Shown: one piece after another, positions 1 through 36,264 of the stretch
How positions within the stretch are numbered: position 1 is the stretch's first letter
How the letters are laid out: the number at the start of each line of letters is the position of its first letter
From: Thermaerobacter marianensis
GTDB taxonomy: Bacteria > Bacillota > Sulfobacillia > DYIH01 > DYIG01
Length of the DNA: 36,264 bases
Assembly (NCBI GenBank): GCA_020723725.1
Contig: DYIG01000001.1
Coordinates: 1-36,264, forward strand
Reading direction: 5' to 3'
Program-made: the position numbers and the translations under genes
Notes under the pieces: model-generated
Seen by the model: the letters and a program-made list of their open reading frames with translations, nothing else
Databases searched by the model: none
What the model was told of the DNA's origin: nothing

Positions 1-639
1 TACCTCTAGCGTCGTCAAAGCCCGGGCGAGGAGTCTCGGGGAGCTCTCTGGCCTGTTCTCCCAGATATGCCTCGAAACCTCGGCAGATTTCACACCCCGC
101 CGTAAGAGGTCTGCCACAATCTCATGAGTCTCGGGAGAGGTGTTCTCATAGGCAAAGGAACCCGTATCCGTCAAAACCGCAACATAGATACCGTTTGCCA
201 TCGCGAGGTCTATCTCAACCCCAAGATCCTTAATCAAGCCGTACACAACCTCACCCGCCGCGGCCGCCTGAGGGTTAATCAGGTTGATATCACCATAGGA
301 GAGGTTGGACAGGTGGTGGTCGATGTTTATAACCTTGCCGCAACCAGAAAGAATCGACCTTGCAGGGCCGACCCTCTCCGGGTCGCTGCAATCTATCATT
401 ATGGCGGCATCGTAGCCGCTTTCCGCATCAGTCCAGAGCCTGAACCTCTCGATGCCGGGGAGGAATAACATGTTACGCGGCAATTCGTCTGACCTGATAA
501 AGGTTACTCGCTTGCCCAGCGTCTCCAATGCCAATCCTAGCGCCAGGCTGGAACCAATGCTATCGCCATCCGGCTTGACATGAAGAAGGATGGCAAAGCT
601 CTGTCCCTCTTTAAGGGCCTCCAAGACCTTATCGTTCAT
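1..639 (-). CDS. nrnA: DHH-family phosphoesterase, NrnA-like (oligoribonuclease/pAp phosphatase); C-terminal part lies beyond the left window edge
   Basis: Absent from the ORF track because it runs off the edge. Manual minus-strand translation from ATG 639..637 gives MNDKVLEALKEGQSFAILLHVKPDGDSIGSSLALGLALETLGKRVTFIRSDELPRNMLFLPG...YDAAIMIDCSDPERVG...GKVINIDHHLSNLSYGD...GIYVAVLTDTGSFAYENTSPETHE. DHH-family motifs are present: H-x-x-PDGDSIGS, IDC, IDHH, TDTGSF. The start overlaps the rbfA stop by 11 nt, and rbfA-nrnA synteny is typical. Confidence 0.85.
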   Translation of the reverse strand, partial: MNDKVLEALKEGQSFAILLHVKPDGDSIGSSLALGLALETLGKRVTFIRSDELPRNMLFLPGIERFRLWTDAESGYDAAIMIDCSDPERVGPARSILSGCGKVINIDHHLSNLSYGDINLINPQAAAAGEVVYGLIKDLGVEIDLAMANGIYVAVLTDTGSFAYENTSPETHEIVADLLRRGVKSAEVSRHIWENRPESSPRLLARALTTLEV

Positions 640-1009
640 TATCCCCAAAGCCTCCGGCCGGGGATTCGGACTGCCGGGATTGCGCCAATAGCCGCGAGAT
701 CCGGTCCCCCTCCTCAATGGAATGGTCGATATGGAAGGACAATTCAGGAGCGACCCGAAGCCGCAACCTCTTGCTCAATTCCGTACGTATATACCCCTTT
801 GCCCGCTCCAGGGCCTCCATGGCCTTTTCCTGCTCATCCGAAGCAGCGAAAACACTAAAATAAACCCTGGCAAATCGCAGGTCATCAGTGACCCTCACCG
901 CCGTAACGGAGGTAAACCCAATGCGCGGATCCTTTAGCTCGTTTATTAGCAGGTCGCTGATCTCCATTTTGATGGCCTCGGCAACCCGCAAGGCCCTGCC
1001 CCTTGCCAT
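629..1009 (-). CDS. rbfA: ribosome-binding factor A
   Basis: 126-aa ORF, MARGRALRVAEAIKMEISDLLINELKDPRIGFTSVTAVRVTDDLRFARVYFSVF, the typical RbfA N-terminal signature. It lies directly downstream of infB. Confidence 0.9.
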   Translation of the reverse strand: MARGRALRVAEAIKMEISDLLINELKDPRIGFTSVTAVRVTDDLRFARVYFSVFAASDEQEKAMEALERAKGYIRTELSKRLRLRVAPELSFHIDHSIEEGDRISRLLAQSRQSESPAGGFGDNER

Positions 1010-1015
1010 GATGAC

Positions 1016-3838
1016 CTACACCCCCAGGGAACCGGATCCCTCCTGATTGGTAATCAGTTCCCTCCCGACTTCCTTCTCCACAAAACATTCAATAAGATCG
1101 CCAACCTTGACATCGTTAAACCGGTCTATCCCCAAACCGCACTCAAACCCTGCGGATACCTCCCGGGCATCGTCCTTAAACCTCTTGAGGGATGAAATGG
1201 TGCCCTCGTGGACCACAACCCCGTCCCGGACGAGCCGGACCCGGGCATTCCTTTGCATCTTGCCCTCAGTAACATAAAGTCCCGCAACGGTGCCCGCCCC
1301 GGGCACCCGGAAGGTTGCCCTGACATCGGCGCGCCCTATCACCTCTTCCTCAATCTTGGGAGCCAGCAGCCCGGTAAGCGCGGCCCTGACGTCCTCCAGG
1401 GCGTCGTATATTACCCGATATGTCTTTATTTCAACGCCCTCCAGGTTGGCCAAGTCCCGCGCCCTGCCATCGGGCCGGACATTGAATCCCATAATTACGG
1501 CCCCCGATGCCGCCGCCAACATCACGTCAGACTCCGTAATGCCGCCCACCGCGCCATGGACAATGGAAACCCGCACTTCTTCGTTCTGTATCTTCTCCAA
1601 CGCCCCGCGGAGGGCCTCCAGAGAACCCTGGACATCGGCCTTGACGATGACCTTGAGTTCCTTTTCCTCCCCATCCTGAAGCCGCTTTTGGAATTCAACC
1701 AAACTAATAACCCGCTTGGAGGCAATGTCCTCCTCACGGCGTTTCACGCGCCTGACGCCCGCCATACTCCGGGCAATCCTTTCGCTGCCTACCACTCGGA
1801 AGATATCGCCCGCCTGCGGCACGTCGTCGAATCCCAACACCTCAACAGGTATGCTGGGGCCGGCCTGTTCAACCATTTCTCCGGTGTCGTCCATCATAGC
1901 CCTGACCTTGCCAAAGCAAACCCCGGCGATAAAGGGATCCCCAAGGCGCAGTGTGCCCGCCTGGATAAGGACTGTCGCAACCGGCCCCCGGCCACGGTCC
2001 AACCTTGCCTCAACAATGGTACCCACAGCGGGACGATCCGGGTTGGCCTTTAGATCTTTCATGTCAGCCACGAGGTTAATAATCTCCAGGAGGTGGTCAA
2101 TGCCCTCCTTACGCAGCGCGGACACCGGCACATAGACCGTATCACCGCCCCACTCTTCCGGGATCAAACCGTGTTCCGAAAGCTGCTGTTTAACCCTGTC
2201 AGGGTTCGCGCCGGGCTTATCTATCTTATTAACCGCAACAATCACCGGGACCTTCGCCTCACGGGCGTGGTTCAAGGCCTCGATGGTCTGCGGCTTAACC
2301 CCGTCATCAGCGGCAACAACCAGAATCGCGATATCGGTGACCCGGGCGCCGCGGGCACGCATGGCAGTAAACGCCTCGTGACCCGGCGTGTCGAGGAACA
2401 CAATCTTCCTGCCATCCGCCTCAACCGCATAAGCGCCTATGTGCTGCGTTATGCCACCCGCCTCCGTCGAAACAACCTTGGTCTCTCGGATTGCATCTAG
2501 CAGGGTAGTCTTGCCGTGATCGACATGCCCCATAACGGTAACCACAGGCGGCCGCAGCTTCAGCGTCTCCGGGGCCTCCCCCTCAGTTATGCGCTGAAGG
2601 AGCTCCTCATCCGTGGGCTCCTCCTCCGGCTCCTTGATATCCACCTTGGCCCCCATTTCCTCGGAGACGATGGCGGCGGTATCCACGTCAATCTGCTGGT
2701 TGATAGTAGCCATAAACCCAAGGTTCATCAGCTTGGTGATTACCTCACCTGCCGACACCTTAAGTTCTTGTGCCAAATCCCCAACAGTAATAGGACCTGT
2801 AATCGTGATCTCGCTGACACCGGCCTGGCCCTTTTCACGATCACGCCGACCCTGCGAGATATCCCGGACGTTACCGCGCCGCAGCTTCGCCAGCGAGACT
2901 TCCTCTTCCTTCTCACGGTTATTGCGTTTCTTTTCCCAGGGTTTACCCCCACCCGGCCTGCCTGTTGGCTTGCCGATCGTAGGTGCAGGCATACCCGGGC
3001 GGGCGCCTGCCACAGCACCCTTGCCCTGAAAAGACGGGCGGCCTCCGGGCGCCCCACCTGGCCCGCCCGGCCGTCCCCCTGGACCACCCTGTCCCCCTGG
3101 CCTTGCAGGGTATCTCCCTTGGCCTGCAGGGGGTCTGCCCTGGCCGCCGCCGACCGGGGGTCTATTGTACCCGGCCCCAGGCCCGCCAGGCCTGCCCCCG
3201 GGCGCGCCCTGCCTGGGGCCGCGTTCGCCGCCGCCAAACCCGGGACGGTCAGTCGGCCTGGCCGTAAAGCCAGCGCCCTGCGCACGCCCCGTCGGCTTGC
3301 CCTGCTGCCCGTACCCCGGGTGTGAGTACCCTGGCTTAGCTTGCCCGCTCCTTACCGGAGTCCCCTGGCGGTAGCCGCTATTGCCGACAGGCCCGTTGTT
3401 ACCGCCAGGACCACCGGCTGCACCGGGTACTTTATCAGCCTTTCTGGGGGGGAACATCCTTTGGTGCGGCGAAGGCGCGGCATCACGGGACCTGGTTCCC
3501 TGGACAGGGGCTGGCCTGGCCTCATGAGTTACATTCCCCAGCGCCACCGCTTCTTCGCTTCGCCTCTCAGGCTCTTTTTCGGTTTGGGAGGCTGCTGGCG
3601 GAGCAGCGGAGGCCACGGGCTCCTTCGGTTTGGGTTTATCCTGATTAACGCGGGGGGACTCTTTATCCGGATCCTTCCCTTTCATGAGAAGCCTGATCTT
3701 AGCCGCGACCTGATCATTGATCGCGCTCATATGATTATTGATGTCGATGTTCATCTTCTCATTTAAGAGCTGCAGAATCTGCTTTGATTCTACATTCAGT
3801 TCCCGTGCTAACTGATAAATACGTACAGGCTTGCCCAT
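1016..3838 (-). CDS. infB: translation initiation factor IF-2
   Basis: 940-aa ORF. G-domain motifs [20 protein letters not shown] and NKIDK are present. The long Gly/Pro/Arg-rich low-complexity N-terminal linker is typical of IF-2. It sits in nusA-ylxR-infB-rbfA synteny. Confidence 0.97.
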
Positions 3839-3864
3839 GTATCAAATACCCCCCGCAATGATAC

Positions 3865-4209
3865 CTACCATCCGCCCGGGCTAGCTTCCGAACCCGGCCC
3901 GGTTCTCGACAAGAGATCCGCCCTGTTTATGGCATGCATTATCTCGCGCCGCAGCACCTCGATTGTTTCTCCGTCAACCTTAATCCTAAGCGCCTTGGAA
4001 AACCTTTGCCCCTTAAGGGCCTTTTCAAGACACTCCACGTCCAGGTGAAGATACGCACCCCTCCCGGACTTCTTCCCGGTAGGATCAACCTCAACCGAAC
4101 CATCGGAGACGCGCACAACACGCAAGAGACCACGCTTCCCGGCTACTTCATGGCAACCGATGCAAGTCCTCTGCGGAACACTCCTGCTAGCCCCAGGCAC
4201 AGCACACAT
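3865..4209 (-). CDS. ylxR: YlxR/RnpM-family (DUF448) RNA-binding protein
   Basis: 114-aa ORF with PQRTCIGCHEVAGKRGLLRVVRV...GRGAYLH, the characteristic YlxR core. The ATG lies 3 nt after the nusA stop. Its position between nusA and infB is canonical. Confidence 0.85.
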   Translation of the reverse strand: MCAVPGASRSVPQRTCIGCHEVAGKRGLLRVVRVSDGSVEVDPTGKKSGRGAYLHLDVECLEKALKGQRFSKALRIKVDGETIEVLRREIMHAINRADLLSRTGPGSEASPGGW

Positions 4210-4212
4210 CCC

Positions 4213-5517
4213 CTAGTCCAAATCATCATCTTCCCAACGGCGTTCGAACTCGTCATCCGAGTCGTCCGTGGCCACACGCTTGGAACTCTCATGCCCCTTC
4301 GGGCCACGTTTCTTCAGAGCCTCGCTCCAAGCCTGTTCCCAAACATCGGACACCCTTCCGGCCGGTCGCTTGGTCAGCCATTCGGCCAGGGCGGCAATGT
4401 CGCCACCCTTTTCACCCCCCTCACCACCAGCCGTGCCACGCAAAGCATCCCTCATGGCCTCTTCCGCCACCTGAGATTCACTCTTGATATCAATCCTGAT
4501 TCCGGTCAGCTTGGCTGCTAAACGGGCGTTCTGCCCTGCACGGCCAATGGCCAAAGAGAGTTGCTGGTCGGGGACGATCACCCGGGCCACTTTCTCGCCC
4601 TCTTCCTCCTCAATCGTCACCTCGGTGACACGCGATGGGCTCAAGGCATTAGCGACATACTCCGCCAGATCATCCGACCATTTAATTATATCTATTTTCT
4701 CCCCGTTAAGCTCGTTGACCACAGTCTGAACCCTCATCCCACGCTGCCCGACACAGGCTCCAACCGGATCAACCTGATCATCCTGCGACCTCACGGCTAT
4801 CTTTGTTCTGCCGCCAGCCTCACGGGAGATCGACATTACCTCGACGACACCCTCATAAATCTCCGGAACCTCGAGTTCAAAGAGCCTCTTTACGAGGTTC
4901 GGATGACTGCGTGATATAACAATTTGCGGACCCCTGCTAGTCTTTTTAACCTCGGCAACATATAGCTTAATCCTCTCACCCTGACCGTAGTATTCACCAG
5001 GAATCTGTTCCTGCGGCGGGAGAATGGCTTCCACTCTGCCCAGGTCCACAAACACATTCCGCCCCTGAACTCTCTGAACCTGGCCGGTGATTATGTCGCC
5101 TTCCTTTTGCGCAAACTCCTCGAAAATAAGGTCCCTTTCGGCTTCGCGGATGCGTTGCACAACGACCTGCTTCGCGGTTTGCGCGGCAATGCGTCCAAAA
5201 TCACGCGGAACCACTTCCCTCTCAACGATGTCGCCAACCTCATAACCGGGATGAATCTCCCTGGCTTCAGCCAGAGAAACCTCCGAGTCCGGGTCATTTA
5301 CCTCCTCAACAACCCTCTTCTGAACGAAGACCCTAAACTGGCGGCTATCCTTATCGAGTCTGACGACGACATTCTCAGTGGTGCCGAAGTGACGCCGGTA
5401 AGCGGAGATCAAAGCGGCTTCAACAGCCTCAACCAGAAGGCCTTTATCTATGCCCCGCTCCCGTTCAATCTCATCCAAAGCGCCTACAAGATCAAAACTC
5501 ATAATGGCTCCCCCCAC
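4213..5517 (-). CDS. nusA: transcription termination/antitermination factor NusA
   Basis: 434-aa ORF. It shows a NusA N-terminal region (LVGALDEIERERGIDK..), an S1-like segment (GDIITGQVQRVQGRNVFVDLGRVEAILP), two KH-like segments (DPVGACVGQRGMRVQ; AIGRAGQNARLAAKLTG) and an acidic C-terminal tail. Confidence 0.95.
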   Translation of the reverse strand: MGGAIMSFDLVGALDEIERERGIDKGLLVEAVEAALISAYRRHFGTTENVVVRLDKDSRQFRVFVQKRVVEEVNDPDSEVSLAEAREIHPGYEVGDIVEREVVPRDFGRIAAQTAKQVVVQRIREAERDLIFEEFAQKEGDIITGQVQRVQGRNVFVDLGRVEAILPPQEQIPGEYYGQGERIKLYVAEVKKTSRGPQIVISRSHPNLVKRLFELEVPEIYEGVVEVMSISREAGGRTKIAVRSQDDQVDPVGACVGQRGMRVQTVVNELNGEKIDIIKWSDDLAEYVANALSPSRVTEVTIEEEEGEKVARVIVPDQQLSLAIGRAGQNARLAAKLTGIRIDIKSESQVAEEAMRDALRGTAGGEGGEKGGDIAALAEWLTKRPAGRVSDVWEQAWSEALKKRGPKGHESSKRVATDDSDDEFERRWEDDDLD

Positions 5518-5534
5518 TAAACCACCTTGCGCCT

Positions 5535-6074
5535 CTATACCTCAAAGAGCCTTGCCTTGGCGACTTGCTCCCTTGGGATCTCCCATACCAACCCCGATTC
5601 GTCTCTGACAACCACATTCCCATCGATAAGCCCGATCAATTCCCCATGGACCTCCCGAACGGCCTTCGACTCTTTGCCAGGACCATCCGTGCCTGGCGTA
5701 ACAGAGACATGCGGCGCGATAGGCCCAAAGGTCCGAACCTCAACCCGTCTACCCTTAAAAGACTCGAAATCCCTATCCTTTTTCAGGGGACGGTCAAGGC
5801 CCGGCGAGGAAACCTCAAGGAAGTATGACCCGGGCACGGGGTCCGCAGAATCCAAGATATCGGACATCTGCCGGCTAAAAGCCTCGCAATCGTCAAGCGT
5901 AATACCCCCTGGTTTATCGAGGTATATACGAACAATACCGCGACCCCCGCCCCGGGAGTATTCAACATCAATAAGCTTAAACGCCATATCATTGGCCAGT
6001 GGCAGCGCCAATGACTCAACCGCCACCTCTATCTCCCTGGCCTGTTCCTTGATCCTTCCTCCCGGTCCTTCCAA
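5535..6074 (-). CDS. rimP: ribosome maturation factor RimP
   Basis: 179-aa ORF (TTG start preceded by AAGGGGTG), first gene of the rimP-nusA operon. It contains the motif YLEVSSPGLDRPLK, typical of RimP. Confidence 0.85.
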   Translation of the reverse strand: MEGPGGRIKEQAREIEVAVESLALPLANDMAFKLIDVEYSRGGGRGIVRIYLDKPGGITLDDCEAFSRQMSDILDSADPVPGSYFLEVSSPGLDRPLKKDRDFESFKGRRVEVRTFGPIAPHVSVTPGTDGPGKESKAVREVHGELIGLIDGNVVVRDESGLVWEIPREQVAKARLFEV

Positions 6075-6099
6075 ACAGCCAACACCCCTTAATCACGAT

Positions 6100-6128
6100 A
6101 AAAAAGTGGGTTTATTCAACCCACTTTT
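6100..6128 (-). terminator. rho-independent terminator closing cassette A, upstream of rimP
   Basis: Minus-strand RNA reads AAGUGGGUU-GAAUA-AACCCACUU followed by a U-run. The stems are 6104-6112 and 6118-6126. An A-run flanks the other side, so it may act in both directions. Confidence 0.7.
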
Positions 6129-6225
6129 AAGTCGAACCTGGCAGTTACGAATAGCTCTGCGTCCTCGATAACAACCTACCAAAAGAGTGTATCACCTTTC
6201 CATTAGAACAGCAAGCCCGGCGCCT

Positions 6226-6858
6226 TTACCGCACCTCGACAGGAATAAGGTACGTGGCATCTCCACCAATAGGCGCGTCCCAGGCAACCCTGTACGCAAT
6301 CACATAATCCCCGGGCTTCAATTCCTTTGTGTCGTAGGTGTAACTTACACCCTTTTCCGACACCTTCAATTCCTTTTCTTCCACAGGCTTATCGTCAGCC
6401 GGCATTATACGGTTACGCGGCCTGGTCTCCTGTTTATACATAGATGCCGGATTAACGACGACCTGTCCTTCAGTGGCCTGATAGGTAATCCCGGGAACCA
6501 GAACAGTAATTAAATCTCCAACTTTGACAACCTTCTTTTCCGGCAGCTTCGGAGGCCAGCCAACGTTATCACAAAGCAATTCAGCCGCGTCGGAAGGCCA
6601 GCACCAGTCTGCCAGAACGGCGCCCAACTCTTGTTTCCCCGAAGTTACCTTGGCAACTGGCGGTTTCCCAAACGGAAAATCAGGCTTTAAAGTCGGCGCC
6701 GACTCGACTTTAAGGGGATTCCGATAATAATCGGGGCCGCCAGCCGACGTCTGTTTTGACTTATTACCACACCCAGCCAGCAACAAGGATAGGCTCAGCA
6801 CGGATGCAGCTATCATAAATGTAGCTTTCCTACTTTTATTCCAGCCGGACCTATTCAA
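6226..6858 (-). CDS. lipoprotein of unknown function (orphan, last gene of cassette A)
   Basis: 210-aa ORF with a TTG start. The signal peptide has a lipobox (SLSLLLAGC). The protein carries one Cys pair (DWCWPSDAAELLCDN). I recognise no domain and see no paralogue elsewhere in the window. Confidence 0.6.
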   Translation of the reverse strand: MNRSGWNKSRKATFMIAASVLSLSLLLAGCGNKSKQTSAGGPDYYRNPLKVESAPTLKPDFPFGKPPVAKVTSGKQELGAVLADWCWPSDAAELLCDNVGWPPKLPEKKVVKVGDLITVLVPGITYQATEGQVVVNPASMYKQETRPRNRIMPADDKPVEEKELKVSEKGVSYTYDTKELKPGDYVIAYRVAWDAPIGGDATYLIPVEVR

Positions 6859-6892
6859 AACGTTTCACCACCATAGTCCTCATAGCCTCGCA

Positions 6893-7858
6893 TCAGTACG
6901 TCCAAACAGAGATGCGGTTGTTTTCCCTATCGGCAATATATATCCGATCACTACCGTCAACCACAACCGCGTTCGGGAAGTTGAAGGTACCTTCTTCAAC
7001 ACCACGTTCACCGAACTCGAACAATGGCTTCCCTTCGTTATTAACCACGAACACCTTGTGTTGGAACGTATCAACAACATAGATGCGCCCTCGGCTGTCA
7101 ACAGCCATACCGCGCGGCAGAACCAGCCCGCCGAAACTCATAATCAACCGGCCTCGGGCGTCAAATTCGTGTATACGCCCGTTATTTGAGTCAGCAACCC
7201 AAACGTTTCCGTTATTATCCGGCGCAACACCGAACGGATAGTTGACTTCACCGGGCCCTTCACCTGGGCGGGCAAACTTCCGCACGAATTTGTCGCTCTT
7301 ATCAAAAACCAGGACCTCATGCCCGAGCGTTGTAACATACATATTGCCCTGGTTGTCTTGACTAAGGGTAAGCGGGCCAACCGTCAAATTACCGTGCTTC
7401 TCTTTATCAGGTATTACGCCAATATACTTGCCGTCCAAACCAAGGATCTGAATCCTGCTATTGAGCATGTCGGCGACATATAGTTTATTGTCACGTACCA
7501 GCACACCCGTTGGATAATAGAACTCCCCTTGGTCGCGCCCGAGCTTACCGAACTTGGCCAACCATTTGCCATTGCGGTCGAACACCTGGATCTGGTTGTT
7601 CTCGCTGTCGGCCACAAACATCCTTCCGTCAGGAGCGATGCTCAACCCAAGCGGCGCCCTAAGAGGTGAGCTGGGCGGGCCATAGATGTCCCTCAACGGA
7701 CGGGGAGGCTGATTAGTTGCCTCACGAACCCTTTGGGAAATTTCCTGGACCGGTTGAGGAACCTGCCTTTTGAAGAACATGATCCCGAAAACCACCAGGA
7801 CGATAAGGGCTAATATTAAGGAAATGATAACTACGGTACTTAGCTTAACTTTTTTCAC
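6893..7858 (-). CDS. membrane-anchored NHL-repeat beta-propeller protein (NHL-A)
   Basis: 321 aa with a GTG start. There is an N-terminal TM helix (VVIISLILALIVLVVFGIMFF). This is followed by repeated NHL-type units (..PLGLSIAPDGRMFVADSENNQIQVFD.., ..YPTGVLVRDNKLYVADMLNSRIQIL.., ..YPFGVAPDNNGNVWVADSNNGRIHEFD.., ..PRGMAVDSRGRIYVVDTFQHKVFVV.., ..FPNAVVVDGSDRIYIADRENNRISVW). It aligns along its full length with the 328- and 327-aa ORFs. Confidence 0.85.
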   Translation of the reverse strand: MKKVKLSTVVIISLILALIVLVVFGIMFFKRQVPQPVQEISQRVREATNQPPRPLRDIYGPPSSPLRAPLGLSIAPDGRMFVADSENNQIQVFDRNGKWLAKFGKLGRDQGEFYYPTGVLVRDNKLYVADMLNSRIQILGLDGKYIGVIPDKEKHGNLTVGPLTLSQDNQGNMYVTTLGHEVLVFDKSDKFVRKFARPGEGPGEVNYPFGVAPDNNGNVWVADSNNGRIHEFDARGRLIMSFGGLVLPRGMAVDSRGRIYVVDTFQHKVFVVNNEGKPLFEFGERGVEEGTFNFPNAVVVDGSDRIYIADRENNRISVWTY

Positions 7859-7888
7859 CGTTTCCCCTGGCTAGGCCAGAGATTCACC

Positions 7889-8635
7889 TCACTTCTTGAC
7901 ATTAGGATTAATTGGTGTAATCTCACCGGGTTTGAATGTGCCTTCCGCTGGCATAGCCGGCAGGTCTTTATCCTTAACCCCCAGCTTGTGCAGGGCATCA
8001 CGGGCATTTGTGAATGCAGGGTCATACCTGAGAGCATCCTTGTAACTGGCTATTGCCTTGTCTTTATCACCCTTGCCCTCGTATGCCGCACCACGAAGGA
8101 ACAGCACTTCAACCAACGTGGGGTCGATCTTTTCCACGATGTAATTAAGCCTCTCCAGGGCTTTATCATAATTCTTGGTATTGACGTAAACCTCCGCCAA
8201 AGCGTAATGAGGCAGCGGGTTTGCCGGCGCAACCTTAACTGCTTTGGAAAGCAATTTTTCAGCCTCAGCAAAGTTCTTCTGCTTCAATTTAACTTGACCG
8301 AGGAAGTAATTTAACTCCTGTTCATCTGGCGCCAACTTGAGAGCCTTAGTATAAGCCTTTTCGGCATTAACGAGATCGCCTTTATTCAGATAGGCGTAAC
8401 CGAGGTTGGCCCAAGCCTCAACGTCGTTAGGGTCCTTTTTAACATTAAACTCCCACCGCTGCGTCTCAACATCCCAGACCTTTGGCCCTACATAGCCACC
8501 ACCCCAAAAGAAGCGATAGCCTACCGCGATGGCTCCGGCAACAACAAGCACCAGAGCTAGGAGAATAATAACTATTGCAACCGGCAGGGATACGCCTCGT
8601 TCTTGCGATGGCTGCTGCGTCGTTTCAGCCGACAT
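7889..8635 (-). CDS. membrane-anchored TPR-repeat protein (TPR-A)
   Basis: 248 aa. It has an N-terminal TM helix followed by the conserved VGYRFFW. Several TPR units follow (AWANLGYAYLNKGDLVNAEKAYTKALKLAP.. etc.). It is paralogous to the 266- and 255-aa ORFs. Confidence 0.85.
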   Translation of the reverse strand: MSAETTQQPSQERGVSLPVAIVIILLALVLVVAGAIAVGYRFFWGGGYVGPKVWDVETQRWEFNVKKDPNDVEAWANLGYAYLNKGDLVNAEKAYTKALKLAPDEQELNYFLGQVKLKQKNFAEAEKLLSKAVKVAPANPLPHYALAEVYVNTKNYDKALERLNYIVEKIDPTLVEVLFLRGAAYEGKGDKDKAIASYKDALRYDPAFTNARDALHKLGVKDKDLPAMPAEGTFKPGEITPINPNVKK

Positions 8636-8683
8636 CTCTATTCATTACCTCCTAACACCTGACGTTCCAAACAAGAAGCTTGT

Positions 8684-9607
8684 TTATTCTTCGCGAATGA
8701 TTTTTGATTTCCTGTTCAGATCAACTCGAAATTCATCAAATTTCTGCCTTTTTTTTGCATCGATAACCTGCTTGGTTAAATCATCCTTAACTTCTTCGAA
8801 AGTAAACTGCTTTTCCGCTTGGTGATCCGTCACCTTCAGGATGTGGAACGCATAGTGACTCTTCACGATGGGGCTTATATCCCCCACCTTCAAGCTAAAC
8901 GCGACATCTTCGACTTCTTGAACCAGGCCCCCCTTTCGGGTAACATAACCGCGGTCGCCACCATCCTTAACTTTGAACTGTTTGGCCACCTCGGCGAAAT
9001 CCTTACCTTCTTGAAGGGCTTCAGCTGCCTTCTTTGCCTCTGCAAGGCTATTGACCTTAATCTCAAGGAGCCTTACTCGTTCAGGCTGTATAAAACGCTC
9101 CTTATTTTCATCGTAGATCTTTTTGACTTCGGCATTATCCGTCTTTACGTCTTTGGTGACATTCTCAAATAGTGCCCTCTGGGTCATCATTTTGACTAAA
9201 ATATCCTTTAAATCGGCTTCAGTAAGACCAGCCTTTGTAAGACCGGCCTTGTACTTGGCCTTATCCCCCTTGAAAACATCCTTCTGGAGGTACGTCAACA
9301 TTTCTTTGTACTGCTTGTCCACTTCTTTCTCGTTTAGCTTAACACCGCGTTTTTTGGCCTCTTGAATAAGCACCTGCTCGTCAATCATGGTGTCAAGGAT
9401 CTGGCCGCGGGCATTTTGATAATCGGTGCCCTTCAGCTGATGGCCATAGATAAGCTCAAAATAGGCGATCCTTTTTTCAAGGTCCTGCATGGTTATTGGC
9501 GTTCCATTGACGCTGGCCGCCCTAGGGCCCTGGTTACATCCACTAACAAAGAGCATTGATGCCAGGATAAGCGCAAGAACTGCATATAGCCCTTGGATTC
9601 GACGCAA
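8684..9607 (-). CDS. parvulin-type peptidyl-prolyl isomerase lipoprotein, PrsA/SurA-like (PPIase-A)
   Basis: 307 aa with a TTG start 8 nt after GGAAGGAGA. It has a lipobox (MLFVSGC) and a SurA-N-like helical region. The parvulin core reads FAEVAKQFK..GGDRGYVTRKGGLVQEVEDVAFSLKVGDISPIVKSHYAFHILKV. Confidence 0.85.
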   Translation of the reverse strand: MRRIQGLYAVLALILASMLFVSGCNQGPRAASVNGTPITMQDLEKRIAYFELIYGHQLKGTDYQNARGQILDTMIDEQVLIQEAKKRGVKLNEKEVDKQYKEMLTYLQKDVFKGDKAKYKAGLTKAGLTEADLKDILVKMMTQRALFENVTKDVKTDNAEVKKIYDENKERFIQPERVRLLEIKVNSLAEAKKAAEALQEGKDFAEVAKQFKVKDGGDRGYVTRKGGLVQEVEDVAFSLKVGDISPIVKSHYAFHILKVTDHQAEKQFTFEEVKDDLTKQVIDAKKRQKFDEFRVDLNRKSKIIREE

Positions 9608-9842
9608 ATTCCTAGTCTCCTTCCACTATGAATACCGCTGCACATATATAAAGAATAGCACTTTTTGCTTATAATGTAGCGCTTTATCTTTTTACGTTAA
9701 CTATTGCCTATTAATGTAACTATGTCAATGTTAGATCTTTTTCCAAATACCCCGCCTGAAAACGTAAGCAAAGTTAAACTATCAAATATCATCGGATTCG
9801 TCGAGATATGTTAAATAGTCATATTGGATAGTTAAACTGAAT

Positions 9843-9875
9843 AAAAAAAGCAGAGGGTCGAATTAGACCCTCTGC
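9843..9875 (-). terminator. rho-independent terminator immediately after Hex-A
   Basis: Minus-strand RNA reads GCAGAGGGUC-UAAUUC-GACCCUCUGC (10-bp stem; 9866-9875 pairs with 9850-9859) followed by seven U (9843-9849). It lies 20 nt after the Hex-A stop. Confidence 0.85.
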
Positions 9876-9895
9876 CTTGCAACCTTACAACTTGC

Positions 9896-12148
9896 TTACT
9901 TCCAACCCTTCCTGGTTACGCTGTGACACCTGTAGCAGGAGGACGCCATCGGGTTGAACCTCGCGAGGGCGGAGCTCACACCGAACTGAGTCCAGTACTT
10001 GGTGTCGTTGACCCAGTACTTCGGCTGGGTTTCGTAACGCGGATCGATGGCAGAGCTGCCCGGGTGAGTGGCTTCGCCATTGCTGCTATTGATGTTGGCA
10101 TTGTCAGCATCCCTGTTCCAGAGGTAGCCGGTGATGTTATCACGCGACACACCGGTGGAATCGTTCACATCGCCATTGGCGTAAGCAACCTCGATGCGCT
10201 CGGAGCCGGAGCCGTGAGGCACGTGGCAGCTCAAGCAGGTCATCATATTCTGCTGGTAGGAACCGGAGGCATCCTGTTCCAGCTGACCTTCGAGCGGGAG
10301 GATCGGATCCTGGACGCGGGTCTGGCCTACGCCCTGGCAGCTGGCGAGCTGCAGAGAATTCGGATCAGGATTACCCGCGGCATCATAACCAAACGGGTTG
10401 TTGAGGGAGTCATCGTCACCCGTACAAATGTCACCGGTTTCAGCGGCAACCGGACCATCGATGAGTTTACCCTCTTCCCAAGCGCCCATGGCTTCGGTGT
10501 TGATCGGGTGCTTGTGCTGGCCAAGGACCTTCTCCATCACAGCGGGCGACCAGTCACCATTCGGATCTTTGTAGTTGGCAAGACCCATGTTGCCGGTGCC
10601 GTAGCCATTGCTGTAGGTGAAGTAGCCGATCGGGCCAGTGCCGGAGTTGGTCTGCTGAGCAGTTTGCCAACCGGACATGTTGGTACCATCCGGATAGACA
10701 TAGTTGTCACGGGCGATGCGGGCTTCATGCCACGCGAAGGCACGGTGACAGGCGGTACAGAAGGTGGTCATACCACCCATCGGCTGTACCTCTTTACAAC
10801 GTCCGCCGGTCGGTGAGGTGCTGTCTACTACCCAAGAACCTTCCATCGCACCTTCACACGCAGCCTGAGCAGCAGCGGATGAAGCGAAAGCAACCGGGTC
10901 TTCGTAGTGCGGATCGTAGAAGATCGTCACAGAGTTACCACCAGAGAGGAACTTGGTGTACATAGCGCGACCTTCCCAGACACCACGATCGGAGCTGGCA
11001 TCGGTCTTGGAGGTATCAACTTCAGATACGCCACGGACCACGATGTTGTGGCGGTCGTTGATCACGCCGCGAAGGATACGGTAGTTCTTGGAACGGTTGT
11101 GAGGCTCGTGGCAGGAGGAGCAAACCAACCAGCTGCCCCAGTTGTAGCTGACATACTTGTAGTCGGTATCCTTCGGCTTGGCCTGGGTCGAATCCTCGAG
11201 GAGCCAGCCGCTACCAGGAGCCATCCAGATACGGGCGGAACCGCTGGCGATCTTGTCTTTCAGGCGCTGCTGGGTTTCATCCAGGTTGTCACCGGGGCTG
11301 GCGGCACGCATCACGTTGTGAGCAGAGGTGAGCTGCACACCGGAACCAGCCTTGAGGCGGTCACCGAACGGACCGGCAGCAGCATAGGCCTTGTCGGCCC
11401 AGCTATTGCCGAGGCGGACATAGCCACGGACCTCGTCGTACTTGGAACCGGTACCATCATGGCAGGTTCCGCAGAGGTCGGTAACGGTTGGACCCTTCAG
11501 GAGCTTCTTGGCCTTGGAGCTGTGGAGCCCGTGACAGGCAGTACAGGCGTTGGTGTACTCGGAGTAGTTACCGTGCCTGTTCTGCGTTGGCGGGAACGCA
11601 GCTGCCACAACATACTTGTTGAGGTTCGGATCCACGTCGGTGCTGGCGCCTACATAGTAGTAGTACTCTTCGTAAGCAGCCACGCTGGCATCATCATAGG
11701 TAACGTAGGCGTACCTATCATTAGCCCACTTATCGGTGCTCCACTCAGAGCCACAGGAGTTGAGGGTGGCTGTCTGAGTGCCACTGGCATCCTCAGAAAC
11801 ACTAACAGAACAGCTTGAGACGGCATTAAAGGAACGGCCATCATTACGCGTATGCTTATAGACAGTGTAGGTAACACTAGAACCGGTATTAGATTCAACG
11901 GGGGTAAACATTATGGTAACTTTAGACCCTGTATCGGTGCTGGAGACGATTGCTCTGGTATCATCAGGCCCGGCCTCACCGGGGACATCGCCGTTTGCAC
12001 CGGCGAACGCCGCGGAGGCAAGGAGCAGAGAACCAAGGGCTACTAGAGCGGATAGCAGGAATTTACGCATTATTAAAGGGGCACCTCCTCTAAGATTTTG
12101 CAAACTAATAAATCGAACTAACTTATGGAATGAACCACCGTTAGACAT
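9896..12148 (-). CDS. secreted hexahaem c-type cytochrome, family member Hex-A
   Basis: 750-aa ORF with six CxxCH (CTACH, CGTCH, CSSCH, CTACH, CLSCH, CYRCH). If translation starts at ATG 12070 (GGAGGTG at 12082-12090) it has a Sec signal peptide, MRKFLLSALVALGSLLLASAAFA. The ORF-track ATG at 12148 has its own GGAGGTG (12159-12167). Conserved family blocks are AAFPPTQNRHGNYSEYTNACTACHGLHSSK..LLKGPT.TDLCGTCHDGTGSKYDEVRG, CSSCHEPHN..KNYRILRG, DPILPLEG, CLSCHVPHGSGSERIEVA, ITGYLWNR and ALARFNPMASSCYRCHS. Confidence 0.9.
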   Translation of the reverse strand: MSNGGSFHKLVRFISLQNLRGGAPLIMRKFLLSALVALGSLLLASAAFAGANGDVPGEAGPDDTRAIVSSTDTGSKVTIMFTPVESNTGSSVTYTVYKHTRNDGRSFNAVSSCSVSVSEDASGTQTATLNSCGSEWSTDKWANDRYAYVTYDDASVAAYEEYYYYVGASTDVDPNLNKYVVAAAFPPTQNRHGNYSEYTNACTACHGLHSSKAKKLLKGPTVTDLCGTCHDGTGSKYDEVRGYVRLGNSWADKAYAAAGPFGDRLKAGSGVQLTSAHNVMRAASPGDNLDETQQRLKDKIASGSARIWMAPGSGWLLEDSTQAKPKDTDYKYVSYNWGSWLVCSSCHEPHNRSKNYRILRGVINDRHNIVVRGVSEVDTSKTDASSDRGVWEGRAMYTKFLSGGNSVTIFYDPHYEDPVAFASSAAAQAACEGAMEGSWVVDSTSPTGGRCKEVQPMGGMTTFCTACHRAFAWHEARIARDNYVYPDGTNMSGWQTAQQTNSGTGPIGYFTYSNGYGTGNMGLANYKDPNGDWSPAVMEKVLGQHKHPINTEAMGAWEEGKLIDGPVAAETGDICTGDDDSLNNPFGYDAAGNPDPNSLQLASCQGVGQTRVQDPILPLEGQLEQDASGSYQQNMMTCLSCHVPHGSGSERIEVAYANGDVNDSTGVSRDNITGYLWNRDADNANINSSNGEATHPGSSAIDPRYETQPKYWVNDTKYWTQFGVSSALARFNPMASSCYRCHSVTRKGWK

Positions 12149-12230
12149 TTCTCATTTTCACCTCCTCTCTGGCCTGAAGCGGCGTACCAGGCGCAAAAGA
12201 AACACAAACAAATAAATAAGAGTCGCTCTC

Positions 12231-12281
12231 TAATTAAGCAAAACGGCGAAATATATATCGAAATTTCTAGTTGCTTAATTT
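12231..12281. other. long imperfect hairpin in the Hex-A leader / divergent intergenic region
   Basis: AATTAAGCAA (12232-12241) pairs with TTGCTTAATT (12271-12280). An inner GAAAT/ATTTC stem is formed by 12248-12252 and 12263-12267. It lies between the predicted Hex-A promoter and the Hex-A start codons. Confidence 0.35.
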
Positions 12282-12322
12282 AGGCACAAAAATTGGACAG
12301 AAATACCTAGTCCTCAAATCTC

Positions 12323-12350
12323 ATTTTAACCTGAAGTGCATGGTTGTCAA
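12323..12350 (-). promoter_or_regulatory. sigma-A-type promoter candidate for Hex-A
   Basis: The minus strand reads TTGACA (12350-12345) - 16 nt - TAAAAT (12328-12323). This implies a leader of roughly 170-245 nt. Confidence 0.5.
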
Positions 12351-12377
12351 GGTATTCTGTGGATAACGACCTTTTAA

Positions 12378-12406
12378 TTGCTAAAAAGCCCGGGAGATGC
12401 TAATAT
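12378..12406 (+). promoter_or_regulatory. sigma-A-type promoter candidate for Hex-B
   Basis: TTGCTA (12378-12383) - 17 nt - TAATAT (12401-12406), with a TGc extended -10 immediately upstream. AAGGAG lies 8 nt before ATG 12492. Confidence 0.55.
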
Positions 12407-12491
12407 AAAGAGGATTTAACCTAGTACTTTCTGTTTATTTTTTATTAGTTTAATTGACGTGGCCCGATTTCTAATTTAAGGAGTCACGCAT

Positions 12492-14501
12492 ATGTTTTAT
12501 TCTCTATTGCTTAAGAGCAAGAGTCCAAAGAAACTTCTGACCCGCCAAGCATCCATCCTATTTTGGTTTGGCGTCTTTTGTCTTTATATCATTTTCATTT
12601 CTTCTGACAACTCATTGGCATTGAGCGCCAGCCCCGGATTCGCAGGGGAACTCGGACCTGTGGACACAAAGGCGATTGTCAACCGGACCAGTGGAGGGAG
12701 CCTGGCGGTGAAGGTATTGTTCACCCCTGATAAAGGCGCCGGTAACTATTCTGTCTATAGATATGCCCTCTACGGGGCCGACAACCCCTCGAGCCCCGCG
12801 AATATATGGAAGCGATCCTTTGACCAGCAGTCGGCTTGCACTGTTACCGGTGTTGGGTCTGACACAGATCTAGGGGTAGTTACTTACGTGTATCTGGATA
12901 ACGGATGCACCTCATCCGGCTGGTCTGTGGATGACCAGTATAAATATGTGGTCTTTACGGATCCCAATGTTGAGGCATATAACGAGTACTATTACTATGT
13001 GGCATATGAAACTGACCCAACTGCAGAACCCATCCCTCAGCCCGTATTCAACAACGGGAACTGGGTCCCATCGGGCCTGCATGACCTGAATAGGTATGTG
13101 GTGGCAGCAGCCTTTCCACCGACCCAGACACGCCATGGCAACTATTCGGAATATACCAATGCCTGCAATGCATGCCACGGTCTGCACAGCTCAAAGCACG
13201 TAAAACTGCTAAAGGGGCCAACGAGTACTGACCTTTGCGGGACCTGTCACGATGGTACAGGATCAAAATACGATGAAGTGCGTGGCAGGGTCCGGAAAAG
13301 CAATAGCTGGGCTGATTCAGAGTATGCTGCCGCAGGACCCTTTGGTAACCGGCTAAAACACAACAGCGGTATCAGCACAACTTCGGCTCACAACGTCACC
13401 CGGGTCAAGTGGGAGTTTGTGCAGAATAACAATGAGATGGGCGACATGCTGGATGACTCCGGGGCCTTTGATTTCTCAGCGCGGATCTGGCAGGCGCCAG
13501 GTTATTACTATGGCGGGGATTCCGACTCCCCGAAAAAATGGCTCTCCTGCATCTCTTGCCATGAACCCCATAATAAATATAAGAATTACAGGCTCTTAAA
13601 AGGCGAGATCAACGGTCGCAAGAACATCATTGTGCGAGGAGTCAGTGCTACCAACGTTTATTCCGGCGACGGCAACCCCTATGAGAGAGGGGAATGGGAA
13701 AAACGATACATGTACACCAAGTTCCTTTCAGGTGGAAACAGCACCGACAGCACCGTAAGCGGCATGGGTGGCGTTGTTTCCTTCTGCACCGCGTGTCACT
13801 CTGCCTTTGCCGTGGGAGCCAGTTCACAGTCTGATCCCAGCTTGGGGATATATGTCGCCCCCACAAGCGACAACTTCAATTGCAGCGGCGGGGATTGCAC
13901 GAAGAGTCAGGACCAGGTTGCCTCAGACGCCGAACGGATCCCACCCGGGACCCACAAGCACCCTGTCGGGGTGGAGGCAGCCTATGCCCCTGCGGTAGAT
14001 GGGCCGCTCAACGAATTTGGTGAAGTCTGCACCATGAATAAACAGACTGCGTTAAGCGATGACTGCAAGCAAGGTAGGGTAATCGACCCGATACTGCCGC
14101 TGGAAGGCCAGAAGGAATCAAAATCTGGCCCTACGGCGTATCGTCGCAACCTCGTGATGTGCTTGAGCTGCCATGTGCCACATGGTTCCGGTTCAGAACG
14201 ACTTGAAGTAGCATGGAAAAACAATAACCTCAATGACACTCAAAATGGACTTCGTGATGCTATCACCGGCTACCTGTGGAACCGGAACGTTCCCGACCAG
14301 AGCGCCATGGGGAGCCAGGAATACAAGCACCCTGATTCGCCAGGGCAGGCCGACCCGCAGTTTGGCACAGGGTCACAGGAACCCAGGTTCTGGGTTGCGA
14401 ACTCACCCTACTGGACGCAATACGGCTTCAGTTCCGCATTGTCACGGTTCAATCCAATGGCCTCCGCATGTTACCGCTGCCACAGCAGGACTAAAAAGTA
14501 A
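12492..14501 (+). CDS. secreted hexahaem c-type cytochrome, family member Hex-B (only plus-strand member)
   Basis: 669 aa with six CxxCH (CNACH, CGTCH, CISCH, CTACH, CLSCH, CYRCH). It has an N-terminal hydrophobic signal/anchor (ILFWFGVFCLYIIFISS..LALSA). The family blocks match Hex-A/C (AAFPPTQTRHGNYSEYTNACNACHGLHSSKHVKLLKGPTSTDLCGTCHDGTGSKYDEVRG; ..ALSRFNPMASACYRCHSRTKK-stop). Confidence 0.9.
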   Translation: MFYSLLLKSKSPKKLLTRQASILFWFGVFCLYIIFISSDNSLALSASPGFAGELGPVDTKAIVNRTSGGSLAVKVLFTPDKGAGNYSVYRYALYGADNPSSPANIWKRSFDQQSACTVTGVGSDTDLGVVTYVYLDNGCTSSGWSVDDQYKYVVFTDPNVEAYNEYYYYVAYETDPTAEPIPQPVFNNGNWVPSGLHDLNRYVVAAAFPPTQTRHGNYSEYTNACNACHGLHSSKHVKLLKGPTSTDLCGTCHDGTGSKYDEVRGRVRKSNSWADSEYAAAGPFGNRLKHNSGISTTSAHNVTRVKWEFVQNNNEMGDMLDDSGAFDFSARIWQAPGYYYGGDSDSPKKWLSCISCHEPHNKYKNYRLLKGEINGRKNIIVRGVSATNVYSGDGNPYERGEWEKRYMYTKFLSGGNSTDSTVSGMGGVVSFCTACHSAFAVGASSQSDPSLGIYVAPTSDNFNCSGGDCTKSQDQVASDAERIPPGTHKHPVGVEAAYAPAVDGPLNEFGEVCTMNKQTALSDDCKQGRVIDPILPLEGQKESKSGPTAYRRNLVMCLSCHVPHGSGSERLEVAWKNNNLNDTQNGLRDAITGYLWNRNVPDQSAMGSQEYKHPDSPGQADPQFGTGSQEPRFWVANSPYWTQYGFSSALSRFNPMASACYRCHSRTKK

Positions 14502-14531
14502 TACTAAAAAAAGTAAAAAGTAATACGAGGG

Positions 14532-15701
14532 CTACCCGTTTTTACGGTCTTCCTGGCTGCTCTCGGAAAAGGGGTCAGTGTTTCTTATAGGAGAGGCGGC
14601 GGTGTATAATTTAACGACGTTTCTGCCTGAATGCTTAGCGTTATATAGAGCGGCATCGGCACGCTCAACCAACTCTCCAACGGTGGATGCATCGTCCGGC
14701 ATAACGGCTATGCCGGCGGAAATGGTGAGGATCCCATTTGGCTGGGACTCCTGTCCCTTAAAGGGGTGTTCTTCAACTGCCTCGCGGATCCGTTCGGCGA
14801 CTCCGTATGCTTCAGCCCGCGTGGTTCGAGGGAGAATAATGCCGAATTCCTCCCCCCCGTACCGGCAGACAATATCCGTTTCGCGGCACTTTTCCACCAT
14901 GATACCGGTGATCTCGCGTAAAAGCCGGTCGCCCTCTCTGTGACCATGGGTGTCGTTATACCGCTTGAAGTGGTCGATATCGACCATAATAACGGCAAGG
15001 GACGTGTTTTTATCTTTGGCTTCCTTTAATAACTCCTCGAGCCGTTCGTAGAAGTAACGGTTGTTGTAGGCGGTTGTCAGGGAGTCCGTGTAAGAAAGAC
15101 GGGCCAATAACTCATTGGTGGAGGCCAATTCCTTGGCCGACGACTCCAATTCGCGCTTCATGATAAGCAGCTTCTCGTGCAACTGAACCATTGTGTTGAA
15201 CCGATAGTACCCAAAGACATAAATGGCGCTGAACACCACATGTATCCAAAAGGTCCCCATGTGAGGCGAACCGAGAAGCTCACGCCAGGCAATTACCGTC
15301 CCAATACCGTAAACGACCAAACACCAAACACTTGCCAATACGAGGTGACGAGTGCGGGATGTCAGGGAGTAAACCGACAGTACCTGCGCGGCAGGCATAA
15401 GCCAGAAGTCTTCCATTTCAGCAATACCCTTGACCATCCATAAAACAGTAACGACGGTATCCAATATAAAAGATACCGCCGTTCCATAACCAATGACATA
15501 CTTCTTCTGAAGGCAATACTTGGTTATAAAAAGGCTATACGCTGCTGTAACGAACAGCCAGGCCAATGTTATTGTTAAGTAGTACCCTGTGGCCAGTGCA
15601 GCACGGCCTCCGGAAGAGACCACCACCGGTAACAGGGCAATGCCAACGCCAATCCACTTCCATATTAATGCAGTACGGACGTCGGTTACTTCCAAAGCCA
15701 T
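14532..15701 (-). CDS. membrane-bound diguanylate cyclase (GGDEF domain, GGEEF active site, RxxD I-site)
   Basis: 389 aa. About 5-6 N-terminal hydrophobic helices are followed by a coiled-coil-like linker. The GGDEF core reads LTTAYNNRYF...IMVDIDHFKRYNDTHGH.EGD...RETDIVCRYGGEEFGIILP...SAGIA...ADAALYNAKHSGRN. Confidence 0.9.
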   Translation of the reverse strand: MALEVTDVRTALIWKWIGVGIALLPVVVSSGGRAALATGYYLTITLAWLFVTAAYSLFITKYCLQKKYVIGYGTAVSFILDTVVTVLWMVKGIAEMEDFWLMPAAQVLSVYSLTSRTRHLVLASVWCLVVYGIGTVIAWRELLGSPHMGTFWIHVVFSAIYVFGYYRFNTMVQLHEKLLIMKRELESSAKELASTNELLARLSYTDSLTTAYNNRYFYERLEELLKEAKDKNTSLAVIMVDIDHFKRYNDTHGHREGDRLLREITGIMVEKCRETDIVCRYGGEEFGIILPRTTRAEAYGVAERIREAVEEHPFKGQESQPNGILTISAGIAVMPDDASTVGELVERADAALYNAKHSGRNVVKLYTAASPIRNTDPFSESSQEDRKNG

Positions 15702-15781
15702 TCTCTACACCCACCAATAAACCTCTATAGACCAACACATTATTGTATCGGGTACGAGACGGCGAGTTACAGCGTTCTCTG

Positions 15782-16801
15782 CTAGAACTTTTTAATTTTA
15801 GCTTTTTCTCTCAAATCGGCTATATACTTATCCCAGGCCGCCATCTTTTTCTGTTCCAGGATACCATTCGTTATCCTGTCCCTCACCTCTTCAAAGGAGA
15901 ATTCCTTTGCGGGCTTCAACTCTTCTACTTTAATAATGTGGTAACCAACCGCACTCTGGACCAGACCACTGGTCTGCCCGGCTTCAAGAGCGAAGGCAGT
16001 GTCCTCCACTTCCTTTACTATCTGCCCGGACCCTTTATAGAACGGTCCCATCAACTCACCCGGGGGAGGGCCCTGAATACCGCTGCTCCCACTGACCCCT
16101 GAATGGGTGGAATCCTGAGGTATGTTGGGTTTTTCGTTCTGGGGGGCATACTTTTTGGCGACTTCGACAAAGTCAGCCCCTCCCTTGAGTTCATCTAGGG
16201 CTCTCCTGGCTTCCTCTTCTGTGGACACCCGTATTTCGCGGTATTTAACAGACTCAGGCTCACGCATCTGGGCCTTATTGGCCTCGTAGTACTGCCTGGC
16301 CTCGTTCGGATCGAGCTTAATTCCCCCGGTGACCTTCTCATGAAGGCTACGGATTATCATTTCGTCCTTGACCATAGCCTTGAGATCTTCATCAGTGATA
16401 CCCGCTTGTTTCAACGCCATGTTAAGCCGTTGTACCGAACCGCCGTAGGCCCTATCCCTCATGATCGACTTCAACCGAGTGGTCTCTTTGCTTACATCCT
16501 CATCTTTTATCCTGATGCCCTGTTTCTTGGCCTCGGCAAGGGCAACATATTCGTCAATCATTTGTTCAGCCATGGCCGAACGGGCAGGACCCATCTCACT
16601 TCGGCTGAACTGATGCCCGTAGGCGATCTGAAACAAAGCGAGTCTCTGCTCGATCTGGCGATCGGTAATCTTCTTATAATTCACACTGGCGACCGGGTTG
16701 CCAGCGCTCTTCTTACCACCACCGTTTCCACCGCAAGCAGTCGTGACAAGAGCCACAGAAAGGGTTAAAACAAAAAATAGAGCCAGTTTATTCTTCCGCA
16801 A
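15782..16801 (-). CDS. parvulin-type peptidyl-prolyl isomerase, lipoprotein-like, PrsA/SurA-like (PPIase-B)
   Basis: 339 aa. The signal peptide ends in ..ALVTTACGG, which is lipobox-like. The parvulin core reads FVEVAKKYAP...GELMGPFYKGSGQIVKEVEDTAFALEAGQTSGLVQSAVGYHIIKV. It is collinear with PPIase-A. Confidence 0.85.
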   Translation of the reverse strand: MRKNKLALFFVLTLSVALVTTACGGNGGGKKSAGNPVASVNYKKITDRQIEQRLALFQIAYGHQFSRSEMGPARSAMAEQMIDEYVALAEAKKQGIRIKDEDVSKETTRLKSIMRDRAYGGSVQRLNMALKQAGITDEDLKAMVKDEMIIRSLHEKVTGGIKLDPNEARQYYEANKAQMREPESVKYREIRVSTEEEARRALDELKGGADFVEVAKKYAPQNEKPNIPQDSTHSGVSGSSGIQGPPPGELMGPFYKGSGQIVKEVEDTAFALEAGQTSGLVQSAVGYHIIKVEELKPAKEFSFEEVRDRITNGILEQKKMAAWDKYIADLREKAKIKKF

Positions 16802-16822
16802 AGTATATAACTCCCTTTTTAT

Positions 16823-16862
16823 AAAATAAAATCACAAAATAAGCCCCCCGCCAGCAGGAGGC
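16823..16862 (-). terminator. possible intrinsic terminator/attenuator between NHL-B and PPIase-B
   Basis: Minus-strand RNA reads GCCUCC-UGCUGGCG-GGGGGC (6 bp including one G-U; 16843-16862) followed by UUAUUUUGUGAUUUUAUUUU. A TGtTATAAT extended -10 (16877-16885, minus strand) sits just upstream, so the regulatory logic here is unclear. Confidence 0.3.
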
Positions 16863-16903
16863 AACTGGTTGTTAACATTATAACATATCGCAAATTGGAC
16901 ACC

Positions 16904-17890
16904 TTAATATGACCAGATGGAATTTCTGTTATTCTCGCGATCGGCAATGTAAATGCGCTGGCCATCAACTACTATGCCGTTGGGGAAGTTCAACTCGCCG
17001 GTGCCCAAACCACGCACACCAAAGGAAAATAGTTCCTGGCCCGCCTGGTTGAACACCAGCACCTTGTGGGCAAATGTATCGGCAACGTAGATACGGCCCC
17101 GTCCGTCTGCATATATCCCCCTAGGCAACACCAACCCGGAAACAACCAACCGCACCCGTCCGTTGCTGTCAAACTGCTGAATACGTTCATTGTTGCTATC
17201 CGCAACCCAGACTCCACCCAAAGGGTCGGCCGTGACGCTGAATGGGTAGCTCATCAGGCCCGGACCATCACCTGGTCCCCCTATGAACCTGACAAACCGG
17301 TCTTTTTCATCGAAGACCATTATTTGATGGTTAACTGTTGCGACATACGAGTTGTCTTTCCCATCCTGACCCAAACCGAGCGGACCCACTTGCAGAGCCG
17401 GATCTTTGGCAGGGTCGGGTATGACAGCCTTAAACTGACCGTCCAAAGTGTAGATGTTAATACGGCTGTTGAGCAGGTCGGCGACGTAGACGTGGTTCTT
17501 GCGGATTATTACTGACGTGGGAAAATAAAGGTCCCCCTCCCCACGCCCCAGTTTGCCAAAACGCGTCACCCACTTGCCATCCTGGTCGAAGACCTGAATC
17601 TGATTGTTTTCGCTGTCAGCGACGTAGATGCGCCCATCGGGCGACACAGCCACACCCAGCGGGCCACGGAGCGGCGAACTGGGCGGGCCATAAATCTCAT
17701 TGACGGGCTGAGGGGGCACACCCATGTTTTCCCTTAGATCACTAATGTACGCGTCCAATCCAGGCGGGGATTGCTGCTCTTTATAATAGTAAAGCATTAT
17801 AACACCCGTAATCAGAACGAGAACCAAAGCGATGTTCAGGGTAGCCCCCAGAGTCAGCCCTCTGGAACCGCTTCCGCCTTTCCCCCTCAC
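16904..17890 (-). CDS. membrane-anchored NHL-repeat beta-propeller protein (NHL-B)
   Basis: 328 aa. The GTG start overlaps the TPR-B stop (GTGA). It has a TM helix (LNIALVLVLITGVIMLYYY). NHL units include IYGPPSSPLRGPLGVAVSPDGRIYVADSENNQIQVFD. Confidence 0.85.
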   Translation of the reverse strand: MRGKGGSGSRGLTLGATLNIALVLVLITGVIMLYYYKEQQSPPGLDAYISDLRENMGVPPQPVNEIYGPPSSPLRGPLGVAVSPDGRIYVADSENNQIQVFDQDGKWVTRFGKLGRGEGDLYFPTSVIIRKNHVYVADLLNSRINIYTLDGQFKAVIPDPAKDPALQVGPLGLGQDGKDNSYVATVNHQIMVFDEKDRFVRFIGGPGDGPGLMSYPFSVTADPLGGVWVADSNNERIQQFDSNGRVRLVVSGLVLPRGIYADGRGRIYVADTFAHKVLVFNQAGQELFSFGVRGLGTGELNFPNGIVVDGQRIYIADRENNRNSIWSY

Positions 17891-18687
17891 CTGACAGACC
17901 CCTCTGCAGGCACGGCCTTGCTTCCGGCTGGTAGTGGCGGCAACTCGGAATCATCTATACCCAAATCATGCAGGGCCCTTCTTGACTCCTCATACCCCGG
18001 ATCAAAACGCAAGGCATCTTTAAAGCTGGCGATGGCCTTTTCCCGTTGCCCCTTCTTGAGGTAAGCCTTCCCCCTCAGGTTTAGGACGTCGGATAACGTA
18101 GGATCGATTTCCTCCAGGATATGGTTAAGCTTTTCCAGAGCAAGATCGTATTTCCCCTGTTCGAAGTAGACCTCGGCGAGACCATAGTGGGGCAATGGGT
18201 TCAGGGGCTCCCGGAGCGAGCCTCGAGTAAAGAGATCCTCCGCCTCCTTCAGGTTTCCGGTCTTCATCTTCACAAGACCGAGGAAATAGGAGACCTCAAC
18301 AGCAAGCGGGTCCAGTTTCTGAGCCTGCCGGTAGGCCTCCTCAGCCTCGGCGTATTTCCCATCTATATAAAATGAATAGCCCAATTGCACCCAGGAGGCC
18401 ACATCGGTGGGGTCCTCGATGACAGCCTTCTGCCAGCGGGCAATGTCCAGGGCGGCCCGATTGGGCCCCTTATACCGAGGCCAATAAAACCGATAACCCA
18501 CTGCGACCCACCCAAGAAGGGAAAGGCCCCATATCCCCAGAATGATGACTGCTGAAAGATAAACAGGTATCCTCTTATCGAGGATTCCCTTTGCATTCTT
18601 CATGAACGCTTCCCCATAACTCAATTTTATCTTTCTAAGCCATAATAACCAGCCGCAATAATTAAAGACATGTTCCTTTATCGACAA
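17887..18687 (-). CDS. membrane-anchored TPR-repeat protein (TPR-B)
   Basis: The ORF-track start (TTG 18687) is probably an over-extension. ATG 18603 (GGGGAAG 5 nt upstream) gives MKNAKGILDKRIPVYLSAVIILGIWGLSLLGWVAVGYRFYW, matching the length and architecture of TPR-A and TPR-C. TPR units follow. Confidence 0.8.
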   Translation of the reverse strand: MSIKEHVFNYCGWLLWLRKIKLSYGEAFMKNAKGILDKRIPVYLSAVIILGIWGLSLLGWVAVGYRFYWPRYKGPNRAALDIARWQKAVIEDPTDVASWVQLGYSFYIDGKYAEAEEAYRQAQKLDPLAVEVSYFLGLVKMKTGNLKEAEDLFTRGSLREPLNPLPHYGLAEVYFEQGKYDLALEKLNHILEEIDPTLSDVLNLRGKAYLKKGQREKAIASFKDALRFDPGYEESRRALHDLGIDDSELPPLPAGSKAVPAEGSVR

Positions 18688-18764
18688 ATTTCGCCTAAGG
18701 CTTGCTTCATCCTTCCGCCCCCATATTTTTCTACTCTTTAACCAGTATCAACAATCAGGGAGAC

Positions 18765-18792
18765 AAAAAAGCGCCCGCGATCTGGCGGGCGC
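18765..18792 (-). terminator. rho-independent terminator immediately after Hex-C
   Basis: Minus-strand RNA reads GCGCCCGC-CAGAUC-GCGGGCGC (18785-18792 pairs with 18771-18778) followed by six U (18765-18770). It lies about 25 nt after the Hex-C stop. Confidence 0.85.
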
Positions 18793-18817
18793 CTTAAGAA
18801 ACATTTTGATGCAACCG

Positions 18818-20956
18818 TTAGTTAGTTGTACGGCTGTGACACCTATAGCAAGCAGAGGCAAACGGGTTGAACCTCGCGAGCGCAGAACTGAAGCCGAACT
18901 GCGTCCAATAGGGCGAAGTATCGACGAACAGATCGGGGCGCTGAGACCCTGTGCCAAACTGCGGGCTAACTTGACCGGGCGAGCTCGGGTGCTGGTATTC
19001 GCTGCTACCCATGAAGCTTTGGTTATTGACATCACGGTTCCAGAGGTAACCGGTGATGTTATCACGTGAACCGCCTGTTGTGTCATTCAGCCCGTTGTTC
19101 TTCCATGCCACCTCGATCCGCTCAGAGCCGGAACCATGCGGTACATGGCAGCTCAGGCAAACGACCTTGTTCTTCCAATACCCCTGCTTGTCGGAACCAC
19201 TACCGTCTACACCTTCAAGCGGGAGAATCGGGTCCATAACGCGACCCTGCTTACAACCGGATTTTACGGAGTTAGTAGAACTGTTCCAAACACCATATAC
19301 ATAGCCAGTTATGCTGCCAGTGCTATCGGCAGGATTCGGCGTACAAATGTCACCGCCACTGCTAATCTGACCCTCGATTACAGGAGCCAAGTAGGCCTCG
19401 ACATCGACCGGGTGCTTGTGAGCACCGGACGGGACCCTGTCTGAACCTGGATCAGTGCCAGGGTATGGGTCGGTACAATTAGCACCACTTCCACAATCGA
19501 AGTTAGTGCTCTTTGGTGCGGCAAAGATGATGCTGGGATCGGTAATGCTCATAGTGGAATTGGCGCGCGGCTCGACGGCAAACCCAACGTGGCACGCGGT
19601 ACAGAAGGAGACGATACCGCCCATGGCTCCACCACGACCAGCCGGGTTATTGGTGAAATTGTTATTGGTATCGCTACCACCGCTCAGGTACTTGGTGTAC
19701 ATGTAGCGCATCTGCCAATCGCCACGCTCATTGATATTGGCGTCATTACTATAAACATTGGTGGCACTGACACCGCGGACTACAATGTTCTTCCTGTCAT
19801 TGAACTCGCCGCGCAGGAGACGGTAGTTCTTATTCTTGTTATGCGGTTCGTGACAGTTGATGCAACCTAGCCACCTCTTGGAATCATCACCGTTACGGGA
19901 ATAGAATCCAGGCGCCTGCCAGATGCGAGCGGAATTTGCAACAACAGAACTCGTGTTAAGGCTATCGCCTTGCGGGTTATCGTTCGTCACCAAGTCAGAA
20001 CGCACCCTCATAACGTTGTGAACAGAGGTGGTCTGGACACCGGAACCTTGCTTTAAGCGGTCACCGAAGGGACCAGCGGAAGCAAAGGCCCTATTGCTCC
20101 AGGTCGGTCCAGTCCGGACATAGCCACGAACCTCATCGTATTTAGACCCGGTACCGTCGTGACAGGTACCACAGAGGTCGGTGCTAGTCGGAGCCTTGAG
20201 GAGCTTCACATGCTTGGAACTGTGGAGACCATGACAGGCATTACAAGCATTGGTGTACTCTGAGTAGTTCCCGTGCCTTGTTTGAATCGGCGGGAAGGCA
20301 GGTGCTACGACATACTTATTAAGATCAATCCCACTTGAATTACTGGGGAAACCACCGCTGTAACCACTATCAGAGTCATCCACGAAATAATAGTACTCTT
20401 TATAAGCCTCTACGTTTCTATCAGAAAATTTCACATAATTATAGGTATTATCCGTTCCCCAAGAGTACTTGGTATTATCCACCGAGTTGCAAGTACCCAG
20501 GGACATGCTTGTAACAACGCCAAGCTGGGTATCCACGCTGGCAGTCACTTGGCATTCCCCGACTTTGTCGAACGTCCTTTTCCATAGGATGCTGTCAAAA
20601 GGAGTCGACGCTCCGGCCAGGTTATACCTATACACAGCGTAGGTCTTGGTGCCGTTTTTGGGAGTAAACATAACGACTACCTCGGAGTCGTAAACACCAT
20701 TGGTTACAGTCCCTAAGGTATTTACCACTGCCTTGGTGTCATATGGCCCGCTTTGCCCTGCATAACCGACAGCTAATGCAGCGGGAGCGATAATAAGTAG
20801 GGCTAGGAGAATAAAGCTAAATATAATAGCTGTCTTCTTAGATTTCACGAACAGGACACCTCCTCGAATATCTGTGAGGCCATTAGTCCCTTTTCGCGTG
20901 TTCATCCGTTTTCCACCCCCTTTCCCGCTGTTTTTAGGGAGTAAATGGGACAGCAT
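18818..20956 (-). CDS. secreted hexahaem c-type cytochrome, family member Hex-C
   Basis: 712-aa ORF with six CxxCH (CNACH, CGTCH, CINCH, CTACH, CLSCH, CYRCH). The likely start is GTG 20848 (GAGGAGGTG at 20857-20865), giving the signal peptide (M)KSKKTAIIFSFILLALLIIAPAALA. Alternative starts are ATG 20905 and ATG 20956. The family blocks are as in Hex-A/B. Confidence 0.9.
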   Translation of the reverse strand: MLSHLLPKNSGKGGGKRMNTRKGTNGLTDIRGGVLFVKSKKTAIIFSFILLALLIIAPAALAVGYAGQSGPYDTKAVVNTLGTVTNGVYDSEVVVMFTPKNGTKTYAVYRYNLAGASTPFDSILWKRTFDKVGECQVTASVDTQLGVVTSMSLGTCNSVDNTKYSWGTDNTYNYVKFSDRNVEAYKEYYYFVDDSDSGYSGGFPSNSSGIDLNKYVVAPAFPPIQTRHGNYSEYTNACNACHGLHSSKHVKLLKAPTSTDLCGTCHDGTGSKYDEVRGYVRTGPTWSNRAFASAGPFGDRLKQGSGVQTTSVHNVMRVRSDLVTNDNPQGDSLNTSSVVANSARIWQAPGFYSRNGDDSKRWLGCINCHEPHNKNKNYRLLRGEFNDRKNIVVRGVSATNVYSNDANINERGDWQMRYMYTKYLSGGSDTNNNFTNNPAGRGGAMGGIVSFCTACHVGFAVEPRANSTMSITDPSIIFAAPKSTNFDCGSGANCTDPYPGTDPGSDRVPSGAHKHPVDVEAYLAPVIEGQISSGGDICTPNPADSTGSITGYVYGVWNSSTNSVKSGCKQGRVMDPILPLEGVDGSGSDKQGYWKNKVVCLSCHVPHGSGSERIEVAWKNNGLNDTTGGSRDNITGYLWNRDVNNQSFMGSSEYQHPSSPGQVSPQFGTGSQRPDLFVDTSPYWTQFGFSSALARFNPFASACYRCHSRTTN

Positions 20957-21054
20957 AAAACCGCCCCATCTTACTGTTTAATTGAAAGGTTACCAAAATA
21001 GATACCATTTACGATAAAAATACAATGCCCACAAAAATAGCTAGTACACCTGAA

Positions 21055-21083
21055 ATTCTAGCATTGCAAACTATTTATGGCAA
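21055..21083 (-). promoter_or_regulatory. sigma-A-type promoter candidate for Hex-C
   Basis: The minus strand reads TTGCCA (21083-21078) - 17 nt - TAGAAT (21060-21055) with a TGc extended -10. It lies in the 157-nt gap after the 9(+1)-haem gene. Confidence 0.55.
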
Positions 21084-21113
21084 CAGATTTAGTGTTGTAA
21101 AAATGGAGGAAAG

Positions 21114-22811
21114 CTAGTACGCAGGCCTCCAATAAACCCAATCCTGAACGGTGTGGCAACCTGTTTGACAACCCGATTCCGGCCAGTTTATGGCCTGAAT
21201 CGCAGGGCCCGTTGGGTCAGTCCACAGCAACCTCGGCCACTGCGAGGATCCGTGGGTTGTATGGCAGTTGCGGCAGCTATTGCCCATTACACCCACATGG
21301 TACCTGTGAAGGGGCTGTTGGTAGACCTCCCCTGTAACGTCGCCCCAGAATCGGCTTAGCGCCATGGGGGCAGGACCCGGTATCTCCAACGAAGAATAGA
21401 CGGACAAGTAAACCGAGGAGTTGTGGCAGTTAAAGCAAATCTCGTCACCGGTCATTGGCCCAGTAACCGGATAGGGGGCCGAAAGGATCCAACTGTTTTG
21501 AGACCCATGGGGCGAGGCGCCCGTGACACCGCTCTTGTGGCAGTCGGAGCACATCGTCCGGCTTGTATATGACCAGTTATTACCGTTGCGGTCTGTCCCT
21601 GTAAAAGCGTTTGGCCGTATGAAGTTATTCTGACCCGCCGCCTCCACAGGGTGGTAGCTAGGATTGGCCGGATTGAATTCCAGGGCTTTGTCACTGGCGC
21701 CGGGCTTGTTCCAGTACCCAGAATGGCACTTGTAACAGATCCTGTACTCAAAACCATCCGCCGGGAAGTTTAATGCCCCTGACGCCGACCATGTGTACCA
21801 AGGGGTTTGTGTCCGGTCAACCGTTACATGAGATACGTTACGAGTAGGGTCCGCTTTGGTTGCTGAATGGGGGTCATGACAATCCACACATTCCGAGTGG
21901 CGCCGGTCGTTGGCAGGCAGATCTGCAAGGGTCTCTGTGTCCAGATGGCGTCCAGCAACTGTCTTTACCGGGTGCGACGAGGCAAGGTTCAAGTCAGAGT
22001 CCACGTTTTGATGGCAGGACAAGCAGCCGTTCTCTTCCTGGGACTTGGTTAGACGATAGAAGGTATCCTTGCCGTGAGTATCGTGACAGGAGTTGCAGGC
22101 CATTCCCTGCCCTTGCCCCACCTGTGAAAGAGCATGAGACGAAGTTTCCCAATCAGGCCTTGATATAACTAACTTAGAGCCTGAACCATCATGACAGGTG
22201 AAACAAACACCTGCTAAGTCTTGCACTTTAACTAGACCAACTTCAACAGAGCTATGCAGGCCATGGCAAACGGTACAGACCTTCGTGTTTTCAGTATAAC
22301 CACCGTGGGGATTCTGCCTGGGAGGAAACGCACTGGCAACCGAGTACCCCTCAGGGTTATTGTTAAATCCCTCGGGGCCTGTTACTAAATAAGATACTTC
22401 CTTATCGTTCACGGGGTTTGTCTTATCCTCGAGAACTAAGTAGTTTGAACCTACAGTTTCTTGATGCCATACAAAATTAGCATTGATGGTAGAAAGCGAA
22501 CTAACAGCCCACTCTCCACCAGACCACGTAATCTCCCCTGTCCCCACCCAGTTGTAGGCTAAAGGATCAGAGGTGTCACGTTTGTAAACCTGATAAACAA
22601 CCTGGGGCTCTATTGGTAGGATATAGACCTTTAATACATTATTTAGGCCAACCTGTATCCTCGGCTGGACCGCATCAACCTCATAGGTTGTAAGGGCAAA
22701 CAAAGCAAAACCAACCACTAAGGCAAGGATAAATGCCCATCCATACAACCTAAAACCCCTGATGTATTCGCTAAGTTTTCGAACAGAGGGCTCGTTCTCG
22801 AATCGCCTCAC
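21114..22811 (-). CDS. multihaem c-type cytochrome, 9 CxxCH plus one C-terminal CxxxCH
   Basis: 565 aa with a GTG start and an N-terminal TM/signal helix (WAFILALVVGFALFALTTY). After a beta-rich N-domain it has the family dihaem module (SAFPPRQNPHGGYTENTKVCTVCHGLHSS..CFTCHDGSGSK). Then come CNSCH, CLSCH, CVDCH, CYKCH, CSDCH, CFNCH and CRNCH, and finally CQTGCH 12 residues from the C-terminus. The C-terminal half is collinear with the end of the 865-aa protein. Confidence 0.9.
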   Translation of the reverse strand: MRRFENEPSVRKLSEYIRGFRLYGWAFILALVVGFALFALTTYEVDAVQPRIQVGLNNVLKVYILPIEPQVVYQVYKRDTSDPLAYNWVGTGEITWSGGEWAVSSLSTINANFVWHQETVGSNYLVLEDKTNPVNDKEVSYLVTGPEGFNNNPEGYSVASAFPPRQNPHGGYTENTKVCTVCHGLHSSVEVGLVKVQDLAGVCFTCHDGSGSKLVISRPDWETSSHALSQVGQGQGMACNSCHDTHGKDTFYRLTKSQEENGCLSCHQNVDSDLNLASSHPVKTVAGRHLDTETLADLPANDRRHSECVDCHDPHSATKADPTRNVSHVTVDRTQTPWYTWSASGALNFPADGFEYRICYKCHSGYWNKPGASDKALEFNPANPSYHPVEAAGQNNFIRPNAFTGTDRNGNNWSYTSRTMCSDCHKSGVTGASPHGSQNSWILSAPYPVTGPMTGDEICFNCHNSSVYLSVYSSLEIPGPAPMALSRFWGDVTGEVYQQPLHRYHVGVMGNSCRNCHTTHGSSQWPRLLWTDPTGPAIQAINWPESGCQTGCHTVQDWVYWRPAY

Positions 22812-23006
22812 GTTTGGGCCCCCGATTAAGGTTTTCTTGGAAAATTGCGATAAAATATAATCTAAATACCAATATACACTTATGGTATCAAATCCCCGGA
22901 GACCCTGTAAAGAAGCTCGTACTAATACTCGAATCCTAATAATAAATAAACGGAGTAACCCATGGCTCCCCCGCCAATACTCAAGTTATATCAGATATAT
23001 GTCTTT

Positions 23007-23990
23007 CTACCTACCCCAAACGGATATCCGCGCATTTTCCCTATCAATGATATAGAGATTGCCAGATGGCCCCATTGCGATCCCGTTGGGGAAGTTGAAT
23101 TGTCCACTTTCCAAACCGCGCTCTCCAAATTGGAACAGTAGCGAGAACTGGTTACCGTCAATCCCCACAACTGTGTGTCTTAGAACATCCACTACGTAAA
23201 CCCGATCCTTGCTGTCTATAACTATACCGCGCGGTAACACCATATCATCCGCAATAGCCTTTATAGCTTTTCCGGTATTAGGGTCTAACACCTGAACCAT
23301 AGCGTTATTACTGTCTGATACCCAAAGTCTCCCCTGGGAATCAAATGCCAGCCCGTAAGGGTAGTTGAATTGGCCAGCCTGTCGGCCTGCGCGTCCTATC
23401 GTTTTAACGTAGTTGTCATTTTTGTCGAATACTAAGACCTTATGGTCCAAAACAGCAACATAAAGGTTCCCATCTTTATCCTGTGCAAGTGAAAGCGGAC
23501 CGACCTCTAAGTCTTTATGCTTATTCGGATCCGGTATTTGGCCGATGTATTTCCCGTCCATGCCTAAAATTTGAACCCTATTGTTACGCATATCGGCAAC
23601 ATAGAGTCTATTGTTACGAATTAGAATATCTATGGGATAGTTAAATTGAACTTTGTCGCCACCCGTCTTACCAAACCGAGCTACCCAACGACCATCAGAA
23701 TCAAACACCTGAATCTGATTATTGCCAGTATCTGCCACGTAGATCTTCCCGTCAGACCCAACCTCGATACCTAGCGGGGCTTTAAGGGGAGAACTGGGTG
23801 GCCCGTATATATCCATCTTATGGACCGGGGGCTGATTAGAGGTTTCCCTGAAGATCTTTACTACATTGGTTACCGGCTCTGGCGGCCTGTTTTGGACATA
23901 GAAAATTACAAAACCTAGGGCGGTCAATAACGCCACAGCTAGACTTATGTTAATGGCCGTTCCCAGTTTAAATCCCTTAGACTGACGCAT
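23007..23990 (-). CDS. membrane-anchored NHL-repeat beta-propeller protein (NHL-C)
   Basis: 327 aa. The ATG lies 9 nt after GGGGGAAAC. It has a TM helix (INISLAVALLTALGFVIFYV). NHL units include IYGPPSSPLKAPLGIEVGSDGKIYVADTGNNQIQVFD. Confidence 0.85.
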   Translation of the reverse strand: MRQSKGFKLGTAINISLAVALLTALGFVIFYVQNRPPEPVTNVVKIFRETSNQPPVHKMDIYGPPSSPLKAPLGIEVGSDGKIYVADTGNNQIQVFDSDGRWVARFGKTGGDKVQFNYPIDILIRNNRLYVADMRNNRVQILGMDGKYIGQIPDPNKHKDLEVGPLSLAQDKDGNLYVAVLDHKVLVFDKNDNYVKTIGRAGRQAGQFNYPYGLAFDSQGRLWVSDSNNAMVQVLDPNTGKAIKAIADDMVLPRGIVIDSKDRVYVVDVLRHTVVGIDGNQFSLLFQFGERGLESGQFNFPNGIAMGPSGNLYIIDRENARISVWGR

Positions 23991-24007
23991 ATTGAATATG
24001 TTTCCCC

Positions 24008-24775
24008 CTACTTCTTTATATTTTCCTGAAATGCAGGGCTCGTTGAATGAACCTGCCGTTCCCCAAGTGCGCCTGACGGCATTTGAGGGAGATCAGATTC
24101 CTTTAAACCATTGTTCAATAATGCTTTTCTTGCTGCCTCATAAGATGGATCCAGTTCCACAGCCTTTTTATAGCTGGCTATTGCCTTGCTTTTCTGGCCT
24201 TTCTTCTCGTAAATCGAGCCCAAGAGGTAGTGAACATCTGAATAAGTAGGATCAATATTCTTGATAATATGGTCCAGTGTCTTAATAGCTAAATCATTTT
24301 TCCCTGATTCAGCATAGGTTATAGCCAATTGATAGTTAGCCAATATATGATTTGGAAAGTCTTTTGCCAACTGCGTTAAAATCTTCTCTGCCTGCGAATA
24401 ATCCTTTTTCTTTAGATAAAGGATTCCAAGGAAATATCTAGCCATTGGGTCATTCTTTTCGATTTGGAGTGCTTTTTTTAAATACTTTTCAGCCTCAATA
24501 AAATTACCTTCAGCCAAATAATTGGACCCTAACCCCACAAGGCTATCTTTATCATTTGGGTTGTGTTTTAGATTATATTGATATTGAGCCTTTTCAATCT
24601 CAATACGACTAGGTGAACGGTTTTCTTCCCAGAAGAACTTATAGCCGACTACAATTCCCAGAATGGCTACGACAAGAAAGCTACCAATAATCATTGCCCA
24701 TGCAACGGCCGGGGATATAGTCCTTTCCTGATGGTTAGGGCTTTTTAGTTGAGTTTGTTTATCCACTATCAACAT
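24008..24775 (-). CDS. membrane-anchored TPR-repeat protein (TPR-C)
   Basis: 255 aa. A TM helix (AWAMIIGSFLVVAILGIVVGYKFFW) is followed by TPR units. The exact start is ambiguous (ATG 24775 is only 2 nt after AAGGAGG; GTG is three codons later). Confidence 0.8.
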   Translation of the reverse strand: MLIVDKQTQLKSPNHQERTISPAVAWAMIIGSFLVVAILGIVVGYKFFWEENRSPSRIEIEKAQYQYNLKHNPNDKDSLVGLGSNYLAEGNFIEAEKYLKKALQIEKNDPMARYFLGILYLKKKDYSQAEKILTQLAKDFPNHILANYQLAITYAESGKNDLAIKTLDHIIKNIDPTYSDVHYLLGSIYEKKGQKSKAIASYKKAVELDPSYEAARKALLNNGLKESDLPQMPSGALGERQVHSTSPAFQENIKK

Positions 24776-24929
24776 ATCCTCCTTGGTAGCGTAGCCATCC
24801 TATAAACAGACTCTAACATATAGATTCTAAATATATTTGGAGAACCCTTTCGCTAAGGGTTGTAAGTTGTTTCCTGCCAATATTAGATCACCTTAAAAGA
24901 TATTCGTAAAAGAAGAACCTTTTGTCAAT

Positions 24930-24958
24930 AAAAAGGAGCCACCCGTATGGGTAGCTCC
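24930..24958 (-). terminator. rho-independent terminator immediately after Hex-D
   Basis: Minus-strand RNA reads GGAGCUACCC-AUAC-GGGUGGCUCC (10-bp stem with one U-G; 24949-24958 pairs with 24935-24944) followed by five U (24930-24934). It lies about 32 nt after the Hex-D stop. Confidence 0.85.
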
Positions 24959-24990
24959 TTTTAGTTAATGCTTTAACTCTCGAATATATG

Positions 24991-26739
24991 CTATTTCGTG
25001 CTGTGACAACGATAACAGGCGGACGCGAACGGTTGGAACCTACCGAGTGCAGTGCTACCGCGGAGTGCATCGCCAGCAGCATCAAAGCGGTCATAAACGT
25101 TATCACTATTATTATCGCCGTTGATTAGATAAGCGTCATTAAGACGGCGAGTATAGCTAGGATCAGTCGCATCGTAGGTCCCATTCAGATTCCCATTGGC
25201 ATAAGCAACCTCGACCTTATGGGTAGACCTAGTACCATGCGGAACATGGCAGGTTATGCAAACCACCTTATTCCCGTTATATGTGGTCTGGGTCCCTTCC
25301 AAGGGTACATATTTCTGAGCTGCAGCATCGCGACCCGCAGCTTCAACATCCATGACTCTGGCCTGATTGGTGCTAGAGCCAAGCGGATCGATATTGAAGC
25401 GCCCTCCACCTTGAGTAACCACGCGATCAGCAGTCATTTCCATCATATGCCGCTTATGGCCCCAAGTCCCGTCATTCGGCGGAACCTGAGTTTGCGTCGT
25501 ACCATCATCGGTAGTTGTAAACTCCCTATGACAAGCAGTACAAAAAGCGGTTACACCCTTAGACCCACTCGCCGTGGCAGAAAGATACTTACTAAGCATC
25601 TTGGAATTAGGAGTGTTGAGATCTATCTCCGCAACGCCCCTTACTTTTACCCCTGTCCTATCTGCTACACTCATACCATAGTCGCCACTGGTAAGAATGT
25701 CTCCACGCAGTAGCCGATAGTTCTTGAACTTATTGTGCGGTTCATGACATGTTGCACAGGTAAGGGCATCATTAGCAGTGCTACCCCCGTTCTTTGGATC
25801 AGTAAGGTTCGTAGAACCCGGCGCTGACCAAACATAAGCTGCATTGGACCCTACAGAACCACTTGCCGCACCCGCACCAAGGGTTAAGCCAATTCGATAC
25901 ACATTATGAACGGAGGTGGCGTCACCACCAATCGTAGTGTTTGGATTACCAAATTGGGATCCAAAAGGACCAGCAGCAGCGGTAGTATAGGAACCCCAAG
26001 TTGCACCTGTGCGTACTATACCGTTAATCTCATCGTACTTAGAACCCGACCCATCGTGACAGGTGACACAAAGGTCGGTCTGAGTAGCAGCCTTCAAGAG
26101 CTTACCAAGACCAGAAAGGGTACTCACGGAACTATGCAGGCCGTGACAGGCTGTACAAGCGTTAGTGTACTCACTGTAGGAACCATGCCGGGTTTGGGCC
26201 GGAGGGAAGGCACCTACAACCGTATAAAGATCAACCTGGGTTTCTTCGGCTGCCGGAGTAGCCGTTTGAGCATATTCGGCAACAAGATAGTAATATTCCT
26301 CGTAATCTGTAATCGGAGTAGCGTCGTTTGCGGCATCCGTGTAAATTACATACCCATATTGATCAGTGGACCACCCCGCCGGAGTACCTTGAATAACTGG
26401 TGTTCCTCCAGTAGTTTGAACGACCGCCGAACTCTCAAGCACAAATTTACGGAGGTCATCCTTGTCATGTCGATAAACAGCATACTTTTGCGTGGCGTTA
26501 TTAGTGGGAGTAAATATAATTTGAATATTACTCCCGTAGGTTGTACCAACAACGTTGGTCCTTGTGTCCGTTGGATGCGCAGCGAAAGCCGCTCCAGCGA
26601 AAAGCAACGTACCAAGCATTGCGGTAATAAGGGCAGAAACCTTCTTATTAAAACTATTAGCTGCTTTTTTCGTTAATATATTTAGACCAACCACTTTTTC
26701 ACCTCCTGAAATTAGTCGGCTTATGTCCCCTAATTTCAT
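24991..26739 (-). CDS. secreted hexahaem c-type cytochrome, family member Hex-D
   Basis: 582-aa ORF with six CxxCH (CTACH, CVTCH, CATCH, CTACH, CITCH, CYRCH). The likely start is GTG 26694 (AGGAGGTG at 26700-26708). The upstream in-frame ATG 26739 also has a GGAGGTG (26744-26750). The signal peptide is ..KKVSALITAMLGTLLFAGAAFA. It has no Cys outside the haem motifs. Confidence 0.9.
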   Translation of the reverse strand: MKLGDISRLISGGEKVVGLNILTKKAANSFNKKVSALITAMLGTLLFAGAAFAAHPTDTRTNVVGTTYGSNIQIIFTPTNNATQKYAVYRHDKDDLRKFVLESSAVVQTTGGTPVIQGTPAGWSTDQYGYVIYTDAANDATPITDYEEYYYLVAEYAQTATPAAEETQVDLYTVVGAFPPAQTRHGSYSEYTNACTACHGLHSSVSTLSGLGKLLKAATQTDLCVTCHDGSGSKYDEINGIVRTGATWGSYTTAAAGPFGSQFGNPNTTIGGDATSVHNVYRIGLTLGAGAASGSVGSNAAYVWSAPGSTNLTDPKNGGSTANDALTCATCHEPHNKFKNYRLLRGDILTSGDYGMSVADRTGVKVRGVAEIDLNTPNSKMLSKYLSATASGSKGVTAFCTACHREFTTTDDGTTQTQVPPNDGTWGHKRHMMEMTADRVVTQGGGRFNIDPLGSSTNQARVMDVEAAGRDAAAQKYVPLEGTQTTYNGNKVVCITCHVPHGTRSTHKVEVAYANGNLNGTYDATDPSYTRRLNDAYLINGDNNSDNVYDRFDAAGDALRGSTALGRFQPFASACYRCHSTK

Positions 26740-26866
26740 AGGGCACCTCCTTTCTCGGACGGGGAGTTATAGCCTTACCATCTATATGCCACCCGGTTTT
26801 AATCGGGCGAGCAGGCAACGGAACCAAAATAAGCAATATTTCTGAAAAACAAGACCACTGATGGTA

Positions 26867-26895
26867 ATTGTAAGATGGAAACCCGGTTTTGACAA
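26867..26895 (-). promoter_or_regulatory. sigma-A-type promoter candidate for Hex-D
   Basis: The minus strand reads TTGTCA (26895-26890) - 17 nt - TACAAT (26872-26867). The spacer contains the palindrome AAACC-G-GGTTT. Confidence 0.55.
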
Positions 26896-26994
26896 GACTT
26901 TTCACCATTTACCTAACTAAATAGGGCCAAATTTATTCGTAGAATAGCTAGCTATTTTTTACGTTTTCCGCTGTTGAGAGAGTGAAAATTACTA

Positions 26995-28455
26995 TTATTT
27001 CTGGTGGCAGTCCTGGCAGACGGCGGAATTCGAGGCTCGTTTCAGGGCGCTCGAACCCGTGATGCCCGCTAAGGCTTCACGTGAGTCGGTGTAGCCTGTT
27101 GTGGGGTCGATTTGGGCGTTTTCAGTGCCATTGGCCGCCCCGTTAAAATTGGCTACCGCCTCGGTGCCGCCACGGGTGGTGCCGTGGGCCAGGTGGCAGG
27201 TAAGGCAGATCATGATGTTCTGGTTGTACTGGTCGCCTGTGTGCGGCCCTTCAAGGGGCAGGGTGGTCGTGAGGGGCCGGGAGTCCTCGAAGGGGAGGTT
27301 TGCTCCGGGGTCCCAGGACATGCCGTCGTAACGCACATCGGCGTAGCTCGCGGGGCTGATGCCCACCGGGTGACGGTGGGTTCCGGGCACGCCGGGGATA
27401 GTCTTGTCGACACTGCCCGGACGGGTATCGCTGTAATAGACATGACACGTCACGCAGAAGTCGTTCATTCCATATATATATTGGGTTACGGAGACGGCGT
27501 CGCTGCGGTCGGGGGCCGTCCAGCTAACAGAGGTAAAGGCGCGCACGCGGGCCTGGGCACCGTTGAGGACACCGCGCAGAGAACGGAAGTTGGTGAACTT
27601 GTCGTGGGCGTCGTGACACGAGGTGCAGCCGAACTCCTCCTTCCAGAGACCGGTCAAGGCTGCGACCGCGATGGTGCCGCTCCCCGGCGCGTCCTTCACA
27701 AACACACCACTCATGTCGTGTACGGACGTGGTGTCCACCTGGGCCAGGTTGGAGAGGTGCTTGCCGAAAGGCCCCGCAGGGGCTTCGGTGTGGGTCATCC
27801 AGCTGTCCGAGACGCGAACCCGCCCGTTGGCTTCATCGTACCTGCTGCCGGTCCCGTCGTGGCAGGTCATACACAGGTCCTCGATGGTCGGACCCTTCAG
27901 GAGCTTGGGATGGCTCGACGAGTGCAGTCCGTGGCAGGTGTGGCAAGAGGCGTTGTTTTCGTTATAACTGCCATGCCGGCTCGGGGTGGGCGGGTAGGCG
28001 GCCACGACCTTGTAGTCCTGCAAACGACCTGTGAAGTCCCCCTCTACAACGAGGTAATAGTACTCCTTGAAATCCTCCACGTTCACGTCGGAGAAGACGA
28101 GCATATTCGGGAAAAGCTCATCGTTGTCCGCCCAGGCGCCATCAGGGATAACGGTGCTAAGGACCAGGCGACCGCCAGCATCCGTAGTGGCCCAGGCAAT
28201 ACGGGAGAGATCCCGGCCATCTTCATAGGCGTGTCGATAGACGGAGTAGGTGACATCCGGCCTGGGGGTGAAAGCCAGACGGACCTTGCCTGAGGTTGCG
28301 AAAACCTTGATTTCCTGGGGGCCGAGATAGGAGGTGTCGAGTGCTGCGGCATAGCTGGACAGCAAAAGGGAAGCCGCACCGGTTACAGCAAGACCGGCAA
28401 GAATAAACGCTACGACCCCTACCCAAAGCCTCCGAATCACTTCAAATTCCCCCAA
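26995..28455 (-). CDS. secreted hexahaem c-type cytochrome, minimal family member Hex-E
   Basis: 486 aa. The ORF-track start is TTG 28455, with a GTG 5 codons later as an alternative. It has six CxxCH (CHTCH, CMTCH, CTSCH, CVTCH, CLTCH, CQDCH) and a signal/anchor helix (LWVGVVAFILAGLAVTGAASLLL). The family blocks are retained (AAYPPTPSRHGSYNENNASCHTCHGLHSSSHPKLLKGPTIEDLCMTCHDGTGSRYDE; LPLEG; last haem motif 2 residues from the C-terminus). Confidence 0.85.
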   Translation of the reverse strand: MGEFEVIRRLWVGVVAFILAGLAVTGAASLLLSSYAAALDTSYLGPQEIKVFATSGKVRLAFTPRPDVTYSVYRHAYEDGRDLSRIAWATTDAGGRLVLSTVIPDGAWADNDELFPNMLVFSDVNVEDFKEYYYLVVEGDFTGRLQDYKVVAAYPPTPSRHGSYNENNASCHTCHGLHSSSHPKLLKGPTIEDLCMTCHDGTGSRYDEANGRVRVSDSWMTHTEAPAGPFGKHLSNLAQVDTTSVHDMSGVFVKDAPGSGTIAVAALTGLWKEEFGCTSCHDAHDKFTNFRSLRGVLNGAQARVRAFTSVSWTAPDRSDAVSVTQYIYGMNDFCVTCHVYYSDTRPGSVDKTIPGVPGTHRHPVGISPASYADVRYDGMSWDPGANLPFEDSRPLTTTLPLEGPHTGDQYNQNIMICLTCHLAHGTTRGGTEAVANFNGAANGTENAQIDPTTGYTDSREALAGITGSSALKRASNSAVCQDCHQK

Positions 28456-28462
28456 ACTGCCA

Positions 28463-28490
28463 GAGTGCTACTCATTCCTCCCGAGCACTC
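28463..28490 (-). other. intercistronic stem-loop between the 15(+1)-haem gene and Hex-E
   Basis: Minus-strand RNA reads GAGUGCU-CGGGAGGAAUGAGU-AGCACUC (7-bp stem; 28484-28490 pairs with 28463-28469). No U-tract follows it. The loop carries an SD-like GGGAGGAA. Confidence 0.35.
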
Positions 28491-28524
28491 CATTTATCTA
28501 CATCGGCAACCTTGGCCCCAACCC

Positions 28525-31122
28525 TCAGTAGGCCGGCGTCCAGGTATAGGGCGCCGGTACCGAGTGGCACCCCGCTGTGCAGGACGGGTTTGCCGGGTCC
28601 GTTAAATCCAAGGAACTGATTCCCCTCGTCTGATCCGCAATCAACAACCTCGGGTACTGCGCCGATCCATGCTCAGCATGGCAGTTCCAGCAGGAGCTCC
28701 CTTGCTGACCCACATGTAACCCGTGCAGCGAAACGCCTGGCTGACCGGCCACCGTTCCGAAGAAGCGGCTGGCAGGCTCGGCCGAATCCCCCCCGTCCTT
28801 GTAGACGAAGGACTGATGGCACTTGAAGCAGAGTTCATTAGCCGCAACGGGACCTGGTCCGGCCGTGTACGGGTACTGCAGGATGTGCCGGTTGCTCGAA
28901 CCATGGGGCCCTTTCCCGCCCGGGCTTGAGCCGTGGCAGTCGCTGCAGTAGGTCTTCCTGAAGGCGTCCCATCCGTTTGTAAAGGATGCAGCCGAAATAT
29001 ACAGGTTCTTCCCTTCCGTCTCCACAGGGTGGTAAGAGGCGTTATTCGGATTGAATTCGACAGAAGGGTCCCCCTGCGAGCCGTAGGACAGGAGGGGCGG
29101 CCCCTGGGATCCCCAGCTATAAGCTGAGTGGCACTTGAAACAGACCTCATATTCGTAATCAGCTGAACGTTTGAAGATATATTGGGGCTTGCTCCCAGGA
29201 GCCCCGTTAATAACGCCTACGCCGCTGGCATTGCGCAGGGTGGAGAGAATTGCGGGCGCGCCGGAGCTGCGGCTGCCACTCTTCACACGGTTAGCCGCGT
29301 GAGGGTCATGGCAGTCTGAGCATTCCGCGTGCCGTCCGGCCAGAGGCATATTGGCATAGTTTTCGATGTTCTCATGCATGCCATTGACCTGCTGCACGGG
29401 ATGGAAATAGGAATAGTCATTGTATACCACCCCGAGGACCGTGGGATCCGTTTCGGCATAAACGTCTGCGTGACAATTCATACAGACGGGGTTCTCTTCG
29501 TTAAAGCTCAGAAGGTTCGGGTTATTGGAAGCATGGGATCGCGGAACATGGCAGAGCGCACACCCGTTCGGGTCGTCGGACTTGGTGGATGACCCCCAAA
29601 CGGAGTCCTTGTCATACCCCGAACCATTGGTGGTAACCTCTAAGGATGGCCAAAGAACGGAATATGGCACCACATTCAAAGCATCAAAATTCTCCCTCGG
29701 CGGGTTCGGCCCGTGACAACGGAGACAGAATGCCGATGGATTCCCCGCAATGGTGAACGGGAAGGTCAGCTTGGTGTTCTGCGGATCGCTCACCTTTTCG
29801 GTCTTGGTCACGCTATGCGGGCCATGGCAACTCGTGCACTCGAGTTGGGCGCCTGTCACCCCGTAGACATCGTGACGCGATACCACCCCGGGGCCATTGA
29901 ACTCCATTTCGATATCCGACCTGGGCATTACCCGTGAACTATGGCACTGGAAGCAGACCTCTTCCTCCCCATTGCCGGGGTCGGCGCCACCTAGGGGCAC
30001 TTCCCCATGGGATGCTGAGTTCCTGGCAAGGAGCCACCTCGAGCCAGAGGCATGCTGGTCATGGCAGCGGATACACGTTACCCCTGTTCCTGACGGTGGG
30101 TCCATGGGGCGAATCCCGGTGTCCGGGTCCACGTAATCAGTGCTATTATGAACGGCGTTAGGCGCCGAATGGTCGCCGCCCGTGAAGCTGTAATAATCAT
30201 AGTACCCGGGCTCCCCGGGGTTGCCGCCCCACTTCCTGTCATCCGGCCCGTGGCAGGTTAGACAGAATTCCGGCCCGCCAAAGACCTTGATCCCCCCGGC
30301 GGACCAGTTGATCTGCCGGAGCAGCATCGGGTAAACCCCTTTTTCGGGGGCGGGTTTTTTGTCGCCATGGACATTATGGCAGGCCGTGCAGTTAATTAAG
30401 GGGGTAACAAGGAGGTTGCCCGTACCCATAACCGGGTGATAACTGACGTTGCCCGAAGCATCGCTGAATGCGGCTTTAGTGTTGGAAATAGCACCTGTCC
30501 CGTCATGGCAGGTGAAACAGAGCGGCGCCACCACCGGAAGTGAACCGGATGGCGGCTCAACGGATTGCTTCAGGAGCCTGGGTGACGTGACCGAGTGTAT
30601 GCCGTGGCAAACGGAACAGGCGTTCGTATTGGAAGCATACTTGCCGTGCGGGGAATTGAAAAGCCCCACGCGCACGCTGTCCTCTGCCCCTGCAGCGCTA
30701 GCTTTGACAATGGCAGCAACACCTTCGATTGATTCCGGCGGTTCGACCGGGTAGACCCGAAGAGTAACAAAAGCCTTGCCGTCTGGCCGGGTAACAGCCG
30801 AGGGCTCTGACAACTCGCCGATGCTGGTAATGAAATTAATGGTTTCCCCAGCCATGGGGAGGCCTGAATTGTCATAAACCAGCGCGGTAATGGTCGTTGT
30901 GGTCGACCCGTTGACCGGGATGGCCGCCGGAGATGCAGTGACCTTGATTGTTGCCGCAAGGACATTGTTGATCCATTCGGCGGAAATAAAAATTGACAGC
31001 ACAAGAATAACCAGAACCTTATAACAATTAAAAGAATTCCGGCCTGGCCCGACCCCACCGCGCACCCGACCGAAAACCTTGACATCGTCGGGCGCCCGCT
31101 TGTCGTACGCCTCCTTATACAT
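28525..31122 (-). CDS. large multihaem c-type cytochrome, 15 CxxCH plus one C-terminal CxxxCH, with N-terminal Ig-like (Big_1/invasin-type) domain
   Basis: 865 aa with a TM/signal helix (VLVILVLSIFISAEW). The Ig-like segment reads IKVTASPAAIPVNGSTTTTITALVYDNSGLPMAGETINFITSIGELSEPSAVTRPDGKAFVTLRV. The family dihaem module follows (HGKYASNTNACSVCHGIHS..CFTCHDGTGA). I counted 13 further CxxCH, and CTAGCH lies 12 residues from the C-terminus. Confidence 0.9.
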   Translation of the reverse strand: MYKEAYDKRAPDDVKVFGRVRGGVGPGRNSFNCYKVLVILVLSIFISAEWINNVLAATIKVTASPAAIPVNGSTTTTITALVYDNSGLPMAGETINFITSIGELSEPSAVTRPDGKAFVTLRVYPVEPPESIEGVAAIVKASAAGAEDSVRVGLFNSPHGKYASNTNACSVCHGIHSVTSPRLLKQSVEPPSGSLPVVAPLCFTCHDGTGAISNTKAAFSDASGNVSYHPVMGTGNLLVTPLINCTACHNVHGDKKPAPEKGVYPMLLRQINWSAGGIKVFGGPEFCLTCHGPDDRKWGGNPGEPGYYDYYSFTGGDHSAPNAVHNSTDYVDPDTGIRPMDPPSGTGVTCIRCHDQHASGSRWLLARNSASHGEVPLGGADPGNGEEEVCFQCHSSRVMPRSDIEMEFNGPGVVSRHDVYGVTGAQLECTSCHGPHSVTKTEKVSDPQNTKLTFPFTIAGNPSAFCLRCHGPNPPRENFDALNVVPYSVLWPSLEVTTNGSGYDKDSVWGSSTKSDDPNGCALCHVPRSHASNNPNLLSFNEENPVCMNCHADVYAETDPTVLGVVYNDYSYFHPVQQVNGMHENIENYANMPLAGRHAECSDCHDPHAANRVKSGSRSSGAPAILSTLRNASGVGVINGAPGSKPQYIFKRSADYEYEVCFKCHSAYSWGSQGPPLLSYGSQGDPSVEFNPNNASYHPVETEGKNLYISAASFTNGWDAFRKTYCSDCHGSSPGGKGPHGSSNRHILQYPYTAGPGPVAANELCFKCHQSFVYKDGGDSAEPASRFFGTVAGQPGVSLHGLHVGQQGSSCWNCHAEHGSAQYPRLLIADQTRGISSLDLTDPANPSCTAGCHSVPAPYTWTPAY

Positions 31123-31261
31123 TGGCCGTCCCCTAACTAAAATAAGAGTTTATACATCTATAATCCTTTCTAACATTGCCATTTAAGATCAGAATTAACT
31201 AAAACTAAGTAACAATTAATTAAATTGTACTATTTATTCAATAGCTTTCTATAGTCAGACT

Positions 31262-32413
31262 TTACCATGGCATTGTGAATCTCCCTGGGAGCAGACGATG
31301 GCAACCCAGGCAGAGGAAGTCTTTGTCACGTAGCCACATCCTCGGGTTATTTGAGCCATGCGGCTGGTGGCAACTGATACATGATACTGGCTGGCCCGTA
31401 AGAGGGTCAGGTATGGGACCGTAAACCCTATGGGACTTGTGCAGATCAATTGCACCCACACGTGCCTGAGGCATGGAGTGACATTGCAAGCAAAGGTCGG
31501 CGAAGGGCTGGGTTGAGCCAACCGGGGCCTTGGCCATCCTCGGGTAATCGCTCCCGTGCGGGTTGTGACACATCGTGCACATCGCCTGGGAGAAAGGCGG
31601 GTGCAAGACCGCCATATTCATGGCTTGTGCTACCGTGGGGTGACAGTTCATACAGAGATACGGCATAGCAAGCCTTGTGTTCTTGGTGTTATTGGAAGCA
31701 TGCGGTACATGGCAGCCAAGGCAGGCGTTCTGTTGATAGGGTGGATGCTTTACCTTGGCCTGGCCATACCTCAGGTTCATATTGTGGCAGGAAAGGCACA
31801 ATTCAGCCGGTTCAAGTTTTAAGTCCATTAGCTGATCAGAGGCATGAGGGTCATGGCATCCGGTACACCAGCCGTTTTTAAACGGGATATGAACACTGGA
31901 CATCTGAAGCTGCTTAGTAATCTGCTCGTTGGTGTCGTGGCAGGATGAACACACCTTGTCCACGCTCATACGCAGCAGCATACGGTTATTCGGGTCAACC
32001 GAAATGGTGTTATCGGCGGAAGCAGGGTGTGCGACGTGACAGTCCAGGCATTTCTGTTCGCGGAAAGGCAGGTGCTGGTTTGCCCTGGCCATTAACTGGT
32101 CGACGCGAGCCTGATGGCAATTTACACAGGATGCGTTATCCTGCGCAGCCGACACTATTCCACCAGGAGCCGGCTGCCCAAAGATGTCACCCCAGGTTTG
32201 ATACCAGAAATCACGGACTGGGGGCACCGTTATGGATATCAGCACCACGATAAGAAGGGCTATACCTGCCGACAGGAGACGATTGTCGGAAATGTAACTG
32301 GCGGCCTTAGCGACTAACCCTTGCCAAAACGACAAAACCCCAAAACCCCTTCCTAAGCTGCCGCTACTCCTTGGCCTTCTTGTCGGCCATCCTCTTATCC
32401 TCAGCTTCCGCAC
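31262..32413 (-). CDS. membrane-anchored undecahaem c-type cytochrome (c7/c3-like repeats)
   Basis: 383-aa ORF with 11 CxxCH. The motif H(L/I/P)PF....C.(D/G/M)CH.(A/P)H recurs, as in c7/c3-type multidomain cytochromes. It has one TM helix (LLSAGIALLIVVLISITV). The ORF-track ATG 32413 overlaps the upstream TPR gene by 50 nt. TTG 32335, 9 nt after GGAAGGGG, is a more likely start. Confidence 0.85.
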   Translation of the reverse strand: MRKLRIRGWPTRRPRSSGSLGRGFGVLSFWQGLVAKAASYISDNRLLSAGIALLIVVLISITVPPVRDFWYQTWGDIFGQPAPGGIVSAAQDNASCVNCHQARVDQLMARANQHLPFREQKCLDCHVAHPASADNTISVDPNNRMLLRMSVDKVCSSCHDTNEQITKQLQMSSVHIPFKNGWCTGCHDPHASDQLMDLKLEPAELCLSCHNMNLRYGQAKVKHPPYQQNACLGCHVPHASNNTKNTRLAMPYLCMNCHPTVAQAMNMAVLHPPFSQAMCTMCHNPHGSDYPRMAKAPVGSTQPFADLCLQCHSMPQARVGAIDLHKSHRVYGPIPDPLTGQPVSCISCHQPHGSNNPRMWLRDKDFLCLGCHRLLPGRFTMPW

Positions 32414-33011
32414 GGAGACGTGCCGCTTCTTTTCTAGCCCTGGCAGCGTCCTCGGTAAGCCCCGTTTTTTCCAGGGATTCGGCCAACCAGTCCTGAATAA
32501 CCGCCGAATCCGGGTTCAGTCGAGAGGCTTCTTGAAGAACCTGCACAGCATCTTCGTACCTATTACTACGCCGATATGCAATACCAAGGCCTACATAGGT
32601 TGCACTTGAATCCGGATTCAGCCTGGCCGCTTCCTTTAGAGCACCCTCGGCCCGTTTCGTATTGCCAAGATCCAGATAAACCATCCCCAGTAAATACCAT
32701 ACCGTGGCTTCACCAGGGAAAAGCCTTACCGTTGATTCGAGAAGCCGTCGGGCGCTCCTGTGCCCCCCTGCGTCTCGATAGAGTTCAGCTAGCCTAAGGC
32801 GGGTTTGAAGGCTTTCAGGATCCGCGGCCAATTCAGCCCTTAGCCGCTTCATCTCGCGGGCCTGGGGTGAACGGTCAAAGAACTGCCCGTAGACCCAAGG
32901 CCAACCAAACAAAACAAGCATCCCTGCTACCAGCAACCCTATGCCAACCGTATGTGCCCTTCTGCTTACATCCGGGTCGTTTAACACAGCCGCTGCTCTT
33001 TCCATATCCAC
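32364..33011 (-). CDS. membrane-anchored TPR-repeat protein (TPR-D)
   Basis: 215 aa. A TM helix (VGIGLLVAGMLVLFGWPWVYG) is followed by TPR units (ATVWYLLGMVYLDLGNTKRAEGALKEAARLNP; SATYVGLGIAYRRSNRYEDAVQVLQEASRLNP). It has a basic C-terminal tail and is more divergent from TPR-A/B/C. Confidence 0.8.
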   Translation of the reverse strand: MDMERAAAVLNDPDVSRRAHTVGIGLLVAGMLVLFGWPWVYGQFFDRSPQAREMKRLRAELAADPESLQTRLRLAELYRDAGGHRSARRLLESTVRLFPGEATVWYLLGMVYLDLGNTKRAEGALKEAARLNPDSSATYVGLGIAYRRSNRYEDAVQVLQEASRLNPDSAVIQDWLAESLEKTGLTEDAARARKEAARLRAEAEDKRMADKKAKE

Positions 33012-33060
33012 TCACCAGAGAAAGGTTTCTCGATATAAATCGGAAACTCCAGGCATCAGC

Positions 33061-34413
33061 TTAACCTCCACTCCCTGACCCGGAGGAAGTTGGGGAAAGC
33101 CCGGGTATACCTGCTGGTGGCGGCGGTGGTTCAATCCCTTTGGCCCGCATATCTGCGCGGAACTTCTCTATGAGCACCTTTGCAGTCTGCGAGTTGTGGC
33201 AAACCTGGCAGTGGTTCGTCTGGTGACAGTTATAGCAGTTGCCCTGAACCGGCCCCTGGGACTTTACATATTGATAGTGTTTAGGCAACCAATCGGCCGC
33301 CGGTTCATGCTTGCTCTTGTCAGGCGGGTTATGGCACATATTGCACCATATCTTCTGAACAGCCCTCTCCTCAAGGTCTGTGGATAGTTTCTTGACATCG
33401 GGTTTGTTGGGGTTATGGCAGACTCCGCAATACTGGAAATTGGCCAGAGCCCCTGTTTTATGAATGATCCGCCAGATGTCGTTGTGCCGCGCGGGCCTGT
33501 TGTTCATATGACAGCTCGAACACCAGAAGCTGTTCCTGGCAAATAGCCGGGCATCTTTAGAATCATCCAGGTTGGGGTCGATCTTTTGCGGCGCGTGACA
33601 CCCGGCACACATACCGGGGCCCATGGATAGCGCCTGCGGGCCATGCCCCTTCAGCCAATCCTCCCGTGGTTCGTGGAACCCGGGGAGCATCTTGGCCACG
33701 TGGCAGGTGGAACAGGCCATTAATTTTGGCGGCCAGACGCCCACCTGTTGAACCTTCCGGTGACATTCCAGGCAGGTGTCCTGTTTGGGCTTTGGGAAAT
33801 CCAGCTTTCCATCCTCGGTCTTCACACCGTGTATAGCGCTGACATGGCACTTGGAACAACCCACCTTCTTCTGTGCGTGTGTCTTGTGTGCCGCTATGTG
33901 CATGACCCCTTCTTTGGGCTTATCGTCCTTGAACTGGTGGCACCCGCTGCAAGCAGTGTCAGGGACGTCATGGCCAGGCTCCTGCGCGGGTGCTCCTGCA
34001 GCCAATGCCTTAACGGCTTCCTTTTTAGGATTCTTGGCATCCTTTCCATTTTTCTGATCATTATTACCAGGATTATCAGGCTTCAGGGTCCAGGATTTAT
34101 CCATCAAAGAGGAACTAACCACCTTGGGGTCCTGGTGGCAGGAAACGCAACGCAAACCATAATGCGCGGCTACCTTGGGGGGCTCTTCCTTTTTCTTGTC
34201 TTTTTTATCCTTAGCCTTGTCTTTGTTCGCCTTGGCCAACAAATCACCGAGTTTGTCTCCGCCATGACAAGAGGCGCAGGTCGCGGGAACGGCCACTTTG
34301 TTGACGGCTATCGCCGCGCCCAACATAGGCGCCAGTACCAGGAGAAAAAAGGCCACCGGCATGATGTAAAACGTCCAGTTTTTCTGATTCCACCGGTGGG
34401 GCGTCCCGTACAT
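33061..34413 (-). CDS. membrane-anchored dodecahaem c-type cytochrome
   Basis: 450 aa with 12 CxxCH. A TM helix (FYIMPVAFFLLVLAPMLGAAIAV) is followed after 11 residues by the first haem motif (CASCH), a NapC/NirT-like layout. It has Lys/Asp-rich linkers (KANKDKAKDKKDKKKEEPPK) and a Pro/Ser/Gly tail. GAGGTG lies 5 nt before the ATG. Confidence 0.9.
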   Translation of the reverse strand: MYGTPHRWNQKNWTFYIMPVAFFLLVLAPMLGAAIAVNKVAVPATCASCHGGDKLGDLLAKANKDKAKDKKDKKKEEPPKVAAHYGLRCVSCHQDPKVVSSSLMDKSWTLKPDNPGNNDQKNGKDAKNPKKEAVKALAAGAPAQEPGHDVPDTACSGCHQFKDDKPKEGVMHIAAHKTHAQKKVGCSKCHVSAIHGVKTEDGKLDFPKPKQDTCLECHRKVQQVGVWPPKLMACSTCHVAKMLPGFHEPREDWLKGHGPQALSMGPGMCAGCHAPQKIDPNLDDSKDARLFARNSFWCSSCHMNNRPARHNDIWRIIHKTGALANFQYCGVCHNPNKPDVKKLSTDLEERAVQKIWCNMCHNPPDKSKHEPAADWLPKHYQYVKSQGPVQGNCYNCHQTNHCQVCHNSQTAKVLIEKFRADMRAKGIEPPPPPAGIPGLSPTSSGSGSGG

Positions 34414-34426
34414 GGTTACACCTCGT

Positions 34427-35503
34427 TTACTTTAGGCTGGCCAGATAGGCCGAAAGCCCGCGAATATCATCTGGTGATAAAGGAAGAAACGGCATGGCCG
34501 GGAATTTGACAAAATAGTCCACAAAAAAGGTTTCCAGCCATTCACGGGTCCTTTTCTGGCCTTCGGCAGTAAGCTCAGGCCCGTTTGTCCCGCCAACATT
34601 TCCAATCTTATGACAACTCTCACAGTTGAAACGATCATAAGCGTTTTTGCCAGTCTCTATCAATTGAGCATCCGATTGCTGCAGGGTCTGATTTCCAAAC
34701 CACTCTTTCTCCTGCCCGGGGTTGCCGCCCCTCCCGGCAAGGAAACGAGCAACATCATAAATCTCCTGATCCGTGAGGTTTTGCGGAGGCATGAACTTTT
34801 TCCCAACGTTAACAGGGTCACGGAGGAGCTGAATAAACCAGGACATGGTGTATTTCCCTATGGCTTTATCAATGTTATCCGTGCTCCCGAAACCAAAACC
34901 CTTATAACGGTGACAGGAAAGGCATTTGTCATTGACGATCTTCTCACCCGGAAGCATCTCAGCCTGAGGCTTCTCCGGGGGCATTTTTGGGGCTGAATCC
35001 GTCGGCTTATCGGCTGAATCACTGGCCTTATCGGATTTGGAGGTTGCGACTTTATCCCCTGACTTGCCATCTGTCTTCGTTTGGGACGGCTTATCTGACG
35101 GGTTGGTTTTGTCGTTAGAAGCGGCTGGCTTGGGTTTTGCGGTCCCCTGGGCTGATATGGCCTCAGGGGTCTTAGGGGTTAGACTCCAAACCGTCAGGAC
35201 AGTGCCCAAGCAGACGACAGAGACGAAACCCACCATTACCCAGGCGCCTATGCGTTTACGGGCATCCGAAAGCCAGTTCGTTTTTTTGATAATAAATACA
35301 AGGGCAACTACCAGGACAATTGAAACAGCCACTGTAATGGCTTCCCACAGCCAGAGAAAACTCCAAGCGCCGGGACCGGCGGGGTAATACAACACCATGG
35401 CTGGCGCCCCTACGGCCACCAGAACCCCACCCAATACAATCAGAATTGCTAAAGGCAGGGGAATACGGCTAGTTTCTTGACCTGACCTGCCCCCTCCGTA
35501 CAA
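34427..35503 (-). CDS. membrane-anchored dihaem cytochrome c (two class-I-like domains) on a long low-complexity tether
   Basis: 358 aa with a TTG start 6 nt after GGAGGGGGAG. It has three N-terminal hydrophobic helices. A linker of about 70 aa rich in K/S/D/P/T follows (..AKPKPAASNDKTNPSDKPSQTKTDGKSGDKVATSKSDKASDSADKPTDSAPKMPPEKPQ). There are two CxxCH (CLSCH, CESCH), each followed by a candidate Met ligand (FMPPQ; FPAMPF). Confidence 0.8.
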   Translation of the reverse strand: MYGGGRSGQETSRIPLPLAILIVLGGVLVAVGAPAMVLYYPAGPGAWSFLWLWEAITVAVSIVLVVALVFIIKKTNWLSDARKRIGAWVMVGFVSVVCLGTVLTVWSLTPKTPEAISAQGTAKPKPAASNDKTNPSDKPSQTKTDGKSGDKVATSKSDKASDSADKPTDSAPKMPPEKPQAEMLPGEKIVNDKCLSCHRYKGFGFGSTDNIDKAIGKYTMSWFIQLLRDPVNVGKKFMPPQNLTDQEIYDVARFLAGRGGNPGQEKEWFGNQTLQQSDAQLIETGKNAYDRFNCESCHKIGNVGGTNGPELTAEGQKRTREWLETFFVDYFVKFPAMPFLPLSPDDIRGLSAYLASLK

Positions 35504-35553
35504 TTACAGCTCCCCCTCCAACAAATAACCCCCCATTTACAGGGAGGCTTACT

Positions 35554-35775
35554 CTAATGGACAGATAACAGTTGCCAGAGCAGGAATGCGGCGCCAAAGA
35601 CAACGCCAGACAAACCGCCAACGGCCATGGCTACCCCGCTAAGGGTGAGATCCTGCCCGGCCGCCCCTTTTCTCTGGACAGAAAGCACAAGTGCTATGAA
35701 GGCACTTGCCAGGACGATTAGCACGATGAGCATAGTCGACAAGATAAATGTCACCTTAACCCAAGTTTTAAGCAC
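35554..35775 (-). CDS. small two-helix membrane protein, unknown function
   Basis: 73-aa ORF with a GTG start and no convincing SD. It has two hydrophobic segments (VTFILSTMLIVLIVLASAFIALVL; VAMAVGGLSGVVFGAAFLLWQLL). It would be the first ORF after the predicted promoter. Confidence 0.4.
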   Translation of the reverse strand: MLKTWVKVTFILSTMLIVLIVLASAFIALVLSVQRKGAAGQDLTLSGVAMAVGGLSGVVFGAAFLLWQLLSVH

Positions 35776-35825
35776 TCAATAAAGAACTAAAATACCTTCT
35801 GGCAATATAGAACTATTATAAGTCA

Positions 35826-35854
35826 ATTCTACTTATGATCGGATAGTTTGCCAA
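35826..35854 (-). promoter_or_regulatory. sigma-A-type promoter candidate for the membrane-proximal cytochrome operon
   Basis: The minus strand reads TTGGCA (35854-35849) - 17 nt - TAGAAT (35831-35826), within an AT-rich divergent intergenic region. Confidence 0.5.
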
Positions 35855-36043
35855 TAAGTTTAATTAAGGCTTATAGCCTATCACCCTAAATTCTTTAATG
35901 CAAAAATAATTTTTCTGAAATTTTCCTGCAAAGATAAAAAGGATTTTAAAGAAGGATGTAGAATGTGGTTTCCTTGTTGGGAAAAGGGTTAAAACCCTGT
36001 CCCATTTAACACTCCAAATGGGGTGGAGAGGGGGTGCACGATA

Positions 36044-36264
36044 GTGAAGAATAGGAAGCTTTTGCTCCTAGCCATGTCCGCGCTCATGAGCTTGGCTCTG
36101 GTGGCTGCTGGTTGCGGTCAGAAGAAGGCTGAGGCTCCGGCTCCGGCTGAAGACAAGGCTGCTGCTGACACCGCGGCTCCGGCTGAAGACAAGGCTGCTG
36201 CTGACACCGCGGCTCCGGCTGAAGACAAGGCTGCTGCTGACACCGCGGCTCCGGCTGAAGACAA
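36044..36264 (+). CDS. lipoprotein with tandem 12-aa repeats (N-terminal fragment, continues beyond the right edge)
   Basis: Absent from the ORF track because it runs off the edge. GTG 36044 lies about 10 nt after GGAGAGGGGG. Manual translation gives (M)KNRKLLLLAMSALMSLALVAAGCGQKKAEAPAPAEDKAAADTAAPAEDKAAADTAAPAEDKAAADTAAPAEDK... It has a lipobox (LVAAGC). Confidence 0.7.
   Translation, partial: MKNRKLLLLAMSALMSLALVAAGCGQKKAEAPAPAEDKAAADTAAPAEDKAAADTAAPAEDKAAADTAAPAED
36140..36264 (+). repeat. perfect 36-bp tandem repeat, 3 full copies plus 17 nt, in-frame within the lipoprotein gene
   Basis: The unit gctccggctgaagacaaggctgctgctgacaccgcg occurs at 36140-36175, 36176-36211 and 36212-36247, with a partial copy at 36248-36264. 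The copies are identical at every position. Confidence 0.95.

Follow-up and report, generated by a model that had tools for sequence, protein, structure and literature searches.

Between positions 6226 and 35775 of the window, which is the whole 36,264-nucleotide stretch of DNA analysed here and comes from an uncultured bacterium of Gram-positive type, lie ten genes for c-type cytochromes, and the question that this island raises is whether they form an electron conduit or belong to a respiratory enzyme. A six-frame recount found 79 CxxCH motifs and two C-terminal CxxxCH motifs in the ten open reading frames (ORFs; 6+6+6+6+6+9+15+11+12+2), exactly as the earlier note had reported. The region contained 81 six-frame CxxCH motifs, compared with 1.8 +/- 1.2 in 50 shuffles (shuffle maximum, 5), and the sole CxxCH outside the ten cytochromes, among ORFs of at least 60 aa, was in a ylxR-like gene (3865–4209). 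All ten cytochromes carry an N-terminal hydrophobic segment (three in the dihaem protein) that could be a signal peptide or a membrane anchor, and their location classes were assigned from these segments alone. About 30 kb had been described as devoted to cytochromes; the ten genes are present, but they occupy 17,490 bp, or 59% of the span, and the rest includes eleven accessory genes that had gone unmentioned (9,648 bp, approximately one-third of the span). Four of these encode TPR proteins with membrane anchors, three encode NHL beta-propellers and two encode foldase lipoproteins of the PrsA type; a diguanylate cyclase and a further lipoprotein make up the rest (Table 1).

Table 1. Genes and terminator-like signals of the island and of the adjoining contig end, in window positions.
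Position	Strand	Feature	Details
6226..6858	-	Lipoprotein, last gene of Hex-A operon	Lipobox LAGC
6893..7858	-	NHL beta-propeller 1, TM-anchored	PF01436, 109 bits
7889..8635	-	TPR protein 1, TM-anchored	PF23914, 49.0 bits (cut-off 42)
8684..9607	-	PrsA/SurA-like parvulin PPIase lipoprotein 1	PF13145, PF13624; lipobox VSGC
9847..9878	-	Terminator-like hairpin, strong intrinsic	13-bp stem, T-run; directly 3' of Hex-A stop codon
9896..12148	-	Hex-A, hexahaem OmcS-family, longest paralogue	6 CxxCH; large insertions
12492..14501	+	Hex-B, hexahaem OmcS-family	6 CxxCH; divergent from Hex-A
14532..15701	-	Membrane-bound diguanylate cyclase	PF00990, 169 bits; GGDEF with intact GGEEF; four TM-like segments
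15782..16801	-	PrsA/SurA-like parvulin PPIase 2, probably lipoprotein	PF13145, PF13624; N-terminal helix ends ...TTAC
16904..17890	-	NHL beta-propeller 2, TM-anchored	PF01436, 116 bits; PF17170
17887..18687	-	TPR protein 2, TM-anchored	Pfam TPR; TM-like segment
18768..18795	-	Terminator-like hairpin, strong intrinsic	11-bp stem, 8 GC pairs, T-run; directly 3' of Hex-C stop codon
18818..20956	-	Hex-C, hexahaem OmcS-family	6 CxxCH
21114..22811	-	9(+1)-haem chimera	9 CxxCH + CQTGCH
23007..23990	-	NHL six-bladed beta-propeller 3, TM-anchored	~50% similar to NHL1/2; TM-like segment
24008..24775	-	TPR protein 3, TM-anchored	PF23914 TPR_CcmH_CycH, 46.2 (cut-off 42)
24991..26739	-	Hex-D, hexahaem OmcS-family	6 CxxCH
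26995..28455	-	Hex-E, hexahaem OmcS-family, shortest paralogue	6 CxxCH; N-terminal Ig-like beta-sandwich
28525..31122	-	15(+1)-haem cytochrome	15 CxxCH + CTAGCH; Big_1 Ig-like domain (PF02369)
31262..32413	-	11-haem MtrA/DmsE-like linear cytochrome	11 CxxCH; N-terminal anchor helix
32364..33011	-	TPR protein 4, N-terminal TM anchor	Pfam TPR families; TM-like segment 22-40
33061..34413	-	12-haem cytochrome	12 CxxCH; one N-terminal hydrophobic helix
34427..35503	-	Dihaem class-I cytochrome c	2 CxxCH; three N-terminal TM helices, low-complexity linker
35993..36264	+	Truncated lipoprotein gene, probably monohaem cytochrome c	Cut by contig end in 36-bp repeat

When all window ORFs were scanned against Pfam and NCBIfam, no molybdopterin, FeS, NrfD, cytochrome b or Ccs/Res gene was found and no curated multihaem-reductase family was matched, in agreement with the absences already listed in the earlier note; none of the ten cytochromes reached a curated NCBIfam cut-off. 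These data support the view that the island encodes an extracytoplasmic multihaem electron-transfer system and not a recognisable reductase. The words "self-contained" and "complete" are not supported, because neither a recognisable quinol-oxidising module nor a haem lyase was found within the window and the contig terminates at 36264 within a perfect 36-bp tandem repeat, inside a truncated gene like that of an eleventh cytochrome. The truncated product matched a monohaem cytochrome c lipoprotein (E = 2e-6) encoded in the same divergent position at L002, one of 80 related loci that are designated here by L numbers.

The five Hex proteins are 36–51% identical in pairwise comparisons. In a search of the PDB with a Hex profile, the sole significant match was OmcS (6EF8), the nanowire subunit of Geobacter sulfurreducens (hmmsearch, E = 8.3e-9; end-to-end alignment), and hhalign gave 99.0% probability (E = 8e-18) over 316 columns at approximately 22% identity. 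All six CxxCH motifs were in register and in the same order, the proteins were collinear over the 399-residue stretch compared, and invariant Hex histidines aligned with OmcS H16, H110, H147, H257 and H335. These five distal histidines include the OmcS inter-subunit ligand, which coordinates haem 5 in the adjacent subunit and whose position was invariant across 30 family members. Bridging proteins of OmcS size matched both Hex and OmcS. Judged from these alignments, all five Hex proteins are homologous to OmcS and have retained its six haem sites together with the set of bis-His ligands, and by analogy they may polymerise as OmcS does. OmcS forms filaments, and Hex is a candidate filament subunit; every Hex has an extra Ig-like N-terminal domain of ~110 residues relative to OmcS, and there are insertions of up to ~250 residues, which together could block OmcS-type stacking. 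Conservation of the H16 equivalent does not decide the matter, because CxxCHxxH is also found in doubled-CXXCH cytochromes that do not polymerise. An AlphaFold2 model of the Hex haem domain was unusable (pLDDT below 50), and Foldseek recognised only the Ig-like domain.

Related sequence was detected in two larger haem arrays. In the 9-haem protein, the N-terminal Ig-like domain and the first haem motifs are of the Hex type (residues 49–370 vs. the Hex profile; hhalign, 99.7%), and a C-terminal module of the 15-haem type is joined to them (BLASTP against the 15-haem protein, E = 3e-57; C-termini 37% identical); neither OcwA nor any other PDB relative was found for this chimera. In the 15-haem protein, the Big_1 domain is followed by an OmcS/Hex-type three-haem module (residues 157–299 vs. 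the Hex profile; hhalign probability, 98.6%) and then by a long haem array. These profile matches indicate that an OmcS-type N-terminal haem module is common to both proteins and is fused there to other haem arrays.

The 11-haem protein, which contains 11 histidines besides those of its CxxCH motifs, matched MtrA (PDB 6R2Q chain A; E = 1.4e-12) and the DmsE family (TIGR03508; 112 bits, under the cut-off of 192). Approximately 10 residues separate the helix of the 12-haem protein from its first haem motif, and this protein is a candidate for membrane-proximal electron entry; no relative was found in the PDB, and its homologues adjoin TPR-NHL-Hex genes at L002, L010, L036, L041, L047, L048, L051, L062, L066 and L076. 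The dihaem protein matched PF13442 and, twice, PF00034. It contains only two histidines in all; therefore, both haems must be His/Met-ligated, which makes it ambiguous whether electrons are exported or taken up. Accordingly, the "electron-export" of the earlier reading stands as extracytoplasmic electron transfer but not as a direction. The dihaem domains are QcrC-like, with a weak match to the actinobacterial bc1 dihaem QcrC, and at the distant relative L036, where the same module is wired to an adjoining Rieske/cytochrome b complex, the homologue (32% identical, E = 1e-25) is the QcrC-type subunit of that complex; the conduit can therefore be connected to a respiratory enzyme.

Helper genes accompany each cytochrome group separately. 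The repeated TPR/NHL/PPIase cassettes and the OmcS homology, the most informative features of the island, had been overlooked previously. The 80 related loci belong to Bacillota, Chloroflexota, Coriobacteriia and Desulfovibrio-type MAGs; TPR genes were present in 57 and NHL genes in 56, and the strict order TPR→NHL→cytochrome, found in 41 of the 80 (40 of the 58 whose flanks are long enough), is kept across phyla. The order at L002 is identical to that of the island (2h-12h-TPR-11h-15h-Hex). TPR protein 4 keeps its position at L002 and L010, and a diguanylate cyclase homologue occupies the same position at L006; the lipoprotein encoded at 6226..6858 had no Pfam or NCBIfam family and no homologue among the 80 loci. 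NHL beta-propeller 3 was assigned to its family via its paralogues NHL1/2. The GC content of the TPR protein 3 gene is 38.9%. NHL–Hex and BNR-propeller–Hex fusions occur naturally. In Geobacter, omcS is preceded, at a distance of 245 bp, by an NHL gene whose product matches NHL1 of the window (BLASTP, E = 2e-11); this neighbour has been suggested to be necessary for OmcS assembly or expression (PMC9070056), and OmcE nanowire clusters invariably include beta-propeller lipoproteins (bioRxiv 10.1101/2025.10.22.684050). Synteny and domain type are the grounds on which roles for the accessory proteins are proposed below. As for expression signals, the top two terminator hairpins are those just after Hex-A and Hex-C, and promoter-like sites were located for Hex-A (12350–12323; 11/12 matches), Hex-C (21083–21055) and Hex-D (26895–26867). 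Hex-B is the only plus-strand gene of the island.

The electron-transfer system is already known in kind, and the island varies upon that kind. At the Geobacter omcS locus, an NHL beta-propeller gene (GSU2505) likewise adjoins the cytochrome gene and several OmcS-like paralogues stand together; the island adds membrane-anchored TPR proteins and PrsA-like foldases, whereas the Geobacter locus encodes a propeller of the YncE type and a large uncharacterised protein, and the island host is monoderm, hence without an outer-membrane beta-barrel. The comparison with Gram-positive extracellular electron transfer of the Thermincola type, made in the earlier note, proved apt, since Hex proteins are OmcS homologues and the Thermincola hexahaem protein CwcA was modelled on OmcS; CwcA would not stay in solution, and polymerisation through the wall was proposed for it in that work (PMC7911101). 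Likened by description, the ImdcA–PdcA–CwcA–OcwA system is also monoderm and porin-free, with membrane-associated multihaem cytochrome(s) and an OmcS-like hexahaem protein, but it has one hexahaem cytochrome where the island has five Hex paralogues, and the island has no detectable OcwA-like (6I5B) nonahaem terminal reductase. Carboxydothermus SmhC (6–7 haems) and OmhA (11 haems), which belong to Gram-positive clades and are up on ferrihydrite (PMC7829351), can be set beside the island cytochromes and the L066 proteins by haem number and description. At L066, from C. islandicus, two membrane multihaem cytochromes are followed by TPR, NHL and a Hex-like cytochrome, the latter a weak match with 11 haem motifs, unlike the island Hex; the OmhA/SmhC paper makes no mention of NHL/TPR genes (PMC7829351). 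The Uet cluster of Ca. Tenderia electrophaga and Gallionella, again by description, shares a PPIase (UetB), NHL proteins (UetH and UetI), TPR and an undecahaem cytochrome, co-located with an extracellular multihaem cytochrome that is tetrahaem in Uet; it differs in its diderm host, beta-barrel UetC, cupredoxin and trihaem cytochromes. OmcE clusters (Desulfuromonadia and others) always have a similar minimal set of multihaem cytochromes, filament subunit and beta-propellers, but the subunit is a tetrahaem protein of another family, the propellers are lipoproteins instead of TM-anchored and a large beta-barrel is required. Compared with the MtrA/DmsE decahaem wires (MtrCAB, 6R2Q), the island homologue has 11 haems, an N-terminal helix anchor and no porin sheath.

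These features can be read in other ways. The large cytochromes would be subunits of a periplasmic-type reductase or oxidase acting on nitrite, sulfite, tetrathionate or hydroxylamine if the weak, partial match of the 15-haem protein to PF02335 (Cytochrom_C552, 18 bits) and the octahaem reductase families, matched far under their cut-offs, were taken at face value. Homology to known periplasmic reductase subunits, which the earlier note had marked for checking, was not found at any curated cut-off or as a significant PDB match; moreover, no CxxCK motif occurs in the window, other catalytic-haem motifs are absent, and the 11-haem, 12-haem and Hex proteins have enough histidines to ligate every haem in bis-His fashion. 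We regard such an enzyme as highly improbable. A relay of separate, non-polymerising cytochromes from membrane to wall to surface, along the lines first proposed for Thermincola, with TPR, NHL and PPIase proteins as general folding or scaffold helpers, is possible but doubtful. The export or anchor helices on all ten cytochromes, the missing reductase families and the domain and insertions that set Hex apart from OmcS are consistent with a relay, in which the five divergent Hex paralogues could serve as alternative monomeric carriers, each having its own promoter-like site; the invariant inter-subunit ligand position, the NHL partnership common to filament-forming OmcS and OmcE loci, the insoluble CwcA with its proposed polymerisation (PMC7911101), and terminators just 3' of subunit genes, an arrangement like that of genes for major structural subunits, argue for a polymer instead.

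Direction is a separate matter. Multihaem chains run reversibly; therefore, direction is not settled by sequence alone. Inward flow, with electrons taken up from Fe(II), cathodes, partner cells or mineral donors and passed to a high-potential cytochrome c and a bc-type complex, would suit a class I membrane dihaem protein with obligatory His/Met ligation and a QcrC homologue beside Rieske and cytochrome b genes at L036. It would also suit the accessory set (PPIase, two NHL, TPR) shared with the electroautotroph Uet cluster and the relatives found in deep-subsurface and serpentinite MAGs. We nevertheless hold uptake to be unlikely: the closest experimentally studied relatives (OmcS and the Thermincola and Carboxydothermus cytochromes) reduce extracellular acceptors, and the window contains no oxidase or other downhill sink.

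We therefore favour, at a probability of roughly 55%, a monoderm (Bacillota-type) extracytoplasmic electron-transfer apparatus built around OmcS-family cytochromes, with the following route and helpers. Electrons, possibly from a quinol oxidoreductase encoded elsewhere, would enter at the membrane via the 12-haem and QcrC-like dihaem proteins and pass on through the 11-haem wire, which is MtrA-like and anchored, and through the 15-haem protein, and Hex proteins stacked head to tail in the manner of OmcS would carry them across the wall. The TPR, NHL and PPIase proteins would work on the outside of the membrane, chaperoning apocytochromes and folding, positioning or polymerising Hex subunits, and the strong terminators 3' of the Hex genes would give a high subunit:helper ratio. 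The diguanylate cyclase may link expression of the island to surface-attached life. Although the His/Met dihaem protein and the bc context at L036 fit uptake equally, net flow would more likely be outward, to minerals, electrodes or partner cells.

A six-frame recount of the window returned 6, 6, 6, 9, 6, 6, 15, 11, 12 and 2 CxxCH motifs in ten ORFs, in exact agreement with the 79 motifs reported in the earlier note. The two extra CxxxCH motifs reported there were also found, one at the C-terminal end of the 9-haem protein (CQTGCH) and one at that of the 15-haem protein (CTAGCH). Since the region contains 81 CxxCH motifs in six frames, as compared with 1.8 ± 1.2 in shuffled sequences, chance clustering was ruled out. 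When every ORF of the window was scanned against Pfam and NCBIfam, the reported absence of molybdopterin, FeS, NrfD, cytochrome b and Ccs/Res genes was borne out; no curated multihaem-reductase family matched any of these ORFs, and none of the curated NCBIfam families names any of the ten cytochromes. The description of the span as devoted to cytochromes must be narrowed, because the ten genes are present but make up only 59% of it, while eleven accessory proteins take up another 9.6 kb.

Features of the island and its flanks
Feature	Position	Strand	Description
Four TPR proteins (TPR1–TPR4)			one N-terminal transmembrane helix each
Three NHL beta-propellers (NHL1–NHL3)			six-bladed; anchored by an N-terminal transmembrane helix, as the TPR proteins
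Two PrsA/SurA-like parvulin PPIases (PPI1, PPI2)			one with a lipobox, the other a probable lipoprotein
Membrane diguanylate cyclase (GGDEF)			GGEEF site intact
Lipoprotein, function unassigned	6226–6858	(−)	210 aa; last gene of the Hex-A operon
Truncated, divergently transcribed lipoprotein gene	35993–36264	(+)	signal peptide, lipobox, APAEDKAAADTA repeat
IF-2 N-terminal region (infB)	3045–3215	(−)	long, Gly/Pro/Arg-rich, low-complexity; coded by degenerate 21-bp repeats
Linker of the 12-haem protein	33900–34300	(−)	past the first haem; Lys/Asp/Glu-rich, highly charged, low-complexity; partly 21-bp repeats
Linker of the dihaem protein	34950–35200	(−)	joins membrane domain to haem domains; Ser/Asp/Lys/Pro-rich, highly charged, low-complexity; partly 21-bp repeats

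Along the minus strand, the first half of the island has the order dihaem, 12-haem, TPR4, 11-haem, 15-haem, Hex-E, Hex-D, TPR3, NHL3, 9-haem and Hex-C. The second half continues with TPR2, NHL2, PPI2, GGDEF, Hex-A, PPI1, TPR1, NHL1 and the lipoprotein gene, with Hex-B on the plus strand between GGDEF and Hex-A. Housekeeping genes (rbfA, infB, a ylxR-like gene, nusA and rimP) fill the left 6 kb. At the right, the contig ends within a perfect 36-bp × 3.5 tandem repeat inside the truncated lipoprotein gene. The counterpart of this gene in the close relative L002 (1094–1642, minus strand) occupies the same divergent position and encodes a monohaem class-I cytochrome c lipoprotein, so that the island probably has an eleventh cytochrome at which the assembly broke on the repeat. 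The GC content of the island genes ranges from 38.9% (TPR3) to 60.9% (Hex-E), as against 55–60% in the housekeeping flank, and forms a strong mosaic between positions 22800–26800 (TPR3; NHL3, 46.2%; Hex-D, 48.5%) and 27000–31100 (Hex-E; 15-haem gene, 57.8%). This pattern points to an island pieced together from cassettes of several donors.

The five six-haem proteins, Hex-A to Hex-E, are paralogues of 486–750 aa that share 36–51% identity. Single-sequence PDB searches with Hex-E and with the 15-, 12- and 9-haem proteins returned nothing useful, and kinship to the Geobacter nanowire subunit OmcS (PDB 6EF8) surfaced only when a family profile was used. In an hmmsearch of the PDB, the profile of 30 Hex family members aligned end to end with OmcS (E 8.3e-9), the sole match under E 0.1, and hhalign comparison of the two gave a probability of 99.0% (E 8e-18, 316 columns). 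The six CxxCH motifs of Hex and OmcS were in register and in the same order in the hhalign alignment, and are invariant in the 30 members. OmcS residues 8–406 were rebuilt from the printed alignment to locate the non-motif histidines, which include positions 16, 110, 147, 257 and 335. These aligned with H178, H246, H284, H362 and H424 of Hex-E, all invariant in the 30-sequence alignment, and a sixth invariant Hex-E histidine, H161, is located just upstream of haem motif 1. Six haem sites accompanied by six conserved extra histidines are as expected for all-bis-His ligation of the family. On these alignments, the Hex proteins are almost certainly OmcS homologues. Wang et al. reportedly found in 2019 that His16 of OmcS ligates a haem in the adjoining subunit, namely haem 5. 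This position, 3 residues past the haem-1 His, is kept as a histidine in Hex (H178). An inter-subunit His–haem bond in OmcS has also been described elsewhere (PMC12307469).

A word-indexed database profile search yielded only 20 proteins, and an exhaustive HMMER search over 1.84 billion representatives (E <= 1e-3) was needed to recover 1266 Hex relatives, of which only about 26 are full-length members with the N-terminal domain. The OmcS family proper comprises at least 4948 clusters. Proteins of OmcS size (430–456 aa) matched the Hex haem core end to end (E ~1e-20), and two of these were collinear with Geobacter OmcS itself (E 4e-9 and 2e-8), thereby bridging the two groups. Hex proteins are not limited to the haem core (mature OmcS has about 407 residues), but contain an extra Ig-like domain and large insertions. 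In an AlphaFold2 model of Hex-E based on the 30-sequence alignment, the N-terminal region of about 110 residues was predicted as a beta-sandwich (pLDDT 80–90), for which a Foldseek search with the model returned only antibody-like Ig domains; the haem domain had a pLDDT below 50.

The 9-haem and 15-haem proteins are modular relatives of Hex. The match of the 9-haem protein to the Hex profile begins in the Ig-like domain and extends as far as the fourth haem motif (hhalign, 99.7%). Its C-terminal module shares 37% identity (E 3e-57) with that of the 15-haem protein, in which a Big_1 domain is followed by the first three Hex/OmcS haem motifs (hhalign, 98.6%). Both proteins keep the CxxCHxxH histidine. 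The 9-haem protein leaves the OmcS-type layout ahead of the haem-5 motif, so that the acceptor haem-5 half is absent on the alignment; the 15-haem protein, whose match is of limited length, may likewise depart before haem 5. OcwA of Thermincola, a nonahaem surface terminal reductase (6I5B), matched neither protein and has no detected counterpart in the window, nor was any reductase likeness found in the two proteins. These chimeras are candidates for filament ends.

To place the accessory genes in context, we compared 80 related loci, 79 with Hex-like genes from a genome scan and one from an exact-protein look-up, in Bacillota, Chloroflexota, Coriobacteriia MAGs, one Desulfovibrio-type and one Desulfobacteria MAG, and Carboxydothermus islandicus. 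The best related locus among GTDB representatives was 52% identical. TPR and NHL homologues were present in 57 and 56 of the 80 loci, respectively, and the strict order TPR→NHL→cytochrome occurred in 41; among the 58 loci whose upstream flank reached 2.5 kb or more, 40 had it. L002 is an exact copy of the order of the right-hand module (dihaem–12-haem–TPR–11-haem–15-haem–Hex), another locus (L006) shares the order Hex–TPR–NHL–GGDEF–Hex, and a PPIase was also found in two others (L010 and L015). The lipoprotein that ends the Hex-A operon received no family assignment, and none of the 80 loci encodes a homologue of it. In five proteins, P0033 (L001, 10001–13729), P0039, P0040, P0044 and P0049, an N-terminal propeller of the NHL or BNR/Ycf48 type is fused to the Hex core.

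As in the window, a propeller gene adjoins the subunit gene at the Geobacter omcS locus, where a 315-aa NHL-repeat protein encoded 245 bp upstream of omcS matched NHL1 (E 2e-11). On the 3′ side of omcS (11416–20869 of the extracted locus) are omcT, a gene for a 1017-aa spermine-synthase-like protein, a third OmcS-like gene, a gene for a seven-bladed propeller of the YncE type and one for a 718-aa protein without a Pfam family, so that two different types of propeller occur in this nanowire locus. Beta-propeller lipoproteins are always present in OmcE nanowire clusters (bioRxiv 10.1101/2025.10.22.684050), transposon insertions in the PPIase gene of the omcZ operon, GSU2074, impair growth on electrodes (PMC5585712), and the multihaem cytochromes of Dethiobacter and of the Uet cluster likewise have NHL and TPR genes beside them. 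In addition to the extracytoplasmic anchoring segments found in the island proteins, TPR1 (49.0 bits) and TPR3 (46.2 bits) passed the cut-off of 42 for PF23914, the CcmH/CycH TPR domain, with TPR2 and TPR4 below it; generic TPR cross-matching is a likely cause, and the window contains no haem-lyase gene. The scores hint that TPR1 and TPR3 might be apocytochrome chaperones. A bolder proposal, which we regard as tentative and rather unlikely, is that the TPR–NHL pair would be the dedicated machinery, long sought, by which OmcS-family nanowires are assembled or anchored, and would be conserved in Geobacter as well as in monoderm Bacillota and Chloroflexota, with the five Ig-decorated Hex proteins forming alternative or mixed wall-crossing filaments that are capped or based by the 9-haem and 15-haem proteins.

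Promoter-like sites were found upstream of Hex-A, Hex-C, Hex-D and the dihaem gene, and the two strongest terminator-like hairpins between 6 and 26 kb are placed directly 3′ of the Hex-C and Hex-A stop codons, before the associated TPR, NHL and PPIase genes. Because, on the left side of the island, the promoter and terminator totals did not exceed those of shuffled sequences, only the placement of these two hairpins was used. It is suggestive of the layout expected if a major structural subunit exceeds its helpers.

The 11-haem protein matched MtrA (6R2Q chain A, E 1.4e-12) and scored 112 bits against the DmsE family model TIGR03508, under its cut-off of 192. We take 6R2Q to be the MtrCAB complex, with chain A as MtrA; the label "Cystathionine beta-synthase" attached to this chain in the database output appears to be a naming error. 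Where MtrA has a porin partner, the 11-haem protein carries an anchor helix, and a porin–cytochrome complex was rejected because no beta-barrel gene was found in the window. The 12-haem protein was considered as a possible counterpart of the membrane-bound ImdcA/CymA-like multihaem quinol oxidase of Thermincola. A single helix stands at its N-terminus, some 10 residues ahead of the first haem motif, and it has neither a NapC/NirT family match (Pfam, NCBIfam) nor a PDB relative. The dihaem protein consists of three transmembrane helices and two class-I cytochrome domains and contains just two histidines in total, so that both haems must be His/Met. It lacks PF00032, and its "PGAWSFLWLW" segment has an unsupported resemblance to the PEWY region.

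A distant Bacillota relative, L036, differs in this respect. At 2204–4690, directly upstream of its 12-haem–12-haem–TPR–NHL–Hex genes, L036 encodes a Rieske protein (PF00355), cytochrome b (PF00033) and a QcrC-type protein (PF00032 plus dihaem c), which indicates that in this organism the conduit has a fixed connection to a quinol oxidoreductase of the bc type. The QcrC-type protein is 32% identical to the dihaem protein of the window (E 1e-25); hhalign aligned the haem domains only and detected no subunit-IV likeness in the membrane domain. No Rieske or cytochrome b ORF was found in the window, and none lies next to the dihaem gene there or in L002. Of the view in the earlier note that the island encodes a self-contained conduit rather than a respiratory enzyme, the second half is in keeping with the lack of any reductase family, whereas "self-contained" is unproven in light of L036. 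In every model, the entry of electrons is the weakest point.

As a whole, we favour a mechanism, held at a probability of roughly 0.55, in which the 12-haem and dihaem proteins would take up electrons, perhaps supplied by a quinol oxidoreductase coded elsewhere, and hand them to the membrane-anchored 11-haem wire and then to the 15-haem protein, after which the electrons would cross the wall along Hex subunits with OmcS-like stacking. On the outer side of the membrane, the TPR, NHL and PrsA-like proteins would fold, position or polymerise these subunits, and c-di-GMP signalling would tie the system to attached growth. For true polymerisation of Hex in the manner of OmcS, we consider the odds even. 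The extra N-terminal domain and the insertions would suit a relay of separate, non-polymerising cytochromes, which we think unlikely; the inter-subunit ligand position, invariant in the family, and the NHL partnership common to Hex and nanowire loci both speak against it.

Net flow is probably outward. Uptake of electrons from outside is an unlikely alternative, slightly more so than the relay, and finds support in the His/Met ligation of the dihaem protein, the bc-type complex next to the L036 conduit and the parallel with the Uet cluster. A third reading, in which the large cytochromes form a multihaem reductase such as NrfA, an octahaem tetrathionate/nitrite reductase or HAO, is highly improbable and was rejected, because every NCBIfam score fell far under its cut-off and no CxxCK catalytic haem motif was found in the region.

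The kind of system described here is already known from the Geobacter omcS locus, from Thermincola and Carboxydothermus, whose OmhA/SmhC cytochromes are among the closest known systems (PMC7829351), and from an OmcS homologue noted in a Coriobacteriales genome (PMC7399161). For Thermincola CwcA, a hexahaem OmcS-like protein, a model based on OmcS has been built and polymerisation across the wall has been proposed (PMC7911101); the five OmcS homologues of the window are likened to it by description. What is new is the Ig-domain-extended OmcS subfamily, with five paralogues in one island and chimeric 9-haem and 15-haem relatives, together with the repeated monoderm-type TPR/NHL/PrsA cassette and an NHL partnership that extends from Geobacter to Bacillota and Chloroflexota.

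Nearly all data on the export, polymerisation, initiation and termination of cytochrome nanowires come from Geobacter. In monoderm lineages, OmcS-family subunits form a rare, domain-extended subfamily. Considering that the NHL propeller with its TPR partner is near-constant across phyla and sometimes fused to the subunit, the propeller is a candidate for a factor in subunit assembly or anchoring; its counterpart at the Geobacter omcS locus is the NHL gene GSU2505. The wiring of such conduits to a Rieske/cytochrome b complex in some relatives bears on how the quinol pool is linked to extracellular partners in Gram-positive bacteria and Chloroflexota of the subsurface.

Follow-up and report, generated by a model that had tools for sequence, protein, structure and literature searches.

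Recurrent linkage of TPR and NHL-propeller genes to OmcS-like hexahaem cytochromes in a putative Bacillota extracellular-electron-transfer island

Introduction

Why would a bacterium keep several sets of the same accessory genes beside its multihaem cytochromes? The question is raised by a 36,264-nucleotide stretch of DNA (the window), for which an extracellular-electron-transfer (EET) island of an uncultured, Clostridia-like member of the Bacillota is the best explanation; the host, judged by the relatives of NusA only, was probably monoderm. A first-pass annotation described a three-fold reiterated cassette on the minus strand, in which a hexahaem cytochrome and a terminator are accompanied by a TPR protein, an NHL propeller and in two cases a parvulin-type peptidyl-prolyl isomerase (PPIase), and proposed that each hexahaem cytochrome has its own extracytoplasmic folding, assembly or anchoring crew. 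Here we ask how far the sequence and its relatives bear this out.

Results

All open reading frames of the three cassettes were recovered where they had been placed, and by motif count Hex-A, Hex-C and Hex-D carry six CxxCH motifs each. Features lie on the minus strand unless marked otherwise. In cassette A, Hex-A (9896-12148) is a secreted cytochrome with a signal peptide, an Ig-like N-terminal domain and an OmcS-like hexahaem domain. Beyond it lie PPI-A (8684-9607), a PrsA/SurA-type parvulin lipoprotein with the lipobox VSGC and Rotamase_2 and SurA_N_3 domains; TPR-A (7889-8635) and NHL-A (6893-7858), in which a single N-terminal TM helix precedes an extracytoplasmic TPR domain and an NHL-type beta-propeller, respectively; and a proline-rich lipoprotein without a Pfam family (6226-6858). 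This last gene had been taken for an orphan, a label it loses, as cassette A is matched gene for gene (Hex, PPIase, TPR, NHL, lipoprotein) in a related locus, L092. The lipoprotein has two homologues there (35-40% identity, E 1e-32 to 6e-42), one directly after the NHL gene, and is a fifth conserved member of the cassette. The L092 TPR and NHL proteins find their best matches in TPR-A (53% identity) and NHL-A (64% identity), and the PPI-A orthologue occupies the equivalent position.

Cassette B consists of the OmcS-like hexahaem cytochrome Hex-C (18818-20956), the TM-anchored TPR-B (17887-18687), NHL-B (16904-17890), the parvulin lipoprotein PPI-B (15782-16801) and, at the 3' end, a membrane-bound GGDEF diguanylate cyclase (14532-15701; PF00990, E 9e-50; four hydrophobic segments). 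The stop of TPR-B overlaps the start of NHL-B by 4 nt, and its true start is probably an internal Met near 18606. Cassette C holds the OmcS-like hexahaem cytochrome Hex-D (24991-26739), TPR-C (24008-24775) and NHL-C (23007-23990), followed by a 9(+1)-haem cytochrome (21114-22811) that lies between NHL-C and Hex-C. NHL-B, TPR-C and NHL-C were identified as TM-anchored proteins by Pfam, motif and hydropathy.

Two further hexahaem paralogues, Hex-B and Hex-E, are without such a set of their own, so that three of the five paralogues are followed by TPR and NHL genes. Hex-B (12492-14501, plus strand) is divergent from Hex-A and 55% identical to Hex-C. Hex-E (26995-28455) is the most compact paralogue and the last gene of a conserved core set; L085 and L091 each encode an orthologue of it (51% identity). 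The same two loci have orthologues of the core set's 15(+1)-haem cytochrome (28525-31122), which has an N-terminal Big_1 domain and is 37% identical to the 9(+1)-haem protein in the C-terminal half. The core set also includes an 11-haem MtrA-like cytochrome (31262-32413; match to PDB 6R2Q chain A, E 1e-12), a 12-haem membrane-anchored cytochrome (33061-34413) homologous to Thermincola ImdcA (BLASTP, 27% identity over 307 aa, E 2e-20) and a membrane-anchored dihaem class-I-type cytochrome (34427-35503) with an orthologue in L091. After the 12-haem gene comes TPR-D (32364-33011), a distant fourth TM-anchored TPR protein that is 22-25% identical to the other three and is also conserved in L091.

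The accessory proteins are true paralogues, as had been claimed. They align end to end (NHL 44-55%, TPR 38-48% and PPIase 33% identity) and share the motifs IYGPPSSPL...VAD..NNQIQVFD (NHL) and VGY(R/K)F(F/Y)W (TPR), while pairwise identity among the five Hex paralogues is 29-55%. Synonymous sites are saturated between paralogues: a fraction of 0.18-0.45 of the four-fold third codon positions is identical, and no exact nucleotide match is longer than 21 nt. Purifying selection has thus maintained old duplications, not a recent repeat.

The domain assignments likewise stood up to profile searches, with Pfam placing all three NHL proteins (E 1e-32 to 1e-37) and all three TPR proteins in their families, not in unrelated ones, and finding Rotamase and SurA_N domains in both PPIases. 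By a hydropathy and lipobox heuristic, all accessory proteins are predicted to be anchored facing outside, in agreement with the first reading: the NHL and TPR proteins each have one hydrophobic helix at the N terminus, and the two PPIases and the lipoprotein each carry a lipobox. The TPR domain is generic and near the TPR consensus. No accessory protein passes the curated NCBIfam cut-offs, and neither the TPR nor the NHL proteins contain a redox cofactor motif.

Each of Hex-A, Hex-C and Hex-D is directly followed by a strong terminator-like hairpin and U run, at 9840-9878 (dG -23.3 kcal/mol, z-score -5.3), 18760-18795 (11 pairs, 8 of them GC; dG -20.9 kcal/mol) and 24925-24962 (dG -23.8 kcal/mol, z-score -6.25), respectively, as had been annotated. 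Promoter-like sites, which are consensus matches only, precede Hex-A (12323-12350; TTGACA-16-TAAAAT, 11 of 12 matches), Hex-C (21055-21083; 10 of 12 matches, with an extended -10 TG) and Hex-D (26867-26895; TTGTCA-17-TACAAT, 10 of 12 matches). These elements bracket the three cytochrome genes and leave the accessory genes outside. Because the terminators separate them, and because more distant loci have the order TPR-NHL-Hex, the reverse of the window, gene order is ambiguous as to which Hex each pair serves; for cassettes B and C, a Hex followed by its crew is just one of two possible parses. A mirror-tree test, which does not separate these possibilities, showed no co-divergence.

TPR-NHL pairs are syntenic with OmcS-like hexahaem cytochromes across genomes. 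A pair adjoins Hex-type genes in nine of 14 informative related loci, but none is within reach in the other five. Conversely, every recovered TPR-NHL pair of this architecture, in what is a small sample, adjoins multihaem cytochromes, so that there is no sign of such pairs being common elsewhere. Tandem Hex/TPR-NHL units number at least six in L097, at least three in L098 and at least two in L100. Stop and start codons overlap along Hex-TPR-NHL in L001 and L003, and all four TPR-plus-NHL pairs in Bacillota, Actinomycetota and Coriobacteriia metagenome-assembled genomes have multihaem genes directly downstream. Three proteins have an NHL domain fused N-terminally to the cytochrome. In three diderm loci an NHL-type propeller gene (315-332 aa) lies directly upstream of omcS-type genes. 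The PPIase is facultative, being present in two of the three window cassettes and in two of nine related loci having a TPR-NHL pair.

Profile comparisons identify the Hex hexahaem domain as a distant homologue of OmcS, the Geobacter nanowire subunit. The Hex family profile matches OmcS (6EF8) with E 6e-9, spanning residues 9-406 of 407, and hhalign of the two families gives 99.2% probability (E 2.8e-19). In a joint alignment of 75 Hex and OmcS sequences, haem motifs 2-6 are invariant, as are the histidines equivalent to OmcS H16, H110, H147, H257 and H335, and motif 1 is nearly so; the equivalent of H2 is aligned in the hhalign comparison. By these alignments, the six extra conserved Hex histidines equal the number of distal ligands that six bis-His haems require. 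OmcS itself has 12 His ligands, of which one, a ligand of haem 5, comes from the adjacent subunit (PMC6584659). All five Hex proteins are predicted to be secreted and have an Ig-like domain N-terminal to the hexahaem domain; in the AlphaFold model of Hex-D, residues 60-177 are a confident beta-sandwich. The AlphaFold models of the Hex haem domain are of low confidence, and a Foldseek search with them returned no OmcS match.

Discussion

That the accessory genes form an assembly crew is plausible from their domains and neighbourhoods. Under this proposal, a Hex cytochrome would be exported by Sec, receive its haems and then be folded by the PrsA-like parvulin lipoprotein, after which the membrane-anchored TPR-NHL pair would capture it. 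The NHL propeller would bind the cytochrome, with the TPR protein as adaptor or chaperone, and the pair would hold, orient or template it, whether the cytochrome forms an OmcS/CwcA-like polymer or crosses the cell wall as a tethered unit. With Hex bracketed by a promoter-like site and a strong terminator, and the helpers left outside, subunit may be made in large amounts and helper in small ones, as is the case for pilus operons, and each paralogous set may serve a different cytochrome isoform. As a full mechanism, an assembly or anchoring system of Hex and TPR-NHL, with or without a PPIase, has in our judgement an even chance of being right.

Alternatively, the TPR-NHL pairs may be built into the electron conduit as stoichiometric components, as membrane docking platforms rather than assembly factors, which would tether the base of a hexahaem cytochrome or stack to the cytoplasmic membrane beside its membrane and 'periplasmic' donors, the ImdcA-like 12-haem and MtrA-like 11-haem proteins. 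A permanent membrane anchor and a large ectodomain are predicted for both proteins, and the covalent NHL-cytochrome fusions would suit a lasting partner more than a chaperone that acts briefly. Pairs and cytochromes also occur at about 1:1 in L097, L098 and L100, and a TPR gene follows the 12-haem gene in L097 and L098 as it does in the window's core set. However, the terminators 3' of Hex predict expression of the pairs far below that of the cytochromes, which counts against 1:1 stoichiometry, Hex-B and Hex-E have no pair, and a redox cofactor motif is absent from the TPR and NHL proteins. We consider docking platforms unlikely.

It is less likely still that there is no specific partnership. 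In that case the NHL and TPR proteins would serve an EET/biofilm island in a general way, at the surface, in adhesion or in sensing, and would be co-located and co-amplified with the cytochrome genes by tandem duplication and co-regulation only. Both are generic interaction folds, other phyla have about seven similar-sized NHL proteins of a single domain that lack cytochrome neighbours, a GGDEF gene lies inside the island, and a G. metallireducens NHL protein has been interpreted as an adhesin; the mirror-tree result is also consistent with this view. Yet the pair keeps adjoining hexahaem genes in at least three phyla despite saturated synonymous sites, its genes are linked to Hex by translational coupling in L001 and L003, and neither the NHL-cytochrome fusions nor the gene-for-gene match of cassette A in L092 would be expected of bystanders.

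System I CcmI consists of a TM helix and then an outward-facing TPR domain. That the TPR proteins act as apocytochrome chaperones of the CcmI/NrfG type, presenting long, loop-rich hexahaem apoproteins for haem attachment, with the NHL link secondary, is very doubtful: they share the CcmI architecture, TPR-A (49.0 bits) and TPR-C (46.2) pass the PF23914 (TPR_CcmH_CycH) cut-off of 42 bits and an NrfG-like TPR gene adjoins the Uet cytochrome cluster, but TPR-B (35.6) falls below that cut-off, generic TPR models far outscore PF23914 for all three, the score with the NCBIfam NrfG model is only 26.6 bits where the cut-off is 306, the closest PDB structures are consensus TPR proteins and OGT, the Hex haem sites are all canonical CxxCH so that a special lyase helper is not obviously needed, and the NHL fusions are left unexplained.

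The novelty of the assembly proposal is limited by prior art from Geobacter, Thermincola and Dethiobacter. The first-pass annotation drew a parallel with an omcS-companion cluster in Geobacter, and the analogy largely holds: the Hex proteins are distant OmcS homologues, and the osc (omcS companion) operon is reported to encode a PPIase, OscH, for folding and a propeller, OscD, for filament morphology (cited in PMC13194489). It fails for the propeller, as OscD is of the YncE/lactonase type and was rejected as a relative of the window NHL proteins (13% probability). OmcZ nanowires also require a PPIase (bioRxiv 10.64898/2026.07.18.739370). In Hex, an Ig-like domain immediately precedes the region that forms the subunit interface in OmcS, and it may clash with stacking of the OmcS type. 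The further remark that no characterised module of this kind is known from Gram-positive bacteria stands only with a qualification: NHL and TPR genes had already been noted in the multihaem clusters of Dethiobacter (PMC10376724), and Thermincola CwcA has been proposed and modelled as an OmcS-like polymer spanning the cell wall (PMC7911101).

Results

Three hexahaem cassettes within a multihaem-cytochrome island

The window spans an entire NCBI contig of 36,264 bp. On its minus strand, infB, ylxR, nusA and rimP are followed by a dense island of multihaem-cytochrome genes. The first-pass annotation had described a three-fold reiterated gene cassette here, and ORF calls place all three copies on the minus strand. 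Cassette A comprises the hexahaem cytochrome gene Hex-A (9896-12148), the parvulin PPIase gene PPI-A (8684-9607), TPR-A (7889-8635), NHL-A (6893-7858) and a gene for a proline-rich lipoprotein without a Pfam family (6226-6858). Cassette B comprises Hex-C (18818-20956), TPR-B (17887-18687), NHL-B (16904-17890) and PPI-B (15782-16801), and ends with a membrane-bound GGDEF diguanylate cyclase gene (14532-15701) convergent with Hex-B. Cassette C consists of Hex-D (24991-26739), TPR-C (24008-24775) and NHL-C (23007-23990), after which comes a 9(+1)-haem cytochrome gene (21114-22811). The domain assignments made by eye agree with Pfam, which returned NHL, TPR, Rotamase plus SurA_N, and doubled-CXXCH families. 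Beyond the earlier picture, the window encodes a fourth, distant TPR gene, TPR-D (32364-33011, minus strand), and two further Hex paralogues, Hex-B (plus strand) and Hex-E, neither of which has its own helper genes. The GGDEF gene inside the cytochrome island hints at c-di-GMP or biofilm coupling.

The helper paralogues align end to end, as had been claimed, with identities of 44-55% (NHL), 38-48% (TPR) and 33% (PPIase), and of 29-55% among the Hex proteins. The DNA copies are strongly diverged: four-fold degenerate third codon positions are 0.18-0.45 identical, and every exact nucleotide match is 21 nt or shorter. Given this low four-fold-site identity and the lack of an exact match above 21 nt, the duplicates are old and have been kept by selection. 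A recent repeat or assembly artefact was ruled out by the saturated synonymous sites and the absence of a long exact nucleotide match, and pseudogene status by reading frames intact throughout and conserved motifs.

A strong hairpin followed by a U run lies 3' of Hex-A, Hex-C and Hex-D (-23.3, -20.9 and -23.8 kcal/mol, respectively), corroborating the terminators read earlier from the sequence, and promoter-like sites with good consensus matches precede each of the three genes. Hex-A (minus strand) and Hex-B (plus strand) diverge from a common 343-bp spacer (12149-12491) that contains the region's best promoter-like site (12323-12350, minus strand, 11/12 matches). The listed TPR-B start lies 27 codons 5' of a Met near 18606 that better suits the paralogue alignment, and the reading frames of TPR-B and NHL-B share 4 nt where the first stops and the second starts.

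The proposal that the helpers are anchored outside the cytoplasm is consistent with heuristic predictions, by which the NHL and TPR proteins each have one N-terminal hydrophobic helix and the PPIases and the lipoprotein have a lipobox. Hex N-termini are signal-peptide-like by a heuristic as well, and a heuristic scan found no sortase motif in the Hex proteins. PPI-A and PPI-B combine the lipobox with a SurA-like N-terminal domain and a parvulin domain, and score at most 72 bits against NCBIfam PrsA equivalog models with a cut-off of about 350; judged by these profiles, they are PrsA-like in architecture and not PrsA equivalogs. The lipoprotein at 6226-6858, previously taken for an orphan, has two homologues in the related metagenomic locus L092 (5048-5818 and 8983-9672), one directly 3' of an NHL gene; given that shared position, it is a conserved member of cassette A.

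The host and the other cytochromes of the island

The named relatives of the window's NusA are 63-69% identical to it and belong to Thermaerobacter, Desulfofundulus, Thermincola, Peptococcaceae and Heliobacterium (Bacillota or Clostridia), with one exception labelled as an Actinobacteria MAG. As these relatives are nearly all Bacillota or Clostridia, the host envelope is likely monoderm.

The 12-haem protein (33061-34413, minus strand) is a homologue of Thermincola ImdcA (E 2e-20), with weaker homology to PdcA. The 11-haem protein (31262-32413, minus strand) is MtrA-like and matches the MtrA chain of PDB 6R2Q (E 1e-12), a chain that carries the label 'Cystathionine beta-synthase'. Homology of the 9-haem protein to OcwA was not found by sequence. 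The 9(+1)-haem protein and the 15(+1)-haem Big_1 protein (28525-31122, minus strand) are 37% identical over 369 aa in their C-terminal parts and have one CX3-4CH site each; the 9-haem protein also has an N-terminal region in common with Hex (~27-30% identity). The set of dihaem, 12-haem, TPR-D, 11-haem, 15-haem and Hex-E genes is largely kept in other contigs. A TM-anchored TPR gene lies directly 3' of the 12-haem ImdcA-like gene both in the window, where it is TPR-D, and in distant loci (L091 1708-3000; L097 1140-1832; L098 2701-3357 and 14564-15262). Given this position, the TPR partnership may not be limited to hexahaem cytochromes.

The Hex cytochromes are distant homologues of OmcS

As a single-sequence query (phmmer), Hex-A had no match in the PDB. 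A profile of the 48-member Hex family matched OmcS (6EF8) with an E of 6e-9, spanning OmcS residues 9-406 of 407, and hhalign of the Hex family against a 28-member OmcS-family alignment gave 99.2% probability with an E of 2.8e-19 over haems 1-3. Since the single-sequence search was empty and only the family profile reached OmcS, the relationship is distant; identity of Hex to OmcS-family proteins is ~21-26% over the haem domain.

All five Hex paralogues have six CxxCH motifs. When 75 Hex and OmcS-family sequences are aligned jointly, haem motifs 2-6 and five non-motif histidines are invariant, and motif 1 is nearly so. Within the Hex family exactly six non-motif histidines are invariant, and these (H185, H202, H278, H335, H431 and H501 in Hex-D numbering) align with OmcS H2, H16, H110, H147, H257 and H335. 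From this alignment, the six extra histidines are predicted to be distal haem ligands, which would make all haems bis-His. The histidine aligned with OmcS His16 is thus invariant in Hex; Wang et al. in 2019 reportedly found His16 to be the ligand that OmcS donates to its neighbour's haem 5. OmcS has twelve His ligands, one of which reaches haem 5 from the neighbouring subunit (PMC6584659).

The two families differ at their N-termini. An Ig-like domain of ~120-170 aa, confidently predicted as a beta-sandwich, precedes the haem domain in Hex, whereas mature OmcS starts at the haem domain, with F1-H2 right after the signal peptide. The Hex RHG motif, which follows the Ig-like domain, aligns with OmcS F1-H2-S3. 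Haem-domain pLDDT was below ~60 in two AlphaFold2 models, one of Hex-D (48-sequence alignment) and one of the Hex-E haem domain (75-sequence alignment of Hex plus OmcS), and Foldseek with these low-confidence models gave matches only to the Ig-like N-terminal domain, or none.

The Hex family is rare, with 47 matches in 5.8 billion proteins, among which the closest Hex-D relative outside the window contig is at most 43% identical and no named Thermincola protein occurs. Among 1.84 billion cluster representatives, ~27 matched Hex over its full length and 58 at an E of 1e-30 or better; OmcS, for comparison, has more than 5,000 matching proteins. The OmcS family is thereby extended to a rare, deeply diverged branch.

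TPR–NHL pairs beside cytochromes in other loci

A metagenome search with the Hex profile gave 16 loci, 14 of them long enough to be informative. A TPR–NHL pair adjoins a Hex-type gene in nine of the 14, and the other five informative loci are without such a pair. Arrays of TPR–NHL–hexahaem units, with copies 28-37% identical, have at least six units in L097, three in L098 and two in L100. The L097 array (Ga0255338_1002186) extends over 1140-19866, and its last two units are without a TPR gene. Each junction of Hex, TPR and NHL in L001 is a 4-nt overlap, with a PPIase gene close by; in L003, TPR–NHL comes after a Hex that has an NHL domain fused to it; and L092 holds an orthologue of cassette A with all components in the same order, the lipoprotein included. 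Three distinct fusion proteins join an N-terminal NHL domain to an Ig-like domain and an OmcS-like hexahaem module (P0020 in L089, 8888-11827; L088, 6011-9142; P0294 in L086, 1605-5354). Their NHL-like propeller lies at residues ~43-310, or 212-417 in the largest, and a free-standing TPR–NHL pair follows each of the three fusion genes.

Genome contigs were searched with an NHL alignment, and the generic NHL motif dominates the matches listed, among which the window's own lineage does not appear. A small TPR gene lies directly upstream of a single-propeller NHL gene in four among the 80 loci listed (one Bacillota, one Actinomycetota and two Coriobacteriia MAGs), and all four have multihaem genes directly downstream. 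About seven NHL proteins of similar size occur elsewhere without cytochrome neighbours. PPIase genes occur in some loci only, being absent from cassette C and most related loci.

Discussion

Role of the TPR–NHL pairs

The first-pass annotation had proposed that each hexahaem cytochrome has its own dedicated extracytoplasmic crew. Homology, synteny, the fusions and predicted anchoring lend that interpretation partial support; binding, chaperoning, polymerisation and isoform specificity are what we infer. In the best-supported reading the pairs would act outside the cytoplasm to fold, assemble or anchor cytochromes of the OmcS/CwcA type, joined in the same capacity in some cassettes by a PrsA-like parvulin and a lipoprotein. 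Alternatively, the pair may form a permanent docking platform. It has also to be considered that the TPR proteins might be haem-attachment chaperones like CcmI or NrfG. In favour of this, TPR-A and TPR-C exceed the cut-off of PF23914; however, TPR-B falls under it, generic TPR models score higher for all three, and the NCBIfam NrfG model reaches 26.6 bits with a window TPR against a cut-off of 306. Mere co-location of NHL and TPR genes with cytochromes in a biofilm or EET island would accord with the five pair-less loci and the cytochrome-free NHL proteins, but the nine loci with an adjoining pair, the overlapping genes of L001, the four MAG loci, the fusions, the L092 cassette and the propeller genes beside diderm OmcS homologues argue for a cytochrome–TPR–NHL link beyond local coincidence. 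The claim is limited by the pair-less loci, the cytochrome-free NHL proteins and a PPIase that is facultative.

Which cytochrome a pair serves was considered separately. Hex-A, Hex-C and Hex-D each look monocistronic, with promoter, gene and terminator, and the pair sits downstream of the terminator. TPR-C/NHL-C could just as well go with the genes that come after them, the 9-haem gene and Hex-C. The order is TPR–NHL–Hex in L097, L098, L004 and L005 and Hex–(PPI)–TPR–NHL in L001, L003, L088 and L092. A mirror-tree comparison in L097, of NHL with the Hex on its upstream or its downstream side across the six-unit array, gave no signal (r = 0.04 and 0.17; permutation counts 62/120 and 44/120). 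For the window's lineage, the parse of the first-pass annotation, in which the pair would serve the Hex upstream of it, is favoured by the conserved cassette A of L092 and by the translational coupling seen in L001.

To our knowledge, cytochrome nanowire assembly is understood in outline only, and in Geobacter only, and for electron passage through the thick Gram-positive wall there is, for the most part, only a model derived from Thermincola. In this locus and related ones we see a small conserved candidate for the OmcS-type assembly or anchoring machinery that is still missing, consisting of a TM-TPR protein and a TM-NHL propeller, optionally with a parvulin and a lipoprotein. The candidate is credible and testable because it is reiterated per cytochrome and sometimes fused, and because an NHL propeller is also found beside diderm omcS-type genes. 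Such helpers could aid heterologous production of cytochrome wires. A broader scenario, which we consider improbable, is that monoderms (Bacillota, Actinomycetota) build wall-spanning or extracellular OmcS-type wires by a minimal machine without outer-membrane parts. In that case the membrane-anchored TPR–NHL pair would prime or usher each subunit type in an isoform-specific way, the association of NHL with OmcS would be of ancient origin and common to Geobacter as well, and a repertoire of distinct wires would be encoded by arrays in which three to six or more units have diverged.

Comparison with known systems

The closest characterised system is the osc (omcS companion) operon of Geobacter sulfurreducens. 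By the account that PMC13194489 gives of Shen et al. 2025 (Cell Chem Biol 32:239), OscH is the folding PPIase, OscD is a propeller that affects filament morphology, and secretion is the task of OscEFG. Hex shares homology with OmcS across the haem domain, where every haem motif and the six extra histidines align. Similarly, a parvulin-type PPIase accompanies an OmcS-type gene in both (Rotamase plus SurA_N in PPI-A and PPI-B; OscH in osc), and a Rotamase gene is also found in the OmcS locus L102; both clusters encode a beta-propeller protein; and there are several OmcS paralogues per locus (omcS, omcT and oscC in osc). Unlike OmcS, Hex has the additional Ig-like domain; the window's helpers are predicted to be anchored in the cytoplasmic membrane and always include a small TM-TPR partner; and the helper pair is repeated per cytochrome and not present in a single copy. 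The domains of OscB (spermine-synthase-like), OscE (large protein), OscF (GNA1162-like lipoprotein) and OscG, the last three being channel-like secretion components, are in no window ORF, counterparts of these four were not seen in L001, L092 or L097, and no outer-membrane secretion component was found in the window.

OscD was ruled out as the counterpart of the window's NHL proteins (hhalign, 13% probability); OscD-position proteins belong to PF21783 YNCE (YncE/lactonase-type propeller), which has no counterpart in the window. The OmcS homologue has a propeller gene immediately upstream of it in three diderm loci, one each from Geobacter, an Anaeromyxobacteraceae MAG and an ENA contig. These propellers are of 315-332 aa (L084 8809-9756; L101 6697-7695; L102 6969-7928 and 5980-6972); the directly adjacent copies are 37-49% identical to each other, and the second L102 copy is 28% identical to that of L084. 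They have no precomputed Pfam match and align with the window's NHL family at 97.7-98.1% hhalign probability, which, as NHL repeats are generally alike, shows a common fold class and position and not orthology.

The closest Gram-positive concept is Thermincola CwcA, alongside ImdcA, PdcA and OcwA (Carlson 2012; Faustino 2021, PMC7911101). CwcA (TherJR_1122/Tfer_0075) is hexahaem with weak OmcS homology (18% identity), and in the proposed model it forms a polymer that crosses the peptidoglycan and in which a neighbouring subunit ligates haem 5; PMC7911101 discusses no TPR, NHL or PPIase partners of CwcA. The Bacillota host and the ImdcA homology of the 12-haem protein are further likenesses to Thermincola. 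The statement that no characterised module of this kind was known in a Gram-positive-type organism needs qualifying: none is known to have been characterised, but NHL- and TPR-repeat genes embedded in several EET multihaem clusters of Dethiobacter alkaliphilus were noted in 2023, with a suggested role in secretion, orientation or complex assembly (Zavarzina 2023, PMC10376724). That was a genomic remark only, with no OmcS link, pairing rule, reiteration, fusions or PPIase; by description, the likeness is that of a Gram-positive-type anaerobe with NHL and TPR genes in cytochrome clusters.

More distant parallels are the Uet clusters of Tenderiales and Gallionella, in which the PPIase UetB and the NHL propellers UetH and UetI lie beside multihaem cytochromes, and the OmcE nanowire clusters of Desulfuromonadia, which always have two beta-propeller lipoproteins. 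However, these clusters are diderm, with a beta-barrel porin or secretin-like protein, have unrelated cytochromes (undecahaem or tetrahaem), and are without a TM-TPR partner and without reiteration. In pap and fim pilus operons a terminator or attenuator separates the major-subunit gene from the assembly genes downstream, and the position of this terminator gives a high subunit-to-helper ratio. The likeness of the cassettes to such chaperone-usher operons of type 1 and P pili is one of layout only, a functional analogy with zero homology; the setting of the window is probably monoderm, and its proteins are haem proteins. Given the above, the osc PPIase and propeller, the CwcA concept, the NHL and TPR genes of Dethiobacter clusters and the PPIase and propellers of Uet and OmcE clusters were already known, and what is new is the reduction of an osc-like helper set to a TPR–NHL core, membrane-anchored and reiterated, that accompanies a deeply diverged branch of OmcS in lineages of Gram-positive type.

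Follow-up and report, generated by a model that had tools for sequence, protein, structure and literature searches.

Five predicted secreted OmcS-family hexahaem cytochromes are good candidates for a haem wire across a thick bacterial cell wall

Hexahaem cytochrome genes and their neighbours

The window analysed here was the whole 36,264-nt stretch of DNA, in which a family of five cytochromes, Hex-A to Hex-E, had been proposed. All five were confirmed as real open reading frames at the coordinates listed in Table 1, each with six CxxCH motifs, and CX3-4CH motifs were found in none of them. The first haem motif of the sequence-only reading was present, but its pattern was better written as R-H-G-x-Y-x-E-x(3,4)-C-x-x-C-H-G-L-H-S-S. 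The last haem lay close to the stop codon as described, with tails of 8, 5, 5, 3 and 2 aa in Hex-A, B, C, D and E.

Table 1. Features of the cytochrome island in the window
Feature	Coordinates	Strand	Description
NHL1	6893..7858	-	membrane-anchored six-bladed NHL beta-propeller
TPR1	7889..8635	-	N-terminal membrane anchor and extracytoplasmic TPR domain; above Pfam TPR_CcmH_CycH cut-off
PPI1	8684..9607	-	PrsA/SurA-like PpiC-type prolyl isomerase lipoprotein; lipobox ...VSGC
Hex-A	9896..12148	-	750 aa; signal peptide, then Ig-like N-domain; six-haem core of OmcS type, large insertions
Hex-B	12492..14501	+	669 aa; architecture as Hex-A; sole + strand paralogue, divergent from Hex-A
GGDEF protein	14532..15701	-	membrane GGDEF diguanylate cyclase inside the cluster; possible regulator
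PPI2	15782..16801	-	second PrsA/SurA-like prolyl isomerase lipoprotein; 33% to PPI1
NHL2	16904..17890	-	NHL1 paralogue, 55% identity
TPR2	17887..18687	-	TPR1 paralogue, 48% identity; 4-nt overlap with NHL2
Hex-C	18818..20956	-	712 aa; 55% identity to Hex-B
9-haem cytochrome	21114..22811	-	one additional C-x3-CH; Hex-like N-domain, OmcS-type haem-1/2 module at start
NHL3	23007..23990	-	NHL paralogue, 44-52% identity
TPR3	24008..24775	-	TPR paralogue, 38-41% identity
Hex-D	24991..26739	-	582 aa; no Cys beyond haem motifs
Hex-E	26995..28455	-	486 aa; most compact paralogue; AF2 model made
15-haem cytochrome	28525..31122	-	one additional C-x3-CH; Big_1 Ig-like domain, OmcS-type haem-1/2 module
11-haem cytochrome	31262..32413	-	probable relay
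12-haem cytochrome	33061..34413	-	membrane-anchored; homologue of Thermincola ImdcA/PdcA

Alignment of Hex-B to Hex-E with Hex-A gave 36-51% identity with the six motifs in common columns. Identity between pairs of paralogues was only ~30-55%, and pairwise BLAST gave E-values of 1e-50 to 0, far beyond chance. Each protein had a single N-terminal hydrophobic segment without a second TM segment or an LPxTG-like signal, and a wall-binding domain was absent from all five in the Pfam search, in agreement with the first description. The low haem density was also reproduced, with 81-125 residues per haem, whereas the neighbouring proteins with 11 and 12 haems had 35-38.

The gene content was best explained by an extracellular-electron-transfer island, as judged from sequence. 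The 12-haem protein showed 27% identity to ImdcA over 307 aa (E=2e-20) and would probably be the electron input from the membrane. The C-terminal ~330 aa of the 15-haem protein were 37% identical to the 9-haem protein, which might be a partner, a cap or a terminal reductase.

Homology to OmcS and conservation of haem ligands

The likeness to OmcS (GSU2504, Geobacter sulfurreducens; PDB 6EF8/6NEF) had been drawn as an analogy. It proved to be true homology across the whole length of OmcS. A profile of the five Hex sequences matched OmcS in the PDB with E=3.9e-5, and the profile of the 57-sequence Hex family gave E=6.4e-18 in hmmsearch, with a single alignment covering OmcS 7-406 of 407. OmcS was the only real PDB match of the family profile. 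When the Hex family was compared with OmcS by hhalign, the probability was 99.4% (E=6.8e-22, 317 columns). Other multihaem cytochromes that polymerise, namely OmcE, OmcZ and the archaeal tetrahaem filament subunits, showed no sequence relationship to Hex, none of them being matched by the family profile in the PDB at E<=1. Although identity between the Hex proteins and OmcS was only ~21%, both had six CxxCH in identical order in a loop-rich core, the same six distal His and only a few residues after haem 6. These results placed Hex-A to Hex-E, by sequence, among secreted OmcS-family hexahaem c-type cytochromes.

The ligands were compared in an alignment of 21 sequences: OmcS, the five members of the Hex family and 15 relatives, which belonged to several phyla. 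The 12 haem Cys and six proximal His of OmcS fell in columns common to the Hex proteins. OmcS H2, H16, H110, H147, H257 and H335 were conserved in 20-21 of the 21 sequences, whereas the remaining five OmcS His were not conserved. The six conserved non-motif His were exactly the number required for bis-His ligation of six haems. In Hex-E, with haem motifs starting at C171, C195, C277, C334, C417 and C480, the conserved distal His were H161, H178, H246, H284, H362 and H424. This ligand set made it highly improbable that the Hex proteins are catalytic multihaem enzymes, such as reductases in which a haem site is left open. The high residue/haem ratio, like that of enzymes such as HAO, would fit an enzyme, but a distal His was conserved for all six haems, with no CxxCK and no missing ligand, and no enzyme family was matched in Pfam, NCBIfam or PDB.

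In the OmcS filament, there are 12 His ligands (Filman 2019), a number that the conserved set matches, and haem 5 receives one of them from the neighbouring subunit. In our alignment, the conserved set included the His three residues past haem motif 1 (CxxCHxxH), a pattern that was found at haem 1 in 141 of 143 six-haem relatives. The corresponding residue is OmcS His16, which we take to be the trans-donated ligand and which was reportedly described as such by Wang et al. 2019. Its invariance spoke against a rival reading, in which the Hex proteins would be non-polymerising OmcS-family monomers or small oligomers, acting as carriers or terminal reductases at the membrane, wall or S-layer. We considered that reading possible but rather unlikely. 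The loop-rich, haem-sparse core also opposed it, as in OmcS a core of this kind is wrapped around the chain as insulation and does not expose it.

The position of haem 6 had been presented as a sign of stacking. This argument was weakened, because a C-terminal haem is an inherited trait of the OmcS family, and OmcS itself ends three residues past haem 6 (CNKCHAKD). Among the 143 six-haem relatives, the C-terminal tail had a median of 6 aa and reached 59 aa at most, and N-terminal additions extended up to 1146 aa. This fitted a C-terminus under constraint and an N-terminus that can vary freely, and such strong avoidance of C-terminal extensions was a further point against non-polymerising proteins.

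The structural models gave some weight to the other side. The AF2 monomer of Hex-E was confident alone (pTM 0.83), which would suit a protein that functions without polymerising. When the AF2 model of the core (pLDDT 74.7) was searched with Foldseek, no match came up at E<1, not even OmcS and hence its filament subunit; the same failure has been reported for OmcS itself.

N-terminal domain

Residues 49-154 of Hex-E formed an all-beta domain with pLDDT >90 in the AF2 model. It gave weak Foldseek matches to Ig V domains (E ~2e-4, TM 0.35-0.47, rmsd 5-7 A) and no Pfam match. The modelling supported a generic Ig-like beta-sandwich. Fn3 specifically was unsupported. The domain was also not Cys-free in Hex-A to Hex-C; each of these carried three conserved extra Cys pairs, one of which sat in this domain. 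The conserved mature N-terminus had been used as another argument for stacking. It was merely the first strand of the Ig-like domain, a domain boundary and not an interface motif.

Compared to OmcS, the Hex proteins add this Ig-like domain of ~110 aa before haem 1 and are 80-340 residues longer overall. They also differ in the extra Cys pairs of Hex-A to Hex-C and in the presence of five paralogues in a single island. The N-terminal Ig-like beta-sandwich domain and the large insertions are new relative to OmcS. The domain joined the core ~10 residues upstream of the segment equivalent to OmcS H2/H16, where the interface would be expected. The Ig-like domain and the insertions of 100-250 aa, as neighbours of the presumed interface, could hinder stacking. 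This bulk around the presumed interface would suit proteins that do not polymerise; the Ig-like domain might then dock to the wall, partners or minerals, with the paralogues tuned to different acceptors.

Companion genes

Dedicated assembly genes had been proposed; the candidates were TPR, NHL and PPIase genes, and synteny across relatives bore the proposal out to the extent that they formed a conserved companion set of Hex genes. Of 75 six-haem relatives, 63 had an NHL gene within 7 kb. TPR genes were near 49 of the 75, these 49 all from Bacillota, Chloroflexota, Actinomycetota or Deinococcota, and the TPR-NHL-hexahaem synteny was recurrent in the first three of these. The TPR domain of the companion proteins is apocytochrome chaperone-like in sequence. 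In three relatives (P0035, P0038 and P0075), NHL was fused to the cytochrome core, and Fn3 and BNR propeller fusions also occurred among hexahaem relatives. These fusions suggested surface display, which would favour non-polymerising proteins.

An NHL-repeat gene, GSU2505, likewise adjoins omcS, and its product has been implicated in anode reduction. OmcZ wires depend on a prolyl isomerase, and a folding factor, OscH, has been proposed for OmcS. The osc (omcS-companion) operon of Geobacter (Shen et al. 2025, as described in citing papers) reportedly holds folding and assembly genes dedicated to an OmcS-type cytochrome, and the Hex cluster too has presumed dedicated helpers beside such a cytochrome. 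Six diderm loci encoded SurA-like PPIases of ~550-620 aa at a distance of 4-7 kb from their hexahaem genes; OscH (548 aa) fits the description of these proteins. OscE/F/G are reportedly outer-membrane secretion components, which would be roleless in a monoderm. The Hex helpers differ from those of OmcS in being TM-anchored TPR and NHL proteins and a PrsA-type lipoprotein.

Proposed model of a wall-spanning haem wire

Based on sequence, the Hex proteins are good candidates for a haem 'wire' across a thick cell wall. We leaned towards the reading that they are OmcS-family wire subunits, helper-assembled head to tail, which carry electrons through the wall. OmcS homology, the ligand set and the companion genes strengthened this reading, while the arguments from the C-terminal haem and the N-terminus were weaker than first presented. 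In this model, Sec would export the Hex proteins, and six bis-His haems would be attached outside the membrane. The TPR protein, the NHL propeller and the PrsA-like prolyl isomerase would fold and handle the exported proteins. At least some of them would then stack in the OmcS fashion, with haem 6 of one subunit abutting haem 1 of the subunit that follows. A conserved N-terminal His, most likely that of CxxCH-G-L-H, would complete the ligation of haem 5 in the adjacent subunit. The product would be an insulated haem chain with the Ig-like domains on its surface, through which electrons could pass from the ImdcA-like 12-haem cytochrome across the wall to outside acceptors.

Membership of the OmcS family does not imply a wire, because only OmcS of the four OmcS-family paralogues of G. 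sulfurreducens is known to form filaments, which counts in favour of non-polymerising proteins. The modest identity among the five Hex paralogues also weighed against a wire.

The idea of a wall-spanning OmcS-like wire is not new, as it was published in 2021 for CwcA of Thermincola (TherJR_1122 / Tfer_0075). This hexahaem 'cell-wall cytochrome' was modelled as an OmcS-like polymer, by homology model only, and was proposed to polymerise through peptidoglycan. CwcA was insoluble when expressed alone, which speaks against non-polymerising proteins. Like the Hex proteins, it is a Gram-positive hexahaem homologue of OmcS with an ImdcA-type membrane cytochrome partner. It differs in presumably missing the N-domain, because it was modelled nearly full-length on the 407-aa OmcS. 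Hex-type genes lay behind TPR-NHL in three Thermincola loci (L008, L027 and L046). Neither the primer-derived termini of CwcA (EEPYY...) nor the ImdcA that lies near it was found in the Thermincola loci examined.

The 9- and 15-haem proteins raised the question of a mixed assembly. The paralogues might co-polymerise, and/or the larger proteins might dock on the filament end as cap, base or terminal reductase, and could thereby give the terminal haem 5 the His that it lacks. Both proteins open with the OmcS-type haem-1/2 module, including RHG and the CxxCHxxH His, and the N-module was also present in 9- to 11-haem genes adjoining hexahaem genes (L009, L028, L032 and P0060). According to a review, haem 5 of the terminal OmcS subunit must be five-coordinate unless that subunit has a partner. 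However, the modules may simply descend from one ancestral two-haem unit, Pfam Paired_CXXCH_1 being widespread, and a mixed assembly, a reading drawn purely from sequence, seemed unlikely.

Host

The nearest relatives were found in Clostridiales and Thermaerobacter MAGs. Together with the PrsA-type lipoproteins, these relatives suggested that the host is probably monoderm and Bacillota-like, in contrast to that of OmcS; porin-like genes were not evident in the window. A rimP-nusA-ylxR-infB-rbfA operon, also present in the window, pointed indirectly the same way.

Hex Proteins and OmcS

The five hexahaem ORFs of the sequence-only reading, Hex-A to Hex-E, were all present, with exactly six CxxCH motifs in each. 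The motifs fell in common columns across the set, identity to Hex-A was 36-51%, and pairwise BLAST gave E values from 1e-50 to 0. As described before, one N-terminal hydrophobic signal segment was found per ORF, and an LPxTG-like sorting signal and a wall-binding Pfam domain were absent in all five. Pfam and NCBIfam searches of the Hex proteins gave nothing at family level beyond a doubled-CxxCH unit at haems 1-2. An HMM of the five sequences, which that reading had proposed, was run against all PDB sequences, and the sole protein matched was OmcS (E = 3.9e-5), the hexahaem nanowire subunit of Geobacter sulfurreducens (GSU2504; the sequence used was 100% identical to 6EF8 chain A). A 57-sequence family profile covered OmcS residues 7-406 of 407 in a single alignment (E = 6.4e-18), and hhalign aligned 317 columns with a probability of 99.4% (E = 6.8e-22).

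Haem ligands were compared in an alignment of 21 sequences: OmcS, Hex-A to Hex-E and 15 relatives drawn from phyla that included Bacillota, Chloroflexota, Actinomycetota, Deinococcota and Myxococcota. The 12 haem Cys and six proximal His were invariant. Exactly six further His of OmcS (H2, H16, H110, H147, H257 and H335) were kept in 20-21 of the 21 sequences, and the remaining five OmcS His showed no conservation. In the OmcS filament 12 His act as axial ligands, 11 within the subunit and one, at haem 5, from the neighbour. This meant that the Hex proteins keep the complete OmcS ligand set, trans-ligand candidates included. The trans ligand of OmcS is reportedly His16, which corresponds to the His of CxxCH-G-L-H in Hex (H178 in Hex-E). 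In every comparison at the level of sequence, the Hex proteins were members of the OmcS family. A catalytic multihaem enzyme was rejected as unlikely because each of the six haems has a conserved distal His.

Features of the window discussed in the text
Feature	Position	Strand	Remark
rimP-nusA-ylxR-infB-rbfA	629-6074	(-)	housekeeping operon, left end of the window
Lipoprotein, 210 aa	6226-6858	(-)	no family match; directly downstream of NHL1
TPR companions	7889-8635, 17887-18687, 24008-24775	(-)	Pfam TPR_CcmH_CycH
Hex-A	9896-12148	(-)	750 aa
Hex-B	12492-14501	(+)	669 aa
Hex-C	18818-20956	(-)	712 aa
Hex-D	24991-26739	(-)	582 aa
Hex-E	26995-28455	(-)	486 aa
Extra Cys pairs of Hex-A, Hex-B, Hex-C	9896-20956		in Hex-A: C113/C132, C431/C451, C575/C604
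GGDEF diguanylate cyclase	14532-15701	(-)	multi-pass membrane protein; between Hex-B gene and PPI2-NHL2-TPR2
9-haem and 15-haem cytochromes	21114-22811, 28525-31122	(-)	open with OmcS-type haem-1/2 module
Fourth TPR protein	32364-33011	(-)	between 11-haem and 12-haem genes
12-haem cytochrome	33061-34413	(-)	membrane-anchored; homologue of Thermincola ImdcA, PdcA

Architecture and Possible Polymerisation

Compared with OmcS, the Hex proteins carry an extra N-domain and insertions. The AlphaFold2 model of Hex-E (mean pLDDT 81.7, pTM 0.83) had an all-beta domain at residues 49-154 with pLDDT above 90. In Foldseek the full model matched only through this N-domain, weakly, to immunoglobulin V-type domains (E ~2e-4, TM 0.35-0.47). 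The domain described as Fn3-like is supported as an Ig-like beta-sandwich, though not as Fn3 specifically. The "mature N-terminus" was indeed conserved and represented the first strand of this domain. Three extra Cys pairs, one of them within the N-domain, were conserved in Hex-A to Hex-C, and Hex-D and Hex-E had none of them. These pairs probably form disulfides, which would hold the N-domain and two insertions in place. The Hex-E core was loop-rich, and Foldseek with a core-only model gave no significant match, OmcS included, so that this search was uninformative.

The family was sizeable and mostly hexahaem (143 of 199 gathered members). In an exhaustive profile search 3181 representative clusters passed E<=1e-3, of which 1166 also passed 1e-10 and 219 passed 1e-30. 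The nearest relatives were Clostridiales and Thermaerobacter MAGs. A narrow HMM from the window N-domains picked up the closest relatives only, and wider N-domain spread was judged by the length before haem 1 and profile coverage. Haem motif 1, present as claimed with a slightly mis-rendered consensus, read CxxCHxxH in 141 of the 143 six-haem relatives.

The last motif ended 2-8 residues before the stop in all five Hex proteins, as had been noted. It is not a hallmark of this locus: OmcS ends in CNKCHAKD, so a haem at the extreme C-terminus is an inherited family trait. Among the six-haem relatives the median tail after haem 6 was 6 aa and the longest 59 aa, whereas additions at the N-terminus were as long as 1146 aa. 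Added domains (Fn3, FlgD-Ig, BNR-propeller and NHL-propeller) were always N-terminal and never C-terminal. Four relatives (P0073, P0074, P0078 and P0049) had N-terminal Fn3, FlgD-Ig or BNR/Ycf48-like propeller additions. Such an asymmetry is in keeping with an N-terminus that can project outward and a C-terminal end under constraint; in OmcS haem 6 packs against the next subunit. A purely intramolecular constraint would also fit. The least confident segments of the Hex-E model lay around haem 1 and haem 6, which is weakly compatible with ends in need of a partner.

The best-supported reading is that the Hex proteins are OmcS-family subunits, of which some at least would stack head-to-tail, with trans-ligation, into an insulated haem chain across the wall. 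The main rival is that they do not polymerise. OmcS is the sole known wire-former among four Geobacter paralogues, and the Ig-like domain joins directly ahead of the presumed interface segment, both of which favour this rival; the conserved trans-ligand candidates and the short C-terminal tails are the features that suit stacking.

Companion Genes

The proposed dedicated assembly genes were found, and in repeated form. The window held three paralogous TPR+NHL pairs and two genes for PrsA/SurA-like PpiC prolyl isomerase lipoproteins. The TPR members were membrane-anchored, and the NHL members were membrane-anchored six-bladed propellers. Against Pfam TPR_CcmH_CycH (cut-off 42 bits) two TPR proteins passed with 49 and 46 bits and the third scored 36. 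The TPR companions may be apocytochrome chaperones. They also matched NrfG weakly and shared a G-Y-(R/K)-F-(F/Y)-W motif right after the membrane anchor. TPR2 and NHL2 overlapped by 4 nt. The fourth, distant TPR protein was 22-25% identical to TPR1-3, and its ORF overlapped the start of the 11-haem ORF.

Helper HMMs built from the window proteins were run on 79 loci from a one-genome-per-species scan. Of 75 six-haem relatives, 63 had an NHL gene on the same strand within 7 kb. TPR genes were near 49 of the 75, all in Bacillota, Chloroflexota, Actinomycetota or Deinococcota, and the usual order in these loci was TPR-NHL-hexahaem. In Thermincola, Hex-type proteins were likewise encoded behind TPR-NHL (L008, L027, L046). 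Larger SurA-like isomerases were found 4-7 kb off in six diderm loci. In P0035, P0038 and P0075 the NHL propeller was fused N-terminally to the hexahaem core, which is Rosetta-stone evidence of direct partnership. The Geobacter NHL-repeat protein GSU2505, which adjoins omcS, is implicated in anode reduction, and a need for it in OmcS assembly or expression has been suggested. These results suggested that GSU2505 belongs to an ancient, conserved NHL-cytochrome partnership. In the omcS-companion osc operon, as described in papers citing Shen et al. 2025, the proposed roles are folding for OscH, secretion for OscE/F/G and morphology for OscD. OmcZ wires require a prolyl isomerase. Maturation of Hex would take place outside the membrane, aided by the TPR, NHL and PPIase proteins.

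Proposed Electron Passage Through a Thick Wall

To our knowledge, no experiment has yet revealed a cytochrome wire in a bacterium with a thick wall (a monoderm), in which respiratory electrons have to cross 20-80 nm of wall. An OmcS-like polymer spanning the peptidoglycan was proposed in 2021 for CwcA, the hexahaem cell-wall cytochrome of Thermincola, from an 18%-identity homology model and insolubility. The wall-spanning wire is hence not a new idea, and this model is so far the only answer to how electrons pass the wall. A search of the fetched Thermincola loci for CwcA, using published cloning primers and ImdcA, gave no match. Compared with OmcS, Hex has expanded to five paralogues with a monoderm-style helper set, and porin-like genes were not evident nearby; the host is presumably monoderm. 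The locus added three points: members of the OmcS family that keep every haem ligand are widespread among monoderm phyla, a conserved TPR-NHL pair accompanies the cytochrome and is sometimes fused, and one lineage has five decorated paralogues with three helper-module copies. The worth of the finding is this cross-phylum TPR-NHL partnership and experimental targets rather than a new principle. Concrete targets for work on wire assembly in Gram-positives are cultured relatives with TPR-NHL-hexahaem genes (Thermincola ferriacetica/potens, Desulfosporosinus and Phosphitispora sp. TUW77, for example), along with defined His residues and helper genes.

Other Genes of the Island

The 12-haem ORF was 27% identical to ImdcA over 307 aa (E = 2e-20) and matched PdcA with E = 2.5e-10, so the island mirrors the proposed Thermincola export chain. 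It also encodes an 11-haem protein. The haem-1/2 module of the 9- and 15-haem proteins was P..HG.Y...CxxCHxxH followed by CxxCHDGxGS. The same module starts larger cytochromes beside hexahaem genes elsewhere (L009:9757-11916, L028:1566-3467, L032:9560-11734 and P0060), and the module-bearing large cytochromes had 9-15 haems. The two window proteins had a common C-terminal module of ~330 aa (37% identity), which ends with an atypical C-x3-CH (CQTGCH / CTAGCH) and ...PAY. Proteins of the 9-/15-haem type might cap a filament end or serve there as adaptors; a mixed assembly of Hex with such adaptors is speculative. The 12-, 11-, 9- and 15-haem genes support an electron-export role.

It is doubtful, though conceivable, that the TPR+NHL pair and PrsA-like PPIase form a monoderm-type machinery for assembly and anchoring of OmcS-family wires, common to Bacillota, Chloroflexota and Actinomycetota, and that this organism builds several distinct Ig-decorated wires whose ends are plugged by 9-/15-haem adaptors through the OmcS-type N-module. 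If true, electrons would be exported across a thick wall by a modular system of several wires.

The embedded GGDEF gene hints at c-di-GMP control of the cluster. Very large cytochromes with 24-44 CxxCH were encoded beside OmcS-like hexahaem genes in several phyla (L008:14532-20975 from a Thermincola ferriacetica MAG, L042:5375-8947, L024, L066, L077 and L078), and they resemble in this respect OscI (GSU2495), a 26-haem protein from the osc operon in Geobacter. The window IF2 had a long Gly/Pro-rich N-terminal region.
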